A DNA stretch of 64,000 nt, taken from the IMG/VR virus record IMGVR_UViG_3300010334_000030, positions 32,001-96,000 of that record; one strand, 5' to 3'. Positions 1-64,000 of the stretch are shown here, piece by piece. The position numbers and the translations under genes were made by a program. Source of the DNA: a virus. The notes beneath the pieces were generated by a model. The model made no database searches. It saw nothing but the letters and a program-made list of their open reading frames with translations, and was not told where the DNA came from. The first letter of the stretch is position 1, and the number at the start of each line of letters is the position of its first letter.

Positions 1-1944
1 TTGTGTATTTGATGAAACTGTTGTTGTTGTAACCAAAGTCTGTATGTTTAGGGTGTCACCTGCTGAAAAAGCAGCTGAAGATATAGCCGATGAAGAATAC
101 ACAACTATACCTGAAGAAGATTGATAAGTGTTAGAACTAAATTTATAAAATGTGCTTAATGCCGCTGATATATCCGATAACAAATAGGTGTGAACTATCC
201 CACTTGAGCCAATTGTTAATATTTTAGCATCTGAGGTTGCACCAGTAAGACCAGTTATTTTAATAGGGTCTGAGGTATCTGAAACAGATAATTTACCGTT
301 TACATTTAATTTATAGCCAGAATCAGTTGTTGTTCCTATAAGTACATTTCCAGATGGGTTTATTCTTAGTCTCTCTGTGCCGTTAGTGTTTACCACAAAA
401 GTTCCATCAATACCAGCGTCACCTATCCAGCCATCAGTATCAGTGTTCCAATAAAGGGAATTGGCTCTAAGTGATCCACCAAAAGTACCCCCCGCAAGAG
501 TGTTAAATCCACCTAGTCCATCTATCTGAAATCTTATTTCATTTAATTGATTATTTACACCCCTTATAAAGGTTCCGCCTACTCCGCCATTCTGATTTAC
601 CAGTAATAAAACTCCCTCATTATTGCCAGTATCTCTAGTGTTTTGTATTTTAGAAACAAACCCTTTATATGCAGTAGGACCAGCATATCCAGGGTTAAGA
701 TAAGTCCCAGTAGTTCCTGTACCCCCTATAACATCAAAGAAGCTGGAAGGTCCAGTAGTTCCTATAGCAGCTTGAATTCCATTATCATAGATTACGGAGT
801 TATCTAAATCTACCGAGGATTTCCATCTAGCTAAGTATCCAGTTGCTCCAGATCCGCCTACGGTTCCAGAGGCACCTTTTGGTCCGGTGGCTCCAATTGC
901 CCCTGTAGATCCAATTGGTCCAACTGGACCAGCACTTACTGGATTAACCCATTGAGAACTGTTCCCGTCATCTATCCAAACATATTCTACGCCGCTTGAA
1001 AGATCATACCATCTTTCACCAGAGGTTGAACCAGTTGGCGCAGAGGAAGCTCCTTGAACATAGTACTTTCCTGAACCTGCAGGACCAGTTGATCCGGTAG
1101 AGCCAGTAGCACCTGTTGATCCAGTTGCTCCCGATGATCCAGTTGCTCCCGTAGCCCCGGTAGAACCTGCTGTTCCGGTTGATCCTGTAGAGCCATTAGA
1201 TCCAGTAGGACCTGTAGATCCAGTAGCTCCAGTAGCTCCTGTCCCAGTTGGTCCAATCTGAATGTACATAACCTGTTGAACTGTTAATATAATAGACGGA
1301 ATAGCCGGAATTGCTGGTGGACCTGTCTGTGGTACTTTTGCTAATATCCTCATATTGGCATCATCGCTGTGCCAATATAATTCTAGATATTCGTTAGGTC
1401 CAGTGGAGCTATAGAAAAAATTCCATGCGGGTATGGCTTTAGCGTCATTTCCAGATAGTGTTATCTGACTATTTGTATAAGGAACATTTTGTCCATTTGC
1501 GGAAAGCCAGATATCTGCAACATCATCACCGGAATCAGTTTTATCGAATTGTGCGGAGAATTGTATATTATATGTTCCCGGATTGGCTAGGGTTATTCTG
1601 GAAGCTGTGGCCCCTGTACCCCCTGTAGCTGTTAGAACGGAAACCCCATTCGCCCCCGCAGTGGTGTTAAAGGTCATCACATTCGCTCCAGTAGAACCTT
1701 TTACATTTGTTTGTGTGGTGGTGTCATAAAAAGATCCATAGTAGCCAATAGACCCAACACCAGGGGATCCGGTAGGACCAGTTGCACCGGCTGAGCCAGT
1801 TGCACCGATTGGTCCAGTTGCACCGCCTCCACCACTACCAGCAGTAAAATCCCACTGATAACCATTCCAAACCCAGATAACATCTTGTCCGGTTTCACGG
1901 TTTATAAAAACTTGTCCAACACGGGGATTTTGAGGATATATCAT
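1..1944 (-). CDS. Collagen-like tail fibre/adhesin protein (3' partial, runs off the window)
   Basis: Not in the ORF track. Manual translation from ATG at 1944 ([13 protein letters not shown]...) stays open to position 1. Contains G-x-T collagen blocks, a BclA/C1q-like domain ([10 protein letters not shown]...[11 protein letters not shown]) and a fibre segment ([27 protein letters not shown]). Confidence 0.8.
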
Positions 1945-1950
1945 CGATTT

Positions 1951-1958
1951 TATATATC
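1951..1958 (-). promoter_or_regulatory. GATATATA putative late-promoter motif
   Basis: Intergenic, 6 nt upstream of ATG at 1944; recurrent motif. Confidence 0.6.
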
Positions 1959-1961
1959 GAA

Positions 1962-2408
1962 TTATTCAAAAGGAGATGATTTAACATCAACACTAACTTT
2001 GATGTTCTTTTTAGCTATTCCAGACGGTCTAGAAAGATCAACAGCAATCTCGTCCCTATTCTGTCTGAGAGGTTTCATCTCTATATTAACATTGATTCCA
2101 AACTGATTTAATGTGCTCTTGATATGGTGAGCAGTAACCTTTATTTCTTTGTTGACCTCTTTTGTTTTCTCTAGATCGTTAACTCTAATAACGATTTTCC
2201 TGAACTGGTCAACAACTTTGCGATCTACCTTGTTTTCTAACCACTTCCAAGGCTCCTCGTCAGGGATAAATCCACCAGCACCTCCTACCGCATTACCAAT
2301 CTCAACGAGAATATAAACTTCGCTCCAAACGAAGTCTATAGTTCCTGGTGGTCCCCCGCTCCAGTAAACTCTAGGATCACTCCATGGTAGGTATATCTTT
2401 TCTGACAT
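1962..2408 (-). CDS. Hypothetical protein
   Basis: 148-aa ORF packed between neighbours; no recognised motif. Confidence 0.65.
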
Positions 2409-2421
2409 CTATTAAAAAATT

Positions 2422-5400
2422 TTATCCAACACCACCTGCTCCCAAAAGAGATTGTGAACTAGGTGCAGCTGTAGCTATAAATCCTGTGCTTGATCCTATT
2501 GAACTATTAGCTCCTATATACCAGGTGTTTGTTGCAGGACTTGGTGTTAAAACACCTAAAGTGATATAATCACAATAACAAACTATTCCTTTTCCAATTT
2601 TTGCTAATATTGGAGTTGGTGCAGCTGGTCTATTCATAGTTATTAAATTTCCAGCACTTCCTCTAACATTAAATTTATAAAAACTTTGTGTACTTGAAGA
2701 TGCAAAAGTTATTGTATGAGCTGCTGTAGATGTATTATCTATAAAGTTTGCAAATGTATTATTACCGGATATAGTTGTTGCAGCTGTGGAAGATCCTTTT
2801 GCAAGTTCTACTGTATAATAGGTTAATCCACCTCCTGCAAATGTGCAAGCTGTGACTGAGGTGTTAGTCATTACTATTCTACTTTGCTGAGCATTGAAAG
2901 TAAGACTTGTTGCTAAAACATTCCAAATTGTACCTGTACCTGTAAGTGTCCATGTTCCCCATCCCATATTAATAGTTCTCGTATTAGCAACTGATGATGC
3001 AAACGATCCGCATGTTATATTAGCCCCGTTATTAACATTAATTGTTCCTGCTGTAAGTGTAAATGCACTTGATGAGCCTATAGATAAATTAGCATTTACA
3101 CTTAAAGTTCCCAATGTTACAGTTAAAGTTCCTGTTATAGTTAATGTCCCTGAATTTTGAACAGTCGTGGTAGCAGAATTTATAATGATACCTGTGCCAA
3201 GAGTTATAGTTAACCCGTTAGATGTTATTGTTTGCGTAACGGATGTTCCTAAAAAAGTTAATAATCCTCCTGATACTGATGTTGCTGTTGAAGATAGGGT
3301 AAGATCCCCATAAAAAGAAGCACTACTTAAACTAATAATTCCTGAAAATCCTGTGAAGTTTACTGTTTTATAGTTTGCAGTAGATATGGCTACAGTATCA
3401 GAACCGTTAGTTACATTAACATTTATGGCATTAGCTTCTGCTACAAGACCACTAGATATCGTTCTAGTTGCTGCACTTCCTGAGTAAGTAAGGTTAATAG
3501 TAGGATTTGTGCCCGATATAGTTAATCCTGTTGTTGTCCCGGTGTTCCAAATTGTTTGCCCACTCCCCGTAATATTAACTGTCGATGTTCCAAAATTTAT
3601 TGTTCTAGCACTAGAAGTACTAGAACTAAATACAAATATATTATGAGTATAGCTACCAAAATTCAATGTTCCTGCTGTTAAGATAAGTTGGGATGCATTA
3701 ATTGTAGAGTTTGCATTAAAATTAGTCGACCCACAACTGGTTATTGTTACCGTAGCATTAGTGGTAAACACATCAACAAAAGTGAAAGTTCCAGTAAGAG
3801 CACCAGATGAACTTAGTGTGTCATTTAATGTAACTGTTCCTGTAACAAGACTTTTGCCTGCAAGGGTTATCCTTGAGTTACTTGCTAATGCATATCCTGA
3901 TCCTCTAAATGTAAATGAAGGCGTAGCTATTGGGGTTGCCATTGTAGAGACAAAAGTAAGATCGCCATCTATAGTTAAAGTATTACCAGCTGCATTATTT
4001 AAAACTACATTTGTTCCTCCACTGAATATGAGTTCAGCCATATTACCGGTAGTGAAAGAAACTGTAGCTCCCCCTGTATTTGTTACATAAACTCTAGGAT
4101 CCCCGGTAGTAGCCACAGCAAGTGTTATTGCTCCCGCTCCAGTTCCCCCAAGTTCACAATATCCGCTTCCTGGATAAACCACAGTATTGAATGTCAGGGT
4201 TCTAGATGCTACTTGTCCGCCCCAGACGTATATCGAAGCTATACCCCAGTTTAAATTTGTAGTTGTTGTTGCTGTTATTAGTGTACCAGATCCAGTTAAA
4301 TATAGATCAGAGCCATTTCCAAATGTTCTAACTGCTGTGCCTGACGTCGACACGTTACCTATAAAGGATGTGGTTTGAGGAGAAAAATATCCAGCAGTTA
4401 AAGTTAAGGTTCCTGATAAATAAAAAGTGTCATTCACAATAAGTCCAAAACTGGGCGTGCCAGGTTGGCTTATTGTTATATTTCCTGTTAGGGTTTTACC
4501 GTTAAACGTAAAATAAACATAACCAGCTGTTCCCGGATTAGATATGGTTATAGGAGGGGATGCTGTTATGGTCATAGCTGTGCTGAGAGTTAAAGCCCCG
4601 GCATCGGTGCTAAAGGTGACAGCATTTGCAGCACTATTTAGATTAACATTGGAATTTACTACACCCGGTCCTGGATATACATCAGTAAAAAGTAAATAAT
4701 AAAAATTACTAACACCAAAACTAACACTAGCTCCACCCGTGTTTAAAATGGAAAAATAGTAGAGGTTACCTGTTATTGTATAAGATCCAGTTCCGCTTCC
4801 TGTTATGTACATACCATTTTGGGGAATTGATGCTACAGCTAGGGTTTGTGTTATGGTCTTAGCTGACGATGTTGCATCATTAAACTCATAGTATGTGAAA
4901 TTAGTTAATGAACAGTTAGTACCAGTAACATTCCAGATTGTACCAATTCCGGTAATGGAAAATGTTTGTCCATTTCCAAATAAACTCCTAACAAGAGATC
5001 CGGTTGATACAAATAAACCAACAGAAAATCCATAGTATGGCTGAAGGTTTCCTTGGGTTAGGGTTAATGTTGAAGTCGATAGGGTTATAAAATCATCATT
5101 GGTGTACCAGTTAGATCCTGATCCGCTAAAGGTAACGTTCCCTTGAATAATCTTTCCGCTAGTGTAGATATTCCCCGTTACACTGGTTCCTGCAAAAGTG
5201 ATTGTACCATTATAGGTAAGAGTCATCCCTGGGGAAAACACCAAAGACTGAAGGCTTACATCGGCCCCATTAATCGCTAATGTAAAAGTGGTTCCGGATA
5301 GAGTTCCGGTATACCCTGTCATTACAAGGCTTTTACATGTAGCATTAACTGATATAGTGCAGTTACCATTATATGTGTTATTGAATATAACATCATCAGC

Positions 5401-5490
5401 AGCAAGAGGCACAGCAGCAGGAGACCAGTTTGCAGCTGTTCCCCAGTTAGCTCCTGTAGCACCTGCGTATATCCAAGTCTTAGTTGCCAT
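2422..5490 (-). CDS. Large beta-helix/autotransporter-passenger-like repeat protein, probable virion fibre or adhesin
   Basis: 1022 aa, T/G/S/N-rich; N-terminal WGTAANWS...ADDVIFN; about four imperfect repeats of LTLT(A/Q)G...S...(V/A/T)R(T/S). Confidence 0.65.
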   Translation of the reverse strand: MATKTWIYAGATGANWGTAANWSPAAVPLAADDVIFNNTYNGNCTISVNATCKSLVMTGYTGTLSGTTFTLAINGADVSLQSLVFSPGMTLTYNGTITFAGTSVTGNIYTSGKIIQGNVTFSGSGSNWYTNDDFITLSTSTLTLTQGNLQPYYGFSVGLFVSTGSLVRSLFGNGQTFSITGIGTIWNVTGTNCSLTNFTYYEFNDATSSAKTITQTLAVASIPQNGMYITGSGTGSYTITGNLYYFSILNTGGASVSFGVSNFYYLLFTDVYPGPGVVNSNVNLNSAANAVTFSTDAGALTLSTAMTITASPPITISNPGTAGYVYFTFNGKTLTGNITISQPGTPSFGLIVNDTFYLSGTLTLTAGYFSPQTTSFIGNVSTSGTAVRTFGNGSDLYLTGSGTLITATTTTNLNWGIASIYVWGGQVASRTLTFNTVVYPGSGYCELGGTGAGAITLAVATTGDPRVYVTNTGGATVSFTTGNMAELIFSGGTNVVLNNAAGNTLTIDGDLTFVSTMATPIATPSFTFRGSGYALASNSRITLAGKSLVTGTVTLNDTLSSSGALTGTFTFVDVFTTNATVTITSCGSTNFNANSTINASQLILTAGTLNFGSYTHNIFVFSSSTSSARTINFGTSTVNITGSGQTIWNTGTTTGLTISGTNPTINLTYSGSAATRTISSGLVAEANAINVNVTNGSDTVAISTANYKTVNFTGFSGIISLSSASFYGDLTLSSTATSVSGGLLTFLGTSVTQTITSNGLTITLGTGIIINSATTTVQNSGTLTITGTLTVTLGTLSVNANLSIGSSSAFTLTAGTINVNNGANITCGSFASSVANTRTINMGWGTWTLTGTGTIWNVLATSLTFNAQQSRIVMTNTSVTACTFAGGGLTYYTVELAKGSSTAATTISGNNTFANFIDNTSTAAHTITFASSSTQSFYKFNVRGSAGNLITMNRPAAPTPILAKIGKGIVCYCDYITLGVLTPSPATNTWYIGANSSIGSSTGFIATAAPSSQSLLGAGGVG

Positions 5491-5741
5491 TATACTATAG
5501 CTTCAGTAAGATTTAATTGTTGAAGCACATAGTCTTTCACAACGGTATCATCTACCCCCCATTGATCGATAACCGATTGGGGCAAGACCATGGTTCCCTC
5601 TTTAGAAATGCCATTACCACTCACTGTCCAAAGAATCGTAATTTCAGTAGGAAATAGTGAAAATGGATTTACTATTATTTCTAATTGATCAACTAATTGT
5701 GTTAAAGGAAGTTGAACATAACTTGTAGGTGTAATTTGCAT
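5490..5741 (-). CDS. Small fibre-associated protein
   Basis: Likely start MQITPTSY at 5741, which removes the overlap with the upstream gene; C-terminal WGVDD..V..YVL.QL motif. Confidence 0.55.
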   Translation of the reverse strand: MQITPTSYVQLPLTQLVDQLEIIVNPFSLFPTEITILWTVSGNGISKEGTMVLPQSVIDQWGVDDTVVKDYVLQQLNLTEAIV

Positions 5742-5751
5742 ATTGATTGAT

Positions 5752-6465
5752 TTATTTATAATAAATGTTAATAATAAGATCATTAATACCAACTGATGTA
5801 GTACCAGTATCTGTCAAATCAGTAACTGTGGAGATTCCTATTCCGTTACTAAAGTCTATACCATTAGGAAAACTTACGTTAGTTGCAGCAAGACCTGGAA
5901 TAACTATAGCTGAATGCAATGCTGTTGTATTTAATACCGGTGGATTTGCAGCAGAATTGTAGAAGTTTACTTTTCTAGATGAAGCATTAGAATTGTATAT
6001 GTACCATCCTGTTACTTTTCTTTGCCCTGATACTATAAGTTGAGCATTAGTTCCAGTTGCAGAGACGAAGTGAAATGTACTATCTCCACCAGTAGCCGAA
6101 GAAGCTAATGCTACATATAAAGGATTAGTGGAACCTACTGCTGTACCGCCTTGATAATTCTCAGCCTGCGTTTTAAGGTTTGTAGCAGTACTTTGAACCA
6201 CTGTGGCATTCAAGTTGGCTGCTGTGGCTTGGGATGCTATAAAAGAAGTGTTTGTAATAGATCCAATAGCATTTGTTCCAGCGCTCAGACCAACAGTCCA
6301 GGAGCCAGATTGAGTAGAGGCAAAGGATGTATTACTTATTGATCCTGATATATTGGCAGACACAGTTCCTGTAACTGTGATAGCTGATTGATCGTTAGCT
6401 ATGACTACCGGTGCTGAATTTGCACTAGATGTTTGACCGTTGGGATTATTTGGATTGTATGCCAT
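5752..6465 (-). CDS. Putative virion structural protein
   Basis: 237 aa; N-terminal GQTSSANSAPVVIANDQ, beta-rich C-terminal domain (GWYIYN...FPNGIDFSNGI). Confidence 0.6.
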   Translation of the reverse strand: MAYNPNNPNGQTSSANSAPVVIANDQSAITVTGTVSANISGSISNTSFASTQSGSWTVGLSAGTNAIGSITNTSFIASQATAANLNATVVQSTATNLKTQAENYQGGTAVGSTNPLYVALASSATGGDSTFHFVSATGTNAQLIVSGQRKVTGWYIYNSNASSRKVNFYNSAANPPVLNTTALHSAIVIPGLAATNVSFPNGIDFSNGIGISTVTDLTDTGTTSVGINDLIINIYYK

Positions 6466-6469
6466 GATT

Positions 6470-6477
6470 TATATATT
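6470..6477 (-). promoter_or_regulatory. AATATATA putative late-promoter motif
   Basis: Intergenic, immediately upstream of ATG at 6465. Confidence 0.5.
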
Positions 6478-6480
6478 TGA

Positions 6481-8154
<1,674 letters not shown>

Positions 8155-8198
8155 TTATGAGTTTCTTTTTTCACTGTCCAAAAGAGAACCTTTGCCCT

Positions 8199-9545
8199 TT
8201 ATATATTAAAGTTTGCTGCTATTCTAATACCATACTGACTATTTTTCGATTCTAAGCTTGGCACCATATCGTCGTAGTGGTAATAAACTCTCCATGCTCC
8301 ATTAGGGTTAGGTTCTTCCCCTCCATTTGTTTCGCTTGAAGTCCAGTAATAATAATATGGATTATACGCATCACCAATTGCATCTAGCCTTTTATTAAAA
8401 AAATCTTTATGGTCACTTATATAAGTGTGATAAGAAAGAGTTGGCAAAAATGCATCCGGATATCCTGCAAGGTTTCCATAAGCTCTAGCAGCCCATGCAG
8501 CAGTTGCTTCATAGTTAGGATATCCTGATGAGTATGCAATAATAGTATCGGTATTACTCTTACCTGCTGTTATGTCATTAGATGTACCCAATTCTATCAA
8601 AGGAGCTTCTGGCTGTGTCCAGTCCATATTACCAGCATCGGAAGACCAGCCTAAATCAACTATTCCATCGGCATGACCATTTTGGAGATTATTTATCGTT
8701 ATGATAGTACCGCCACCGTAAGACTGTCCAACAAATAGAGGATTATTTTTTTTATATCTCACAGCAAACTTACTGTACATGTAGGCTACTTCTTGCGCTG
8801 ACAATACTCTGTTATACATCATTGCTATAGACATCATTCCGTACATGTAGTTGTGATTTTCAAAAACCTCTAGAAAATCACCTATTTTAACTATTTGATC
8901 ATTTTCAGTGCCGTATAGAGGGGTGGTATCATCATAATTAGATGCCTCTAAAATACCATCTATATAAAGACTCCATCCAGCATCTACAGACCAGGTAACG
9001 CAAACAAAATACCACGTGCCAGGAAGTATTGGATGATTTTTATCTCTATCTGTTTTAACACCTCCTCCTCCGTTATTATTTGCCCATATGTTTGCGCCAT
9101 CATACCATAGCCTATGTGGGGATCCTGCATTTGTAATAGTACCACTAAGAATGTCTTGTATGAAAGATTGGCCATAGTTAGGTCCTGAGTTATAACCTAT
9201 ACTATTAAAATTAACCCAAACACATTTGCTATAACTTGTGTTTGGAAACTCGACGCCAGTAATAGGGGCTGGCCGATCTCCTTCAAATGTTAAAGCCCCA
9301 ATACTTTTCTTTCCATTGTCCGCGTAACCCCAAGTGTCCATCCCAGCTGAAACGTTAAAAGCAGTGTTTCTTCCCCGTCCGCTTAAATCATACCACTCAT
9401 GTGTGGTAATAGAAGAATCAGTCCATGAATAGGGGTTTCCTGCATCAAGGTATAAGATTAGCCCATCCGTTATAGGATCTATTTGGTTAGCCCCAACGGT
9501 AACTCTGCCAGTAAGATTAGCGCTGCCTGCAATGTTTACACTCAT
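8199..9545 (-). CDS. LamG/concanavalin-A-like domain protein with DUF1566-like (C-type lectin fold) C-terminus
   Basis: [11 protein letters not shown]...WYDLSG and WYFVCVTW...LYIDG...[10 protein letters not shown] (LamG); VGQSYGGG...GKSNT...FLPT...YWTSSE...AW. Likely start at 9545 (ATGA overlap with upstream stop). Confidence 0.75.
8200..8207 (-). promoter_or_regulatory. AATATATA putative late-promoter motif
   Basis: Overlaps the stop of the upstream gene, about 45 nt before ATG at 8154. Confidence 0.45.
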
Positions 9546-10693
9546 ATAAGTCTTGCTCCAATTTTTATTATCCAATCACTGGTACCTGTTACATTCGAAT
9601 ATAATGAAATGCCAGTGCCACCGTTATTTACCACAGTAAAAGAAACTTCAGACGTTCCTGTTGTTCCTGCTGCATCCGGCGTGGATGTGTCAGTCCACCT
9701 TACGTCTCCTGCCGCATTCCAAGCAGCCATCACTGTTCCTGCTCTAAAACTTGACATTTCATCATCTATATGATAGTCAAAATAAGCCGCATGATAATTT
9801 CCAGAAGATATATCAAAACCTATTAGTAGAGACGGGGAAATAGCAGTATTAACAAGTGATGTAATAGTATTAATATAATATGTCCCATTAGAATTAACTG
9901 CAAATGCAGGATTGCCTTGTATTTGGCCAACAGAGAGGATATTCCCATTAGTCCCTGTATCTCCAGTTAATGTAAACACAGTTCCAGAAGCTCCAATCAC
10001 ATTGACTATATCCCCCGATGTTCCGCCAGCAGCACCAATCTCCAGAAGAGTGCCGTCAAATGTCATATTGGCCTCTGCATTGGCAGCATTAGTAGTCCCA
10101 TCGGATGTTAAAATCCGGGTTGCACCTGGATTAGAGATTGTATCAAATCCAGGACCTTGTGGTCCTGTCTCCCCTGTTGATCCAGTAGCTCCAGTTGATC
10201 CTGCAGTTCCGGTAGCTCCTGTAGCTCCTGTAGCTCCAGTTGATCCAGTTGATCCAGTTGATCCAGTAGCTCCAGTTGATCCAGTTGATCCAGTTGATCC
10301 TGTAGCTCCAGTTGATCCAGTTGATCCAGTTGATCCAGTAGCTCCAGTTGATCCTGCAGTTCCGGTAGCTCCTGTTGATCCTGCAGTTCCGGTAGCTCCT
10401 GTAGCTCCAGTTGATCCAGTTGATCCGGTAGAACCTGTTGATCCTGTTGATCCTGTTGATCCAGTTGATCCAGTTGATCCAGTAGCTCCTGTAGGACCTA
10501 TAGGACCTCCTGCAGGGCCAGTTGGACCTATTGGTCCAGTAGGACCCGTGCCACCTCCACCTCCGCCGGAAATCGTTATCTCATCGCCCAGACCATTGTA
10601 AAAATTACCAAATCCATCAGTCTGTAAAACGTTCTGAAATGTGAATGAGATCTTTTGGTCGGTGAGGTTATAATTTGGATTATTACCTGACAT
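9542..10693 (-). CDS. Collagen-like fibre protein
   Basis: Long G-(S/A)-T triplet run plus C-terminal beta domain (AAYFDYHI...[10 protein letters not shown]). Confidence 0.8.
10150..10550. repeat. 9-bp-period tandem repeat encoding collagen G-x-T triplets
   Basis: Arrays of gatccagtt / gctcctgta units. Confidence 0.9.
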
Positions 10694-10694
10694 C

Positions 10695-11522
10695 TTATCT
10701 TCTGCTTAAAGATGGTGATTGAATTGAAACCCTTTTGTAAGTACCGACTCTGAATGGACTTTCCCAGGGGATAAAAACAACATCATCTACTATTATTTCT
10801 AAAAAAGCTGTTCCTGTTGTTCCTTCTGGAAGCACAGTTAATTTCTTTAATGGAACTTGACAAGTTCCATCTTTTCTTATAGAACCATCAAATGTTAAGT
10901 TCCAAACATCTGTCTTTAAAAATAATCTAGCTTTGTTGCTTTCCTGACTTCCCCCTTCGATGTTAACTTTACATTCAAATGTTTCATCAGAATCTCTATG
11001 AAAAATATACTCTTTTCTTCTTATAATTGGGCCTAAAGATTCAGGCTCATCATATCTTGTTGTATTGCGAACTGGTTCGCTTTCTTCATATCTTGGAGTT
11101 TCCCTGGGTCCTTCATTAACTGAAGATTTAGCGGGGATTGAAGAAAATTCAGATTCACTTTCCATAAGAAGAGCTTCCTGGAAAGGACTAAGTTTTCTAG
11201 TCTCGCTAATAGGTTTCTTTTTCTTGATTGGAGGAGCCTGTGGTTTTTTCTTTTGAGGGATCCTCTCAGAAATGTCTTGAGACTTCGTTTCTTTTAGAAC
11301 CTCATTTATATTTTCTAAAGTAGAATCTATAGAAGGGTGAACAGGGATTTCCCGTTTTTCCTGTATTGGTTCTGGTGCAGGTGCTGGGATTTGCTTAGGT
11401 GCCGAATTTTCGATGAAACGGGATCCAAGTGTGGATCTAATAAGTCCCTCTACAGAATTGTGACTTTGCACGTTTCTGTTGCCCATTCCTAAATTTTTGA
11501 TATATCCTCCTATTACGCTCAT
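10695..11522 (-). CDS. Hypothetical protein: charged, disordered N-half and compact beta-rich C-terminal domain
   Basis: 275-aa ORF with several I/L/V-x-E sites; tightly packed with neighbours. Confidence 0.6.
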
Positions 11523-11524
11523 AA

Positions 11525-11893
11525 TTATCTATTGGAAGACCAGTCTCTGTAGTCTTTTAAATTTTGAAGATTCTTCTTTCCCTTTCTTCTTTGCTTAGAA
11601 TCCGGGTCTAAAAATGGAACTATTTTTCCAGGACCATGGGGTTTAAAAATAGGCATGGTCTTTGATGGAATTGGTTCCAAGCTCATTGGCAAATCTTTGA
11701 TCTGTTTTTCATCAACCAATCCCTTATGCTTTGTAGAAGCAAAATCCTTCAGCTGCTTCTTTGTCATCTTTTTAGACAAAGCAACGATCTCATCCCTATA
11801 TTTTGGATTAAGATCAGATGGTTGAATATCCCCGGTTTTTATACCGTAGGCAAGTCCCATTAGTCTCTGTTGTGATTTTGTAACTGCTGGCAT
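11525..11893 (-). CDS. DUF3008-like protein
   Basis: MPAVTKSQQRLMG...MTKKQLKDFASTKHKGL resembles the DUF3008 pattern; start at 11893 fits the upstream motif. Confidence 0.65.
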   Translation of the reverse strand: MPAVTKSQQRLMGLAYGIKTGDIQPSDLNPKYRDEIVALSKKMTKKQLKDFASTKHKGLVDEKQIKDLPMSLEPIPSKTMPIFKPHGPGKIVPFLDPDSKQRRKGKKNLQNLKDYRDWSSNR

Positions 11894-11907
11894 AGTTTTC
11901 TTTCTTG

Positions 11908-11915
11908 TATATATC
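11908..11915 (-). promoter_or_regulatory. GATATATA putative late-promoter motif
   Basis: Directly after a terminator, 14 nt upstream of ATG at 11893. Confidence 0.6.
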
Positions 11916-11917
11916 AT

Positions 11918-11948
11918 AAAAAAAGACCTAAAGATATAGGTCTTTTTT
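11918..11948 (-). terminator. Intrinsic terminator
   Basis: Minus strand GACCTA-TATCTT-TAGGTC followed by a T run; A/T flanks could make it bidirectional. Confidence 0.6.
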
Positions 11949-12170
11949 CTTTTTTTTCCATTCAGAATCGCTAATAGGTTTAGAAGAAAGACCCCAGTTT
12001 TTATCGGGATCTATAATTTTCTTCTTATTTTTATGCCAATCATTGAAAGTCCAGACGAATCTATTGTAGGCTTTTCCTACTGTTTTAAATCCGGTATCCC
12101 CTGGTTGGATAGCAATTGGGGATTGTGGTGGTGCATATGATCCAATTTCTGCACTTTTAGTTTTGGACAT
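11928..12170 (-). CDS. Hypothetical basic protein
   Basis: 80-aa ORF overlapping the upstream gene by 14 nt. Confidence 0.55.
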   Translation of the reverse strand: MSKTKSAEIGSYAPPQSPIAIQPGDTGFKTVGKAYNRFVWTFNDWHKNKKKIIDPDKNWGLSSKPISDSEWKKKKKDLYL

Positions 12171-12381
12171 CTTCGTTGCTGATGACAGCCTCTATTTTTG
12201 TTTTTGAGATGTTAGTGGTCTCAAATCCACCCACTGTACCATCAAGATACTTGGCCACTTTGGTTTCCACCTCTATGACAGATTCTCCCGATACAAGGAA
12301 TTCGATCTTTTTGAAAACCGGATCTCCGTTTTGTTTAACATCACCAGTCTCGAAATTTACTTTTACTAAGTAGTAACTCAT
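12157..12381 (-). CDS. DUF4494-like small protein
   Basis: YLVKVNFE...NG...KKIEFLVSGESVIEVETKV resembles the Bacteroidota DUF4494 pattern. Confidence 0.5.
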   Translation of the reverse strand: MSYYLVKVNFETGDVKQNGDPVFKKIEFLVSGESVIEVETKVAKYLDGTVGGFETTNISKTKIEAVISNEDVQN

Positions 12382-12404
12382 TTAATTTAGGTTTTAAAGG
12401 TTTA

Positions 12405-12584
12405 TTAATTTACTTTCTTTTTAGCATCTTGAACTTCAACTCTTAAATCTTGAGCCATTTTCTTAAGATCTTGCATGGCTTGTCTAACCCTGGTTCCTGC
12501 TGAAGAATTACCTTTTTCAAAAACCTTAGTGATGTCTGGTTTTAAGCTCTCCAGCAGAGCCTGCATTTTTTCAAACGTTTCCAT
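12405..12584 (-). CDS. Histone H1-like Hc1-family small protein (Bacteroidota type)
   Basis: 59 aa, below the ORF-track cutoff: METFEKMQALLESLKPDITKVFEKGNSSAGTRVRQAMQDLKKMAQDLRVEVQDAKKKVN; the KGN.SAGTRVR..MQ.LK..AQ..R.EVQ signature. Confidence 0.75.
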   Translation of the reverse strand: METFEKMQALLESLKPDITKVFEKGNSSAGTRVRQAMQDLKKMAQDLRVEVQDAKKKVN

Positions 12585-12637
12585 AATTAATTGTTTTTTT
12601 TAATCTATATTATATGTGTCAAAAAACCCTTTGTTTC

Positions 12638-13177
12638 CTATCTGCTAATTAACACCGAATTTTTTGTAGATCCCTCTTGAACTCTCCAATTTTCACCTAG
12701 ATATGAAATAACTATAGATTTCATATATTCAATATAGGTTCCTTTACCTTGGAAAGAAAGATTTTGTTGGATTTCATCGTAGATTCTACTCACCTTTGGA
12801 TTCAATTCCAAATAATTCAAAATACATTTAGAACAAATTTCCATAAGTCTAGAAACTTCACCGCCTGAAGCTTCGAATTTTTCATCATGCTGATCAGGAA
12901 TCTCCTCTTTGTCAATTGCAAGATCCTCTATAATTTCCGGAGAGATTTGATTTAGAGCTAAAACGCAATATGAATTTTTAGCACCTGTGATCATTTCTTT
13001 ATCTGAATATTTTCCTATGGTTAAATGATATCCCATATGGCCTTTCTCATCTTCGCTCTCTATATTAAAGAAGTAGTGGTAAACATCACTAACTTTTTTT
13101 AGTAAAAATGGCGAAGTTCCAAATCCATCAGATTCATAAAGACCTGAATTGAATTCATTAAATCTTAATATTTTCAT
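12638..13177 (-). CDS. Hypothetical protein, probable internal head protein
   Basis: N-terminus MKILRFNEFNSGLYE resembles a T4 capsid-targeting sequence; 20-nt overlap with upstream gene. Confidence 0.6.
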   Translation of the reverse strand: MKILRFNEFNSGLYESDGFGTSPFLLKKVSDVYHYFFNIESEDEKGHMGYHLTIGKYSDKEMITGAKNSYCVLALNQISPEIIEDLAIDKEEIPDQHDEKFEASGGEVSRLMEICSKCILNYLELNPKVSRIYDEIQQNLSFQGKGTYIEYMKSIVISYLGENWRVQEGSTKNSVLISR

Positions 13178-15242
13178 CCTCTTGTTTATTATTTTTAGAT
13201 TTTTTTAGTGCTCTTCTTTTTGGTTTTTCCCCTTCTGTTAGACTTTCAGCGCTTGGTTTTTTTAATTCATCAGATTCTTTAAGTTCAACATCATTTAATG
13301 CAGTAACGAAAGACTGATAGAAAGATGCAACAGAAGCAGGAACCATTTTTTTAAATCCCAGAAAATCCTCATTTTTCAACTTCTCTCTCACGTCAGTAGA
13401 GGATGCAGATCTTGGAGTTTCTATGATTTTTATTTCTTGTGGGAAATCACTTCCGTGCTTTTTGAGATACTCTTCTTGTTTTTTATAGTCATCAACTCTA
13501 TCATCGCCTGCACCTATAGCTTTTATAATAAATCCATGTTCTTTAGCTGCACCATAAGCAATTCCTAATAATCCTCTGTTTACTATATAAAAACCTTTTA
13601 TTAAACTCTCTTTCTCTCTGACTAAACTCTCCATATATTTTCTAACTAAATCCAAACTAAATGGAGATTTTTTAGACTTACTGTGCCCTGGGTGAACTAC
13701 TGCTATTATACAAGGGAGATTGTTTTTCTCCTTCATAAAGGTAGCCATTTTTAAATGACCATTATGGAAAGGCTGAAATCTTCCAAGAATAACATTTACC
13801 GGTTCAAGCTCTTTCTTTTCCTCTTTATCTTCCTTCTTCTCATCCTTCTTAGAATCTTCAGTGAGTTTAGGTTTTCTTGATGTGTCTATTTTTTCAATAG
13901 CTGAAATAAATTCATTATATGAATAGAATTCTCCATCTTCCTCGTTTTCGACCTCACTAACATCTTCACTCTCGACAGTTAAATAATCTATCTTTCTTCT
14001 TCCCAGACTCTTTTTAAAGTCTAAAAATGAAGGTAAAGAAACAGACTCTGAAACATTCTTCTCTTTCTTTCCTGATATTCTTTTCTCCAACTGAGAAACT
14101 AGAGAATTGAATTGATCCATAATCGATTGTGTGATTATTCCACCTGGTCTCTTTTTTATCTTTCTGAAAGAATTAAGAATCAGCTTAAATAGGGATTCAA
14201 ATGATTCATCAAGATCAACATACTTTAAAACACGTTTGTCTTTGATCATTCCCTTGTTTAACCTAAAGTCATCTCTCTTAAGATACTCCGGTTCTTGGAA
14301 ATCTGCATTTTTATATTTAGAAGAATACTCGTCAAGAAATTTAGAAAAAACATCAGACATAAAAGAAACATATCTTTCGTCTTCAGTTTCACCGTCCATT
14401 GAGAATGAATCTACACCATTCTCTAAGATGAAATTCATAACGTCTAATATAGCTATACCTAAGAAATCACTCGGCTTATCCTCTCTTTTCTTCTTGGCCT
14501 TAGATTTAGCTAGCTCAGTGAAAACCGGATTTACCATCTTAGATAAAACTGGTTCGCCTTCTTCAACATCCTTACCAAATCTAAATACTATACCTTCGAT
14601 AGGTTTTTCTAAATCGTGGTTTAAAGCAGTAGTTTTAAGCTCAGGATTAAGAACCCCAATTATGAATGCAACAAAGCTTCTAGTTTTATATTCATTCACA
14701 AGGTCTTCAAATGGGGTTTGAAGAAAATTCATAATCTGAGATTTTTGATTTTCATCAAGTTCTCCCTGGAAAATTATCGGAGGTCTTTCAACACCAATAA
14801 GATCTGCCCAAGTATCAAGCTTCTCTTTATCTTGTATAGTACCCTGTGCATTTCCACTTAAATCTTTTCTGTGAACATAGGAAAGGATAAGATTGTTTTT
14901 AGGAACCCTATCGTAAACAATTTCAACTGGATTATTACTTGAAAAATACTCTAAGCCAAATCTCCATCCTCTAGGGATCTTTTGAATTACGTGAGGAGGA
15001 AGAGACTCGATATAGTTTATAGGCTTCTCGTAATATTTCATAAGAGTTCTATCAACGAGTGTAATTGGATTTCTTTGATCCCTTTTGTAAAAAAGAAATT
15101 TACCAGTTTCAATATCTCTTTCAAAAATAAATGCAGAACCATCCATCTTCTCATTCACAGTCACGTATGAGTTCAAAAGCTTATCTACGAATTCCTTGCC
15201 CTTCTTGTTATAGAGATCATATAAATGAACGATTCCTGACAT
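13158..15242 (-). CDS. Fusion of an ATP-dependent ligase-type (Rnl2-like) nucleotidyltransferase domain and an HxGH cytidylyltransferase/NMNAT-like domain
   Basis: Motif I VNEKMDGS, III GLEYF, IV PIEGIVFR, V LSKMV; C-terminal ILGRFQPFHNGH...SPFS...GAGDDR...SASSTDVRE. Confidence 0.75.
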   Translation of the reverse strand: MSGIVHLYDLYNKKGKEFVDKLLNSYVTVNEKMDGSAFIFERDIETGKFLFYKRDQRNPITLVDRTLMKYYEKPINYIESLPPHVIQKIPRGWRFGLEYFSSNNPVEIVYDRVPKNNLILSYVHRKDLSGNAQGTIQDKEKLDTWADLIGVERPPIIFQGELDENQKSQIMNFLQTPFEDLVNEYKTRSFVAFIIGVLNPELKTTALNHDLEKPIEGIVFRFGKDVEEGEPVLSKMVNPVFTELAKSKAKKKREDKPSDFLGIAILDVMNFILENGVDSFSMDGETEDERYVSFMSDVFSKFLDEYSSKYKNADFQEPEYLKRDDFRLNKGMIKDKRVLKYVDLDESFESLFKLILNSFRKIKKRPGGIITQSIMDQFNSLVSQLEKRISGKKEKNVSESVSLPSFLDFKKSLGRRKIDYLTVESEDVSEVENEEDGEFYSYNEFISAIEKIDTSRKPKLTEDSKKDEKKEDKEEKKELEPVNVILGRFQPFHNGHLKMATFMKEKNNLPCIIAVVHPGHSKSKKSPFSLDLVRKYMESLVREKESLIKGFYIVNRGLLGIAYGAAKEHGFIIKAIGAGDDRVDDYKKQEEYLKKHGSDFPQEIKIIETPRSASSTDVREKLKNEDFLGFKKMVPASVASFYQSFVTALNDVELKESDELKKPSAESLTEGEKPKRRALKKSKNNKQEDENIKI

Positions 15243-15267
15243 AATTTTATTTTAAAACTTTATTACT

Positions 15268-16197
15268 TTATATTGTATTTATTTCACTCGGAACTGGTAA
15301 TCCAACTCTAGTTAGATATTCCAAAAATTTAGTTTTGATGTGAGGAAGCTGATCTCTCAATTCAAAATTAGGCGATGTGATAATCTTAAACACATCCTCA
15401 AATGTTTTAACGTCATTCTGAGAGTATCCCTGACCTAATGCGAAATCTATAAACTCCTGGGGATTATTAGTTACGAATCTTTCACTACCCGGAATTTTAG
15501 CTGCATTTTTAAGTCTTGCTTTAATCTTTCCTCTGTATGATTTAGTGTGCCAGAATAGTCCATCACTTAAAATCAGTACTGGTGTTTCGTAATCCATAAC
15601 CTGACCTTCATCATCTGTGTTTATAACTTCGGCTCTAGCTGATAATATAGCTGCTAATAACCAGTTACGGTGAGCAGATTTATATTTGCTTTCACCCTTT
15701 TTGTAATCAGGAGAATAGTAGATAAACTTAGACCATGTCATATCTGATAAAGGAATAAGATCTAACTGAACCTCACCTTTACCTGGATCTCCTTCTATTG
15801 GCCAGCCTAAACTAACTATATTAAGTCCTGACATTAATCTGATCTCCGGTTTAAATCCAAGAGATTCCTCTAGCTCAGCATCGAGTATATCAAAAACTCT
15901 CTTAGCACATTCCTTATATCCAATCCCCTCTTTTTGGGAAAACCAATTTCCATTATACCCAATATCAAGGTCACCAGACGTATCGTCTGGATTTTCTTTC
16001 TTCCCTATACTTCCAATAACAACATAATTGGTTCCTTCTGAATTTGGATCTATCTCTAATAGAGGGAATAATATATTTTTAATGTTTTCCATTGTTAAAG
16101 AAAATTCAGCCTCTCTAATTCTTCTTGAGCTTTTTATAGCAGCACCGCCCTCGAAGATTTTAGAGAATCCAGAAAAATTTAAAATCTTACTTTTCAT
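15268..16197 (-). CDS. DNA polymerase-beta-superfamily nucleotidyltransferase
   Basis: IGSIGKK...SGDLDIG (GS plus DxD) and third acidic residue in VQLDLI; CTS-like N-terminus MKSKILNFSGFSKIFE. Confidence 0.7.
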   Translation of the reverse strand: MKSKILNFSGFSKIFEGGAAIKSSRRIREAEFSLTMENIKNILFPLLEIDPNSEGTNYVVIGSIGKKENPDDTSGDLDIGYNGNWFSQKEGIGYKECAKRVFDILDAELEESLGFKPEIRLMSGLNIVSLGWPIEGDPGKGEVQLDLIPLSDMTWSKFIYYSPDYKKGESKYKSAHRNWLLAAILSARAEVINTDDEGQVMDYETPVLILSDGLFWHTKSYRGKIKARLKNAAKIPGSERFVTNNPQEFIDFALGQGYSQNDVKTFEDVFKIITSPNFELRDQLPHIKTKFLEYLTRVGLPVPSEINTI

Positions 16198-16756
16198 AGG
16201 GCCTTAATCTGTCATAATATCTTTCCATAGCTCCACTTAAATAGTCGCTGTAAACTCTTTCGTCTCCATTCTTAGGATTTTCCGGGTCGTATCCCTTGCC
16301 AAAATAACCTTTCCCTTTTAAAACACCAGAGGTGTAGAAATCTTGGGCATCCTTTTGGGTTACATTTTTTCCTTTAATGTTTTTAGCTTCCCAGCTATCT
16401 AAAACATCATCTTTCTTCTGCTCCACTCTATCTTTAGACATCTTAGCAAATGTGTCTTTATTATCCCCAGTTGAGAAGAAATCAGCTACGGCAGCACCAG
16501 CACTGAATATCAATCTACCAAATAAAGAAAAAACATTTTTTGCTATGTTAACAGGATCTTCCCCACTATTTTGATAAGAATCTCCCTTTCTATATTCAAT
16601 GTCACTTCTAAGACCAGATGACATTCCCCTCATCCATCTGCTAAATTTGGTTTTTCCTTTATCAGATGGTGCATATTCTGAAGATCTCCCTCTTGAATAA
16701 TACCTGCTAGATTCACTAATGGATTCAGAAAAAGCCTCGAATTTTTTAATTCTCAT
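16187..16756 (-). CDS. Hypothetical protein, probable internal head protein
   Basis: MRIKKFEAFSESISE N-terminus; first gene after the promoter motif at 16777. Confidence 0.6.
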   Translation of the reverse strand: MRIKKFEAFSESISESSRYYSRGRSSEYAPSDKGKTKFSRWMRGMSSGLRSDIEYRKGDSYQNSGEDPVNIAKNVFSLFGRLIFSAGAAVADFFSTGDNKDTFAKMSKDRVEQKKDDVLDSWEAKNIKGKNVTQKDAQDFYTSGVLKGKGYFGKGYDPENPKNGDERVYSDYLSGAMERYYDRLRPYEK

Positions 16757-16776
16757 TGGGAACTTCTATTTTTCTA

Positions 16777-16784
16777 TATATATC
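16777..16784 (-). promoter_or_regulatory. GATATATA putative late-promoter motif
   Basis: Intergenic, 20 nt upstream of ATG at 16756. Confidence 0.6.
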
Positions 16785-16790
16785 CCCTGG

Positions 16791-18314
16791 CTAGAGTTTA
16801 ACTTTAAAAATTTTATACTCAAACCCCTCTTTTTTGTAAATCTGGAGTCTGACCTCCCCATGTTTAACTAAATAGTTTTGATATTTGCTACTACTGAAGT
16901 CATCTACAAAGTCTATTACGTTAACTTTCTCCTTACCCTCCATCTTTCTCATCCCTCTTCCTAGGCTCTGCTTAATTAGGACCTCGCTCTTATATGATTC
17001 AACCAGAAATATATTATGAATATTGTTAATTGATATACCAGTAGCAAATGTGCCGTATGTGGCTATTAGGATCTTATTACCGCCCGCTGCCATTCGACCC
17101 TTATATTCTTCTCTTAAACTCTCGTCGGTGTCGCCATCCACGTAAAACACCTCTTTATCGCTAGTTTTTTCCCTTATAAGATTCCAGATCTGCTTTCCGT
17201 ACTCATCCTTTACTGATTGGAAGAGAACCAAAGAGTTCTTGGAAGTTTTTGTGATAAAATCAACAACATAATTAAGTCTCTTCTTGCTTTCAATAACAAG
17301 CTTTCTCTCTATGTTGTAAACATCATTCCCCTCAAGGTTGTTGTGATTCGTCTTCAGTTCTGCTAATTTATCTTTGTACTCCTGATCCAACCAATCTAGC
17401 ATCACTATTTTAATTGAAACTGGGGTAGCATAATTATTATCAAAAAGAAAGCTTGGCGGGATCTCGACCATTAAAGGACCTAGAAATTGCTGAATTGTTA
17501 GATAATCGGCGGTTCCCCTTTTTGTTAGGGTTCCAGTAAGTCCATATCTCCACCTAGAGTGCATACAATTAGACATGATCTTCTTAATTGACATTGAATT
17601 GGTGTGATGGGCTTCATCCACAAAAACTGCATCAACCTCTTCAAAAAACTCTGGATCCTGTTTTACTAAAGATTGGAAGGTTCCTATAATTAGGTCACAT
17701 CCTTGTCTAAGCTTATTTCCCCCACCTATCTGTTGGATCTTAACCCCAAGCTTTTCCAACCCATAATCATCAAAGTCTTCCGTTCCCTGAATAACTAGAT
17801 TGTTATTAGGGGCAACCATCATAAACTTACGTATAAGTCCTTTACTTTTAAGATAAGCAAAGATCATAAAGGAGATTAGGGTTTTTCCTGACGATGTAGC
17901 AACTTCAGAAACAGAGTATCTATATTTGATCAATTTCCAGGCTGTCTCTATCTGATAATCACGTGGCTCCATTTTAGAGTCAGAAAAAAATTCATTTACC
18001 CATAGGGTAAAGTCATCAAGGGTTAAATCTTTCAGAATAAGATCATCTAAACCTTCTATCTCTATCTTTATTTTGTAGTCTTCTCCAATTTGCATTAGCT
18101 CTCTCCAAAGACCAATAGGGACTCTCATAAAAGGTCCCTTTTTATCAACAAAGCAAACACTTCCATCCCAAATTTTCTTTTTGACTAGAGGGTGGAAATA
18201 GAAGTTGTGGATCTTCTTCGTCAGCGATATTTCTATTTGTTTCTTCTCGATCTCATCTGGAGATTCTATAAGAACCATCCACTGTTGATCTTCTGAAACT
18301 TGAAATTTAAGCAT
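16791..18314 (-). CDS. uvsW: UvsW-like SF2 DNA helicase
   Basis: PRDYQ, ATSSGKT (Walker A), VDEAH, GLTGT, QSLGRGMR; WDG N-terminal motif as in T4 UvsW. Confidence 0.9.
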   Translation of the reverse strand: MLKFQVSEDQQWMVLIESPDEIEKKQIEISLTKKIHNFYFHPLVKKKIWDGSVCFVDKKGPFMRVPIGLWRELMQIGEDYKIKIEIEGLDDLILKDLTLDDFTLWVNEFFSDSKMEPRDYQIETAWKLIKYRYSVSEVATSSGKTLISFMIFAYLKSKGLIRKFMMVAPNNNLVIQGTEDFDDYGLEKLGVKIQQIGGGNKLRQGCDLIIGTFQSLVKQDPEFFEEVDAVFVDEAHHTNSMSIKKIMSNCMHSRWRYGLTGTLTKRGTADYLTIQQFLGPLMVEIPPSFLFDNNYATPVSIKIVMLDWLDQEYKDKLAELKTNHNNLEGNDVYNIERKLVIESKKRLNYVVDFITKTSKNSLVLFQSVKDEYGKQIWNLIREKTSDKEVFYVDGDTDESLREEYKGRMAAGGNKILIATYGTFATGISINNIHNIFLVESYKSEVLIKQSLGRGMRKMEGKEKVNVIDFVDDFSSSKYQNYLVKHGEVRLQIYKKEGFEYKIFKVKL

Positions 18315-18317
18315 TAA

Positions 18318-19007
18318 TTATTCTTTATTTTTATAAGACCATAAAAATCCACCTGCACTTTTACCCCTTCCGTTTAAAATTTTAGAAATAGAGCAAACCC
18401 CAGTTTTTTCTTGTGCCTCTTTAATTGATTCAAACTCATTAATAAAAGCTCCGGACATATCCATTTGAATAACAGGCTTACTTCTAGATTTTATCATTTT
18501 ATTTATACTATCTTGAGAAAATTTGAATCCAAGGGTTCTTTTGTTACCCTTCATTGATTCATGAATTTTTTTTAAATGTTTTGATTGGTTTTCAGTAAGA
18601 ATACCTTTTTTGGAAAGCCCCAGATTTTTTCTATGCTCCTCCGTAAAGAATCTATTTCCATTTCCCTCCCCACCATTACTAAGATTTCTTAAAGGTCCAT
18701 TTTTTAAATCAAATCTACCTATTGTCACTATCATTTCATTCTCTATGGAAAATGAATCTTTCTCATTAAGATTCTCACTATATTTAATTATTACCGGCTC
18801 CAATCCGCAATCCAGTATTTTTTTAATTATATGATACTTAGGAAGATTCGAATATTTCCCGCGTTTAACTTTCTGTAAATGTATTCTGCTTCTAAAATTC
18901 CTACCCTTCCCTACATAAAAAGGCTCATATTCAAAGATATACTTCCCGTAAGCCCAATTTCCAGGTTTTCTTGGATCTAAATAAACATAAACATAATAAT
19001 TATCCAC
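18318..19007 (-). mobile_element. Free-standing GIY-YIG homing endonuclease with NUMOD3/NUMOD1-like DNA-binding modules
   Basis: YYVYVYLDPR...FYVGKG...E...L.N...GGEG; FTEEHRKNLG; KPVIQMD..G.FINEFESIKEA; GTG start. Confidence 0.8.
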
Positions 19008-19025
19008 TGTATATAATTTTTATAT

Positions 19026-19033
19026 TATATATC
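19026..19033 (-). promoter_or_regulatory. GATATATA putative late-promoter motif
   Basis: 18 nt upstream of the endonuclease start. Confidence 0.55.
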
Positions 19034-19056
19034 TTTTATATGGAATAAAAGTCCGT

Positions 19057-19500
19057 CTATTTAATAGATCCACCTCTTAGATATTCCTCTAATGATATTC
19101 TTTGGCGTATACCATATAGCATATGATCAACCGTCTGCACGGTTTGATCTATGAATTTTCTATGATTCTCAACAAGATCTATTTTTTCAGAAATCTCGGT
19201 TAGATCCCCTTCGATTAAAAGCATCTTTTCGTTCGATCCGTATCTGACATCGCTTTTTTCAGAGTACTCCTTCATCTTCTTTGCCTTGTCAGCATTATAT
19301 TTTGAATTGAGCTTTGCAATTATAGAAGCTAGCTTGTAGCTATATTCTAAAAGAATTTGTCTTTGACTGAAAAGATCTATCTGGGCTTTAGCAACTGTTT
19401 GAATGCTCTTCAGATTTAATGCGATACCTTGGATCTTTTCTTTCCATTCAAGCCTTTCGTCTTCAAATATTTTATTAAAGTCTTTTTTTTCTTCCGACAT
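19057..19500 (-). CDS. uvsY: UvsY-like recombination mediator
   Basis: 147-aa helical protein (LIEGDL...YGIRQRI) next to uvsW, as in T4-like genomes. Confidence 0.6.
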   Translation of the reverse strand: MSEEKKDFNKIFEDERLEWKEKIQGIALNLKSIQTVAKAQIDLFSQRQILLEYSYKLASIIAKLNSKYNADKAKKMKEYSEKSDVRYGSNEKMLLIEGDLTEISEKIDLVENHRKFIDQTVQTVDHMLYGIRQRISLEEYLRGGSIK

Positions 19501-19763
19501 TAGAATAGTTTTGATTTGTTATCTCTTTTCTTCTTACCTATTTCTACCACTTTTGGTTTCTTTTCGATTTCGCCTTTCTTTTTAACTGGATTTGAAACAT
19601 TGGGATCATCAAAAGAAACATCAACACTTCCAAATGATTCCTCTCTGATCTTTACTGGGAATTTAAGTTTAGGACCAGATCTATGATCTAGCTGGGATTC
19701 CCATTCCCCAGTTCTATCCATTCCTGAATTTGGATCGTCAATTAATAAAATATCTAAGGTCAA
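19500..19763 (-). CDS. Hypothetical protein
   Basis: 87 aa, overlaps both neighbours. Confidence 0.5.
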   Translation of the reverse strand: MTLDILLIDDPNSGMDRTGEWESQLDHRSGPKLKFPVKIREESFGSVDVSFDDPNVSNPVKKKGEIEKKPKVVEIGKKKRDNKSKLF

Positions 19764-20802
19764 GTATCTCGTTTGTAAAATAGTTATCGAATCTTTTTAT
19801 CTTTTTGCCAGTAAATCTCAAATGAATTACCAGGTCATTTAAATCCCATTTTCTGTTTTTAGTTATATCATTCTCTTCTAAAAATTTTCCCCAATTAAAA
19901 ACAGTCTCACCCTTTGAAAGAAGATCCATTGATTTTTGGATTCCTGCTTTGTCCCAATCGTACCAATATCTTTTATTGTCTAGGTCAAATGGAAATCTGT
20001 TCTCAAGAGAGCAGAGTCCAGTTGAATTGCCCCACAACCAAGAATCCATAGGGCCTTCAAATATAGTAATAATGCTATTGAAATCTAAAAATCCTATTCC
20101 AAAAACATTTGAGATAGGATCGACCTCTCTAGCTTTCTCTAAAATTTCAGGATTTGTTTGTCTAAGTATTTTCTCATATATTCCACTGAGTTTGTATGTT
20201 AAATATTTAGATCCCCCCTTAACCGATTCCATGTTTCTAACTTGAAGACCAAGAATTTTATTGTCTGGGGTTAGATTAAAAAGGTATAGCTTCTCCCTTT
20301 TAGAATCCCAGGCAAATCTTGAATCTAGAGGCTGACATCTTCTTTGGATATAGTTGGAAATCTTTGAATCCTTTACATCTTGAAGTCCCAAAGTCTTCAT
20401 AAAGAAATCCCTAGGTATAACAATTTCATTTATATCATTCTCAAAGAAAACCCCAATATCAATTTTTCCGTAGATTGGTTTTCTCCTTGCGTGATTTTCC
20501 TCTATTATTTTTCTAATCTCCTCACGCTCCTCTCCACTTAATTTATTTTGGACGTGAAAATCTTTAAAGAAGTTAAGTGAATCTTTGAATATACCACATC
20601 CGCCATTATAACATTTATAAGATAGGGTATCTAAATAAAAGTTCCCCCTTTTCTTCTTAGGATCTTTTACAGAATCCCCACAGTAAGGACAGCAAAAATT
20701 CAGTCTATTACCTCCTTTGTAAACCCTTTGCCTAGCAGGATCTCCAGGGAATTCCTTAGAAAGGACTGAATTAACTAACTCTTCTATTCTAGATAAATCC
20801 AT
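19738..20802 (-). CDS. DNA primase (T4 gp61-like)
   Basis: Zn finger CPYCGDS...YKCYNGGC; TOPRIM IFEGPMDS, YDWDKAG, KWDLND. Confidence 0.85.
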   Translation of the reverse strand: MDLSRIEELVNSVLSKEFPGDPARQRVYKGGNRLNFCCPYCGDSVKDPKKKRGNFYLDTLSYKCYNGGCGIFKDSLNFFKDFHVQNKLSGEEREEIRKIIEENHARRKPIYGKIDIGVFFENDINEIVIPRDFFMKTLGLQDVKDSKISNYIQRRCQPLDSRFAWDSKREKLYLFNLTPDNKILGLQVRNMESVKGGSKYLTYKLSGIYEKILRQTNPEILEKAREVDPISNVFGIGFLDFNSIITIFEGPMDSWLWGNSTGLCSLENRFPFDLDNKRYWYDWDKAGIQKSMDLLSKGETVFNWGKFLEENDITKNRKWDLNDLVIHLRFTGKKIKRFDNYFTNEILDLRYFIN

Positions 20803-20810
20803 AAAAAATT

Positions 20811-20839
20811 AAAAAAGGGACAGTCCTTGGAACTGTCCC
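20811..20839 (-). terminator. Intrinsic terminator downstream of the ssDNA-binding gene
   Basis: GGGACAGT-7 nt-ACTGTCCC hairpin followed by T6 on the minus strand. Confidence 0.75.
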
Positions 20840-20855
20840 ATTAGGTGTTTGTTTA

Positions 20856-21809
20856 TTAAAGATCGCTGTAAAGATCTTCTAATGAAGATAATGAAGAGCC
20901 TTTTGTAGATTCCTCTTTTTTCGGAGCTGATGGTGCTTTAGTGTTGCTTACCACGTCTGAATAAATTTCAGAACTTGGCGAGCTTTCTCTTTTAGCAGGC
21001 TCGCTGTATGAGCTAGAAGAATTTGAAACTGATCCAACTATTTCGTTAACGATTCTAGCTTCTGGAACTGTGTTTCTAATAACACTCATAACCTTTTCGG
21101 TTAATTCATCATCCCAATCTTTATAATCAAAAGATGATAAGTTTTGGGGAGCAGATTTAAGATACTCCAAAATTGTGTTCATGTCATCTTGGGATTTCTT
21201 CATCTGAGTACCGCTGATTTTAATCGGGGTTCTTTCTCCGACGAAAGAGCAAAGATCGTAGTTGTTCCACTCGCCTACTTTTCTAGTATGAACTGCAAAT
21301 TCTCTTCCTTCAAAAAGATCGAAAGGATTACACTTTTCTCCATACTCTGGTTGAAGTTGTGCTTCAATAAGATCGTTCAACTTTTTACCAAATTTGAAGA
21401 TCATAATCTTTCCTTCTAGTTCTGGCTTGTTTTTGTCCTGAACGATTTGAACCAATGAATAGTAATCCTCTTTCCTAGAAAACTGCTTAGCAAGCTCCTG
21501 ATCAGCTGCAGAATGAGAATTCTTAAGCTTCCAGAAAAGATCTTTTAAAATTGACTTCTTACCAACTGTTGAAGGACAGTCAGCAGAAAAACTGTTTCCA
21601 GAAACTGGATCCTTTAAGTAAACGTAGTACTTGTGGATTTTTGATTTAGCCGGATTGATTGGATTTGGAATAAATCTAATTAAAGATTTGTAAACTCCGT
21701 CCTTTCCGTCTTCTGGATAAGGTTTGTAAAATTCTAAATCTCCTGATTTGTTTGATGCGCTCTTAGTTACTAAAGAGTCTGCGTCGAGGTTGAAAATGTC
21801 TAAACTCAT
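20856..21809 (-). CDS. Single-stranded DNA-binding protein (T4 gp32-like)
   Basis: LIRFIP, CPSTVG, GKIMIFKFGKK, NPFDLFEG, NYD, acidic tail SLEDLYSDL; likely start MSLDIFNL at 21809. Confidence 0.85.
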   Translation of the reverse strand: MSLDIFNLDADSLVTKSASNKSGDLEFYKPYPEDGKDGVYKSLIRFIPNPINPAKSKIHKYYVYLKDPVSGNSFSADCPSTVGKKSILKDLFWKLKNSHSAADQELAKQFSRKEDYYSLVQIVQDKNKPELEGKIMIFKFGKKLNDLIEAQLQPEYGEKCNPFDLFEGREFAVHTRKVGEWNNYDLCSFVGERTPIKISGTQMKKSQDDMNTILEYLKSAPQNLSSFDYKDWDDELTEKVMSVIRNTVPEARIVNEIVGSVSNSSSSYSEPAKRESSPSSEIYSDVVSNTKAPSAPKKEESTKGSSLSSLEDLYSDL

Positions 21810-22045
21810 AAAATTTACTTTTGTTTTTTTACTTTTTGTTTTACTTTTGTTTCCTTTATTATTTACTAAGTTATATTTTTGTTCAATCAATGTGTTCTAA
21901 ACTCTTGGACATAGCACAGGAATTGCAACTTACCCTTTTGGATATTTCTTTTTTGCAAAAAGACGTTGAGAATACTGATGATTCGATTTCCTCCGTAGAT
22001 CTGGGATGATCTTGATTGTTAGTGCGGGATTGGGTAGAGGAGGTG

Positions 22046-22762
22046 TTAGTTGAGAATTGGTTCAAGTTTTGCTTCAAGTTTTCCATTAATTTCTTTTAAT
22101 TGATTTTTTAAATACAAGTTTATCCAGGTTGCGTCCACAATGTCGTCAATAGGTTTATTTATAGCCTTAGCTGGTGTTATCCACTCAGATTTATTGACTT
22201 CTAATATACTAGTAAATTTCTCTAAATTTGTTTCAGTGTCTTTTAAATTGCAAAGAGTCTCATAAAGTTCATCTTTCTTTGCATTCCCCTTAAGGGCATA
22301 TTTTTTAATAGCGGTGGGAGAAAAAACATAAAAATTTTCAACGCCTACCCTATTAATTATCTTTTCTCTTAGAAGAGCAGTAGCCATCGAAATGTCGATT
22401 AAAGAATTTCCGTTTGATGAAAAGCTAAGTCCTTCCATTGCCACTGAAAATTCACAGTCTCCCATAACTTCTAATATGCTGCTCCAGAAGGATTCTACTA
22501 TATCTAAGAAATAAACTATCTTAATTCTTTCCCTTCCTGTGTAGTCTTCAGGAAGTTCTTTTTTATCAAGAAAATAAATATTAAAATCATCTTCAGAATC
22601 AAGAACAGAAAAAGGCTTCTTTGAATTTTTTAAATGTGACTCTGCAGATCTATCAGATCTTGTTAAAGATCCCCAAATGTATTTTCCATCCTTAAAACAG
22701 CAAAAAGCCGGAGAATTTATGGAGAAATCTATGCCTACTGTATTTTGATAAGTGCTTAACAT
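22046..22762 (-). CDS. RuvC-like Holliday junction resolvase
   Basis: VGIDFSINSP, AMEGLSF, SPTAIKK...GNAKK, DDIVDA acidic catalytic pattern. Confidence 0.75.
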   Translation of the reverse strand: MLSTYQNTVGIDFSINSPAFCCFKDGKYIWGSLTRSDRSAESHLKNSKKPFSVLDSEDDFNIYFLDKKELPEDYTGRERIKIVYFLDIVESFWSSILEVMGDCEFSVAMEGLSFSSNGNSLIDISMATALLREKIINRVGVENFYVFSPTAIKKYALKGNAKKDELYETLCNLKDTETNLEKFTSILEVNKSEWITPAKAINKPIDDIVDATWINLYLKNQLKEINGKLEAKLEPILN

Positions 22763-23113
22763 TTAAAGGGGTTTACTCAGTATAAATCTGATTGTAAAAG
22801 GATCGTCATGGCCAAATCTCCAAGATAACATTGGGTCACCTATAAGAGATTTCATTCTTTCTGTTATGGCATCTACAAGATAAGAAATTCTGGATGGCAT
22901 CTCCTCATGGGGTGGGCTATAGCTAACAATAAACATGAGATCAGTCTGAGCCTCAATATCATCTATATTAAGACCTTCCCCTATATGACTAAATGTCGAA
23001 GCTATTCTACTATAATTATTTCTTATAAAAAGCCCGAGCTTATTTTCGTCAGGTGATTGCTGTTTACCCATAGAAAAAAAATCAAATTCCCTGAGATGTT
23101 CCATTTTATTCAT
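22763..23113 (-). CDS. Hypothetical protein
   Basis: 116 aa; (M)EHLREFDFF CTS-like N-terminus. Confidence 0.55.
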   Translation of the reverse strand: MNKMEHLREFDFFSMGKQQSPDENKLGLFIRNNYSRIASTFSHIGEGLNIDDIEAQTDLMFIVSYSPPHEEMPSRISYLVDAITERMKSLIGDPMLSWRFGHDDPFTIRFILSKPL

Positions 23114-23343
23114 TACATTGAGGGATTTACTATTTGGCCATATTCGCCAACGTATCCGTAAGTTTTAGAAAGTTTTTCGAAACACTTTTTCATTTGCTCT
23201 TCCGTCATGCACTCCACTATATCATTCAAAACTCTTTGGTCATTACCTGCTGCAGCAACCAAAAGATTTTTCATCTGTACTTTTTGATCCCCAAAAGGCT
23301 GGGAGTACTTCATTTCGTTTATTTTTTCGCTAAAAGTTCTCAT
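23113..23343 (-). CDS. Hypothetical protein, probable internal head protein
   Basis: MRTFSEKINE closely resembles the T4 capsid-targeting sequence. Confidence 0.6.
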   Translation of the reverse strand: MRTFSEKINEMKYSQPFGDQKVQMKNLLVAAAGNDQRVLNDIVECMTEEQMKKCFEKLSKTYGYVGEYGQIVNPSM

Positions 23344-23364
23344 GTTTTTAGTTTTTATTTATTC

Positions 23365-23372
23365 TATATATC
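23365..23372 (-). promoter_or_regulatory. GATATATA putative late-promoter motif
   Basis: Intergenic, 21 nt upstream of ATG at 23343. Confidence 0.6.
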
Positions 23373-23921
23373 TTATTTGGATTCAAGAACTATGTCTATA
23401 TAGTTACATTTAAACCCAACACTAAAGGATTGAGGTGTGGCATTATTATTAGAATAATTTAGATCCATATTAGAAAAGCTTGAGAAGATAACCTCTAAAA
23501 AGGTCACTGAAACTACTACATTACCCTCATTGTCCATTATTCTAAGCGGAAGAGCTGGGATTCTGACCTGTGGATTTTCAAAGTTCAAAAAGTCCAACAC
23601 GGTATCTAGCATTATGAAATAATTGATAAAACCATCAGTGTTTTTAAAATTTATGGTGAAATCCTTTGAGAAAAGATCCTGTATAGGTGTTGAGCTTTTG
23701 TAGCTAATTCTCTTCCCAAATTGTCTTATCTGCTCAACTGAATCTATAGCCATCCCAGGGACACCTATTGACTGTATAGTGCTGTTTACGTATTGCTGAA
23801 CGCTATCAAATGGAATAGGTTGTTTTTTAATATATTTCTCATATTTGGAAACAACTCTTTCACTAAAGAATCCTTTAGGAAAATTGAAATAAAAACTATT
23901 TAATCTGGGATTTAGTATCAT
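23373..23921 (-). CDS. Tail-tube-fold protein (T4 gp3 tail completion / gp19-like)
   Basis: IQSIGVPGM...FTINF...DGFINYF...F..V....S.MDL.Y....FSVGF pattern. Confidence 0.6.
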   Translation of the reverse strand: MILNPRLNSFYFNFPKGFFSERVVSKYEKYIKKQPIPFDSVQQYVNSTIQSIGVPGMAIDSVEQIRQFGKRISYKSSTPIQDLFSKDFTINFKNTDGFINYFIMLDTVLDFLNFENPQVRIPALPLRIMDNEGNVVVSVTFLEVIFSSFSNMDLNYSNNNATPQSFSVGFKCNYIDIVLESK

Positions 23922-23924
23922 CTA

Positions 23925-26168
23925 TTAAACTTCTTCATTTGGTATAGCAGTTACACTTCCACCTTTGGTGTATGCTGTTACTGTGGGAGGAACGTATGCT
24001 GGTTTTATTGTTTGTATAATGGGTTTAGGGGGTTTAACCACTATCGGTTCAATCATTCCTGCCGAATTAACTCCAGTTCCAATTTTTTCGTAAATAACTA
24101 TAGGATCAGGAGCCTTCCCTGTTTGGGTCTGTGTTGCAGATTGTTTAATCGTTATTGTTGATCCCGCGCTATTTGAAACCTCCGTAAAATCGGTTGGATT
24201 TTCACTTAGGTACATTATATCTCCGGAGCTTCCTGTCTGTGAGGATCCAGTTGCTCCTTTATTAGAACTAGTTCCTGTCTGTTTAATAGTTATTAATTGT
24301 GGATTGGCTAAAGAGTTAGCTTCTTTAATAGCGTTAGTTGTTACCTCAGGATCTGAATCCCCGTGCTCTTTCCAGTAACCCCAATACATTACGCTGGCGC
24401 TCGAACTCTGCGCTACCGCGGACGATACGCTCGCTCCTGTCGCACCCGCAACTCCCATTAGATTTGTTCCTGCAGTTGCTCCTGTTGAATTTCCTCCTCC
24501 GCTGGTAATAAAAAATCTATCATCTGAAAATTGAATAATTTTAGCAGAATTAGATTCATCAACTTTAAAAGCCAGCTCCCCCATAGAAGGAACTGCTATA
24601 GTGGTATCTGAAAGTGATGGTATATAGCTCTTTTTCCCACTATCATCTATAAAAGAAATATAATAAGGGGAACTACTTAAATCCATTGCAACTGCATCTC
24701 CATCTGTTCCACCCTTAAGAAATTTAAATTTGTAATAATTATCAAAAGGTGAAATGGATATAGTCAATTTTCCATTCCCTAAAGCTAGATTCTGAGAAGA
24801 ACTTGAATCTTCGGTGAGAACACCATCCTGAAGAGCTAGATTACTCATAGAGGCAGTAACGTAGTATTGCTGGATGAAAACATTGGTAAATTTATAAACC
24901 TCTTTACTTTGCGGTGTATTAGATCCGCCAAGTTTTATCTGAGGTTGACTGAATATTCTATTGTAAATTTTTTGGATCTGAGGATATTTACTTAACTGTA
25001 TAGGTGTTATTGTCATCCCCCATTTTGCAGGATCGTCGGAGGTGTAGGTTGCAACTCTAACTGTTCTGGTTTGATCCTTGCTATTAACTAAAGACATTGT
25101 GTACCTTAGAACAAAAGCAGATGAATAGGCAGCATTTCTAACTATTGGTCTATAATAGCTAGGACTATCATAGGCTGTGGTTTGAACCGAATCAAATTTA
25201 GATGTCTCTATAAGAGCTGCTCCTATTTGTTCTAAAACTTCTATCTGATGATTTATATAGTAGCTGTTTCCTATTGAATTCTGGAAGAGTATAAAATCCT
25301 CTATAAAGCCATCGCTATCTGTAGCAAAGTACTCGAAGAATTGACCTTTATCAGACTCTTGTATAACAGCACCAATATTCCCAAATGGATCTTGCTCCTC
25401 GAGGGATAAAAGAGCAGCACGAGCACAGTTGTATCTAGCATATCCATCATAACTATCCGTGCTCTGTACCTGCCAAACAGATATTCTCATTGGAGCTCCA
25501 TAATAAAAACCATTACCGCTGCCACTTAATAAAGCTCCAAGTGATTGTGGTTGAAAAGCTGGAGCAGTTGACAGATAAGTGTCATTCATGCTCTTAAGAG
25601 ATGGTATTTTTATTTCAAAATACTTGTCATAAATATCAGCTCCAATTGTAACTGGATTCGGATTGAGCACATAATCTTGCTCAGTTCCCTTCTTTAAAAG
25701 GATCTGAGACATCGTAACATAGTCTGTATTAGCATCTTGATACTCAACACCTAGTATGATACCATCTATATTTTGAAGCACATATCCAGCTCTTAAATGG
25801 TATCTAATGCTATCATAAACAACACTAAGATTGTACTGGAAATTAACCGGCAGATTATCCGATTTAGTTAAATTTTCAGAGTAATCATTAAACGGAATAA
25901 TTAAATTCGAATCAAGGGTAACGAAAGAATTTTCAGATATCTTAACCACACTATTCTGTGGTGAATTCTGAGTTATAGAAAAGTTTGTTTTAGGGTTAAA
26001 TATCTGGATAGAATTTCCTCTAAATCCATTCACCAATTTATCATACCCAACTACATCTGTTCCGGTATTGGTGAAGTGAGCCTCTGGCGTGGGTGTAGAA
26101 GCATACATGTACTCCATAAGTAAATACGGAGTAAGTTGAACAAATTTAGAGGTTGTGCTATAAGACAT
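23925..26168 (-). CDS. Putative virion structural protein
   Basis: 747 aa in the structural block; low-complexity C-terminus with GATG motifs. Confidence 0.6.
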   Translation of the reverse strand: MSYSTTSKFVQLTPYLLMEYMYASTPTPEAHFTNTGTDVVGYDKLVNGFRGNSIQIFNPKTNFSITQNSPQNSVVKISENSFVTLDSNLIIPFNDYSENLTKSDNLPVNFQYNLSVVYDSIRYHLRAGYVLQNIDGIILGVEYQDANTDYVTMSQILLKKGTEQDYVLNPNPVTIGADIYDKYFEIKIPSLKSMNDTYLSTAPAFQPQSLGALLSGSGNGFYYGAPMRISVWQVQSTDSYDGYARYNCARAALLSLEEQDPFGNIGAVIQESDKGQFFEYFATDSDGFIEDFILFQNSIGNSYYINHQIEVLEQIGAALIETSKFDSVQTTAYDSPSYYRPIVRNAAYSSAFVLRYTMSLVNSKDQTRTVRVATYTSDDPAKWGMTITPIQLSKYPQIQKIYNRIFSQPQIKLGGSNTPQSKEVYKFTNVFIQQYYVTASMSNLALQDGVLTEDSSSSQNLALGNGKLTISISPFDNYYKFKFLKGGTDGDAVAMDLSSSPYYISFIDDSGKKSYIPSLSDTTIAVPSMGELAFKVDESNSAKIIQFSDDRFFITSGGGNSTGATAGTNLMGVAGATGASVSSAVAQSSSASVMYWGYWKEHGDSDPEVTTNAIKEANSLANPQLITIKQTGTSSNKGATGSSQTGSSGDIMYLSENPTDFTEVSNSAGSTITIKQSATQTQTGKAPDPIVIYEKIGTGVNSAGMIEPIVVKPPKPIIQTIKPAYVPPTVTAYTKGGSVTAIPNEEV

Positions 26169-26184
26169 TCAGTTTTAATTATTT

Positions 26185-27018
26185 TCAGAATTGAAGCCAC
26201 TTTGGCGTATAATGAAGACCAATACCGAGTATAAGTCCTGTTTTTATTCCTGTTGAAGAACCTGCTATTCCATATCCAATGGTAAATCCTACGCCCCATT
26301 CTTTTCTAGCTTTCTTCATAATATCTCTGGTATCTGGATTATCGGTTATATCAAAAGAGTTTATGCTACTGAAAGTCATATTAGGATATGTTGTACTAAC
26401 ACGAGTCATAAGTCTTTTTGATTTAGGATCCCTATAAATTCCAGTTACTAGATCAATATTCTGCGACATGGACACCTCGGTATTTCCTGGATTAAGTTTA
26501 GCAAAAACTTCTGCAGTGTCCTTTTGATTTCTTGTAAATTCTATAACATAAGGGGTTTTACCAGTAAGAGAGAATTTATTATTACCCGGCAATTTTGGTT
26601 CGTATTTAAAGGTCAAAGATGTCCCTCCGCTAGTATCCTCGACTACACTACTTGCAATATTTCTAAAAGTGTCAACATATTGGGTAACCGTTTGAATAAC
26701 AGTTTTTGGTGTTGTTCCCTTTCCATTAGATTTAAGTTCAAGCTGATGTATTAGATCCTTTTCTTTCTGTGTTAATTCAGAAACCTTTCTTTCAAATGCG
26801 GATTTTTCGTATACAACTTTATCTTTACTTTTTGAAATTAATCTAACGCTATCCATTTCGGCTAAATAGTTGTTATGCTCCCTTTTTGCTTCAGCTTCTG
26901 CCGATGATGTTGCTTTACACTGTCTTAGCAGCAGCATAATTAAAATCGCTATAGCAATTATTAAGAAGAGCCTGCTAGATAGAAATTTAATGGTTCCTTC
27001 TTCGTTTTTATAAGTCAT
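26185..27018 (-). CDS. Membrane-anchored protein with coiled coil and C-terminal amphipathic beta-hairpin (spanin-like candidate)
   Basis: N-terminal TM LFLIIAIAILIMLLL then RQC; C-terminus WGVGFTIGYGI...LILGIGLHYTPKWLQF. Confidence 0.55.
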   Translation of the reverse strand: MTYKNEEGTIKFLSSRLFLIIAIAILIMLLLRQCKATSSAEAEAKREHNNYLAEMDSVRLISKSKDKVVYEKSAFERKVSELTQKEKDLIHQLELKSNGKGTTPKTVIQTVTQYVDTFRNIASSVVEDTSGGTSLTFKYEPKLPGNNKFSLTGKTPYVIEFTRNQKDTAEVFAKLNPGNTEVSMSQNIDLVTGIYRDPKSKRLMTRVSTTYPNMTFSSINSFDITDNPDTRDIMKKARKEWGVGFTIGYGIAGSSTGIKTGLILGIGLHYTPKWLQF

Positions 27019-27271
27019 TTTGTATCAATTTTTTTTGGCTCCAACACAAACTCATCGGATCTATTTGGCCTTCACCATATTTTTTATTTAGTGCTTCCAT
27101 GAATCTTGACTCCTCTTCTCTGCAAGCTTCGAGATCTTGGATAAGCTCAGATGATCTTTCTTCTAGGTTTTTTATTTCACTTTCTACCTTCACTATTTCA
27201 TTGTGAAGATTTATATAATTACTAGAAAATCTGAGGATCTCTTTCTTTTCTTTTTTTGTTAGATTTATCAT
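27008..27271 (-). CDS. Small coiled-coil protein
   Basis: 87 aa, heptad-rich, KKYGEGQID. Confidence 0.6.
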   Translation of the reverse strand: MINLTKKEKKEILRFSSNYINLHNEIVKVESEIKNLEERSSELIQDLEACREEESRFMEALNKKYGEGQIDPMSLCWSQKKLIQNDL

Positions 27272-27317
27272 ATTTATCTCTTTTTTGTTTATTGTCTATT
27301 TTTTATTCTTATTCCCA

Positions 27318-29105
27318 TTATTCTACAAAAAGCTGATTGCCCAATATTGCAAAACCAGCAGATCCGGTAGATAATTTATAAAGAACTCTTTTTCCCTGGC
27401 TTAATCCTGGAATGTCCACATAAGTAATATCAACATAATGAGCACCATAAGAACCTGCTACACCTATACGAGAAGGAAAAGATAAACGATATATCCCAGC
27501 GGAAGATTGCCACATAAGTCCTCTAAATCTTCCGATCGAATATGTATTTCTTTGAGTATTATAGTAAGTGTAATAAGGGTTGTTAGCGTCAAATATAATA
27601 CGATAAGTTTTATTCGATTCGAATCCACCGTAAGAGAATATCTCAGACCCTGGTATTTTTATATAGGGGTTTGAAACCGCACCAAATACCAAACGCTGAC
27701 TAAGTACTATAATATCATTACCGAGCCAATAATTTGGATTGGAAAGGTCAAGTCCATAATATACATATTGGGCAGTTGCTTTGCTATAATAATCAATGGT
27801 TCCCAGATAGCTAAGGGGAGAAAATTGATAAACCCTTGAAACCTTTTTAACATGATAAAAATAAGGTCCGCCGGTTCCCCCGGTAGCACTGGGGTTTATA
27901 GCACCAAATTTCGTTTGGGAAACAAAAGGCTTGTTTATGATCTCTGCATTTGAATAGACCTCATATTTTCTGGGGCTAGAAGAAAAAATAGTATAAGCGG
28001 TAGCCCCACCTGTAAATTTCTGTGAGACATTTAGTGCATAATTATTTTTACTAGCATCAATTAAAACAGTTGGATATGTTCCTGAAGTAACTGTAGAGCT
28101 AGGTAAACTTGTTGTTGGGGTTTTAGAAATATTCATAATATAAGACCCAACCCCTGGGGTACCCCCCGTGCTGCTTATATCTACCCAAGAGGATTCTGCG
28201 GATGAAGCAGAAAGACTGAAATATGAGGAGCTGATTGAAATCAAATTGGAATTCACTACAAAATTTGAACCTGATCCAACTGTGGTGTTTGAATATAAAG
28301 AAAAATCTCCAGTCCCGCTAAAATAAATTCCCCCGGTAGGGCTTAACTGAGAAAATGACATAGAATTTCCAGAAAAGCTTAGGGATGGACTGGCTAAAAG
28401 ACTCGGACTCCCAGTAGGACCTAGAGCAAATAAATTAGCTGAAAAGAGAGAGTTTATTGAAAGGTCTGAATCTGTTTTAAAAGTTAAAGAGTAAGATCCT
28501 GGGGAGGTCCAATAAAAAGAAGGTCCACCTGACACCACTCTATTCGACTTAATAAAAGATAATATAGGTTTACTAGATTGATCTAAAGTTGAAATGACTA
28601 ATTTGCTTCTGTTTGGATTAGAGTCTAATAAAGAAACATCTTTGTCACTAAAAACCAAACTTGTCTCGCTCTCTATTAATTTACCAGAATTGCTTAAACC
28701 TATAGCATATTTATCAAAAAAACGACCAGGTCCAAGTACACCATCGTACGTTTTAAAATAAGGAGAAAATAAAACAGAGTATCCAGTAGGATTCCAGGCT
28801 CCGGTAGCACTTAAAGAATTAACCGCTCCATATAAAGTTGAGGTGTCTATCCATAGATCCCCAGGATTTATTAAATTGGAATCCGGTTGTAAATTTTGTC
28901 TAAACCAAAGAGATCCTCTTGGACCGGAAATTCCGGCCGCCCCTTTCTTACCGGAAGGCCCAATTTGTCCGGTTGATCCTTTGGGTCCAAAATGTCCGTC
29001 CACACCACAAGCAAAAGATATAATCTGACCAAAATTATAATTGGTCTTTCTGACAATCTCATCCTCTGAATCCCCCTGAAAAATATATTTTGTATTAAAG
29101 TGCAT
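27318..29105 (-). CDS. Collagen-containing baseplate/fibre protein, paralogue 3
   Basis: GDSEDEIVRKTNYNF N-terminal motif (T4 gp9/gp10-like), 10 Gly-X-Y triplets, RGSLWF, SKLVIST. Confidence 0.7.
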   Translation of the reverse strand: MHFNTKYIFQGDSEDEIVRKTNYNFGQIISFACGVDGHFGPKGSTGQIGPSGKKGAAGISGPRGSLWFRQNLQPDSNLINPGDLWIDTSTLYGAVNSLSATGAWNPTGYSVLFSPYFKTYDGVLGPGRFFDKYAIGLSNSGKLIESETSLVFSDKDVSLLDSNPNRSKLVISTLDQSSKPILSFIKSNRVVSGGPSFYWTSPGSYSLTFKTDSDLSINSLFSANLFALGPTGSPSLLASPSLSFSGNSMSFSQLSPTGGIYFSGTGDFSLYSNTTVGSGSNFVVNSNLISISSSYFSLSASSAESSWVDISSTGGTPGVGSYIMNISKTPTTSLPSSTVTSGTYPTVLIDASKNNYALNVSQKFTGGATAYTIFSSSPRKYEVYSNAEIINKPFVSQTKFGAINPSATGGTGGPYFYHVKKVSRVYQFSPLSYLGTIDYYSKATAQYVYYGLDLSNPNYWLGNDIIVLSQRLVFGAVSNPYIKIPGSEIFSYGGFESNKTYRIIFDANNPYYTYYNTQRNTYSIGRFRGLMWQSSAGIYRLSFPSRIGVAGSYGAHYVDITYVDIPGLSQGKRVLYKLSTGSAGFAILGNQLFVE

Positions 29106-29112
29106 ATCTATT

Positions 29113-30882
29113 TTAAATATAAGTTATTGTTCCATTCTTACACAAAACACCCGAAACGCTATATTCTGAACTTCCAGTAGCCGAAGAAAGACCACCGTAA
29201 GCTGAATAGTAGACTTTAAACCATCTATCAGTTTGCGATCTAGCAACTCCATTTGATAAATTAAGTATTGTGAATTCTATATTTGTTGCACCAGGAGCTC
29301 CTGTTGCAGAAAGCATATGAACTTGATAATTTCCATATGTATCAGCAGGACCAGTAGGTCCAGCTCCATCAGGCGCTCCGGTTAATCCAGTATTTGTATT
29401 TAACCCAACGAATCTAAAATATCTTCCTGGAGTTTTCATTCTAACGGTAAAAGTTATCGATTCCAGATCATTTAAAAGATTAAGCCATCCTCCATTTGAT
29501 ACAGAGTCCATAGAATTTGAAGAATATGCTGGTGTCCATAAAGATATCCCAAGATTGACATTAGGTCCATAGTTAGCAGGATCCACTATAAAATCAGTAC
29601 CAGAGCTACAGAAAAGACAGCTTTCAAAAGGTCCAGTTCCTCCACTAGCTACCGAAGGAACAACATTAAGCCAATATACAGTACTTTTTGGCAGACTCGG
29701 ACTCCCACCAGTTCCAGGTAACTCCACTGAGGATGTTCCCCCGTTATTAACCCATACTGGATTTTGGATTGCATTAAATTTTCTTAAAGCGTAAAGATCA
29801 CCATTTGAATATAATTTTAAAACGTCATTTCCGTAATAGGTGTCCCTTATATGGAGAAGAGTAGAATTTCTGCTTGGAGCCAGAGAATTATTAACTATTA
29901 AATTTGAAGTGTTTCCTGAACTACTTATTCTAAAAGCTTTAGAGTCTCTAGAGTTATCGTATAAATTATTATAAAGAAATGCTCCTGAATAGTTTAATAT
30001 ATTAGATGATGATGCGTATAGATTAGAAGATGATAATTTTAAAACTCCACCAGAAAGCGAAAGGCTAAAATAAGATCCAGAATTAAACACAATAGGTGAA
30101 TTTGAAGACGTGTTTATAGAGATTCCATTTGAATACGAATAAAAATTGGAAGAGGAATTTATGTTAAATGATTTTTTACTATTAACTAGAAATCCTTCAG
30201 GAGAATTTAAGATCAATCCATAATTTCCACTAGTAGCAGGGGTTCCAGTTTCCCATGTTTCCTTACCTGTTGTTGGTCCAACCACCCAATAAAAAGATGG
30301 TGATTTAGAAAATGCTAATGAGTCGGAATCTGATTTAGAGAATTCTAAAATTTTTCTTTGAGCTATCAGACTATTCGTAGAGATAACAACCTTACTGGAC
30401 TGCGGGTTAAAAGCATTTAGACTGTTTCCAGCAAGAGAAAAAGAGGAGTCCGATAATACAAGAGTATAGTTTAATGGATTTACTGAAGAATTGAAATACC
30501 CAGAATTAGAAAATCCGGATACTATCGGAGTATAGATTCTAAAAACATCTTGTGCTCTTAGATTTAGATCGTATAAATTCCAGGAAGAACTCTCATATTT
30601 ATAGACAGTATTATAATTTCCTGTATTTAACCACAGATCCCCCTGGATTGGACTGGTAGGATTGTTGGCTCCAACAAACCAGGTTTGACCTCTTACACCC
30701 GGATCTCCATAAGACCCAGTTGGTCCAATACCACCTTGATCCCCCTGAGTCCCCGCTTTTCCAGTTTTTCCATAAGGTCCTCCTCCAAAAGAAACGATAC
30801 TAGAAAAATTATAATTTACCTTATCTATTAGAGTTTTTTGAGAATCGCCTCTATCTATTTTTAATATCTTTAGATCTGACAT
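29113..30882 (-). CDS. Collagen-containing baseplate/fibre protein, paralogue 2
   Basis: GDSQKTLIDKVNYNF, 10 triplets, RGQTWF, SKVVIST. Confidence 0.7.
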   Translation of the reverse strand: MSDLKILKIDRGDSQKTLIDKVNYNFSSIVSFGGGPYGKTGKAGTQGDQGGIGPTGSYGDPGVRGQTWFVGANNPTSPIQGDLWLNTGNYNTVYKYESSSWNLYDLNLRAQDVFRIYTPIVSGFSNSGYFNSSVNPLNYTLVLSDSSFSLAGNSLNAFNPQSSKVVISTNSLIAQRKILEFSKSDSDSLAFSKSPSFYWVVGPTTGKETWETGTPATSGNYGLILNSPEGFLVNSKKSFNINSSSNFYSYSNGISINTSSNSPIVFNSGSYFSLSLSGGVLKLSSSNLYASSSNILNYSGAFLYNNLYDNSRDSKAFRISSSGNTSNLIVNNSLAPSRNSTLLHIRDTYYGNDVLKLYSNGDLYALRKFNAIQNPVWVNNGGTSSVELPGTGGSPSLPKSTVYWLNVVPSVASGGTGPFESCLFCSSGTDFIVDPANYGPNVNLGISLWTPAYSSNSMDSVSNGGWLNLLNDLESITFTVRMKTPGRYFRFVGLNTNTGLTGAPDGAGPTGPADTYGNYQVHMLSATGAPGATNIEFTILNLSNGVARSQTDRWFKVYYSAYGGLSSATGSSEYSVSGVLCKNGTITYI

Positions 30883-30903
30883 TTAGGTTTAATGGTTTAC
30901 TGT

Positions 30904-32688
30904 TTAATATATATCAGGTATAGTAAAAAAGCCTCCTGATCCTCCTGTATTTACTGTGCTAGTTGTTCCTGGGGTTATTCCAGTACTATAAGCTCTCCAA
31001 TAAACACCAATTCCCCCTGTAAATCCCCCTCCCGTAGCTGGCCTATAAATGGTAAAATCCATTGCTTGAGCTTTGAATGGGAGATTAACTACTCTATTGA
31101 CAGTTCCTGATGTCCCTCCATATCCGATATAGCCAAACCCATTATAGTTTGAAGTGTCAGAAAAGCTGGAAGGGCTGGAAGGGTAGCCATACCCTGAATA
31201 AGTATCAGATACACAATATGCAGTAAAGCTAACAGATTCCCCGGAGAGAAGGAAATTTCTGCTAGCAGTAGGCCCTGTTGACGAATATGTGTCATTCCAT
31301 CCTCCTGATCCTGAATAAAATCCAATCCCAACATAAGATCCTTTAGCTCCTCCTAAATTTGGAAAATTCGGAGTAAAAACTAAAGTATTCCCGCTAGTAA
31401 CCGGAACTACACCTAGAATCCCATTCTGCTGTGTGATTGTGAGTGTTTCCGTATATGGCTGAGATAATAAATACCACGAAACAACTTCATTTGTTCCCGT
31501 TGGACCACTGGCAGATGCTGTTATTCCTGAGAGATTTCCTGGAAAAATTATAGGCGAATATGAAGCACCAGTCAAAAGTTTGCCTCTAGAATCAAGATAT
31601 GATTTGTTTACATTTTGAGATTTGAAAGAAAAAGCATAGTTCTGGAGGGAAGATGCTGACAATGAATCATTTTCTCTCTCTACAGAAAGAAGTGATCCAG
31701 GTAATCCATTTATTCTTAGTACAGGAATTTCAGAAACAGAATTAGGGTAATTGAGATTAAAAGAATTCCTAATTTGAAGTGAGCTTCCATAATTAGGTCC
31801 ACTGTAGTATCCCTTATTGTAAGTCAAAAATTTAGAATCGATGACGAAGTTAGACGAATTTATCTGTATACCTCCAGTGGCATAGATCCCATTAAATCCG
31901 GAAGTTCCAGTAACCCCGACTCCATAATTAATAAACATGCTTCTTCCTGAGGATAAAGTAGAGGAATCAAAAGAGAAAGAAATTCCACCAGAAGCTCCAA
32001 GAGAAAATGATCCTCCCGGAATTCCCCATAGCAATGAGCTATTATTAATGCCTGGTGAAGTCCATTTAAATACTGGATGCTGTCCATAATCTAAAGGTGA
32101 ACCTGTTTCTAGATTTGTTTTAGAAAACTCAAGAAGTGCTCCTGAATTTACTGACGAATCAGTGGATATCACAAATTTGGAAAGATCCGGATTTGTTGGT
32201 CCTGCTTCTGGATTACTGTCTGAAAAAATAAAAGAATATAAGCTAGGATCTATCTGATTTATTATTAGAGAAGATCCGGTCAATCCGGAAGCTGGACTTG
32301 CATTATCTCTATACCTACTTTCCACTATAGAAAAAACCTCACCAGTCGAATTTAAATTATATCCAGTAGGGGTCCAGCCATAATCAGTAAAAATGCTAAT
32401 CTCACCATCATTGCTATTAACCCAATAGTCACTTAATATAATCGGATTATCAATACCACCTATTGGAGCTGAAGATGAGATTAACCACTTGCTCCCTCTG
32501 ACTCCAGAATTTCCTGTTTGTCCCTTTGGCCCAATCTCACCTATAGGACCAGCGGGACCGGTTTCACCCTGAATTCCCTGAGATCCCCCATGAAGCTCCA
32601 ACGTTTCATCAAAATTATTATTTAACTTATTTATAATAGAGCTCTGATCGTCATTATAATTTATAGCTAATATATTCGTTTTTGGCAT
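30904..32688 (-). CDS. Collagen-containing baseplate/fibre protein, paralogue 1
   Basis: DDQSSIINKLNNNF, 10 triplets, RGSKWL, SKFVIST. Confidence 0.7.
   Translation of the reverse strand: MPKTNILAINYNDDQSSIINKLNNNFDETLELHGGSQGIQGETGPAGPIGEIGPKGQTGNSGVRGSKWLISSSAPIGGIDNPIILSDYWVNSNDGEISIFTDYGWTPTGYNLNSTGEVFSIVESRYRDNASPASGLTGSSLIINQIDPSLYSFIFSDSNPEAGPTNPDLSKFVISTDSSVNSGALLEFSKTNLETGSPLDYGQHPVFKWTSPGINNSSLLWGIPGGSFSLGASGGISFSFDSSTLSSGRSMFINYGVGVTGTSGFNGIYATGGIQINSSNFVIDSKFLTYNKGYYSGPNYGSSLQIRNSFNLNYPNSVSEIPVLRINGLPGSLLSVERENDSLSASSLQNYAFSFKSQNVNKSYLDSRGKLLTGASYSPIIFPGNLSGITASASGPTGTNEVVSWYLLSQPYTETLTITQQNGILGVVPVTSGNTLVFTPNFPNLGGAKGSYVGIGFYSGSGGWNDTYSSTGPTASRNFLLSGESVSFTAYCVSDTYSGYGYPSSPSSFSDTSNYNGFGYIGYGGTSGTVNRVVNLPFKAQAMDFTIYRPATGGGFTGGIGVYWRAYSTGITPGTTSTVNTGGSGGFFTIPDIY
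30908..30915 (-). promoter_or_regulatory. GATATATA putative late-promoter motif embedded in the last codons (D-I-Y) of the upstream gene
   Basis: 25 nt upstream of ATG at 30882. Confidence 0.45.
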
Positions 32689-32689
32689 T

Positions 32690-35600
32690 TTATATCTTGA
32701 TTATACTTAAATCAAATTGGATTGAATAATTGTAATTTTTTTCTAGAGGATACTCAAATTCATACACTAAACTACTAATACTAGTTAGGCTATAGTTATT
32801 ATCTAAGATATAACCGTTATTAATCAAATCACTCTGAAGCAAATCCCCTCTAACGGCTTCTTTAATTGATGATAAATTTTCCTGACTAGCAGTTTTCTTT
32901 ACGTATAGATTAAAAGATCCACCCTGGAATGCTGGAGAAACGTTTAGATCTATATAGGAATTTATATCATCATTTATTGAATTTGGATCCCCTACTCCGA
33001 ACTCTGATATTATATTATCAATAAAAACGTTTTTTATTCCAGAATTAAGCAGAAATCTTCTTAAAATTCTATCCAATCTAATGATTCCCTTTAACTTATT
33101 TATGTCTTTAAAATACTGCCAAAAGATTTCACTCTCAGGAAATATGCTTAAATCCAATTTATTGAAATCTACCCCCGAAAGATATGGCCCAACGGATCCT
33201 ATGCCTTTCCCTGAATTTGAAGATGTGATGTTTTGAATTGGTTTTATAAATCCGCTTATTATAGAATTTAAAGAAGATATGCTTGTAGAGCCTGAAGTTC
33301 TTGATATTTCCAAAGTTATGTAATTCGGGGCTGATATAGAGTCTGGGGTCTTCATTATTTTAGAGCCAAAGAAAGTTTTTATCTCCTTCATAGATCTGGT
33401 TCCTGCCATTTTGAGGTAAGTTGTTGCACTTGTGTAACCCCTATAATATCCAGGATCCCAAGAAGATGAGAATAAATTAAAGTCCCTAATTGCTATTGGG
33501 GTTTGACCTACTAGAGGATAAACAGGTCCTTCTGGTATGGAGCTAGATAAAGCCAAAATTGGATTTCCTAATGAAACCTTGGTATAGCTTAGATTTCTGG
33601 AAACCCCAAAGTAATATTTACCAGAATCAAAATTGCAATTTCTATATGATAGATCTATGGAGTGTGTTCCTTCTGAAATAGAATCGATCTTGTCCTTGTT
33701 AAAATGAATCACCTTTCTAAAAATGGGCTCATAGAATCCAGAGTATCTAACTAAAATGGAAGAATATTTACCATCACCCGGATTTAAAACGTAATTTGTT
33801 ACTTTGGAGGTACCCCTAAGATCTTGAGGACCAGTATATGATTTAGAAAAACTTGTACCTAATGGTTTTATTATTTTAGTTGGCGGTTCAAAATAGATCT
33901 CAAATCCATTACTTTTAGAATCAGTACTTAAATCTACATCATTCCAAAAATAAGAAGTGTAAGTGATATAGCTAGAGCTGCTGTTTATTTTTTGAGAAAT
34001 GTATGCTGCTGTGCATCTGTTTAGAATTCCGCTAAAATATTTTTCCCCTCCGCCCACCTGAAAAACCGGTGCATCTTTATATATTACATTAGAACCAACA
34101 GGGACAATTACTGGCGAAGATATTGAAAAAGGAACGTTGAAAATATAATTTTGAGCCTCTGAAACCTGACCAAAATTGACATAGGAAGGACCAATACCAG
34201 TAGGCCAAGGGTACGTGCAAGAAATAGAGGGTACACTAAAACTACCAATTCCAGTTGCTAAGATTGTTGGTGCAGTAGCTCCTATTGGATTCTGTACATA
34301 AAAAAGATGGATCTCTTCCCTTAGATCTGTATCGTAAGAGTTATTTTTAGCTATGTTTATTCTCCCATTCACCCCGGTATTCGTATCAACTAAACTACCC
34401 GCTGCTAGTGATAGATCTAACCCAGAGCTCAATTTGACGTCATCAATATAAGTAAATTTAGATCCGGTAGTGATAGGATATTCTAGGTATGCAGAGAATG
34501 CTCCCGTGAAATCCAATGTTGGGGTTACTTCTAATCCAGAATTTGCTGCAGCTTTTATAACGGAATTTCCTGATGCTGTTATACCAGAGCCTATATTAAC
34601 TCCACAAAATCCTATAGACACAGAACCTGCAGTTACGCCGGAGATTTCGTATACCAGATTATAAAAAGCACCAGTGGCTGCGGAGAAAACATCGGATATT
34701 AAAGGGTCAGCGGAGGAGTTATACTCGTGGGTATATCCGCTAGAAAAATCAGTTCCTGTCCAGCCATCTCCTGATCCAGTAGTAATTAAAGTAGGTGGGG
34801 TAACACTAGTTTTATTCTTAGCAGAATATAAAGTGGTATAATCTATTATATAATCATCAGATTGGATAGATCCTAGAGGAAATAGCCTTTGGTCTTTCAT
34901 TATCAGATTGCAAACAAACAAAACGAATTTTTGCTGGGCGTTCTCAATAACTTCGTAGGAAACTGGAGCTTGAATTATAGAATCGTCCTCATTAACTATT
35001 CTTAATATCGCTGAAAATTTATAATCTTCATAGCCTCTATAATTAGGAATATATTTACTAGTTGAGTTGGTATAATTTTCTACCTTTTTTTTAAGAACAA
35101 CCTTAATTCCTCTAAAGATTGTTTCATAATAAGAAGATGCCGGATTATATTGAAAAGAAGAGAAAAGCTCCTTAGTGTAATTCTTTTCGTTAACATATTC
35201 TTGCGGATAATCACCAGGCTCAACCGTAAAATAAGAAGAAAGATAAAGGGAATCTTCAGGATTTGCACTTCTAGCTTTATCCAGATCTATTTTACCTGAC
35301 AAATAACTTTTTTGATCACCCATATCTTCTACGGGGAAGTTTCTAGGAGGTTGCTCCAACAAAAACCACTCCATTGTTAGATATCTAGTATCTATAGATA
35401 TTTTATCTAAGCTTGGAGAAAAATTAAGTGGTGTGAAAGCTGGGCTTGAATTTAGCCTGTATTGATTACCTCTTGCATCGTATCCATTAAAATAGCCCCA
35501 TTTGTTTATATAAGGAACTATTCTGGAGATGTTAGATCTTTCTATAGTGTAATTTTCCCACAAATACTCATATTCGGTATTCAATTTACCGTTATTGAAA

Positions 35601-38494
35601 ACGTCCAATTTAGAGGCGGAAGAACTTAATCTGGTAGGATCTAAACTTTGAATCCCTATAAACCCATCAAACGTATTAAAGTCCTGATAATAGTCAATAT
35701 TAGAATAATTCATATTACCAGTATATGTGACGTTAGAATACTGAGCAGGAAAAACAACAGGCAAAGAATTCAAAGATGGAGCAGAATTAATAAAAGATGT
35801 TGATCCTGTTATACCATAAAATAAATCTCCTGTATTATAAATTGAGCCAGAATACAGAATCTGTCCACTCTTTACAAAATAAGGTATATTAGCTTTAATC
35901 TCACCAGTTCTATTAACTTCTAATTGATAATACTTATATGTTTCCGGGGTTGGCGTATAAGAATACTCAGAACTCCAGAAATCAAAATCAAATTCCTTGA
36001 CGTCAAAGAATGTAAATACCCCTATATGGCTTTTATTTGAGCTATACACATTAAACGATCCATCAGATCCTAACTGAACTGTTGCAAATTGATTAGCAAG
36101 ATTAGCAACCAGGAGGCTATCAAAATTGTTAAATGACGTTATTTGACCAGTCAATGGATCAATTATTGGTTCGTCAACATACTTAGTCACTTCTAAAATT
36201 TCAGAGGTTCCTGTTAAACTGTTTATGAAATAGCCTGGTTTAACTATGTTTGAGTACTTGTTGCTGAAAACTACTCTACATTCTTTAGTATCCGATCCGC
36301 CAATAAAATTAACATTTTTGAATATCTGAGAAGCATCAGCCCCATTTATTTTAACATATCCTGATTTTGAAAAGGTGTAATAGATTTCCCAGTTATCAAT
36401 ATCATCATCAGGTGATGGACTTAGACTAGTAGACGCTACTATGTTATTTAAAGCTGAATAATAGGTCTCATTATAAAGAACAATATCAGATTGTGAGTAT
36501 GAAGAAGTACTATCCCATGATCCTTTAAATCTTGAAGTAAATTCATCATAGTTATCAAAGATACTAACAGAATAAGATTTATCCGTTTGTATGCCCCTGA
36601 ATTTTGATCTAATAATAGAGGATGCTGAATTATTTGCAGAATCCCAAGTTGAGGTGTCTACACTTCTTATTAAGGATGAAAATGCCGATGCTATTTCAGT
36701 AGTAGATCCGGTGATAGCATTAAAGTAGTACGAAGTACCACTAGAATAATAAGATCCTCCAGTCCAAATGAGAACAGCTGAAAAATCTCCAGATTTAACA
36801 AGATCATATTTTCTTCCACCTTCCCTAATAGACCCATTAGGCCAATATATTTTAAATGTAAGATGCTCCGGGAATTCCCAATTCTTCAAAAACTCAACTT
36901 CAAAATACGGGTTTCCTGCTTTAGAAGCATTTGAACCTGGAACGGTAGCAATTTTTTTATCACTCCCGGTAAAATTCAAAAGATCTGTCTTAGTGTTATG
37001 TATTACCAGGGATCCGCTTGAATTAGAGTGGAAAGATCCAGTAGTTCCAAATGAATCCGTTTCTGGACGATAAGGACCATATTGATAGCAAGAGATGTCA
37101 GTACCAGATGCCAGTTCTTCCGAATATTTTTCAATTCTTTTTAAGCTGTAAAAATTATCATACTTATCTGTTAAATAAAAAAGTTTATCTGAATATTCAA
37201 CATTTACATTATCAGATCCTGGTAGATATCCGCTGGCACCCTCGTAGTAAAGTCTAACCCCGCAAGAAGATGATATTGGATTAGAAAAATTATTGTCATA
37301 GTATCCAACATTATTTACGGATGGCTTTGGAAGATTTAAATTACCCGCATCGTTTTTGTGCTTAAAAAAGAAATTACCGTTTAACTGTAATTCGGAAACA
37401 TCATTACGTGAAACATAAAGACCAAAATACCTATTTATAGTATAGAGATCAGAGTCTTCATCATTAAAAAGAAACTCTAGATTAAGAAGATTTGGACAAA
37501 TTAAACCATTTCTTGAAAACCCCGAAGTGATATAATCTTCTAGATCTATCATTGGATCAGATTTAGAAGAGGATAAAAACGAACTTAGCTGTTCTCCTTT
37601 TTTAGAAAAAACCCCTTCTGAATAGCTAACTCCTTTAAAATAGCTATATGAATCATTTCCCCAGTTAATCTCTAATGGTGATGTGGAAAACCCTGGATTA
37701 TTAAAAATAGATCTTATATACTTTCCAATTTTAGTTGATTCCCTAAGGTCAAATGTTTTAATTACCCTGCAATTCGGAAGAATTTTTTCTCTAAATGTCG
37801 AATCAATATTATCAACAAGTGAGATGTTATTTAACTCATTAAATATAGCAACTTTTCCACTTCCACTTAGTATTGAATACGAATCAACATTTAAAACCCC
37901 TTTAAAAATATCACCACTTTTATAACTCTTTGGATTACCGTATGGATCAATCCCATATTGTATAATAAAATCACCATCCGATGAATAATCTTGGATAACC
38001 TTGTAAGAAGTACCCTCTGATATTTTAGTTTGGTTTTCTGTGTAAGAATAGCTTAAAGGTCCAGGAACTTTAAACACAACAAAAAAATCTGGTATTTCAT
38101 TTTTAACCCAAAGAGGCTGGAAGTACGAAAAATCTTCATTATAATTACCATCAATTAATAAAGAAGCTCCACTAGAATAGAAAAAATCATATTGTCCTGA
38201 AAAATTCTCAGCAGATCTTTTATCACCGTCGGTAAATTTAGCAACATCAAAAACTATGCTATTAGAAAGTGTACCCTTATCAAAATAATTAAATAGATCA
38301 ACGGAGTAACTATTATCACCTGTTATATTAAATCTCTTAAAACGTGATGAACTTAATGTTTGATTAGCATTCATAGAATTAAACCAAACACCTCCGGAAG
38401 AATCAACAGTAATTTTAAAATTTCCAGAAATTTTAGGATTAGTTCTAATTACTGAGAATGATGTATTATAATCAAAAAGTTTAGATTGGGACAT
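32690..38494 (-). CDS. Giant virion structural protein (1934 aa)
   Basis: Uninterrupted ORF in the tail/baseplate block; contains a CBM5/12-like segment WDSTSSYSQSDIVLYNETYY...NWE. Confidence 0.65.
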   Translation of the reverse strand: MSQSKLFDYNTSFSVIRTNPKISGNFKITVDSSGGVWFNSMNANQTLSSSRFKRFNITGDNSYSVDLFNYFDKGTLSNSIVFDVAKFTDGDKRSAENFSGQYDFFYSSGASLLIDGNYNEDFSYFQPLWVKNEIPDFFVVFKVPGPLSYSYTENQTKISEGTSYKVIQDYSSDGDFIIQYGIDPYGNPKSYKSGDIFKGVLNVDSYSILSGSGKVAIFNELNNISLVDNIDSTFREKILPNCRVIKTFDLRESTKIGKYIRSIFNNPGFSTSPLEINWGNDSYSYFKGVSYSEGVFSKKGEQLSSFLSSSKSDPMIDLEDYITSGFSRNGLICPNLLNLEFLFNDEDSDLYTINRYFGLYVSRNDVSELQLNGNFFFKHKNDAGNLNLPKPSVNNVGYYDNNFSNPISSSCGVRLYYEGASGYLPGSDNVNVEYSDKLFYLTDKYDNFYSLKRIEKYSEELASGTDISCYQYGPYRPETDSFGTTGSFHSNSSGSLVIHNTKTDLLNFTGSDKKIATVPGSNASKAGNPYFEVEFLKNWEFPEHLTFKIYWPNGSIREGGRKYDLVKSGDFSAVLIWTGGSYYSSGTSYYFNAITGSTTEIASAFSSLIRSVDTSTWDSANNSASSIIRSKFRGIQTDKSYSVSIFDNYDEFTSRFKGSWDSTSSYSQSDIVLYNETYYSALNNIVASTSLSPSPDDDIDNWEIYYTFSKSGYVKINGADASQIFKNVNFIGGSDTKECRVVFSNKYSNIVKPGYFINSLTGTSEILEVTKYVDEPIIDPLTGQITSFNNFDSLLVANLANQFATVQLGSDGSFNVYSSNKSHIGVFTFFDVKEFDFDFWSSEYSYTPTPETYKYYQLEVNRTGEIKANIPYFVKSGQILYSGSIYNTGDLFYGITGSTSFINSAPSLNSLPVVFPAQYSNVTYTGNMNYSNIDYYQDFNTFDGFIGIQSLDPTRLSSSASKLDVFNNGKLNTEYEYLWENYTIERSNISRIVPYINKWGYFNGYDARGNQYRLNSSPAFTPLNFSPSLDKISIDTRYLTMEWFLLEQPPRNFPVEDMGDQKSYLSGKIDLDKARSANPEDSLYLSSYFTVEPGDYPQEYVNEKNYTKELFSSFQYNPASSYYETIFRGIKVVLKKKVENYTNSTSKYIPNYRGYEDYKFSAILRIVNEDDSIIQAPVSYEVIENAQQKFVLFVCNLIMKDQRLFPLGSIQSDDYIIDYTTLYSAKNKTSVTPPTLITTGSGDGWTGTDFSSGYTHEYNSSADPLISDVFSAATGAFYNLVYEISGVTAGSVSIGFCGVNIGSGITASGNSVIKAAANSGLEVTPTLDFTGAFSAYLEYPITTGSKFTYIDDVKLSSGLDLSLAAGSLVDTNTGVNGRINIAKNNSYDTDLREEIHLFYVQNPIGATAPTILATGIGSFSVPSISCTYPWPTGIGPSYVNFGQVSEAQNYIFNVPFSISSPVIVPVGSNVIYKDAPVFQVGGGEKYFSGILNRCTAAYISQKINSSSSYITYTSYFWNDVDLSTDSKSNGFEIYFEPPTKIIKPLGTSFSKSYTGPQDLRGTSKVTNYVLNPGDGKYSSILVRYSGFYEPIFRKVIHFNKDKIDSISEGTHSIDLSYRNCNFDSGKYYFGVSRNLSYTKVSLGNPILALSSSIPEGPVYPLVGQTPIAIRDFNLFSSSWDPGYYRGYTSATTYLKMAGTRSMKEIKTFFGSKIMKTPDSISAPNYITLEISRTSGSTSISSLNSIISGFIKPIQNITSSNSGKGIGSVGPYLSGVDFNKLDLSIFPESEIFWQYFKDINKLKGIIRLDRILRRFLLNSGIKNVFIDNIISEFGVGDPNSINDDINSYIDLNVSPAFQGGSFNLYVKKTASQENLSSIKEAVRGDLLQSDLINNGYILDNNYSLTSISSLVYEFEYPLEKNYNYSIQFDLSIIKI

Positions 38495-38524
38495 ATTATC
38501 CTTTGATTTTATCTATTACCTAAT

Positions 38525-41500
38525 TTACACTCTCCCACTACTAAAATTAGGGGAAACTAGAGTGTCGTTTTTATATGATCCAGTTACTTGTACATCAAAA
38601 GAAAATGGATCCTCGTTCAGTACTTTTACATCTATACCTATTTTTTTAGTATAGGTTATATTTGTGATGTTACCTGTTTTTCTCCATCCGCCAATATATC
38701 CAGCCTTATCCACTGTTCTGAATTGAAAAACAAGAGGAATGTTTATCGCATTAGAATCACCATCAAAAAGATTAGTAGAAGAAAGACTTGTGTTTCCAGG
38801 AACCTGTATTTTATTTGCTAAAGACGGAGCCAAGAATAAATAAGCACCGCACGAATATTTACCTATTAAGTATTCATCGTTTGAGGTAAACCCTAGCTTA
38901 TCTGAATACATGTTATCAGCCCTTGGAGTTTGATCATCAGTGGGAAACACACCAGGGGATCTGTATGAGCTCTGAACCCAATAGTAATTTAATGAAGTGT
39001 CTCCCCAAAAACATTGAGTGTGTCTAAAAGGAGCATATGATATTGCTTGTGTTGGATCTGCATAAGGCTTTACCAAGGTAGGATAATCCCCGTTATAAGT
39101 ATTCTGGTTTCCAACCTCTATTAAATATGGATGTCTTACATCTATACAAAACTCTGAAATTGCTCCTCCCCCTAAAGGTGATCCGCCACTGGTATCTGAA
39201 AAATAACCAGACCAAATATTAGATGACGTTGCACCAGATATGGTTGGGTCAATATTTCGAGGATCGTAAGGGGTCATTATAGTTCCGTTTTGCGGATATC
39301 TATCTGTTACCCCAAAATTTGTCTGAGTTATAGCATCATAGAGATAACTTGTAAAATAGGTATTACTAAAATACGTAGAAAGATTCTGTGGTGCGGATGA
39401 ATTATTAAGAAGGATCTGATCAAATCCAACACTTTTATACCTTTGATAAATAAATTGCGAATAAGAACTTGCCGATGCATAGGGTGGCTGTTGTCTAAAA
39501 AACGTATTAGATCTTCCGTCAGCAACAAGAGCAGACTGTGTTACAGATGTTAAAGAAATAGGAGCATCACTGTATCTAAGATTGGTATCATATCCCGACG
39601 GATAGTTATTCTCGACTGTTAGAGGAGCTCTAGTATCAAGCCCACCAGGAATAGATGATCCTAGCTCAACCGGGGATGCCTGTGAATTGTATAGCTGAAT
39701 AGAATAAGTAATGGAAGCAATCTTTCCAGCGTCATAATTTAAAGGTGAGGTAAAAAAGTCACTTGTAAATCCAGCATTTAGCTTAATCGAAGATCCTTTA
39801 GAAACTTTAAGCTTATTGCCTGATGAATCAACTATATAAACTTCAAGAACACCTCTAGCATTACTTATATTAGACTTAATTAGATTTATTTGATTTTGCA
39901 GATCAGTAAGCTTTTCAAAAAGATTTATCACCACACCATTACTTGTAAAAAATCCACTAGCTATTCCACTAGTATCATGAAAATATGTTTTATCTCCGGA
40001 AGTAAACTGTTGGGAAAGGTGAATCGGAAGACCCTGTGCATCAAGATCAGATTGCATTTTAACGACTGCAGCATCTTGATTATTCACCTTTACTATATCA
40101 GAAACCCCGGAAACTGATAGATTATCAGGGAAAGATATTATAACAGAAGTAGAATAATCTGACACTAAAGGATTATCTGGCCAGCCAGCTTCAGAGACTG
40201 AAGCAATCTGAATTTCCAGCCTTTCTCCTTTCGTAATAGGAAGATCTAATTGATTTATATTTTGCGCATTCCCATCTGCTGTTATTTCTGGAGACCAAAC
40301 ATACACCCCCTTAGAGGTTAAATACTCTTTTTTTCTAATGTCGGTTTTGTATTCAATCCAGTTCGAAAAAGTGCCGGTTTTTAGCGTACCGTCAGTGTCC
40401 ATATATTCTATCGTCTCAGAAGGCTGAGCTGAACCTGAATCGCTTAAATATCTATACCTAACAGAAAATTGAATCACCTCCTGATTTCCTGTCTGAGAGC
40501 TATATCTAGGTAAAGGGATTGGCCAAAATCCTCTAACCCTGTACTTTGGTGTTTCTAACAGCTGAGGAACGTCCGTAGTAAGAGAATTCACGTCAGCTAC
40601 AATAGAAGAATAAAGCTGAACTTTTTTACTTCTCTCCTCTATCAAATTATTTAAACTTGCTCTCAAAGAATTAACATTAACCCCAATAGGATTAGTAACC
40701 TGTCTGTTTTGGGATTGTGTTAGATTTGCTCCAAGAATTGCATTAATTTCATTGTTCTGGGTATTTAATTGAGAAGATGACTGATTAGAAGTACCGATTC
40801 CTGTATTTAATTGTAGTCTAACTTTATTAATCGAATCATCTAAAGATGATATCTCGCTTTTTAAAGTGGACTTAGCCTGTAGCTTTTCGTTTATTGTTTT
40901 TACTGATGTCGAGTCAGTAACCTGTTTATTGATTTGAACAACCTTAAAGTTATCAGAAGAAACTTGGGGCGTATCGGGGAGAAGCCCTTGAACCGCAGGG
41001 ATTTTTTTCTCCTTAGACATTCCCAAAAATATTTTACCCAGATCCGAAACATCTGACAGATAATAGCTCTCCAGTGAAACTACGTTTCCGTTAGAATCTT
41101 TTGTCTCCAGATTATTACTCCAGAAAACAATACCGGATGACCAATTAGATCCAACTATATTAAAATTATCATCTATTGTTTTAAAGAAAATCCCTTGTCT
41201 TTCGTTATACCCAATATTAACCTGAATATATCTTGGTCCGAAATCGGTTGAAGAAATAGAAAGGGTATTTGCCCCAAGAGCTATTGGATCATACCCTGAA
41301 ATTCGTTTAGCTTGTATTGAAGATTGATCCTTGTTAACTGATGTTATTAAATAAAGTGTTCCCCCCGGTGTTGATATTTTATCATTAACGTCTAGATATC
41401 TACCGTCATTAACTCCGGAAAGTGAATCGGTATATTTAAGTGTATTAAGCTTATAATTTCTTCTTGTTTCTTTAAATGTTTTACCGTTCTTATCTGTCAT

Positions 41501-42175
41501 TGTTATGACATCATCATAATAAGAGATAACACTAAAATTTCCAAAAAATCTAATTGATCTTAAAGGCAACTGGATAATATCTTCATCTACAAAATAATCA
41601 ATACCAGCATCTGATAGATAATTTATAAATTGATCATGTGAAAGATCGTTTCTTCCACTTAGATTTTTATCAAAGTAACTTTGTTTAGTTACCGTGTCAG
41701 TGTTGGCAATTATTCTTTTAATCTGAACTCGATCCTCTGAATCTGGGATTTTATCAGTTACATTAACATTTATATAAAGAAGAGGACTTAGAAAACTTTC
41801 AAAGAACCAATTATCCTTTACGTAGAATGTTTTAGGTACTGGCAGATTTGAAAGAGCTACAGGATCTTTAAGTGTTTCAGTTTTATAAACTTGCGAATAT
41901 GTTCCGTCAGGATTTCTGATTGTTGCAGAATTATCACCTAGGCCTGCAAGGGCTTTTATGTTATTATCAAGTCTTTGGATTTCACCTCTTAGATATCCAT
42001 ACGAAGGTATGTTTGCATTTTTTGGTAAACCGTTTTCATCCAAAACTTCTATAGATACAGTAGCATTAGTGGAAACTGCGGCTTCGTTTAAACCGTTTAA
42101 TATCTCCAATGAATTCTTCTGCAGTCTTAAAAACTGAGCTATTAATGAACTTACTGAATTTTGTGTACCTGCCAT
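38525..42175 (-). CDS. Large virion structural protein with coiled-coil segments
   Basis: 1216 aa; structural context. Confidence 0.6.
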   Translation of the reverse strand: MAGTQNSVSSLIAQFLRLQKNSLEILNGLNEAAVSTNATVSIEVLDENGLPKNANIPSYGYLRGEIQRLDNNIKALAGLGDNSATIRNPDGTYSQVYKTETLKDPVALSNLPVPKTFYVKDNWFFESFLSPLLYINVNVTDKIPDSEDRVQIKRIIANTDTVTKQSYFDKNLSGRNDLSHDQFINYLSDAGIDYFVDEDIIQLPLRSIRFFGNFSVISYYDDVITMTDKNGKTFKETRRNYKLNTLKYTDSLSGVNDGRYLDVNDKISTPGGTLYLITSVNKDQSSIQAKRISGYDPIALGANTLSISSTDFGPRYIQVNIGYNERQGIFFKTIDDNFNIVGSNWSSGIVFWSNNLETKDSNGNVVSLESYYLSDVSDLGKIFLGMSKEKKIPAVQGLLPDTPQVSSDNFKVVQINKQVTDSTSVKTINEKLQAKSTLKSEISSLDDSINKVRLQLNTGIGTSNQSSSQLNTQNNEINAILGANLTQSQNRQVTNPIGVNVNSLRASLNNLIEERSKKVQLYSSIVADVNSLTTDVPQLLETPKYRVRGFWPIPLPRYSSQTGNQEVIQFSVRYRYLSDSGSAQPSETIEYMDTDGTLKTGTFSNWIEYKTDIRKKEYLTSKGVYVWSPEITADGNAQNINQLDLPITKGERLEIQIASVSEAGWPDNPLVSDYSTSVIISFPDNLSVSGVSDIVKVNNQDAAVVKMQSDLDAQGLPIHLSQQFTSGDKTYFHDTSGIASGFFTSNGVVINLFEKLTDLQNQINLIKSNISNARGVLEVYIVDSSGNKLKVSKGSSIKLNAGFTSDFFTSPLNYDAGKIASITYSIQLYNSQASPVELGSSIPGGLDTRAPLTVENNYPSGYDTNLRYSDAPISLTSVTQSALVADGRSNTFFRQQPPYASASSYSQFIYQRYKSVGFDQILLNNSSAPQNLSTYFSNTYFTSYLYDAITQTNFGVTDRYPQNGTIMTPYDPRNIDPTISGATSSNIWSGYFSDTSGGSPLGGGAISEFCIDVRHPYLIEVGNQNTYNGDYPTLVKPYADPTQAISYAPFRHTQCFWGDTSLNYYWVQSSYRSPGVFPTDDQTPRADNMYSDKLGFTSNDEYLIGKYSCGAYLFLAPSLANKIQVPGNTSLSSTNLFDGDSNAINIPLVFQFRTVDKAGYIGGWRKTGNITNITYTKKIGIDVKVLNEDPFSFDVQVTGSYKNDTLVSPNFSSGRV

Positions 42176-42185
42176 TTCTTAATTA

Positions 42186-44387
42186 TTAATTATTTGTTAA
42201 ACTTTTTCCTAAAAGATCAACCTGGAAAGTGAGATTGTCTCCATCTATACAAACTATCTCTATTACTGGTAAATATGAAAAGAGAGAAAAATCAGAATCT
42301 TTTAATGTTATTATAGAAGTTGAATATTGTACACCAGAAGGATTTGATAAAGGATAATTTCCTAAAGCATTAGTCAATATTCTAATTATAAAATCTCCAG
42401 GATATATTTTATCACCAAAAGAAATTCTAAATCTTTGACCAGTTTTCCATTGATTTAAACCTCCGTCATTAATTCTGATAGTTAAATCGCTAGCAAGGGT
42501 TAAAACCTGACTGTTATTAACGTATTTAAAATAATTAGAAAATGGTAAGAGATCGATTATATTAGAGGACCCAGGGACAAAGGTACCTTTAGATTTATTA
42601 GAGCCTATTGTGAAATCCTGATTGGCATTATATAGGGTCAATTCATTTTTAACGCTTCTATCAACTATAATACCCGATCCCTGCTTGATCAAGTCAAGAT
42701 CATAAGAGATCTGAACGTTAGTCTGATTATTCAAAATGGATCTTACGAGATCGTAATTTTGATTAATAAGCTGCATTATAGAGCTAGTGTTTCTAAATAA
42801 AGCCTGATTAGAAGCAAGGGTTTGCTCTAGATCTGATATTCTTCTATCGAGATTTAAAGCTGTAGAAGAGCTCAGTGTAATATTCTCAATATTCGTGACT
42901 CTGTTGCTTAGCTGAACAAAATCGTATGATGAATTATTTAAAGTGGAACTTGCCTCCTGCAAAACATTCATAGCATCCATAAACATGGACAACGAGAATG
43001 GCGAATAATCATTTATAGATTGTTCAACCCCAGTTTGGCTAACGTCAGTATCAAATCTGAGGTTTATTTTAAATCCATAAGAGTTACCGTTAAGCTTAGT
43101 TACAGGATTTGGTTTATATTTTTTAAGTCTAGGTATATAAATTTCACCCCCTGTACTGTTAACATCATCCAAGAAAAGAACACCGAAAAGATTCGTTGCG
43201 CTATCTGTTATATTAGCTGGATCATAAACATCGTAATAAACAAGCACGCAATTAAACTCAAAATCGTTAGCAATTGGGGTAGCGTTAAATTCTTCAAGAG
43301 TGCTAATACTAGGATTCTCTAAAATCTGTTGGTATGAATTAGGGTCGAAGTCTATTCCTATTGAATCTAATCTTGATCTAACGTAAGATCCACTAGCTCC
43401 ATTGTAGGTTTTAGTTAATATGTCATTAGATGCATCGGTAAAAATTAGATCACTAAAATACGTGTTTGGTGTGTCTCTCGGGGTATACCAATTTCCAGTT
43501 TGTGTTGAGCCATTGGTTCCAGTGTAAAAAAAAGTTGATGTTGGTGCTCCTAAAACGTCATCATCGAATATTGAAAGAGTTGTAAGACCGCTAGGATTAA
43601 TATCACTATAGGATCTTCCGTAAAGATACTCAACATCTAAAGGATTGTTAGGAGAATTTGTCCATTGATAGTTTGAATAGTAATTTTTATCAACAACATT
43701 CTTAAATAAAACTGTTGGGGTATTACCATCTTTAGTTGGAATATAAACGTAAACCTCTGAATATGTATTAGAAGAGTTTTTTACACTATTTACTATATCC
43801 AGATTTCCTATATACTGAACAACTTTGCTATAATTAGCCCCTGTAATTCCATAGGATCCTGTCGTACCAACAGTTGTATCACCCTCTGCATATCTTTTTT
43901 GAGTAACTGGAAGTCCGTTAGTTATTGTAACGGTACTTTGATCTAATGAAGCAGATACTTCATCGGAAGTTGCAGGTCTATATCTAATAGCTCCTATTTC
44001 TTTTAGCCATTTAAAAAAGACTCTCTCTGAAATATTACTTTTTAGTGAGGGATCATATCCAGAATTTCCAGTAACGGTTGACTCTAAGTTTAAACAGTAA
44101 CTTTGGAAGCTTTGAGAGAAATCAACATTAGGATCTCCGGTAATTATTTTTTTGGCATTAGTAACATAATCAATAAAAGCACTATCGGGTGCATTTAATC
44201 TAATTTTATTTGACTGCCCCTTATAGGTGTTATCTATATTTGGTATATTAAGAAGTGCAAATTTAGAGAACTTAAACTTATTTGCCGAGTTGTTAAAAGT
44301 AAAAGATAAATCCTCGGCGGAAGAAGAAAAAGAATAGAAGGTTCCTCCTTGAACTTGGAGAGGTCTTATAAAAGGTGTTTTTGCCAT
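42186..44387 (-). CDS. Virion structural protein
   Basis: 733 aa; short coiled coil LSNRVTNIE...RISDLE; structural context. Confidence 0.6.
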   Translation of the reverse strand: MAKTPFIRPLQVQGGTFYSFSSSAEDLSFTFNNSANKFKFSKFALLNIPNIDNTYKGQSNKIRLNAPDSAFIDYVTNAKKIITGDPNVDFSQSFQSYCLNLESTVTGNSGYDPSLKSNISERVFFKWLKEIGAIRYRPATSDEVSASLDQSTVTITNGLPVTQKRYAEGDTTVGTTGSYGITGANYSKVVQYIGNLDIVNSVKNSSNTYSEVYVYIPTKDGNTPTVLFKNVVDKNYYSNYQWTNSPNNPLDVEYLYGRSYSDINPSGLTTLSIFDDDVLGAPTSTFFYTGTNGSTQTGNWYTPRDTPNTYFSDLIFTDASNDILTKTYNGASGSYVRSRLDSIGIDFDPNSYQQILENPSISTLEEFNATPIANDFEFNCVLVYYDVYDPANITDSATNLFGVLFLDDVNSTGGEIYIPRLKKYKPNPVTKLNGNSYGFKINLRFDTDVSQTGVEQSINDYSPFSLSMFMDAMNVLQEASSTLNNSSYDFVQLSNRVTNIENITLSSSTALNLDRRISDLEQTLASNQALFRNTSSIMQLINQNYDLVRSILNNQTNVQISYDLDLIKQGSGIIVDRSVKNELTLYNANQDFTIGSNKSKGTFVPGSSNIIDLLPFSNYFKYVNNSQVLTLASDLTIRINDGGLNQWKTGQRFRISFGDKIYPGDFIIRILTNALGNYPLSNPSGVQYSTSIITLKDSDFSLFSYLPVIEIVCIDGDNLTFQVDLLGKSLTNN

Positions 44388-44411
44388 TAAATTATTTTAT
44401 TTTTCCTTCGA

Positions 44412-45320
44412 TTAAACTGTCATGTTTGTTGCTCCTAAAACTACCCAAGATCCTTTTTGAGTTGTTTGATCTGCTGCTATTCTTGGTTCCCATTGAAGTT
44501 GAATAGATGATCTATAAGCTTTACTTGCAGTTACTGTTATTCCGCTTGTTGAGAATCCTCCATGGGTAGAGACGTTATTAAATCCAGTATAGTATGTAGA
44601 GGAAGTTCCTGTAGCACCTGTCCAAATATAACCAGCAGCAGCACTAGTATTAACTATAGTGATTCTTGTTCCCTGAGCTATGCTTGCTGCAGTTGCACCC
44701 GTACCACCAACAACCTTTAGGTGGAATCCAGTTGGACCCTGACAATTAGCATAAATAACATCTTCCAATCCAGTTATTGTATACGGGGAATTCACAGAGG
44801 TTACATAACCTCCGCCGCCAATATTTGCAGTGTTTACCTGGAAAGCTGAGCCTGCTGTTAGACCTGTACGAACAGTGGTATTACTGCTAATAACGTGACC
44901 TTGTACGCCTAAATAAAATGCACCATTAGCAGAAAGACTACCGTTAAAACTTGCAGTTGCTCCTACTGTCATAGTAGCTGCAGAAGTTACTGAAAGACTT
45001 CCGCTGAGGGTAACATTACCAGAAGCGGTGAGAGATGTTGAGCTTACAGAGGAAAAAGATGCCTGTCCCGCAGAATCGACAGAGGCGGTCACAGTTCCTG
45101 ATGCTGGGATTGATAAAGAGCTAAATGCCCCTATTTTAGCTGAAACCTTTCCTGTTGAGGCGTTGGTTAGATCGAGTATTCCATTAACGCTATCTACTCC
45201 GAAAACAGATACGTATCCATTGATCCAATTTTGCAAAATTAAAAAATTAGAATTAATGGTTATCCTTGATCCGGAGATGGAATCTGATCCTAAAATTTCT
45301 GTGGTGTTTACTGTTGCCAT
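44412..45320 (-). CDS. Short fibre/baseplate protein
   Basis: N-terminal DSISGSRITINSNF (gp9/gp10-like motif); S/T/G/A-rich beta shaft. Confidence 0.6.
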   Translation of the reverse strand: MATVNTTEILGSDSISGSRITINSNFLILQNWINGYVSVFGVDSVNGILDLTNASTGKVSAKIGAFSSLSIPASGTVTASVDSAGQASFSSVSSTSLTASGNVTLSGSLSVTSAATMTVGATASFNGSLSANGAFYLGVQGHVISSNTTVRTGLTAGSAFQVNTANIGGGGYVTSVNSPYTITGLEDVIYANCQGPTGFHLKVVGGTGATAASIAQGTRITIVNTSAAAGYIWTGATGTSSTYYTGFNNVSTHGGFSTSGITVTASKAYRSSIQLQWEPRIAADQTTQKGSWVVLGATNMTV

Positions 45321-45349
45321 TTTTTTGTTTTATTTCTTTTTAATCCGAA

Positions 45350-45357
45350 TATATATC
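45350..45357 (-). promoter_or_regulatory. GATATATA putative late-promoter motif
   Basis: In the divergent intergenic region, 29 nt upstream of ATG at 45320; a promoter is needed here because phoH interrupts the minus-strand run. Confidence 0.65.
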
Positions 45358-45526
45358 AATATCTCAGACAACTCCTAAATATGATAATACAAAGAGATAA
45401 GATCTCAGACAATGAGATCACTGACTTTAATTTAACTGCAAACCTTTGGAATTATTCCAATAAAAAGGATATATTTTTTATTCCTCTTATAAAAAGAGAG
45501 ATCCGTCAACAAATCTAAAAAAAATA

Positions 45527-46189
45527 ATGTCACCTATGCAAAACCAGCCAAAAAAGCCAAAAAATTCAATAAGGTTTAATATCACCTTAAATGAGGAACA
45601 AAAAGCGGCTAAGGAGAAGATATTGCAATCAAAAGTATCCTTTCTAAAGGGTCAAGCAGGTAGCGGTAAATCACTACTAGCAGCTCAGATAGCTTTGGAT
45701 CTACTCTTTAAAAAAGATGTTAAAAAAATAATACTTACCAGGCCTGCAGTTACCGCTGGTGAGGAAATTGGATTTCTGCCAGGCGACAAAGACGCTAAAT
45801 TAGCTCCATACACAGCTGCTATCTATGACAACATGTACATGCTGTACAATAAAGAAAAAATAGATAAAGAGATCTCAGAAGGAAATATAGAGGTTATACC
45901 TATTGGCTTTATGAGGGGTAGAAATTTCTCTGATTGTTGTGTAGTTATAGACGAATCTCAAAATATCACTCAAAATCAATTAGAGCTAATTATAACCAGG
46001 CTTTGTGTAGGTGCTAAAATGGTTTTTGTTGGTGATAACTCACAAATAGATCTAAAAGACAAAAGGCTAAGCGGATTCGACTGGTTATCAAAAAAACTAA
46101 GTTTTGTTGAAGGTGTTTCTGTTATATCTCTTAAAACAAATCACAGAGATCCAATAGTAGAAGAAATTCTTAAAGTTTTAAACGACTAA
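45527..46189 (+). CDS. phoH: PhoH-like ATPase
   Basis: GQAGSGKS, IILTRP, IGFLPG, FMRGRNF, IDESQN, GDNSQID, HRDPIV. Confidence 0.95.
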   Translation: MSPMQNQPKKPKNSIRFNITLNEEQKAAKEKILQSKVSFLKGQAGSGKSLLAAQIALDLLFKKDVKKIILTRPAVTAGEEIGFLPGDKDAKLAPYTAAIYDNMYMLYNKEKIDKEISEGNIEVIPIGFMRGRNFSDCCVVIDESQNITQNQLELIITRLCVGAKMVFVGDNSQIDLKDKRLSGFDWLSKKLSFVEGVSVISLKTNHRDPIVEEILKVLND

Positions 46190-49100
46190 GCAGGTTCAGA
46201 ATCGAACGTAGCATCAGGATTATCGGGAATAACAACTTCAACACCAAATTGAATTCTGTTATTCTCGAGAATCTCTTTTTCTTGAACCATAAGATCATCC
46301 TCTAATTTTCTCACATCATAATCTCTACTAACGAAGGAAGGTTCAGGGTATCCATAATCAGTTGAATCAACAAAATTAGGATTATTGTCATCAGGTCTTT
46401 TGTTTTTATGATCAATAACTTGGATAAATCCAGGTAGTGATGCTTCGTAAACATTCCCAAAAGAATCCTCAACCTGATTGTATATTTGGTAATATCCACT
46501 CTTAGTAAATGTGTATATAAAGTAAGGAGTAGATTTAACATTAAGTATTTCTTCACCTGTGAGCGAATCTGAAAGAATCCAAACATTATTCTTCTTACCA
46601 TATATGTCAGAAGAATAGTTGTTAAAAACAACAGTAGACATAAGAGGAATTTCTAGATGATTATTGGACGAGTGCACGTCGCACCAGGTCCACGCTCCCG
46701 AGCCCGGGCGGGATATAATGTTTCCAAGGTTTATCCCAAGTTCAGGTTTATATTGTTCAGATTTAAGTGTAAAGTATGCTGGATAAATTGGGGAGATGAA
46801 ACCAGTTCCTGCTCCAGTTGTCCCATATGAACTAGATGTCATATAAATATCAGAACTCTTAGATGTTGAAAAAATCAAGTCTATAGATCTAGTTCCAAAA
46901 TTGTTTGAATCTAATATATTTCCTTTAGTGTCCGTTTTAACTATATTTGTTACATACTTAGTTTTGGTGGAATTGAAATTAGAATAACTCATAAAATATT
47001 GACCATTAGAAAGAATTCTCGCATCTTTTAAAAATGGTGCACCGTTATAGCTCTCACCAAGATCGAATGAAAATATTCTTCTCACTGAAGCTTGTTCTGT
47101 TATTTGTGCAGTTATTGCTCTTTTTATAGGATTGCCCCCAGTTCCAACAGACCAACTATTAACATTAGCTCCAAAATAAGATGCAGTCGGACCAAAAGCA
47201 GTTGTTATATAATAGGAAGTTCCAGTTTTAGTGGAATAGATCTCTGCAGTAGCTCCCGCGGTTAGACCATTTTCTATAAATCCACCAGTTACACCAAACC
47301 CCTCTGAGCTAACAAGAATATAATATGGCTGTGATTCATATCCAGAAGAGCTTGTTAAATCAGTACCGCCAAAATTAAAGGCAGGTGGGACATACGGAAT
47401 AATGTATGGCAAATATCCAGTTATTAAGCTACTTCCGGTATTTAACGAAGAGATTGAAAGAGTATGATCGTTATAAAATAAGTCCTGATTGGATGCTGAA
47501 TTAATACCTGATCTAATGGAAAAATCGTCTCTGTTTAGGCTTAAACAAGAAAGAAATCTCCAATCGAATGTCAGGTCTGTTAAATATTCAGGGCTTTTAT
47601 AAGAATCATTATTTCTTAGCCATAGATTTTTTAGCGTTGATAGTTTATTGTAATGGGGGATTAAAACATTAACGGTGTAATCAGTAACATCACAGGTAAC
47701 ACTTGAGCTATCATAGGAGCCAGACCAAATAGAGGTACTTGGAAATGATCTGAAATTTATAACTCTATACGATTTTCTGATCGATTCATTATATCCGCCG
47801 GTGATTCCAGTAAAAGATGTTATCTCTCCTAAATCTTTTTCAACCTCCGCAACAAAAACACCGGGTGCTTGTTTACTTGATAAAACGGTATTGCTTAGTA
47901 AACTTGAAAGGGAAGGTATTAAAGGAAAAGTTTTATTGGAATATGTATAGACATTAAAAACTAAGTCTGAAGTGGTTGGAATTGATGTTGAACCCGATCC
48001 AGACTGGAAAGAAACTTGAAAAACAAAACGAGTTTTTGTTGCAATTATTTCCTTATATCCAGACAATATAGAATAATATCCATATAAGCTAGGGGAAGCT
48101 GCTGTTCCGATCGTCATTGCATATCTGAATGGAAGGTTATCTAAATACGAATAAGCCGACACACTGGTATACTGTGTTTCATTTAATAATATTGTTGACA
48201 CACTTCCAAATGACCCAGCTGTTGCTCCGGTCGGAATCAAGAAATCACAATTCCCTGATGTTGCAGAATTGCCGGGTGAATATCTATAGGTTAATGATGA
48301 AACCGCACCATTAGTATATTTAGATCCAGTTGCTCCTGTTGCAGAATATATCCAGGGATAAGCTCCAGAGGTTGCTCCTGTTAAACCTGAATTAGTAATC
48401 CCCAAGGGAGCACCGCTAGGTCCATTAGAGTATCCAGTAACAGCGGAAGCCAAGCCGGAATAAACATACGATCCATTCTCAATTAACAGATTATAGGTTC
48501 CTGCTAAAACAATAGAATTTCCATCGGGGGAAGGTTTTATTGATGTTACTTCAGTACTACTTCCATTGAATGTTATACTTGATTTAACACATCCGCAATC
48601 ATCATACGAAACTACAAATCCAGTATAAGAAACGCCAGTATCGGTAGAATTTATATTAAATCCATTAGTCCCGGTAATAGTTAAAGGAGTCCCATCGTTA
48701 TATGATCCAAAATTAATTGATTTGTTTTGAGCTATTTTTCCTCCTATATACAGTCTGTTGGATCCATTTATCGTAAGGGTCGCTGATGAAGTTATTTTAA
48801 ATTCATAATCATTCCCGATATTAGGATTAAGCTGAGTAATCCATTTTGGAGATTGTATTTTATTGATAAGTAAATCCTGATCATATGTTGGGATTGGGTA
48901 GTTATTCCAATAGGCTTGTTCTCCCGCACGACCATCTGCAATATCAGATAGCTTTGTGGTTAGAAAAAGATTTCTCGGATCTAAACCAGGATGCTTATAT
49001 TCAAGCTCATCATTTTGATAAACCCTCCATTCTGGGTAAGTCCAAGTGTATTTGTTAACTTTTGGAATAGGTGAAGGTGATGCTCCTCCTGTTGGGCTAT

Positions 49101-50235
49101 AATAAACGAAATTCCATCCTGTGGCTCCTGAATACTTAGAAGATGCATAAACGTGAGGAACGTCATATTCAAACGATGCAAGCGTGTTATAGCCAAGAAC
49201 CCATAAAGAACCGGCTCTTACGTCAAAAGAATTTTGACCTATATTATCACCTACGAGCTCGATACCAAGCACATTGTCGCTAGATAAGGAAGAATTAGAA
49301 GAATTAAACTGAGTGTGTGAAGTGCCGTTAAAATGCCAAATACCAGTACCCTGGCTAAGCTCGCCATCTCCCTTAGAATAAAATACGTGACCATTCTTTC
49401 TAGCTTTCACTAATGTTACTGGACCGGTCGTTCCATAGTTCCAAAAAGAGACCCCATTGAAATAAGATAAACCTATATCCGTACCTATCCAGAGATTTCC
49501 ATCTTCATCAAAGTCAAGTGAATATACGGTATCAGATATTATGCCTGATGTTTTTGTGTTATAAACAGTGGCTTGTTTTATAATTTTAGTTCCATCGTTT
49601 AAAGAGATTGTAGAAAGACTTCCTTGAGGAAAAACATATAAACCCTCTTTTGTTCCAATATAATAGAGATAGCTTTTTCCATCTACACCCTTCGTTTTAA
49701 TATCATAAATATGAGGCCATATATAGCCTTCAACTTCTTCATACCATCTATCAATTTCCTTCAGATAATAAAAAAGTCTTCCGCCTGTAGAACCCTGAAT
49801 CCTACTATATGTTGATGCAGCAGCGGTTAAACCAGTTCCGTTTAATGGACTGCAGAAAGCAAGGATATCATCACCAAAAGGACAAGCATATATGAGAGAG
49901 ATCTCTTGTTGAACGTCAAATGTTCCTAAGTCTGAAAATTTCCAAGAATTTCCAATTTCAGGATTGTTGGTGTCAATGTTGAAAACAGCAACCTGATTAT
50001 ATCCAGATTCCACCCCTTGTGCAACTCCACACCATAGCGTCTCTTCATTGTCTATGGAAAGACATCTGGTGTCTAAATAGTAAGGGCTTCCATTTGGTTG
50101 AGGGACAGCAGAATTCTGGTATCCGTAATATTCCCAGGACATCCCATTGAATCTTCTTATATCTTGTCCAGAACCCCAAACATAGAACTCGTTATCTACG
50201 TCTATTTGATTTATGTATAAATTTGCTGTTGGCAT
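46186..50235 (-). CDS. Large beta-propeller protein with PKD/Ig-like C-terminus, probable virion appendage
   Basis: Two-component-regulator-type propeller blades (SLDFDEDGNLWIGTDIGLSYFNG); C-terminal YTFTKSGYYQIYNQVED. Confidence 0.65.
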   Translation of the reverse strand: MPTANLYINQIDVDNEFYVWGSGQDIRRFNGMSWEYYGYQNSAVPQPNGSPYYLDTRCLSIDNEETLWCGVAQGVESGYNQVAVFNIDTNNPEIGNSWKFSDLGTFDVQQEISLIYACPFGDDILAFCSPLNGTGLTAAASTYSRIQGSTGGRLFYYLKEIDRWYEEVEGYIWPHIYDIKTKGVDGKSYLYYIGTKEGLYVFPQGSLSTISLNDGTKIIKQATVYNTKTSGIISDTVYSLDFDEDGNLWIGTDIGLSYFNGVSFWNYGTTGPVTLVKARKNGHVFYSKGDGELSQGTGIWHFNGTSHTQFNSSNSSLSSDNVLGIELVGDNIGQNSFDVRAGSLWVLGYNTLASFEYDVPHVYASSKYSGATGWNFVYYSPTGGASPSPIPKVNKYTWTYPEWRVYQNDELEYKHPGLDPRNLFLTTKLSDIADGRAGEQAYWNNYPIPTYDQDLLINKIQSPKWITQLNPNIGNDYEFKITSSATLTINGSNRLYIGGKIAQNKSINFGSYNDGTPLTITGTNGFNINSTDTGVSYTGFVVSYDDCGCVKSSITFNGSSTEVTSIKPSPDGNSIVLAGTYNLLIENGSYVYSGLASAVTGYSNGPSGAPLGITNSGLTGATSGAYPWIYSATGATGSKYTNGAVSSLTYRYSPGNSATSGNCDFLIPTGATAGSFGSVSTILLNETQYTSVSAYSYLDNLPFRYAMTIGTAASPSLYGYYSILSGYKEIIATKTRFVFQVSFQSGSGSTSIPTTSDLVFNVYTYSNKTFPLIPSLSSLLSNTVLSSKQAPGVFVAEVEKDLGEITSFTGITGGYNESIRKSYRVINFRSFPSTSIWSGSYDSSSVTCDVTDYTVNVLIPHYNKLSTLKNLWLRNNDSYKSPEYLTDLTFDWRFLSCLSLNRDDFSIRSGINSASNQDLFYNDHTLSISSLNTGSSLITGYLPYIIPYVPPAFNFGGTDLTSSSGYESQPYYILVSSEGFGVTGGFIENGLTAGATAEIYSTKTGTSYYITTAFGPTASYFGANVNSWSVGTGGNPIKRAITAQITEQASVRRIFSFDLGESYNGAPFLKDARILSNGQYFMSYSNFNSTKTKYVTNIVKTDTKGNILDSNNFGTRSIDLIFSTSKSSDIYMTSSSYGTTGAGTGFISPIYPAYFTLKSEQYKPELGINLGNIISRPGSGAWTWCDVHSSNNHLEIPLMSTVVFNNYSSDIYGKKNNVWILSDSLTGEEILNVKSTPYFIYTFTKSGYYQIYNQVEDSFGNVYEASLPGFIQVIDHKNKRPDDNNPNFVDSTDYGYPEPSFVSRDYDVRKLEDDLMVQEKEILENNRIQFGVEVVIPDNPDATFDSEPA

Positions 50236-50242
50236 TCGATTT

Positions 50243-50250
50243 TATATATT
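50243..50250 (-). promoter_or_regulatory. AATATATA putative late-promoter motif
   Basis: 7 nt upstream of ATG at 50235; downstream context AAATCGA matches the 1951 site. Confidence 0.55.
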
Positions 50251-50261
50251 AAATTAGAAAA

Positions 50262-52283
50262 TTATCCTGGGAAATACCATCCTCTTCTGGCAGAAGTTCC
50301 CCCCACTGTGTATTGATAAGGATTTGCTATAGTGCTTTGCCCTAGCCCCATCCAGTCGACGGCTGTGTATTTTGGCCCAGTTGTTCCAGGAAACCAAGAA
50401 GCAGAGTTATCAGTAATAAGAACTTTAACAAGATAAAATCCATTGGTCACACCATATGGGTTAGGATTACCCGTTTTAGTATTAAATACATAATCCTCAT
50501 AGATTGAAAATTTCACGCCTTGAACATACCAACAAGCAGGCTCCTCAGCACTAACAGTTGAGGCATAAGCGGTTTCTCTCCATTGGTATTCCGGAGCAGC
50601 AGTGGCTCCAAAATAATATTTAAGATTAATCCCTCCGGTAACACCATAACCATTTGGAGCTGTAGTGGCAAGCTTAGAATTAATAATATCAACAAATCCA
50701 CCAGTGACTCCGTGAGGAGGTACACCCATATTCGTCGGTCTGTTATTAGCATACATTAAATTTCCATCATAAGAATTTCCAGTAGCACCTGAAGCCCCGA
50801 TGGTAATAGTAACTGCTCTTACTGTCTGGGGAGTAAAGCTACGAGAATTGTTAAAATAAAACGTAAAAGTTAAAATAATATCAGACTGAGCCCACTTTCC
50901 GGATGGTAAAACTCCGCCCATTCTGAATGGTAGTTTACTGTAGTATCCAACACTTGTATCGAGTCGCGACTCACCACCATTTAGCAAAAGAGTAGCAGCA
51001 GGGGTTAAACGAGTAGTTGTTGATTCATATCCTCTGGATGTTAGACAAGCAAAGCTTGTATCATTTATGTAATTGGTTATTGCATAATTTGACCAATATC
51101 TGTTAGTATTCGGGGTGTTATCTTCCCGATAATAGGGATCAAGCGGAATTTGATTGTTAGTATCCGCATAATAAAACTTATACCCCAAAACACTACTATA
51201 AATATCACCAGGGTACATGTAATTTCCCACAGAATATCTAGATAGTCCTGAAATGTTAAAAGGGGATACTGATAAATCGGTTGCATCATAACCAAAATCG
51301 CTATTGTTCCATTGGTATATAGTCAATTTGATCAAGCCAGAACCACTATAAGGCTCTAAAGTAGTTAGAATGGACCCAGAAGAAATCGTCTGTCCGGTAA
51401 GCATACCTGGGGTAAGACCAGGATAACTAAATTCGAAAAATGGACTGTAATAATAAATAGGTTCTCCCTGAGAATGAAAGGATAGGTTTGACATACCAGA
51501 TCCGCCCGGTTGAAGAAGATTTACACATATAATAGGACCATTTCCGCCCAGTCCAACGTTAGTTGTAGATACAAAATCATAAGGATCAACAACAGCTGAT
51601 AAAAATCTTTGCGTCTTATGTGGCGTTGTGCTATTTGCAGCTGGATAGTCTGCTAGATTTAAAAAGTCTGTGATCCCACTTTTGTTGTACGTGACACTGG
51701 TTGATGCACTATAAAGATTTCCTGTCGGGCTCGTTACAGTAAGAATAGCTGATGCAGTATATGGCGAATAAGTCGATCCAGATTCAGAGCCTGTTAGATC
51801 TCCCCAGTCGAAAATGTTTTTTGTTACTGATATGTTCTGTTTAGATGTTCCTGTAAATCCCACAGCTCCACCAGTTCCAGGTATTAAAAACTGATAATAA
51901 TAAGACCCTGTAGCAGAACTCCTGATTGTGCCAGTAGCCTGGAATTTTACATTTTGACTCATATCGACAACATTGGAAGGAGATCCTATAGGAGCACCTG
52001 CTGTTGTAAGGGTAATTATAGAGAGGTTTTCAATTTCAGATACAACGGAAACGTAAGAGGGAATAAAAATTGTATCGGTTGCTCCAATAGAATCTGTTGC
52101 TGTCAATCCTGCTCCGTATCCAGATGGGTTCTTTACAATATATCTTGTCGTAATGTTTGGAGAACTTCCAGTTGACGGTGATCCCCCAGGCAGATTCCAC
52201 GTTCTAGTAACCACAGTTCCTGGGGTAGTGTCATAGTAGTAAATGTAATCTCCTTGAACTATATAAACTTTATTGTATGCCAT
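50262..52283 (-). CDS. PKD-domain virion protein
   Basis: N-terminal DTTPG....RTWNLPGGSPSTGSSPN...Y PKD pattern. Confidence 0.6.
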   Translation of the reverse strand: MAYNKVYIVQGDYIYYYDTTPGTVVTRTWNLPGGSPSTGSSPNITTRYIVKNPSGYGAGLTATDSIGATDTIFIPSYVSVVSEIENLSIITLTTAGAPIGSPSNVVDMSQNVKFQATGTIRSSATGSYYYQFLIPGTGGAVGFTGTSKQNISVTKNIFDWGDLTGSESGSTYSPYTASAILTVTSPTGNLYSASTSVTYNKSGITDFLNLADYPAANSTTPHKTQRFLSAVVDPYDFVSTTNVGLGGNGPIICVNLLQPGGSGMSNLSFHSQGEPIYYYSPFFEFSYPGLTPGMLTGQTISSGSILTTLEPYSGSGLIKLTIYQWNNSDFGYDATDLSVSPFNISGLSRYSVGNYMYPGDIYSSVLGYKFYYADTNNQIPLDPYYREDNTPNTNRYWSNYAITNYINDTSFACLTSRGYESTTTRLTPAATLLLNGGESRLDTSVGYYSKLPFRMGGVLPSGKWAQSDIILTFTFYFNNSRSFTPQTVRAVTITIGASGATGNSYDGNLMYANNRPTNMGVPPHGVTGGFVDIINSKLATTAPNGYGVTGGINLKYYFGATAAPEYQWRETAYASTVSAEEPACWYVQGVKFSIYEDYVFNTKTGNPNPYGVTNGFYLVKVLITDNSASWFPGTTGPKYTAVDWMGLGQSTIANPYQYTVGGTSARRGWYFPG

Positions 52284-52304
52284 TTTAAATCAGATTTCTT
52301 AAAT

Positions 52305-52312
52305 TATATATT
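52305..52312 (-). promoter_or_regulatory. AATATATA putative late-promoter motif
   Basis: 21 nt upstream of ATG at 52283. Confidence 0.5.
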
Positions 52313-55300
52313 TTAAATTATCATACTAGTGGTACCTCCGGTAGAGCCAAAAGAGACTTTAAATAAAGGACTACCCCCAGGAACACTACTAGGAGGAAGG
52401 TACGAAGAATTTGTTATAGAAAAATTATTAACGCTCAAATTTGTAGGCGGTGTATCCGTTGAGAGCGGTCCTGATTCAGTAGGAATTGGTCTATAATAAA
52501 AATTAGAAACGTACATGTCGGAGGACGAATTTAACTGATCTGCTAATTCTTGGATACTTAAACCTGCAATCCCTTGCTGTATAGTTATTCCTGTAGGAAA
52601 TGGATAAGATTCATTAGCTGTGCTTAATAATATATTATCACCCGGTCTTATATTATGAAGCTCGTACCCTCCTAACCAATCATTATTAAATTCAAAATCA
52701 TACCAACCGTGAGCGTATCCATTATCCCACGTGTTATCTTCAAACGTATTCCAGTTAATCCTTTTAGTTCCCCAATACTTAAGATTCTTATTGGGAAAGG
52801 TCAGTGAGTACTCTGGCCAGTAAACATATTTGGAATCAACGTTCAATCCACCTGTCATTCCAGTATCATAGGAATTTAAAATTATCGAGCCAGAAACAGA
52901 TAATGATACTTTTGATCCATTCTGGTTTGCCCCCAGATCAGATGGTGCTGTAATTTTAATTGTTGCCGGATCTGCTGTCGGATTATCGCAGGATGCAAAA
53001 TAGTCAGGATAGGTTCTTAATGAATTAACGGAGGAAACTATCGAGTTTACTGTTGAGTGAAGTGTATCACCAGCCTCGGAGGATCCAATAAGTCTATCGT
53101 TTATATAAATAGACATTTTCCCTGCTGAGGTCATCTTTTGATTTGGGTACCAAGAGGCGGAAACGTCTACGGTAAGTCTAGTTGGAGAAGAAGCAGTATA
53201 CACAGAGCTCCAACCAAGTTCAAGAATTATAGGAATCTCAAATGTTGTGTCCGATGTAACAATACAATTCCATCTCCCCATTATCTGTGGAACTGAATTT
53301 TGGATAGAAACTACGTCGCCAGTAGTTAAATTATGTGTGGATGCTGTTGTTACCGTAGCAAATCCATACTGAATACCAGTTATTAGATACGAAGAAATGT
53401 CGAGTATTCCCAAAACATTCTGGGTAATAACAATATTGCTATAAGCAGATGAAGGCTGTGTTTTTATTTTTACGTAAACATCCTGTCCCTCTTCTGCCTT
53501 GTTTCCATAATTTGAAAAATTAAGGATCTCTTCAGGAATTGATTTTTTAAGAACCTCTATAGAGGATCCTTCGGCAGGGAATTCCCAAATTGAGTTGTAT
53601 TCCTCCCATGCTTTGTAAGTGTCTTTCCAGTCATACGTTTCAACTTCTCTGAATCTTGTCCAAGCATCGACTTTAATTGTTTTTGGACTAACCTTTATTG
53701 CCCCATCTTTTATTACTGTATTTTTAAAATTAAATCCATCTATAACATTGCAGGTAACTTTGTACTCTCCTGTATAAGGAACAAAATGCGATAAACGGTA
53801 GAAGTCTGATATTGGTCCTCTGAAAATAAAATTATATGGGCTTCCGCTCTGAGTTGTTGATTTATTTACGATCCACTCTATCTCCACCATGTTGGAGAAA
53901 TCAATATTCGTCCAGGTTAGCAATCCATATTTTTGTGATGTTGCATAGAGGGAATACGAGTCAAATGTTACTGTTGGACCCCCATCCAGCTTAATGCTAT
54001 AAGTTTCATCAAGATAACTAACAACCGCAACTACAGTTCCATTCTGACCGTAATAAGAGCTATTTGGGGATTTTACATTAACTCTTGTTCCTATTGAAAA
54101 TATAGGAAGTATAACGGAGGTCCAGGTAAAATTCAATTCATCCCATGTCCATCTATCAGGGATAAGTTCTAAAACTACTGGCATTCCTATAGGATTCTGA
54201 TATGGAAGACCAGTAACAGGATCAACGTAAACAGGGTAATCGTAATTGTATGCACCATCTCCAAGATCCTTTATTTTTCCCTGCTGCTTTAAATCATAAA
54301 AATTTGAGATTGCAGAAATCATCGAGGAGTTCTGTGATGGGGAAAATCTTTGTTGCGAAGAAAGCGGATCTACAGTATTTCCAAGATCTGATATGGTGGA
54401 AGGTAAAACTGTGATCTGTCCATTTAGTAGAGATTTATTATTCGATGAAAAATAATAAACAGGCGATGTTTGGGTAGGATTAACATACCAGGTCATTGGC
54501 GATCCCCCTGATATAGCACCATTTCCGGTAAGACCAGTCGGAGCAACAATAGAGGATAAAGTTGGATCTGTTGTTATATAAAAATCAAATCCAGTGGTAC
54601 CTATAGAGAATTCATAGGATTTACCAGAGGTTACCGAGAAAGTTGGATTTGGTGTAAGATTAAGTGAATCTGAAATTCCTTTAAAGTATAAAGCACTGCC
54701 GGTGCCACCAGCAACGCTAGCTGTTATTTCATACTTATTGTAATAATTGGACGGAGCTTGTATAGAATTAGAATAAGGTCTAGTTGAAAAATTTCTAAGA
54801 TCCTCTAAAAATCCAAAATCAGGATTTGCTTTTATTTGAAAATCAAACCCAGCACTTATTTCTGATCTGTCCATAGTATCAGTCCAAACACGGGTATTAT
54901 AAATGTCAAAATAAACTCCCTCTCCAGTAATATCAACTATTCTAGCATTTAGAGGGAGATAGTCTCTTTTGAGCCTCTCTTTTAATGCAAACAGTTTTAT
55001 CAGAACTTCCTCCTGCGTAAATGCAAAAGCGTCAGTAACTTCAGGATACCCATAATCTGAATCATTCCCTGTCACTTTGTTGAGATCGTAATACAATCCA
55101 AATAAAGCAGTTTTTTTATATGTTTTACTTGGAAGTAGTGTATCCTGCGAGGAAAGATTAAGAACATAGTTTCCGTCCGAATCCGGGCCATACGTTTGTG
55201 TTAACTTATACTTTCCAGTGTTCTCATTATTTATAAGATCAGATATTTTATAGTTCTGACTGTATCCATTTGCTTCTTGATCTGCATTTATTTGATCTAG

Positions 55301-56566
55301 AAACTCTTGATTACTTTGAAGAGGTGATGTGACTTGAGTTTTACCATATTCTAGATTAAGCCAATACTCCTTTATTCTTAAATCTTGATAACCAAAGAAC
55401 TTAAGGGCATTAACTAGACCTTTATAACTACCTGCATATGGGAATATGCTTTCACCAGCCACCATTAGCTCTTTCCTTTTCTGGTTTATTTCAAGGTAGT
55501 TTGGCATTGGTTCCTCCGGGTCATGGTCTCTAAGAATAATCGAATCTGACTGGTAAAAAGCTCGTCCTAGATTTTTAAGAAGAACGTTAAATCTTTCGTC
55601 TTCCCCTACAATCTCACCGTAGAAATTCACCTCTAAAACCTTAACTGGGCTAGGTCCTGTTATATCCTCTACTACAAGTCTTCTCTCATAAATATCAGAA
55701 TAAAGATCACTAGAGTTAAGGGCAACATTTATCGATAATGATTCTGATGTGATATTTGATGACTCGATATACCCACCAACATTAGAGTAGTAGTCATCAC
55801 TAGCTATTGCATCTATCGGATAAACTACATTTGGATAATTTATTATTATTGGCTGTCCTTCTCCGCCAGGTAACCTATCCTCTATTTTATAAGTGAATAT
55901 GATCTCAGATACATCAGTTTCACCATATTTGTCATTATACCATCTCGTTCTCCATTTTCCCTGGGCGGTTCCACCTGTCCCTCCAGTGAATCCAGTATGC
56001 GGTAACCCATATTCAATAGATCCTAAAGGATTATACATTTCTTGAACAATAAAAATTTGCTCATTCTCATAGAGTCCAGAAGAAACTGGATCAAAATAAA
56101 TGCTTCCCTTAAAATATCCGCCTGGTCTGTACTCGTAGGATGTTTTAAAATAAACTTGATATCCTTGACTTATTGTCTTCTGACCTGAAACTTGCCCAGG
56201 ATAAAAGTTAACAGTATACGTTCCAACATTAGTTGAAATTGATGATATTTTACCTTTGAATTCTTGTTGTCCAGCAATTCTACCATATAGATAAACGTCC
56301 GCTCCTTTTAACAGAAAGTCAAAAATCTCTTTAGCCCAATCAGATATATTAAACCCATTTAAATCATTAAGATTAAATGTTAAAGATGCTGGATCGGAAT
56401 CAAGAAGATCCACATCAAATTCACCAACACTCGAAGATCCAGAAGAACTTCTAAAAGTGAATTTAGAGTCAAGTGGGGTTGGTCCAGTCGGGCCAACATA
56501 ATCAAAATTCAGGGGATCCCCGTGTTTATTAAAAAAGTTAAGCCTTCTATAAAAAAAATTAGACAT
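52313..56566 (-). CDS. Large baseplate wedge-associated protein (gp7-like candidate)
   Basis: 1417 aa downstream of the gp6-like gene; YAGSYKGLVNALKFFGY..L.IKEYW segment. Confidence 0.5.
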   Translation of the reverse strand: MSNFFYRRLNFFNKHGDPLNFDYVGPTGPTPLDSKFTFRSSSGSSSVGEFDVDLLDSDPASLTFNLNDLNGFNISDWAKEIFDFLLKGADVYLYGRIAGQQEFKGKISSISTNVGTYTVNFYPGQVSGQKTISQGYQVYFKTSYEYRPGGYFKGSIYFDPVSSGLYENEQIFIVQEMYNPLGSIEYGLPHTGFTGGTGGTAQGKWRTRWYNDKYGETDVSEIIFTYKIEDRLPGGEGQPIIINYPNVVYPIDAIASDDYYSNVGGYIESSNITSESLSINVALNSSDLYSDIYERRLVVEDITGPSPVKVLEVNFYGEIVGEDERFNVLLKNLGRAFYQSDSIILRDHDPEEPMPNYLEINQKRKELMVAGESIFPYAGSYKGLVNALKFFGYQDLRIKEYWLNLEYGKTQVTSPLQSNQEFLDQINADQEANGYSQNYKISDLINNENTGKYKLTQTYGPDSDGNYVLNLSSQDTLLPSKTYKKTALFGLYYDLNKVTGNDSDYGYPEVTDAFAFTQEEVLIKLFALKERLKRDYLPLNARIVDITGEGVYFDIYNTRVWTDTMDRSEISAGFDFQIKANPDFGFLEDLRNFSTRPYSNSIQAPSNYYNKYEITASVAGGTGSALYFKGISDSLNLTPNPTFSVTSGKSYEFSIGTTGFDFYITTDPTLSSIVAPTGLTGNGAISGGSPMTWYVNPTQTSPVYYFSSNNKSLLNGQITVLPSTISDLGNTVDPLSSQQRFSPSQNSSMISAISNFYDLKQQGKIKDLGDGAYNYDYPVYVDPVTGLPYQNPIGMPVVLELIPDRWTWDELNFTWTSVILPIFSIGTRVNVKSPNSSYYGQNGTVVAVVSYLDETYSIKLDGGPTVTFDSYSLYATSQKYGLLTWTNIDFSNMVEIEWIVNKSTTQSGSPYNFIFRGPISDFYRLSHFVPYTGEYKVTCNVIDGFNFKNTVIKDGAIKVSPKTIKVDAWTRFREVETYDWKDTYKAWEEYNSIWEFPAEGSSIEVLKKSIPEEILNFSNYGNKAEEGQDVYVKIKTQPSSAYSNIVITQNVLGILDISSYLITGIQYGFATVTTASTHNLTTGDVVSIQNSVPQIMGRWNCIVTSDTTFEIPIILELGWSSVYTASSPTRLTVDVSASWYPNQKMTSAGKMSIYINDRLIGSSEAGDTLHSTVNSIVSSVNSLRTYPDYFASCDNPTADPATIKITAPSDLGANQNGSKVSLSVSGSIILNSYDTGMTGGLNVDSKYVYWPEYSLTFPNKNLKYWGTKRINWNTFEDNTWDNGYAHGWYDFEFNNDWLGGYELHNIRPGDNILLSTANESYPFPTGITIQQGIAGLSIQELADQLNSSSDMYVSNFYYRPIPTESGPLSTDTPPTNLSVNNFSITNSSYLPPSSVPGGSPLFKVSFGSTGGTTSMII

Positions 56567-56569
56567 ATC

Positions 56570-57103
56570 TTAAAATACTCTTCTGTTATTTTTTTTAACT
56601 GTGTAGTTAAAAAAGTTTTTAATTTGTTTTGTACTTTCTACTAATCCATATATCACCATATCAAAGTAATGAAGTATTCCCTCTTTAATGGGATCTTTGT
56701 ATATTACACTTGAAAGAGTTCTTTTTAAAATCTGTTCCTTATAGATAAATCCCTCCTGAACGTTATCATTTACGCTATCCCTTATATCATAAATATTCTG
56801 GGTTGGATCATATTCATACCAATGCCTTTCCATTGGAATTTTAGGAAGTTCTTTCATCAATTTGCGATAATCTTTACTATCCGAACAAGGTGCAAATTTA
56901 TACTCTTTACTATTTGCTAAAATTAATCTGTACCCAGAGCATCCTATATTATAGGCTCTAGATTCTGCCAGATCTTGTGTATCATAAATATCTCTAGAAT
57001 TATAGAAAGTTGATGATGATGTCTGAGGCTTTATCCCTACCTGAGTATAGTTTATCCCTTTATCGGGATCGGGGAAAAACGGGGAGTATTCTTTTTCTGC
57101 CAT
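56570..57103 (-). CDS. Hypothetical protein in the baseplate cluster
   Basis: 177 aa; AESRAYNIGCSG...APC Cys pair. Confidence 0.55.
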   Translation of the reverse strand: MAEKEYSPFFPDPDKGINYTQVGIKPQTSSSTFYNSRDIYDTQDLAESRAYNIGCSGYRLILANSKEYKFAPCSDSKDYRKLMKELPKIPMERHWYEYDPTQNIYDIRDSVNDNVQEGFIYKEQILKRTLSSVIYKDPIKEGILHYFDMVIYGLVESTKQIKNFFNYTVKKNNRRVF

Positions 57104-57105
57104 TC

Positions 57106-58833
57106 TTAGTTAGAAGATTTTGTAATTTGAGCCTTGGTGTTAGCATTTAATTCCGCTCTGTAATCTTTCTTAGTAGTAGAAGATACACTCATATTTAATG
57201 GTCCTGGTTTTCCTTCTACTATACCCTCCGTATAAGTTATACCGTTTCTATCTGTCCAACCACCTCTTAAAACTACAAGCTCATTTCTACCTATAACTAT
57301 ATCTCCGAAATCATTAAGTCCTAACAACTGCGACATTTGTTGATCGGATATATTTGTAAGATCCTTCATCTTTGACTGATTCTCCTCGTTCTTTTGACCA
57401 ACAAAGTAGAGATTGACTGAATCGACACCATCTATAGATTCAACTATAGCTATCAAATCGGATTTAGGAATATAATCCCTTCTTGTCGTATTTAGCATAT
57501 ACGTAGATATTCTTTTCCTAATTTCTTTCTTTACTGATTCTGGATCATACCCTTCAAAAATAGTAAAAACAACATTCGTAACATATCTAGATATTACAGG
57601 ATCAACTATTTGTATTACCGTTGTAGCTATCATAGATCCTGAATCCTGAATAAGTTTAACTATCATTTTTTTCTGTGGTTCTGTTAATAGAAAATCTTCA
57701 ACAGGAACACTGAAATAATCTTGATTAGACGAGATGTTAAGTGTAATATTAGGTATCAAATAAAGATAAACAACATTATCATCGTCCAAGTAATCGTCGT
57801 CAAAAGTAGAGAATGCTTGTATTTGAGAAAATATACCAAGTTTATCTAGAAAGATCTCATAATTTTGGGCATTTGCAAAAACAAACGATCTACTAACTTT
57901 AGGAGCAACCAGTCTTATTAAATTGGTAGAGTCTGGATTTGTTCCAAACATCGGATCTATACTTTGTTTAATATCTAAATAATTTCCAAGATCCACTTCT
58001 TTACCAAAAAGATCTGTGCCTGTTTGGTTGAATTTATAACTTATTGGATTATCTTTAGTGGATGCAACATTACCTCCTGTTCCTACATTTTGAAGGTATT
58101 CTATTCTTATTTTAGATCCCTTCTGGGGAACCATTCCAAAATTAGAATTACCGAAATAAATATCTATGCCTTCCTGAATTCCACTCTTGACGAGATATCC
58201 CTTTTTGTTTAGAGGGATGTCATAAAGAGAATCGTATCTTTTCCATTTTTCCTCATTAACATAAACATCAACATAAAATTGATCTACAAATGAAGCGGAT
58301 TGTATAGGAATACTAAAGCTCTGTAGAGAAAGACCTGTTCCTGTAACTGTAAAAGAATTAAATACACCCTGAACTATTTTACATCTAATTGGATTAGTTC
58401 CTCCTGTAAGCGGAATTGTTAATTTCTGAGCTCCTAGAACGAGCGAGTAAGTTCTACCGTTCTCTTGACATCTTATTTGTGTGTGGTTACTTAGAATGAT
58501 ACATCCCCCTCCAACATCAGACTGTAATGTGTTCCAGGAAACAAAAACTTCACCCTGAGCCGATGTCGATCTTCCCGGATCATATCCAGAAATTCTAGCC
58601 AAGCTTCTTACTGAATAATCCCTTGTAGCATTTTCTATATTTAGCTCCGTAATAGAATCCTCGATAAAGTATAATATCATTTGCGATAGATTCTGAACGA
58701 CAAACAAAATTTGTCCCCATGCAGAAGCAACTGTGAACAAATTTACGGTCTGGTTATAAGTATCCTGTAGAAAATTAAAGGTGTCAGTTAAGAGTCCGTT
58801 AATCAGGATGTTATTTTTCTTAAAAATATTCAT
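57106..58833 (-). CDS. Baseplate wedge subunit (T4 gp6-like)
   Basis: ENATRDYSVRSLARISGYDP, IYFGNSNFG..P, IEYL...G.GGN; follows the gp25-like gene. Confidence 0.8.
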   Translation of the reverse strand: MNIFKKNNILINGLLTDTFNFLQDTYNQTVNLFTVASAWGQILFVVQNLSQMILYFIEDSITELNIENATRDYSVRSLARISGYDPGRSTSAQGEVFVSWNTLQSDVGGGCIILSNHTQIRCQENGRTYSLVLGAQKLTIPLTGGTNPIRCKIVQGVFNSFTVTGTGLSLQSFSIPIQSASFVDQFYVDVYVNEEKWKRYDSLYDIPLNKKGYLVKSGIQEGIDIYFGNSNFGMVPQKGSKIRIEYLQNVGTGGNVASTKDNPISYKFNQTGTDLFGKEVDLGNYLDIKQSIDPMFGTNPDSTNLIRLVAPKVSRSFVFANAQNYEIFLDKLGIFSQIQAFSTFDDDYLDDDNVVYLYLIPNITLNISSNQDYFSVPVEDFLLTEPQKKMIVKLIQDSGSMIATTVIQIVDPVISRYVTNVVFTIFEGYDPESVKKEIRKRISTYMLNTTRRDYIPKSDLIAIVESIDGVDSVNLYFVGQKNEENQSKMKDLTNISDQQMSQLLGLNDFGDIVIGRNELVVLRGGWTDRNGITYTEGIVEGKPGPLNMSVSSTTKKDYRAELNANTKAQITKSSN

Positions 58834-58841
58834 TTTCTAAA

Positions 58842-59213
58842 TTATGTTATTCTTAAAGTTATTGTTGGACTTAATCCTCCATCAGAAGGGAGCATAAAAT
58901 CTAAAGTTGCTACGTCTCTTTGAGTTCCTTGAAAAAAATTGAGATCGTAACTTCCGCCAAGTGTTGAAAAAAGAGGAATGTAGGTCGTTAAAAAAGTATC
59001 AAGTTCATTCTTAAGACCTGATTCTGATACATTAAGATTAAAGATAAGATCCTCCAGATTTAGTCCAAATCTAGGATCTCCTAACACTTCACCTTTGTTT
59101 GTTAGAAGCAACATCTTCAATTGGCCAGTACAAATCTCTACAGGATCTGTCGTCTCTATCTGATATGGATTATATTTTGGGTCTTGTGGATCCCTATTGT
59201 AAAGTTCTTTCAT
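58842..59213 (-). CDS. Baseplate wedge/sheath initiator (gp25/GPW-like)
   Basis: LLLTNKGEVLGDPRFGLNLEDLIF. Confidence 0.8.
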   Translation of the reverse strand: MKELYNRDPQDPKYNPYQIETTDPVEICTGQLKMLLLTNKGEVLGDPRFGLNLEDLIFNLNVSESGLKNELDTFLTTYIPLFSTLGGSYDLNFFQGTQRDVATLDFMLPSDGGLSPTITLRIT

Positions 59214-59235
59214 ACTTAAATGCTAATACTGATAT

Positions 59236-59243
59236 TATATATC
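59236..59243 (-). promoter_or_regulatory. GATATATA putative late-promoter motif
   Basis: Between the terminator and ATG at 59213. Confidence 0.65.
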
Positions 59244-59269
59244 TCAATTTCATAAGAGCCACAACAAAT

Positions 59270-59297
59270 AAAAAACCCCGGAAATTCCGGGGTCTTT
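59270..59297 (-). terminator. Intrinsic terminator
   Basis: ACCCCGGA-3 nt-TCCGGGGT hairpin followed by a T run on the minus strand, after the neck gene. Confidence 0.8.
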
Positions 59298-59317
59298 GGA
59301 TATTTTTTCGGTATTCT

Positions 59318-60118
59318 TTAATTCCACTGCAAGAAATAGCTAGGTGTATTCTCACCATTAATCATTTCCATAACCTCCTGAAGCTCCGCTTCACCCGTAG
59401 CTTTTATATCACCAGAATTTACTTGTATTCCACCAGGAAGATTATAGTTAAACACGGAAAGCATATTAGCTAACGCTATCTTAGATTTAGCTATACAGTA
59501 TCTAACAAACAATTCATCTTTAAAAAGGTCTTCGTCATTTATAGCAACAAAGCATCTAACTGCTACGTCAACCCCACCTACCCCAAATCCCTGAGCTAGC
59601 TGTCCATTTGAATTAGCGGATGTTCCACCCTTACCAGATCTTGATGGATCCCTACCCAGGATGGTTAAGTTCTTTGTGTTCTTGTTCCATTTAAATGCAA
59701 AAGTATTTAGAAGGTAAGCTCTAGATAAATCAAAATAGGAGTACATTACCGTTCTATAAACTAGATTATCTCCAACAAAAGGAGAAAGTAAAAGTTCAGA
59801 TCCTAAAAGTTTAGAGTCGCTAAAATCTCTATCCGGATTTCCTGAAATTCCTGATCCTCCAACTTCCCTTACATCATAAACAGTCACGATAGACTCAGGC
59901 AATTTAATTTGTCTGGTTGCTCTAAATTCTTTATGTTGAAATATTGCATTTTTAAGAATAAAAACTCTATCCTCCACAGCATACTGGTAATTGTCTCTAA
60001 ACCATGACTTAGCACGTCCTATAATTCTTTCAACCTCTTGTTTGTTTAGGTTATATGGGAGAGCACAGCTAAAGGATAGCGCGTCTTCTATTTCCTGAAT
60101 TAAACCATCTAATATCAT
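59318..60118 (-). CDS. Neck protein (T4 gp13-like)
   Basis: C-terminal RYCIAKSK...LPGGIQVN...GEAEL motif. Confidence 0.75.
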   Translation of the reverse strand: MILDGLIQEIEDALSFSCALPYNLNKQEVERIIGRAKSWFRDNYQYAVEDRVFILKNAIFQHKEFRATRQIKLPESIVTVYDVREVGGSGISGNPDRDFSDSKLLGSELLLSPFVGDNLVYRTVMYSYFDLSRAYLLNTFAFKWNKNTKNLTILGRDPSRSGKGGTSANSNGQLAQGFGVGGVDVAVRCFVAINDEDLFKDELFVRYCIAKSKIALANMLSVFNYNLPGGIQVNSGDIKATGEAELQEVMEMINGENTPSYFLQWN

Positions 60119-60133
60119 TTTCTTAGGGTTATT

Positions 60134-61540
60134 TTAGTAATTCATATTTCCGAATCTCGAAACAGCAAACTGATCATTAAGATCTTTTAGCCTACTATCG
60201 GTTACGAATCTATTGTTTCTGATTTCATCCCACCCTTTAACTTTATAGGTTTCTTTGCTAACCTCAGAATTTTCACCAAGGGTTCCAGCTCTAAAAACCC
60301 CACCAATTATTTTACAATTGATGTTCTTTTTTTCGCAATCTATAAAACAATCTTTTAATTCGTTTGTGAATTCTACTATAGATGATTTAACTTTGCTTGA
60401 GAAGATCTTAGATCCTCCAACTACGTTACAATCTTCTAAAGAGGATTTCTTTATCTCACAATTATGAATGTTGCAATTTTTCAAAATCCCATTTTTAATA
60501 TCGCAAAGAATTAAATCCATTCCGTCAATTAAAACCGCTTCTCTGCTTCTGGAATCTTTAAGTTGATATTTGCCCGTGGTTGTGTCATAATTGAAAAAAC
60601 CAGAGGTTACGTTTCCCTCAACAATAAGTTCAAATAGTTTATCTCTGATTACCGGGAAATATGTAGTAACATTTTCTTCCCATCCCTTAAGATCTATAAA
60701 TATATGGAAGTCAGGATAATTTTTAAAGAAGAAGTTTGGATTATTAAAGGATTTAACAACCTTAGTGTAATCCTTCATCATATTCTGTAACTTAGCCAAA
60801 TCATCTTTAGTGTAACCGTTTATTCTACGGCTAAGAATATCATATAGATATAATAAGACATAATCAACAACCTCTCTTATCTCCTTTATTTTCTTCTGAT
60901 AATCGCGATTCCCAAGATATCTAAATTCAAGATACCCTTTAGAAAGTTTAGTGAAATTTACTCCGTAGTATTTGTCATCAGGAATTTTGTACATCTTAGG
61001 ATCTATGCTAGTTATATTTTCTAACATAGCGAAACGATTTCTAGGAACTATTCTCTTTATGGATTTAGCATAAACATTTTTTATCCTTGTTCCGAATTTG
61101 TCGTATATCTTGTTTTCATCTAAACCTAAAATAAATTTAAGTCTATCTAAGGTTTCCATTCTATCCTTAATATCCCTTCTAGATTTATCAAAGCTAACTG
61201 AAAACTGAAAAGCGCATCTATCGTTGGTCCACCCGTTTTCGTCTATCCACTTTAATGTTTTGATCATTATAGGAATAGCCTCATTATAAGGAAGTGGCCC
61301 GGTTATAAATTCAACCATTTTGCCACCTCCAGAATAATCAGGTTCGAGTTTAAAAGTACTACCGCTAACAGAAATATTAGAGTGATACTTTTCTGAAACT
61401 ATAACTTTTTTGTTTAGAAGTTTTCCTAGGGATTCGGAAGCTTTACCCTTAAGCATATTTGTATAGAACTCAAATTCAAATCCAATTTCGGCGGAACTGA
61501 GTGCATACAATTTATCAAAATGGGTTCTTTCGTTACTCAT
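60134..61540 (-). CDS. Amidoligase (COOH-NH2 ligase)-like protein with C-terminal beta-helix repeats
   Basis: IGFEFEF, LEPDYS, VEFITGPL, TNDRC, KYYGVNF, YLEFR; C-terminal NC.I.NC.I..S.LEDC.V repeats. Confidence 0.7.
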   Translation of the reverse strand: MSNERTHFDKLYALSSAEIGFEFEFYTNMLKGKASESLGKLLNKKVIVSEKYHSNISVSGSTFKLEPDYSGGGKMVEFITGPLPYNEAIPIMIKTLKWIDENGWTNDRCAFQFSVSFDKSRRDIKDRMETLDRLKFILGLDENKIYDKFGTRIKNVYAKSIKRIVPRNRFAMLENITSIDPKMYKIPDDKYYGVNFTKLSKGYLEFRYLGNRDYQKKIKEIREVVDYVLLYLYDILSRRINGYTKDDLAKLQNMMKDYTKVVKSFNNPNFFFKNYPDFHIFIDLKGWEENVTTYFPVIRDKLFELIVEGNVTSGFFNYDTTTGKYQLKDSRSREAVLIDGMDLILCDIKNGILKNCNIHNCEIKKSSLEDCNVVGGSKIFSSKVKSSIVEFTNELKDCFIDCEKKNINCKIIGGVFRAGTLGENSEVSKETYKVKGWDEIRNNRFVTDSRLKDLNDQFAVSRFGNMNY

Positions 61541-62693
61541 TTACTGGTTCTGCAAATATTTTTCCTGCATTGACCTCAACTTCATAAAGTGAAACTGTCA
61601 GGGAATCACCAGGTTTGAATCCTCTGTTATTCTTACCGACTCTATCTTGAGGTATTAGTGCCATAAGACCAAGAGCTATTAATTCAACAAGAATTCCATT
61701 TTTTCTTAAGTGCTTAATTCTAGCCTCAAATGACTCGCAGTCTCCGTCTTTTATCTTTGTCTCAAGCTCTTGTAGGATTACATTCTTCTCTAGTGGTTTT
61801 TCTAAAGTTAGAGTTAATCTGTTATTTTCCTTTATCTCTTTGATATAGAATTCTATTTCATCACCAGGTATAAACGAGGTAACTCTAGAATCATTTTCAA
61901 ATTCAGTTTTATGGATTAGACCAGTGTAAACTTCTTCCCATTCTACGAATACTCCAAAGTCGCTGGTTCCTGTAACGAATCCTTTATATTTTTTAGTAAG
62001 ATCAAGCTCCTGTATTTTAGAATCCATGATCTTATTTAAGTATTTCTTATAAGAGATAATAAAGATGTCTTTTGCGTCAACATAACCTTCGATCATAACA
62101 GGAAGTTCCTTTCCTATATAAGACTCAAAATCTGTAATTCTGTTTGCCGCAGCTAATGATCCAGGAAGGAAACATTTTATTCCTGAAATGCTTGCGATAT
62201 AGCCACCTTTATTTATACTTTCTATTTTAGCTCTGTATGCATGAGATCCTTCTTTGATTTGTGCAAAGAATTCGTCTCTGATACTATGCATATAGAAATC
62301 AATAACGGAGCCAAAATAGCTGCTTCCTACTTTTCTAACACTAGCTTTAAATTCCGCTCCAACTTGAAAGTCTATCTCCTCTAAATTTAATTTAGCGGCA
62401 TCTCTTCTCTCTTTTCTTAGGTCTATATAAATCGTCTGGCCTGCCGAAGTCTGAGCCAATGCTTCAGTCTCGTTCATGTTTGTGATTTTACATGGATAAA
62501 CCTCACCATCTTTAAGGTCTTTCCCTATTTTATCAAATTCATAAGAAACCCCACTAAAGTATAAATTGCTCAAATCTTGAGCATACTTTTCATGGGAATA
62601 AACTCTTGACCCCTCTGGGGCTTTAATTTTTGCATTAACCGCTCTTTTGTTTGGTAGCGTCCAATCGAAATCTTCTGCTAGATTAAAACTCAT
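61533..62693 (-). CDS. Ribosomal protein S1-like multi-S1-domain protein
   Basis: INKGGYIASISGIKCFLPGSL (bS1 domain-2-like) and GFVTGTSDFGVFVE...GLIHKTE (domain-3-like); about 4 OB domains in 386 aa. Confidence 0.8.
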   Translation of the reverse strand: MSFNLAEDFDWTLPNKRAVNAKIKAPEGSRVYSHEKYAQDLSNLYFSGVSYEFDKIGKDLKDGEVYPCKITNMNETEALAQTSAGQTIYIDLRKERRDAAKLNLEEIDFQVGAEFKASVRKVGSSYFGSVIDFYMHSIRDEFFAQIKEGSHAYRAKIESINKGGYIASISGIKCFLPGSLAAANRITDFESYIGKELPVMIEGYVDAKDIFIISYKKYLNKIMDSKIQELDLTKKYKGFVTGTSDFGVFVEWEEVYTGLIHKTEFENDSRVTSFIPGDEIEFYIKEIKENNRLTLTLEKPLEKNVILQELETKIKDGDCESFEARIKHLRKNGILVELIALGLMALIPQDRVGKNNRGFKPGDSLTVSLYEVEVNAGKIFAEPVNE

Positions 62694-62737
62694 TCGTTTT
62701 GTTTTTAAAGGTTTAGTGATAAATTATTTAGTTATAG

Positions 62738-62745
62738 TATATATC
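62738..62745 (-). promoter_or_regulatory. GATATATA putative late-promoter motif
   Basis: Intergenic, 44 nt upstream of the S1-like gene. Confidence 0.6.
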
Positions 62746-62775
62746 AAATCTTAAGTTCCTTTAAGTGAAATAAGA

Positions 62776-63477
62776 TTATTTAGATTTGGAAACTCTACTA
62801 AGGTGAGCAATTATTTCCATTTTTTGAGAAGGAGATTCAGTTTCTCCAGTTTCAGTTTTATGAGTGTGTGAATTAAAAAGCTTCATAAAAGAATCTCCAA
62901 GGACTAACCTCTCGATTGCATTTTCTCCAAGCTCTATGCTAGAGCTATTAACAATAACTGTTTGTTTTCCGTTCTTCCTCTCCATGCGGATTTCATCGTC
63001 GTTCATTTTCAGAACAATCCTAAGATTTTCAGATCCATCTTTTGCGTTTTGAGTATCTAGTTGTATTGTTGCCTCCCCTAATTGAAATACCAATCCCTTC
63101 CTACGTGTATAGATCATTTTAAGTGGACCAGGTCGAGCTTCAGAATCGTATATAAGTGATTGCGTACCCTCATAAGAATTATCATCTTTGAGCTCAGATA
63201 AAAGATCATCAGAGATCTCCTTAATCGATTGATAGTTCATTTTATAATAATTATTCTCCTCAAAATGTACACCAACCACAGCTCCAATTCTAGGTATAGA
63301 AAGGTTACCCCCTCCGCCATTTCCACCAAAAGAAAGACCAGAGATTTGCTCTGCCCAAGGAAGATCTTCAACAGGAATATCATCAAGAACTCCGAAGACT
63401 CTCACTCTGGCTCTTCCCTCATAAAGCGGGTCCTTGTTATCTACAACTGAACCCAGGTATGTTTTTTCACTTGGCAT
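62776..63477 (-). CDS. Baseplate central spike (gp5/gpV-like OB-fold, no lysozyme domain)
   Basis: YLGSVVDNKDP...GRARVRVFG...LPWA...P.IG..V.V.F; C-terminal FNSHTH (HxH). Confidence 0.8.
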   Translation of the reverse strand: MPSEKTYLGSVVDNKDPLYEGRARVRVFGVLDDIPVEDLPWAEQISGLSFGGNGGGGNLSIPRIGAVVGVHFEENNYYKMNYQSIKEISDDLLSELKDDNSYEGTQSLIYDSEARPGPLKMIYTRRKGLVFQLGEATIQLDTQNAKDGSENLRIVLKMNDDEIRMERKNGKQTVIVNSSSIELGENAIERLVLGDSFMKLFNSHTHKTETGETESPSQKMEIIAHLSRVSKSK

Positions 63478-63479
63478 TT

Positions 63480-63998
63480 TTATTCAAATTTAGATTTAGG
63501 AGTATTAAGTCCTCCTGTGCTAATATTATATTTATCAGGTGGTTTTAGATTCCCTAAATTTATTGGGGGTTCCATTAAAAAATCTCCAGATACTGGCGGA
63601 TAATCCCTTCCAAGATCACCTCTTACTCTGGATGAAGAGATAGAAGGCGTTGGAGGATACACTGTCCCTGGAGGCTCGTTATTAAAAGTATTTAAAGGGT
63701 TGCCCATATCAAGATCAGGTCTCTGCTGTGAATATACCGGATTAGATCCTAATCCCTTAGCTGGATCCGAATATAATTTTTGATCGTAAACACCAGGGGT
63801 ATTTAGTGAATTGCTGTCGTATTCATTCTTGTAAGTAGAACCATAGCTTCCCGCTCCGAGACTGGATGTATTTGAATCCATTATTGGATTTGAATTTCTA
63901 TAAATACTACCAAAAATTTCTTGCTGGTTTAAATCTGTACCTGCCCCATAATTAGACTTCTCTTTTCCGAGATCTTTCCCTGGATGTGTTGGATATAC
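63480..63998 (-). CDS. C-terminal part of a Pro/Gly-rich protein (5' partial)
   Basis: The frame of ORF 63480..63881 stays open to the window edge (VYPTHPGKDLG...NSNPIMDS); repeated VY/YP...DLG motifs. Confidence 0.6.
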   Translation of the reverse strand, partial: VYPTHPGKDLGKEKSNYGAGTDLNQQEIFGSIYRNSNPIMDSNTSSLGAGSYGSTYKNEYDSNSLNTPGVYDQKLYSDPAKGLGSNPVYSQQRPDLDMGNPLNTFNNEPPGTVYPPTPSISSSRVRGDLGRDYPPVSGDFLMEPPINLGNLKPPDKYNISTGGLNTPKSKFE

Positions 63999-64000
63999 AT

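Follow-up and report, generated by a model that had tools for sequence, protein, structure and literature searches.

The exosporium collagen BclA of Bacillus anthracis consists of GPT repeats and is O-glycosylated on Thr, with glycans built by a rhamnose/anthrose pathway and without a dispersed sequon. The phage proteins described here likewise include a G-x-T collagen-like filament on a particle surface, in which Thr would be the glycan attachment point, but the particle is a virion and not a spore, and no counterpart of the rhamnose/anthrose pathway was found in the 141-kb contig.

The closest described system is that of C. difficile, in which SgtA uses UDP-GlcNAc to attach beta-O-GlcNAc to the Thr of GPTG/GATG peptides of BclA3, accepts single-site short linear peptides, and also takes Ser in vitro (PMC7157674). 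SgtA (CD3350) has 358 aa, with the glycosyltransferase (GT) domain at 1–260 and TPR repeats at 262–358 (PMC7157674). The phage system is similar in its GT-A/GT2 domain followed by TPR repeats (core of around 360 aa), in its putative partner, a Thr-rich G-x-T collagen-like surface fibre (BclA3 is an exosporium glycoprotein), in the acceptor word G-P-T-G/G-A-T-G (here a candidate), and in a predicted cytoplasmic, metal-dependent enzyme; this likeness is one of described layout. It differs in that the enzyme is phage-encoded, its gene does not adjoin those of the presumed substrates, single copies of the word are also scattered over around ten non-collagen virion proteins, and the phage motif excludes Ser, whereas SgtA uses it in vitro.

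According to Freeman et al. (2023), as cited in PMC12619734, mycobacteriophages encode glycosyltransferases that act in the cytoplasm, prior to release, on the structural proteins of the phage itself, and C-terminal extensions of capsid and tail-tube subunits carry the glycans. The likeness is a phage-encoded glycosyltransferase for the phage's own structural proteins (a candidate here), and the difference is that the capsid is not enriched here and that a defined word of four residues on fibres and the outer baseplate provides the candidate sites. Capsid/tail-tube sites of the mycobacteriophage type were not seen, with two motifs in the major capsid protein (PHROG 138; genome 120421..122199) and none in the portal and protease.

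Distribution and specificity of the motif

The window, i.e., the whole 64,000-nt stretch that was analyzed, contains the following motif-bearing genes and internal negatives:

1..1944 (-): collagen-like fibre protein (Pfam Collagen, E 8.5e-9); gene extends beyond the window start, full protein 748 aa; 9 scattered G-x-T-[GA] (1.2 expected) in addition to (G-x-T)n runs
6481..8154 (-): long collagen-like protein of 557 aa with (G-[SA]-T)n repeats (Pfam Collagen, E 9.5e-32)
9542..10693 (-): long collagen-like protein of 383 aa with (G-[SA]-T)n repeats (Pfam Collagen, E 5.2e-15)
23925..26168 (-): virion-module protein, 747 aa; 3 scattered motifs (0.63 expected)
27318..29105, 29113..30882 and 30904..32688 (-): three paralogues of around 590 aa, each with a short ordinary collagen segment at the N-terminus; 3, 3 and 5 scattered motifs (0.5–0.9 expected)
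32690..38494 (-): fibre or baseplate-periphery protein, 1934 aa; 6 motifs (1.0 expected)
38525..42175 (-): conserved virion protein, 1216 aa; internal negative, 0 motifs here and 0–4 in orthologues
42186..44387 (-): 733-aa protein with GTTGSYGITGAN at residues 174–185
44412..45320 (-): conserved protein, 302 aa; 6 motifs (1.2 expected)
46186..50235 (-): protein of 1349 aa, Reg_prop/beta-propeller-like over one stretch; 13 motifs (1.5 expected)
50262..52283 (-): 673-aa protein, tandem Ig-like domains N-terminal, alpha/beta domain C-terminal; 6–7 motifs (1.2 expected)
52313..56566 (-): 1417-aa protein; 9 motifs (1.1 expected)
57106..58833 (-): baseplate wedge (gp6-like; PHROG 219, E 9.6e-30); internal negative, no motif here or in 10 orthologues

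Motifs were counted after masking runs of at least four G-X-Y triplets, and the expectation was taken from per-protein shuffles. The large virion proteins of the whole genome contained 77 G-x-T-[GA] against 24–28 expected (28.2 ± 4.6 when shuffled within 10-residue windows). The non-structural proteins contained 13 against 10.1, so that no avoidance of the motif was seen in non-virion proteins. The most over-represented dipeptide was TG (196 vs. 114, z 8.7). By word, G.TG was found at 3.9-fold, G.TA at 3.4-fold and G.TS at 1.7-fold the expectation, while the control words G.SG and G.T[^GA] both stood at 0.9-fold; G.[^T]G was depleted, and the signal is Thr-specific with G or A needed at +1. 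The enriched families were mutually unrelated by blastp. G-x-T-[GA] in the virion proteins is a protein-level, Thr-specific feature beyond composition.

The excess beyond composition that the sequence-only reading had anticipated was thus confirmed, and all of its example strings were found in the named proteins. Its placement of the motif in most structural proteins held for around ten fibre and baseplate-periphery proteins, to which the excess was limited, and failed for the capsid, portal and protease, whose genes lie outside the window, as well as for several baseplate proteins; no excess was seen in 8199..9575 or 57106..58833. Consequently, the idea of a modification coating the whole particle was wrong. 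Thr had also been said to occupy the Y position almost always in the three long collagen genes, which was correct for 6481..8154 (64/77 triplets) and 9542..10693 (37/46), but not for 1..1944 (21/43). Uninterrupted G-X-Y triplets of triple-helix length, as in PF01391, were present in these three genes and not in the scattered copies, where 68 of the 72 runs were single G-x-T units; the scattered copies are therefore not mini-collagen.

Conservation and turnover of motif sites

Motif Thr was more conserved than other Thr in 5/5 families, and a second population of sites turned over in variable, gap-rich alignment regions, with motif density kept as positions changed. In the 302-aa family (44412..45320), G-x-T-G at residues 235–238 was kept in 27/27 orthologues, and the TG dipeptides 56–57 and 245–246 were invariant, with such invariant TG located in well-conserved blocks, e.g., YYTGFN and TGxTG. 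Sites 25 and 620 of the 1417-aa protein were found in 27/27 orthologues and site 195 in 25/27. The orthologues of the 1349-aa protein carried 7–21 motifs each, some of them at invariant sites, and used 57 alignment columns overall. The fast-evolving 673-aa family (29% identity) had 2–8 motifs per member at shifting positions spread over 39 alignment columns.

LR756500 is a syntenic sister phage without the GT described below. None of the seven motif sites checked in its three syntenic homologues was present although the flanks aligned; missing were site 483 of the 1934-aa protein and sites 192, 195 and 620 of the 1417-aa protein. Five of the seven are kept by nearly all clade members. The GTTGSYGITGAN segment, kept in 26–28 of 28 orthologues, is mostly an insertion relative to this phage. 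The proposal that the motif was gained at new positions is supported by the 39 columns and the sites missing from LR756500, while the proposed location in surface loops was not supported by the single usable model, that of the 673-aa protein, in which three of seven motifs lay in beta-strands and the secondary-structure contexts differed.

A glycosyltransferase of the matching type

A phage-encoded modifier had been postulated, with no glycosyltransferase visible in the window; a genome-wide search revealed one of the right kind outside it:

genome 14949..16208, 16 kb before the window: GT2+TPR glycosyltransferase, SgtA-like (PF00535 + TPR)

PF00535 was matched with 30.8 bits (cut-off 23.3). 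The TPR_16 and TPR_17 matches at residues 204–252 were below the Pfam cut-offs (24.6 vs. 32.7 and 22.3 vs. 24.4 bits), TPR proteins in the PDB matched residues 204–307, and homologues of 354–376 aa covered residues 30–395. DTGSxD, D115-A116-D117 and H170-E171 were invariant across 32 family members, leaving the DxD intact. The enzyme was 67%–88% identical across 120 clade clusters and was found in 4/4 complete relatives. Its best matches among solved structures were Listeria GmaR and SunS/ThuS (PDB 22ao, 7msn, 7msk), all of them protein or peptide glycosyltransferases in which GT2 is combined with helical or TPR modules and Ser, Thr or Cys is glycosylated. However, these matches were weak (E 4e-8 to 1e-4), and the substrates are flagellin and glycocins. 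Assignment to the SunS-family peptide S-glycosyltransferases (TIGR04195) was rejected at 31 bits against an equivalog cut-off of 350. The gene is located among nucleotide-metabolism genes, 16–27 kb from the collagen genes (genome 31698..42693), and adjoins no G-x-T collagen-like gene in its own genome. GT2+TPR proteins are numerous and mostly uncharacterised.

Coupling of the enzyme and the motif across genomes

A G-x-T collagen ORF was found near a GT homologue in 37/80 bacterial loci at a median distance of 286 bp (23/40 when restricted to loci with full flanks), compared with 0/80 in the reversed-sequence control. This pairing spans Streptomyces, Chlamydiae, Polyangiaceae, Burkholderiales and others. 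Among ten phage records, an uninterrupted GT and arrays co-occurred in 4/4 versus 0/6 (raw counts, kinship ignored): (GxT)3G was matched 85 times in the genome studied here, 49 in G001, 29 in LR756501 and 35 in Tunturi_5, and not once in five records without the GT and one with an in-frame stop in it. In Tunturi_5, 4 kb separate the GT gene and a tail fibre with G-[PA]-T collagen.

In other phage contigs, ORFs of at least 300 aa near distant GT homologues (48 viral loci) contained 437 scattered motifs against 169 expected (2.6-fold). The corresponding values were 340 against 279 (1.2-fold) for bacterial GT loci and 30 against 21 for GT-lacking phages (1.3–1.45-fold; 4–7 loci from one broad lineage). 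No scattered excess was seen beyond the collagen runs in the bacterial partner proteins (22 vs. 27) or in the few Tunturi_5 proteins tested (among them fibre gp29, 0 vs. 2.7). Therefore, dispersed use of the word would be special to some phages.

Interpretation

The proposed mechanism has about an even chance of being correct: G-x-T-(G/A) would be the word at which a protein O-glycosyltransferase encoded by the phage attaches sugar, the enzyme being a cytoplasmic GT-A enzyme (GT2, DxD) with a C-terminal TPR substrate-binding module, placed by described architecture in the family of SgtA. Its primary substrates in the clade would be the (G-[SAP]-T)n collagen-like fibres, and single copies of the word would have been gained and retained on around ten otherwise unrelated fibre and baseplate-periphery proteins, giving a glycan coat on the outer tail apparatus. 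Such a coat may stabilise the triple helix, shield against proteases or adsorption, or tune adhesion. The enrichment, specificity and evolution of the motif, the layout of the enzyme and the coupling of its family to the motif in genomes are established, and the action of the enzyme on these proteins, the identity of the sugar and the function of the coat are what we infer from them. Counted against the mechanism were the exclusion of Ser from the motif, though SgtA accepts Ser in vitro, the distance of the GT gene from the fibre genes, the three modelled motifs in strands, the lack of scattered excess in bacterial partners and in the few Tunturi_5 proteins tested, the missing avoidance of the word in non-virion proteins, and the small, single-lineage set of GT-lacking phages.

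Glycosylation might instead be confined to the long (G-x-T)n runs, the scattered copies being unmodified structural elements (strand ends, turns or helix caps in the beta-rich fibre domains of the clade). We consider this rather unlikely, though it would accommodate the many invariant TG sites in conserved blocks, the strand positions in the 673-aa model, the lack of scattered excess in bacterial partners and the few tested proteins of Tunturi_5, and a mild general TG excess of around 1.2-fold. Against it, families without detectable homology share the enrichment of this four-residue word, which also occurs in varied secondary-structure contexts, LR756500 folds homologous proteins without it at 7/7 sites, density is maintained while positions turn over, and the same excess recurs in ORFs near distant GT homologues from other lineages of phages. 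It is improbable that the GT targets something else (a host protein, the cell envelope or DNA), with Thr in the runs and the scattered word serving only triple-helix or fold stability: homologues directly adjoin G-x-T collagen genes across many bacterial phyla, the uninterrupted GT and the arrays co-occur in the ten phage records checked, and SgtA is an experimental anchor for the family (PMC7157674), even if the gene has early or metabolic genes as neighbours and is not part of the fibre module, most GT2+TPR proteins are uncharacterised, and the core glycosyltransferases listed in a moraphage paper have no known target there (PMC12619734).

A DNA-level origin, in which the motif is a relic of slipped or recombined collagen triplets or a recombination signal shared by fibre genes, would draw on the long GGN-NNN-ACN arrays of the same genome, the clustering of rare sites in gap-rich regions and the one site within an insertion relative to the outgroup. 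It is very improbable, since the motif codons are varied and match background usage, ACNGGN is enriched in frame 0 only (243 vs. 37 and 28), single units prevail, collagen periodicity is absent in 66/77 motifs, and the X residue differs (Ser is commonest in arrays and makes up 3/76 among scattered copies). The chance of a mere composition artefact of Gly/Thr-rich low-complexity proteins is negligible. G and T are indeed more abundant in the enriched proteins than in non-structural proteins, but the local shuffles (77 vs. 28 ± 4.6) refute it, the most Thr-rich protein, 2422..5490, shows no excess (3 vs. 4.7), and G.SG and G.T[^GA] are not raised.

Glycosylation of the collagen runs is likely, and that of the scattered copies, predicted from sequence features, is plausible at slightly below even chances. 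Since a motif excess in fibre and outer baseplate proteins coincides with an enzyme of matching type, the fibres of this large uncultured phage are probably sugar-coated. More tentatively, a clade of large aquatic phages and many other GT-bearing phage lineages may use G-x-T-G/A as a defined O-glycosylation sequon, borrowed from Thr-collagen repeats and repeatedly gained on unrelated outer tail proteins, yielding a sequon-directed glycan coat akin to the shields that eukaryotic viruses build on N-x-S/T. Should the scattered word prove to be a true sequon, the sequence alone would reveal where phage fibres are glycosylated, and one core glycosyltransferase of widespread large freshwater phages would gain a function, the targets of such enzymes having been left open in the published account of a similar lineage (PMC12619734). 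Virion glycosylation, so far shown in mycobacteriophages, would then also occur in phages whose predicted hosts are Bacteroidota and would reach the receptor-binding apparatus, with a bearing on adsorption, stability and recognition. On the bacterial side, the tight pairing of genes of this GT2+TPR family with G-x-T collagen genes points to SgtA/BclA3 as one case of a general system in bacteria.

Enrichment of the G-x-T-[GA] word in virion proteins

Motif counts were compared with per-protein shuffles after runs of at least four G-X-Y triplets had been masked; masking at two or more triplets is an invalid test of the word, because it removes G.TG by construction. The sequence-only reading had described G-x-T-[GA] as a possible modification sequon scattered through most structural proteins, the target of a phage-encoded modifier that would coat the whole particle. 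Every example string it quoted was found in the sequence, and with collagen excluded the virion proteins carried an excess beyond composition, while the non-structural proteins stayed near expectation (13 motifs vs about 10 expected). The word reached 5-9 times expectation in the proteins encoded at 1..1944, 30904..32688, 32690..38494, 44412..45320, 46186..50235 (13 motifs vs 1.5 expected from collagen-masked shuffles), 50262..52283, and 52313..56566, with a smaller excess in those starting at 23925, 27318, and 29113. The masked per-protein shuffles indicated no excess for 8199..9575, 38525..42175, 57106..58833, and 2422..5490, the last being the most Thr-rich protein (3 motifs vs 4.7 expected).

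When the large virion proteins of the genome were pooled, 77 motifs were counted, compared with 24.1 expected from whole-protein shuffles and 28.2±4.6 when shuffling was confined to 10-residue windows. Since the excess survived the local shuffles, residue order rather than regional composition is unusual, and a composition artefact was ruled out. The most over-represented dipeptide was TG (196 vs 114, z 8.7), and the top gapped pair was G at position i with T at i+2. No enrichment was seen in three proteins encoded outside the window, namely the major capsid protein, the portal, and the prohead protease. The word is a feature of the fibre and baseplate periphery and not of the whole particle; the enrichment is real and specific, yet narrower than claimed. 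The statement that the Y position of the three long collagen genes is almost always Thr applied to 6481..8154 (64/77 triplets) and 9542..10693 (37/46), but not to 1..1944 (21/43).

The bias was specific to Thr words, with observed/expected ratios of 3.9 for G.TG, 3.4 for G.TA, and 1.7 for G.TS, compared with 0.9 for G.SG, 0.9 for G.T followed by any other residue, and 0.7 for G.[^T]G. Codons inside the word followed background usage and ACNGGN was frequent in frame 0 only. Therefore, the bias acts on the protein, and a DNA-level motif was ruled out. Mini-collagen segments were likewise rejected, since 68 of 72 runs were single G-x-T units and Gly periodicity was absent on both sides of 66 of the 77 motifs. 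Ser was the commonest X residue in the collagen arrays, yet just 3 of the 76 scattered copies had Ser at this position. No homology was detected between the enriched families, save the three paralogues of around 590 aa, which ruled out shared paralogous domains as the source of the motif.

Relatives of the phage and motif turnover

The source is a linear 141-kb IMG/VR phage contig (CheckV completeness 51%), of which the window covers bases 32001-96000; nearly all of its 132 ORFs are on the minus strand, and it encodes DnaK and DnaJ, identified from their N-termini. Thirty-three uncultured relatives, with contigs as long as 434 kb, had full-length orthologues of the 1349-aa protein (46186..50235) that were 42-52% identical. 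More distant kin were Tenacibaculum phages PTm1 and pT24, Flavobacterium phage MaF61, Sphingomonas phage PAU, Lak phages, and the LR7565xx huge phages. A megablast search with a 5-kb stretch against a phage collection returned no match, and the Pfam and PHROGs searches named only a few virion proteins. The phage resembles the freshwater 'moraphages', which have predicted Bacteroidota hosts and core glycosyltransferases without an assigned target (PMC12619734).

All orthologues of the 1349-aa protein contained the motif, with 7-21 copies each. Sites 135, 148, 370, 605, and 981 (residues of the window protein) were retained in 24-27 of 27 sequences, and the motif occurred in at least one sequence at 57 alignment columns. 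This pattern of kept and shifting sites was also seen in the families of the 302-aa (44412..45320), 673-aa (50262..52283), 1417-aa (52313..56566), and 1216-aa (38525..42175) proteins. In the 673-aa family, with an identity of only 29%, each member carried 2-8 motifs (1.0 expected) over 39 columns. In each of the five families, conservation was higher for Thr inside the motif than for other Thr, and the rare motif sites fell in variable, gap-rich regions.

A glycosyltransferase encoded outside the window

The sequence-only reading saw no glycosyltransferase in the window. Searching the entire contig with PF00535 revealed a single GT2 gene, which lies outside, 16 kb ahead of the window start:

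genome 14949..16208 (-), GT2+TPR glycosyltransferase, 419 aa, PF00535 match in the whole-contig search

It lies outside the fibre module, near a gene for RNA ligase (Pfam) and genes that putatively encode adenylate kinase and ribonucleotide reductase, named in part from N-termini. Orthologues were present in 4/4 complete relatives, and the enzyme was 67-88% identical within the clade, compared with median identities of 29-72% for the less conserved fibre proteins. The GT2 domain is N-terminal and is followed by TPR-like repeats at residues 204-307, which matched PDB TPR proteins and gave Pfam matches under the cut-off. The best solved relatives were the protein or peptide glycosyltransferases GmaR and SunS/ThuS; identity as the SunS equivalog was rejected. 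The wider family had 2838 representatives at E<=1e-30, many of those listed being 354-376 aa long; DTGSxD, DAD, and HE were invariant in 32 family members. C. difficile SgtA (358 aa; GT-A 1-260, four TPR 262-358) modifies GPTG and GATG peptides of the BclA3 collagen region, single-site ones included, by attaching beta-O-GlcNAc to their Thr, and likewise accepts Ser (PMC7157674). The phage enzyme is a probable member of the family that would be expected to act on G-x-T-G.

In a complete 430-kb relative, IMGVR_UViG_3300034116_002156, the region 211971-229222 holds two more small GT2 genes (234 and 247 aa, at 227-229 kb), with a second G-x-T array cluster within 6 kb of them. These genes might serve to lengthen the glycan.

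Association of the enzyme with G-x-T sequences

Eighty bacterial loci from many phyla with homologues of around 40% identity were searched for ORFs with at least six G-x-T triplets. Such a collagen ORF was present in 37/80 loci, and in 23/40 of those with full flanks, compared with 0/80 in the reversed-sequence control. The nearest one lay at a median distance of 286 bp, and within 2 kb in 35/37. Thr-rich G-x-T collagen-like genes directly adjoin the GT2+TPR family in Streptomyces, Chlamydiae, Polyangiaceae, Burkholderiales, Mycobacterium, and others, one locus (L141) having a 1730-aa ORF with 439 triplets. The pairing seems to be general in bacteria and to reach beyond C. difficile SgtA/BclA3. 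Among ten phage records, (GxT)3G matched 29-85 times in each of the four with an uninterrupted homologue, and not at all in the five without a homologue or in LR745206. The homologue in the latter, a 635-kb phage (LR745206.1 546390-547562), has an in-frame TAA, which may reflect decay of the gene or else stop-codon recoding in this phage. In the cultured Tunturiibacter phage Tunturi_5, the glycosyltransferase gene lies 4 kb from the tail fibre gene gp29, whose product has eight G-[PA]-T runs; four paralogous genes of around 283 aa (gp30-33) are situated between gp29 and the glycosyltransferase gp35 (record 28905-38126).

For the scattered word, 48 viral loci with homologues sharing no more than 49% identity with the query were analyzed, using collagen-masked ORFs of at least 300 aa within 10 kb. 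They contained 437 motifs vs 169 expected, with a median locus ratio of 2.05 and p <.01 in 18 loci, and the excess was seen in loci with and without arrays. The corresponding counts were 340 vs 279 in the bacterial loci, and 30 vs 21 or 36 vs 27 in phage modules lacking the enzyme. Around the 1216-aa homologue of seven distant phages, two with a glycosyltransferase homologue included, there was no scattered excess, a count that is weak as a profile test because those regions may not hold fibre genes.

Glycosylation or structural role

The collagen-like fibres are probably glycosylated. The scattered copies may be modified as well, at slightly below an even chance. The leading alternative holds that the single copies play a structural role and carry no modification. 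It agrees with the missing scattered excess in bacterial partner proteins outside their collagen parts (22 vs 27) and in the few Tunturi_5 proteins tested, among them fibre gp29 (0 vs 2.7). Dispersed use does not characterize the system in general. Against it stands the sister phage LR756500, which is syntenic with the window and gave no glycosyltransferase homologue with a profile of the enzyme family (positive control run). Three homologous proteins of LR756500 had the motif at 0/7 checked sites, and five of these sites are present in almost every clade member. One double site was mostly a clade insertion relative to LR756500, and several sites had well-aligned flanks (YG-PH..., ...LYF); therefore, the word is not needed for these folds.

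Structure models

The AlphaFold2 model of the 302-aa protein was unusable (pLDDT 45). The 673-aa model (pLDDT 75, pTM 0.73) showed tandem Ig-like domains at the N-terminus and an alpha/beta domain at the C-terminus. Three of its seven motifs were predicted in strands and four in coil, one of these directly before a helix; the motifs share no single structural context in this model.

When three motif-rich proteins were searched against PDB sequences, the only match was to residues 178-260 of the 1349-aa protein. This stretch is similar to Reg_prop beta-propeller repeats found in Bacteroides hybrid two-component glycan sensors (PDB 4a2l, E 4.6e-8) and may form a glycan-binding receptor domain. 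The end of the 1349-aa gene overlaps by 4 bases the end of 45527..46189 (+), a 220-aa gene that is the sole plus-strand gene within the minus-strand fibre block. Between two long collagen genes, 8199..9575 encodes a motif-free protein with a Laminin_G_3 (concanavalin-like lectin) domain.

Follow-up and report, generated by a model that had tools for sequence, protein, structure and literature searches.

We propose that four genes of a T4-like jumbo phage, g189, g309, g694 and g179, open a late transcription unit in which g189, g309 and g179 would be leader-tagged cargo of the phage head and the untagged g694 the conserved anchor gene of a helicase-Hc1 locus, and that their enzymes would combine fill-and-seal chemistry with chemistry of the NAD+ type. 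We place the probability of this explanation as a whole at about 0.55. It builds on observed gene structure, folds, catalytic residues, leader enrichment and modularity, a protease gene, a promoter motif and synteny, from which we infer packaging, cleavage, substrates and cooperation. The genes lie in a 64,000-nt stretch of DNA (the window) from a 141-kb contig of the phage, whose host is probably a member of the Bacteroidota. The features are as follows.

16791-18314, minus strand: UvsW-like helicase (Pfam ResIII/Helicase_C and PHROG 16), the constant upstream neighbour of the block
16777-16784, minus strand: GATATATA late-promoter-like motif, 20 nt before the g189 ATG
16187-16756, minus strand: g189, a small fast-evolving protein with leader MRIKKFEAFSESISE followed by S; candidate internal (ejection) protein
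15268-16197, minus strand: g309, PolX-like nucleotidyltransferase with palm and thumb (AF2 model and structure search)
16150-16197, minus strand: 16-residue leader of g309, MKSKILNFSGFSKIFE followed by GG (residues 1-18 disordered in the AF2 model)
13158-15242, minus strand: whole g694 ORF
14478-15242, minus strand: g694 residues 1-255, RNA-ligase-type adenylyltransferase domain (K32, E98, E216, K235; AF2 pLDDT above 90)
14067-14477, minus strand: g694 residues 256-392, all-helical domain (AF2 helices 259-390, high pLDDT)
13803-14066, minus strand: g694 residues 393-480, disordered acidic/lysine-rich linker (pLDDT below 50)
13293-13802, minus strand: g694 residues 481-650, HxGH (HIGH-superfamily) NMNAT-like nucleotidyltransferase (Pfam PF01467, CTP_transf_like, E 1.2e-7)
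12638-13177, minus strand: g179, a conserved protein of about 160 aa behind leader MKILRFNEFNSGLYE, which is followed by SDGFG (alignment A5)
12405-12584, minus strand: Hc1 histone-like protein (Pfam PF07432, E 4.5e-23), in the same transcription unit
12157-12381, minus strand: DUF4494-like protein (Pfam PF14902, E 8e-5, below cut-off), in the same transcription unit
11919-11948, unstranded: hairpin with a 12-bp stem and T-runs, the probable end of the unit

A preliminary description of this DNA held that one motif heads four tightly coupled genes, and this is indeed the arrangement: four minus-strand ORFs stand behind GATATATA, with overlaps of 11 nt between g189 and g309 (16187-16197) and 20 nt between g694 and g179 (13158-13177). 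Order and overlaps stand, but the unit probably extends past g179, via Hc1, the DUF4494-like gene and an 80-aa gene, to the hairpin, and would therefore comprise seven genes rather than four; the next copy of GATATATA (11908-11915) comes after the hairpin. The motif is no more frequent in the window than expected by chance (9 observed, 5.95 expected; at least 9 in 17 of 100 shuffles). All nine window copies are on the coding strand, and most copies across the 141-kb contig precede a start codon by 12-37 nt. The motif heads many of the contig's late and structural genes; at that distance from the ATG it stands before the prohead protease, tail, structural and other leader-bearing genes. Genes for gp32, UvsW and DNA polymerase are among the neighbours of the block, and structural genes adjoin it.

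The leaders follow the consensus M-K-x-(I/L)-x-x-F-x-(E/D)-F...(I/L/V)-x-E and belong to a real, modular, genome-wide signal. At N-termini, a strict form of the pattern was observed 5 times against 0.11 expected and a loose form 9 times against about 1, an enrichment of about 9- to 45-fold. The leader is also found on three genes that directly follow the major capsid gene, and an adenylate kinase carries it as a 23-residue extension, the complete Pfam ADK domain beginning at residue 24. For its head the phage has T4-like machinery, with genes for a prohead protease of the gp21 type (Peptidase_S77) and for a Gp23 capsid protein; the capsid protein itself has PLIE followed by S near its N-terminus. 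The N-terminal enrichment, the wider set of genes and the protease bear out the earlier claim that three of the four proteins start with capsid-targeting-like peptides. Since leaders recur genome-wide, the phage has a protease of the gp21 type and the operon stands behind a late-promoter-like motif, it is plausible that g189, g309 and g179 are packaged, and by analogy with T4 these three are probably head-packaged cargo in this uncultured lineage. The leader would act like the T4 capsid-targeting sequence (CTS) and direct them into the prohead core; the gp21-type protease would then remove it, cutting after Glu, and the mature proteins would remain in the head and be ejected with the DNA.

The T4 CTS is MKTYQEFIAE, and the T4 internal proteins are diverse cargo with only the CTS in common (PMC8442874, PMC3012670, PMC9026906). 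The phage resembles the IPI-IPIII system in its leader, which is short and N-terminal, contains aromatic residues and ends in (I/L)-x-E, in diverse, fast-evolving cargo that shares the leader alone and comes from a variable locus, and in having a gp21-family protease with a gp23-type capsid protein. The phage leader departs from the T4 CTS in its greater length (13-16 residues) and its distinct consensus, F-x-E/D-F, and packaging and cleavage are putative here. Moreover, its cargo includes enzymes (the PolX-like NTase and adenylate kinase), whereas that of T4 consists of small basic inhibitors. The interval between helicase and Hc1 is probably a site of variable cargo genes, akin to the internal-protein loci of T4: its content differs across 80 related loci, which hold many different ORFs with leaders. 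The UvsW-like helicase lies upstream of g694 in 84 loci, and also in the 462-kb phage LR756500, while Hc1 is syntenic in 67 loci and the DUF4494-like gene in 65.

Two of the tagged proteins belong to no known family in the databases searched. The g189 protein has no match in Pfam, PHROGs or NCBIfam and only 36-38% identity in relatives whose neighbouring genes are at 60-75%; its positional analogues in distant loci retain the leader and not the body. For g179, no known family or fold was found in Pfam, PHROGs, NCBIfam or by structure. In the loci inspected g179 invariably lies downstream of g694, frequently as the very next gene, and the two are sometimes one ORF, the fused P0008 and P0244 retaining an internal MK..F..F..xE followed by SDGFG.

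The third, g309, had been described as a Pol-beta-type NTase (GS...DLD...D), an assignment that we confirm and narrow to a PolX-like fold of palm and thumb. It has no Pfam match. Its AF2 model (pLDDT 82.5) finds only family X polymerases among its best 8 structure matches (VIA-align 2 against PDB representatives, 'VIA-wide'), ASFV Pol X giving Z 9.4 with 163/176 residues aligned, and Pol lambda is the best Foldseek match; the PolX match is a moderate one (Z 8.4-9.4). The residues G62, S63, D76, D78 and D146 (GS, D-x-D, D) are invariant in 23 homologues, as are F8, F11, E16, G17 and G18 of the leader in homologues. The leader is kept in 106 of 120 homologues, and the leaderless proteins of Lak megaphages and P0391 begin exactly at the mature EGGAA motif. 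One homologue is a fusion with a PD-(D/E)XK nuclease, which, together with the gp32, UvsW and DNA polymerase surroundings, Hc1 in the unit and the set packaged by ASFV, suggests a DNA-directed role for the PolX-like family. In our model, where phage nucleic acid is broken or gapped, g309 would fill or extend the 3' ends and the ligase module of g694 would then seal them.

The preliminary description knew of no characterised pathway with this combination, but two precedents had been overlooked. ASFV packages Pol X, ligase and a histone-like protein with its genome (PMC12172490), and its set (Pol X O174L, ligase NP419L, AP endonuclease, histone-like A104R) is the closest comparison for carried repair enzymes. 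In its minimal PolX fold of two subdomains g309 finds its best structural match, and in both viruses polymerase, ligase and histone-like protein are encoded together and expressed late. However, ASFV Pol X has no sequence-level homology to g309, no AP endonuclease was seen in the phage, and the phage ligase is RNA-ligase-type, fused to an HxGH domain and without a packaging leader. The other precedent, RlaP with RNA ligase (PMC7824862), likewise sets a Pol-beta-superfamily NTase beside an RNA-ligase-family enzyme in a jumbo phage. Here, in contrast, g309 has a PolX-like thumb and a packaging-type leader, and the ligase, a divergent paralogue, has an HxGH domain attached. RlaP was rejected as an identity for g309, which matches neither PF10127 nor bona fide RlaP by profile comparison (hhalign probability 0.3%).

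These precedents raise the alternative of cytoplasmic tRNA repair against host anticodon nucleases, with the NTase restoring nucleotides, the RNA ligase resealing, and the leaders unrelated to packaging. The ligase domain is indeed of RNA-ligase and not DNA-ligase type, a Pol-beta NTase with an RNA ligase is a described theme in jumbo phages (PMC7824862, PMC9503650), and these phages carry further RNA ligase paralogues. Such a role nevertheless seems improbable, given that g309 is not RlaP and its thumb matches templated PolX enzymes, that no partner of the Pnk, 2H or KptA kind came to light (5 genomes are without KptA), and that a canonical RNA ligase is present elsewhere in the genome; it would also leave late expression and the leader and protease evidence unexplained.

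The g694 protein, the sealing enzyme of the proposed model, is a divergent Rnl2-type RNA-ligase module joined by a flexible linker to an NMNAT-like HxGH domain. A ligase-type domain with KxDG and motifs III-V had been noted, and all the motifs are present (K32-M-D-G, E98, E216-G217, K235); also as noted, neither an OB nor a Pnk domain was found by Pfam, AF2 model or structure comparison. Foldseek matches the domain to T4 Rnl2 (E 6.9e-8), and VIA-align 2 gives Rnl2 Z 11.7, tied with NgrRnl, REL1 and Rnl1, against about 7.5-8.4 for DNA ligases; Pfam RNA_ligase reaches 19.5 bits, below its cut-off of 27. An ordinary DNA ligase was rejected, since the RNA-ligase fold scores higher and the phage has a separate gp30-like ligase. 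Several features of g694 recur in T4 Rnl2: both start, without any N-terminal extension, with an adenylyltransferase fold whose lysine lies near residue 32-35 and whose motifs III, IV and V correspond in position, and both continue into a helical C-terminal domain. The phage protein differs in its low identity (about 15%, below the Pfam cut-off), a single motif-V lysine, a larger helical domain and the C-terminal HxGH domain. Conservation of the helical domain extends to stand-alone forms of about 400-450 aa; it has no established structural match.

The earlier proposal of a virion-delivered triple pathway is supported in part, for the plausible packaging of the three tagged proteins; it is not supported for g694, whose conserved N-terminus belongs to the folded ligase domain and bears no leader (AF2 and homologues). 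An injected PolX would thus be without its supposed ligase partner, unless g694 rides along. That all the enzymes, the ligase-HxGH fusion included, are pre-made, packaged and injected as one pathway before phage expression draws on the late unit that g694 shares with tagged proteins, on the leader tag of adenylate kinase, and on g179, which always follows g694, sometimes in one ORF, making piggy-back packaging conceivable. The disordered linker also contains leader-like motifs, PSFLDF...TVE followed by S and FYSYNEFISAIE, as well as a conserved ES..PxFxDFxK motif in which F406 is invariant (alignment A7), and close-clade linkers carry FYSYNEFISA(I/L)E. However, the short core [FY]x[DE][FY] by itself is no rarer than chance, and ES..PxFxDF also occurs in stand-alone homologues of the 642-kb LR756502 (L006) and 735-kb LR756501 (L005) and so may be structural. 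As the three folds are also not consistently together, we give little credence to injection of the whole set.

In our preferred reading, the HxGH domain of g694 would make NAD+ or a related adenylylated dinucleotide. An HxGH cytidylyltransferase/NMNAT-like domain fused to the ligase had been correctly recognized, with GRFQPFHNGH at residues 487-496 and SSTDVR at 614-619. By sequence it is closest to archaeal/NadM NMNAT, a clade profile giving E 1.3e-7 for archaeal NMNAT MJ0541, 1.3e-5 for NadM and 3.4e-4 for PPAT. Phage NAD+ reconstitution pathways are established (10.1101/2024.02.11.579819; PMC13464706), and g694 might mainly serve NAD+ salvage, as the NMNAT step of a NadV/NMNAT (NARP2-type) counter-defence, with a regulatory or degenerate ligase module and neighbours that are unrelated cargo. 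As in phage NadV/NadM (KVP40; NARP2), the domain is a GRFQPFHxGH and SxTxxR nucleotidyltransferase of the NadM/archaeal NMNAT type, and Nampt-family genes occur in most complete relatives (3/4); G001 has no PF01467 domain besides its g694 orthologue. Yet we hold this account unlikely. NCBIfam scores fall far short of the equivalog cut-offs for NMNAT, and the match to PPAT is almost as close; unlike NadV/NadM, g694 has no Nudix domain, is fused to a ligase instead, and lies in a late operon away from Nampt, late expression being odd for a counter-defence needed early. Furthermore, the g694-type fusion is present in G002, where Nampt is absent; G004 has a separate NadM-like gene beside Nampt; and the ligase catalytic residues are fully intact here, their loss among relatives being correlated with HxGH loss.

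Conservation across relatives is uneven. The motif-I lysine is absent in 42 of 210 g694 relatives (about 20%), H/TxGH is kept in only about 60%, and whole sub-clades without K32 and canonical HxGH retain a full-length protein at the same position. These losses admit a conserved non-catalytic role of the family, for example in assembly or as a chaperone, with enzymatic activity dispensable; late expression and the adjoining structural genes are consistent with it. T4 RNA ligase 1 (gp63), which has tail-fibre attachment activity, offers an analogy. We regard this as very improbable: in the present phage, as in its close clade, every catalytic residue of both modules is intact, which argues for selection on catalysis here.

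Co-occurrence of the three folds across related genomes is not robust either: most of the 44-50%-identity clade has no g309, nor do several close relatives (L045, L051, L054-56), and the pairing of g309 with g694 is not obligatory. Relatives of g694 that lack the ligase lysine tend to lack HxGH as well, and in the loci inspected g309 loss mostly coincides with non-canonical HxGH (these counts ignore phylogeny). The two distant loci that keep g309 (L076, L082) both have a perfect GRFQPFHNGH, and we count this joint retention, with the two joint losses, as evidence for cooperation of the enzymes.

The four minus-strand open reading frames (ORFs) under study, each named for its length in amino acids, lie on a 141-kb IMG/VR phage contig (G000) that is about 51% complete and, judged from its genes, belongs to a phage that is T4-like. 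The contig encodes a gp23-type capsid protein (PF07068, E 4.7e-38), a Peptidase_S77 (gp21-type) prohead protease (PF03420, E 4.2e-9) and a gp30-like DNA ligase, and in relatives the genes for gp32 and for a DNA polymerase of family B are close by. Related contigs reach 238-482 kb; terminal repeats are present in two, which are rated as complete. The ORFs are arranged as follows, and the 11-nt and 20-nt gene overlaps reported in the preliminary description match their coordinates:

16187-16756, minus strand, ORF g189
15268-16197, minus strand, ORF g309
13158-15242, minus strand, ORF g694
12638-13177, minus strand, ORF g179

The upstream neighbour of these ORFs is a UvsW-like helicase gene, and downstream lie genes for an Hc1 histone-like protein and a DUF4494-like protein. 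The motif GATATATA is found 20 nt ahead of the g189 start codon. Its count in the window shows no excess over chance; all copies in the window (9/9) are on the coding strand, and contig-wide it typically occurs 12-37 nt ahead of start codons, including those of the protease, of tail/structural genes and of other genes whose products begin with a leader, that is, an N-terminal peptide of the capsid-targeting type (M-K-x-(I/L)-x-x-F-x-(E/D)-F...(I/L/V)-x-E). By analogy, we infer that GATATATA plays the part in this phage that the late promoter plays in T4. Since neither a further copy of the motif nor a convincing terminator was found between the copy ahead of g189 and a hairpin at 11919-11948, directly after which the next copy occurs, the transcription unit probably comprises seven genes. 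Between a copy of GATATATA and the helicase gene there is also a 229-aa ORF (18318-19007, minus strand) with the N-terminus YVYLD...YVGKG, which by eye is GIY-YIG homing-endonuclease-like. Downstream of the operon, the structural region encodes a 383-aa protein (9542-10693, minus strand) with a long collagen-like block of G-S/A-T-G-x-T-G repeats.

Three of the four proteins bear leaders: g189 starts with MRIKKFEAFSESISE followed by S, g309 with MKSKILNFSGFSKIFE followed by GG, and g179 with MKILRFNEFNSGLYE followed by SDG. Of 130 N-termini, 5 carry the strict leader pattern, where its internal frequency predicts 0.11, and nine carry a loose pattern, against about one expected; leaders are found on three genes directly downstream of the capsid gene and on several more. 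An (I/L/V)-x-E-S sequence is also present close to the N-terminus of the capsid protein itself and of the protease precursor. Within the g309 family, F8, F11 and E16 of the leader and the GG that follows are invariant, and leaderless homologues, from Lak megaphages and from a nuclease fusion, begin exactly at the mature EGGAA motif. In T4, the capsid-targeting sequence (CTS) MKTYQEFIAE, with one cut by gp21, is the sole feature common to internal proteins that are otherwise unrelated cargo (PMC8442874, PMC3012670, PMC9026906). The leaders described here likewise end in (I/L/V)-x-E, sit on unrelated proteins and are enriched at N-termini, and G000, like T4, encodes a gp21-family prohead protease and a gp23-type capsid protein. 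On the simplest reading, by analogy, these leaders would serve this phage group as its CTS. Outside the window, an adenylate kinase (G000:C1:16882-17496; L101:583-1197, minus strand) carries the leader MAKIKKLSEFEINE within a 23-residue extension, ahead of a complete domain that starts at residue 24 (Pfam ADK E 1.3e-38), and it looks like a second recognisable enzyme tagged for head packaging. Capsid targeting in T4 is familiar from small inhibitor proteins; in the present group of jumbo phages, which is large, widespread and uncultured, the leader logic appears to load recognisable enzymes, namely a PolX-like polymerase and an adenylate kinase, into heads. T4-type CTS cargo is itself known; here it would include enzymes, beside a ligase/NMNAT-like fusion family that is uncharacterised. 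Confirmation would widen the range of proteins known to be injected by tailed phages, and the leader plus (I/L)xE would provide a sequence rule that predicts ejected cargo straight from metagenomes.

The model of g309 (pLDDT 82.5, with the first 18 residues disordered) was searched VIA-wide against 48,161 PDB representatives. Its best eight structural matches were all family X polymerases and spanned residues 24-266, palm and thumb; the matches include ASFV Pol X (Z 9.4, 163/176 residues aligned), Pol beta, Pol lambda, TdT and the Thermus and Leishmania PolX enzymes, whereas other Pol-beta-fold NTases aligned over only about 95 palm residues, with Z up to 7.8. Foldseek concurs with a PolX-like assignment, and the catalytic GS...DxD...D residues (G62, S63, D76, D78 and D146) are invariant. 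In Pfam, g309 matched none of the PolX palm, thumb and fingers families, nor any other family with an E-value of 0.1 or below. Both g309 and ASFV Pol X are without an N-terminal domain (8-kDa/HhH) ahead of the palm. From its predicted fold and conserved residues, g309 appears to be a minimal PolX-like polymerase. The predicted viral structures nearest to it are uncharacterised jumbo-phage proteins (e.g. Atu_ph07), followed by giant-virus PolX enzymes. We also considered RlaP as an identity for g309 and rejected it: there is no Pfam match, g309 orthologues were missed by a PF10127 genome search, and hhalign against the RlaP of G004, a complete relative, gave a probability of 0.3%. Sequence homologues of g309 occur at 31% identity in Prevotella Lak megaphages, in which no g694 homologue was found; that of Lak-B2 (L091:4016-4993, TAG=Q) is leaderless and has a second Pol-beta-type NTase nearby on the opposite strand. 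In P0391, from a T4-like contig (L092:6001-7797), another leaderless homologue is joined to a nuclease domain of the PD-(D/E)XK (RecB/Cas4-like) type. A phmmer search of the huge phages LR756500-502 found no homologues of g189, g309 or g179. Neither g179 nor g189 had a family or fold in Pfam, PHROGs, NCBIfam, a PDB profile search or the Atlas, and positional analogues of g189 in distant loci are not alignable.

The model of g694 covers residues 1-470 and was built on a 78-sequence alignment (pLDDT 86.9). In the predicted structure, residues 1-255 have an RNA-ligase adenylyltransferase fold whose best match is T4 Rnl2 (Foldseek E 6.9e-8; VIA Z 11.7, rmsd 3.7, 197 residues aligned); NgrRnl, REL1 and Rnl1 are statistically tied with Rnl2, and DNA ligases are clearly lower (Z about 7.4-8.4). 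Motif I reads K32-M-D34-G35, a KxDG with its nucleophilic lysine, which is kept in 168 of 210 relatives, and motifs III, IV and V are occupied by E98, E216-G217 and K235, with one lysine only in motif V. The PF09414 gathering score was not reached (19.5 bits, where 27 are required; 22.6 bits in the genome search). By predicted fold and motifs, this N-terminal module is of the Rnl2-like RNA-ligase type, with a putative sealing activity. The possibility that it is an ordinary ATP-dependent DNA ligase, on which the preliminary description would have foundered, was rejected, since RNA ligases are closer, a helical domain (256-392) takes the place of an OB domain after the NTase domain, there is no PF01068 match, and the phage encodes its PF01068 ligase as a separate gene (G000 133611-134942). 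The helical domain is followed in the model by a disordered acidic/lysine-rich linker. At about residues 403-449 (window 13900-14030), this linker carries a family-wide ES..PxFxDFxK, in which F406 is invariant and which extends to stand-alone homologues, and in the close clade it contains the T4 CTS-like FYSYNEFISA(I/L)E. The short core of the motif, [FY]x[DE][FY], shows no enrichment on its own and is not rarer than chance, and the internal motif is therefore a lead only.

The C-terminal domain of g694 matches Pfam CTP_transf_like and carries GRFQPFHNGH at 487-496 and SSTDVR at 614-619, in agreement with the (H/T)xGH and ISxTxxR signatures of NMNAT. A clade profile of this domain is nearest to archaeal and NadM NMNATs (E 1.3e-7 to 1.3e-5), with PPAT behind (3.4e-4); the curated NMNAT cut-offs are all far from reached by g694 (NF002243, 28.6 vs 127; TIGR01527, 22.1 vs 181). 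A Nampt-family enzyme is encoded in three of the four complete relatives and is absent from the fourth, G002, and from the half-complete G000. In one Nampt-encoding relative the g694 orthologue is the sole PF01467 domain of the genome, and in another a separate NadM-like gene adjoins Nampt. A connection to NAD+ through an NAD-dependent DNA ligase or KptA/Tpt1 was rejected, since neither was found in five genomes. The known phage NAD+ reconstitution pathways are NARP1-3, none of which has a ligase fusion (10.1101/2024.02.11.579819; PMC13464706).

Across a sample of 80 related loci (44-76% identity), g694 and g179 are present throughout, and the order in the close clade is helicase, g189, g309, g694, g179, Hc1, DUF4494. 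The three folds that the preliminary description had joined in one pathway do not stay together consistently: g309 is missing from many loci that keep g694 (L045, L051, L054-56 and nearly all of the 44-50% clade), its place being taken by other genes. Further leader-bearing ORFs occur in the stretch in numbers that vary by locus, as does thioredoxin, which is present in some. Since g694 and g179 are constant whereas g309 and the leader ORFs vary, the locus, judged from gene content, behaves as a variable cargo site around a conserved g694-g179 anchor. Where g694 and g179 form a single-protein ORF, the internal start and the xE|SDGFG site are kept. Among the inspected loci, the HxGH motif of g694 is canonical where g309 is present, including the distant L076 and L082, the distant clade without g309 has NxGH, and L054-56 have lost both histidines; L045 and L051 are exceptions. 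This pattern, which is not corrected for shared ancestry, hints at functional coupling. In L041, a thioredoxin-like gene (WCGPC; 6686-7009) replaces g189, as in some relatives, and g694 is separated from g179 by three additional genes with leaders, paralogues of 236, 362 and 228 aa (L041:9965-12987). In six loci (L022, L025, L026, L051, L067 and L078), an inserted ORF of about 270-290 aa, which is probably a mobile element or an insertion of the intein type, interrupts the UvsW-like helicase gene about 3-6 kb upstream of g694 and leaves it as two ORFs (about 330 + 312 aa).

By analogy with T4, the four genes most likely constitute a late cargo operon, in which g189, the PolX-like g309 and g179 would be targeted to the prohead, undergo trimming and then leave the head together with the DNA, and g694 would be produced at the same time, untagged. 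The observation of ligase-fold, HxGH and Pol-beta-type domains in one operon was confirmed and sharpened. Its interpretation has partial support, and the complete injected pathway built on it becomes a minority reading, for which the untagged g694 would have to ride in with g179 or by its leader-like linker motifs. It is unlikely that g694 is cargo as well, entering the prohead by either of these means, that the protease frees its RNA-ligase and NMNAT-like modules, and that these would make up, with the PolX-like enzyme and adenylate kinase, an injected and self-sufficient nucleotide-handling kit; if true, polymerisation, sealing, AMP recycling and NAD+ synthesis would all be available to the incoming genome ahead of phage expression. 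In the late cargo operon with an untagged g694, the predicted role of the polymerase and ligase would be fill-and-seal repair. This role is suggested by two precedents, in that ASFV packages Pol X, a ligase and a histone-like protein together (PMC12172490), and RlaP and RNA ligase form repair systems (PMC7824862). As the candidate substrate, DNA or an RNA-DNA hybrid is favoured by the PD-(D/E)XK fusion and by the replication genes nearby.

The N-terminal module of g694 belongs to a family that, when clustered at 50% identity, comprises at least 447 clusters (322 with E below 1e-10) and takes three forms: stand-alone proteins of about 400-450 aa, as in LR756502 (642 kb) and LR756501 (735 kb); proteins of about 600-700 aa fused to the HxGH domain; and proteins of about 1000-1290 aa with further extensions of no known identity. 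The motif I lysine is absent in about 20% of members. Among the 166 members with the C-terminal domain, the site is H/TxGH in about 60% and NxGH in many, and some have lost both histidines. When K32 and HxGH are scored together, both are kept in 84 members, K32 only in 84, HxGH only in 11 and neither in 31. The idea that ligases without the lysine depend on the HxGH domain to pre-adenylylate 5' ends was rejected, since loss of K32 accompanies loss, not retention, of HxGH. This Rnl2-like/NMNAT-like fusion family is uncharacterised and joins two nucleotidyl-transfer chemistries in one polypeptide, and its repeated loss of catalytic residues offers a natural case study of enzyme-to-pseudoenzyme transitions. 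In LR756500 (L004:4210-4695) and LR756501 (L005:7384-8079), SAM-methyltransferase genes adjoin the g694 homologue.
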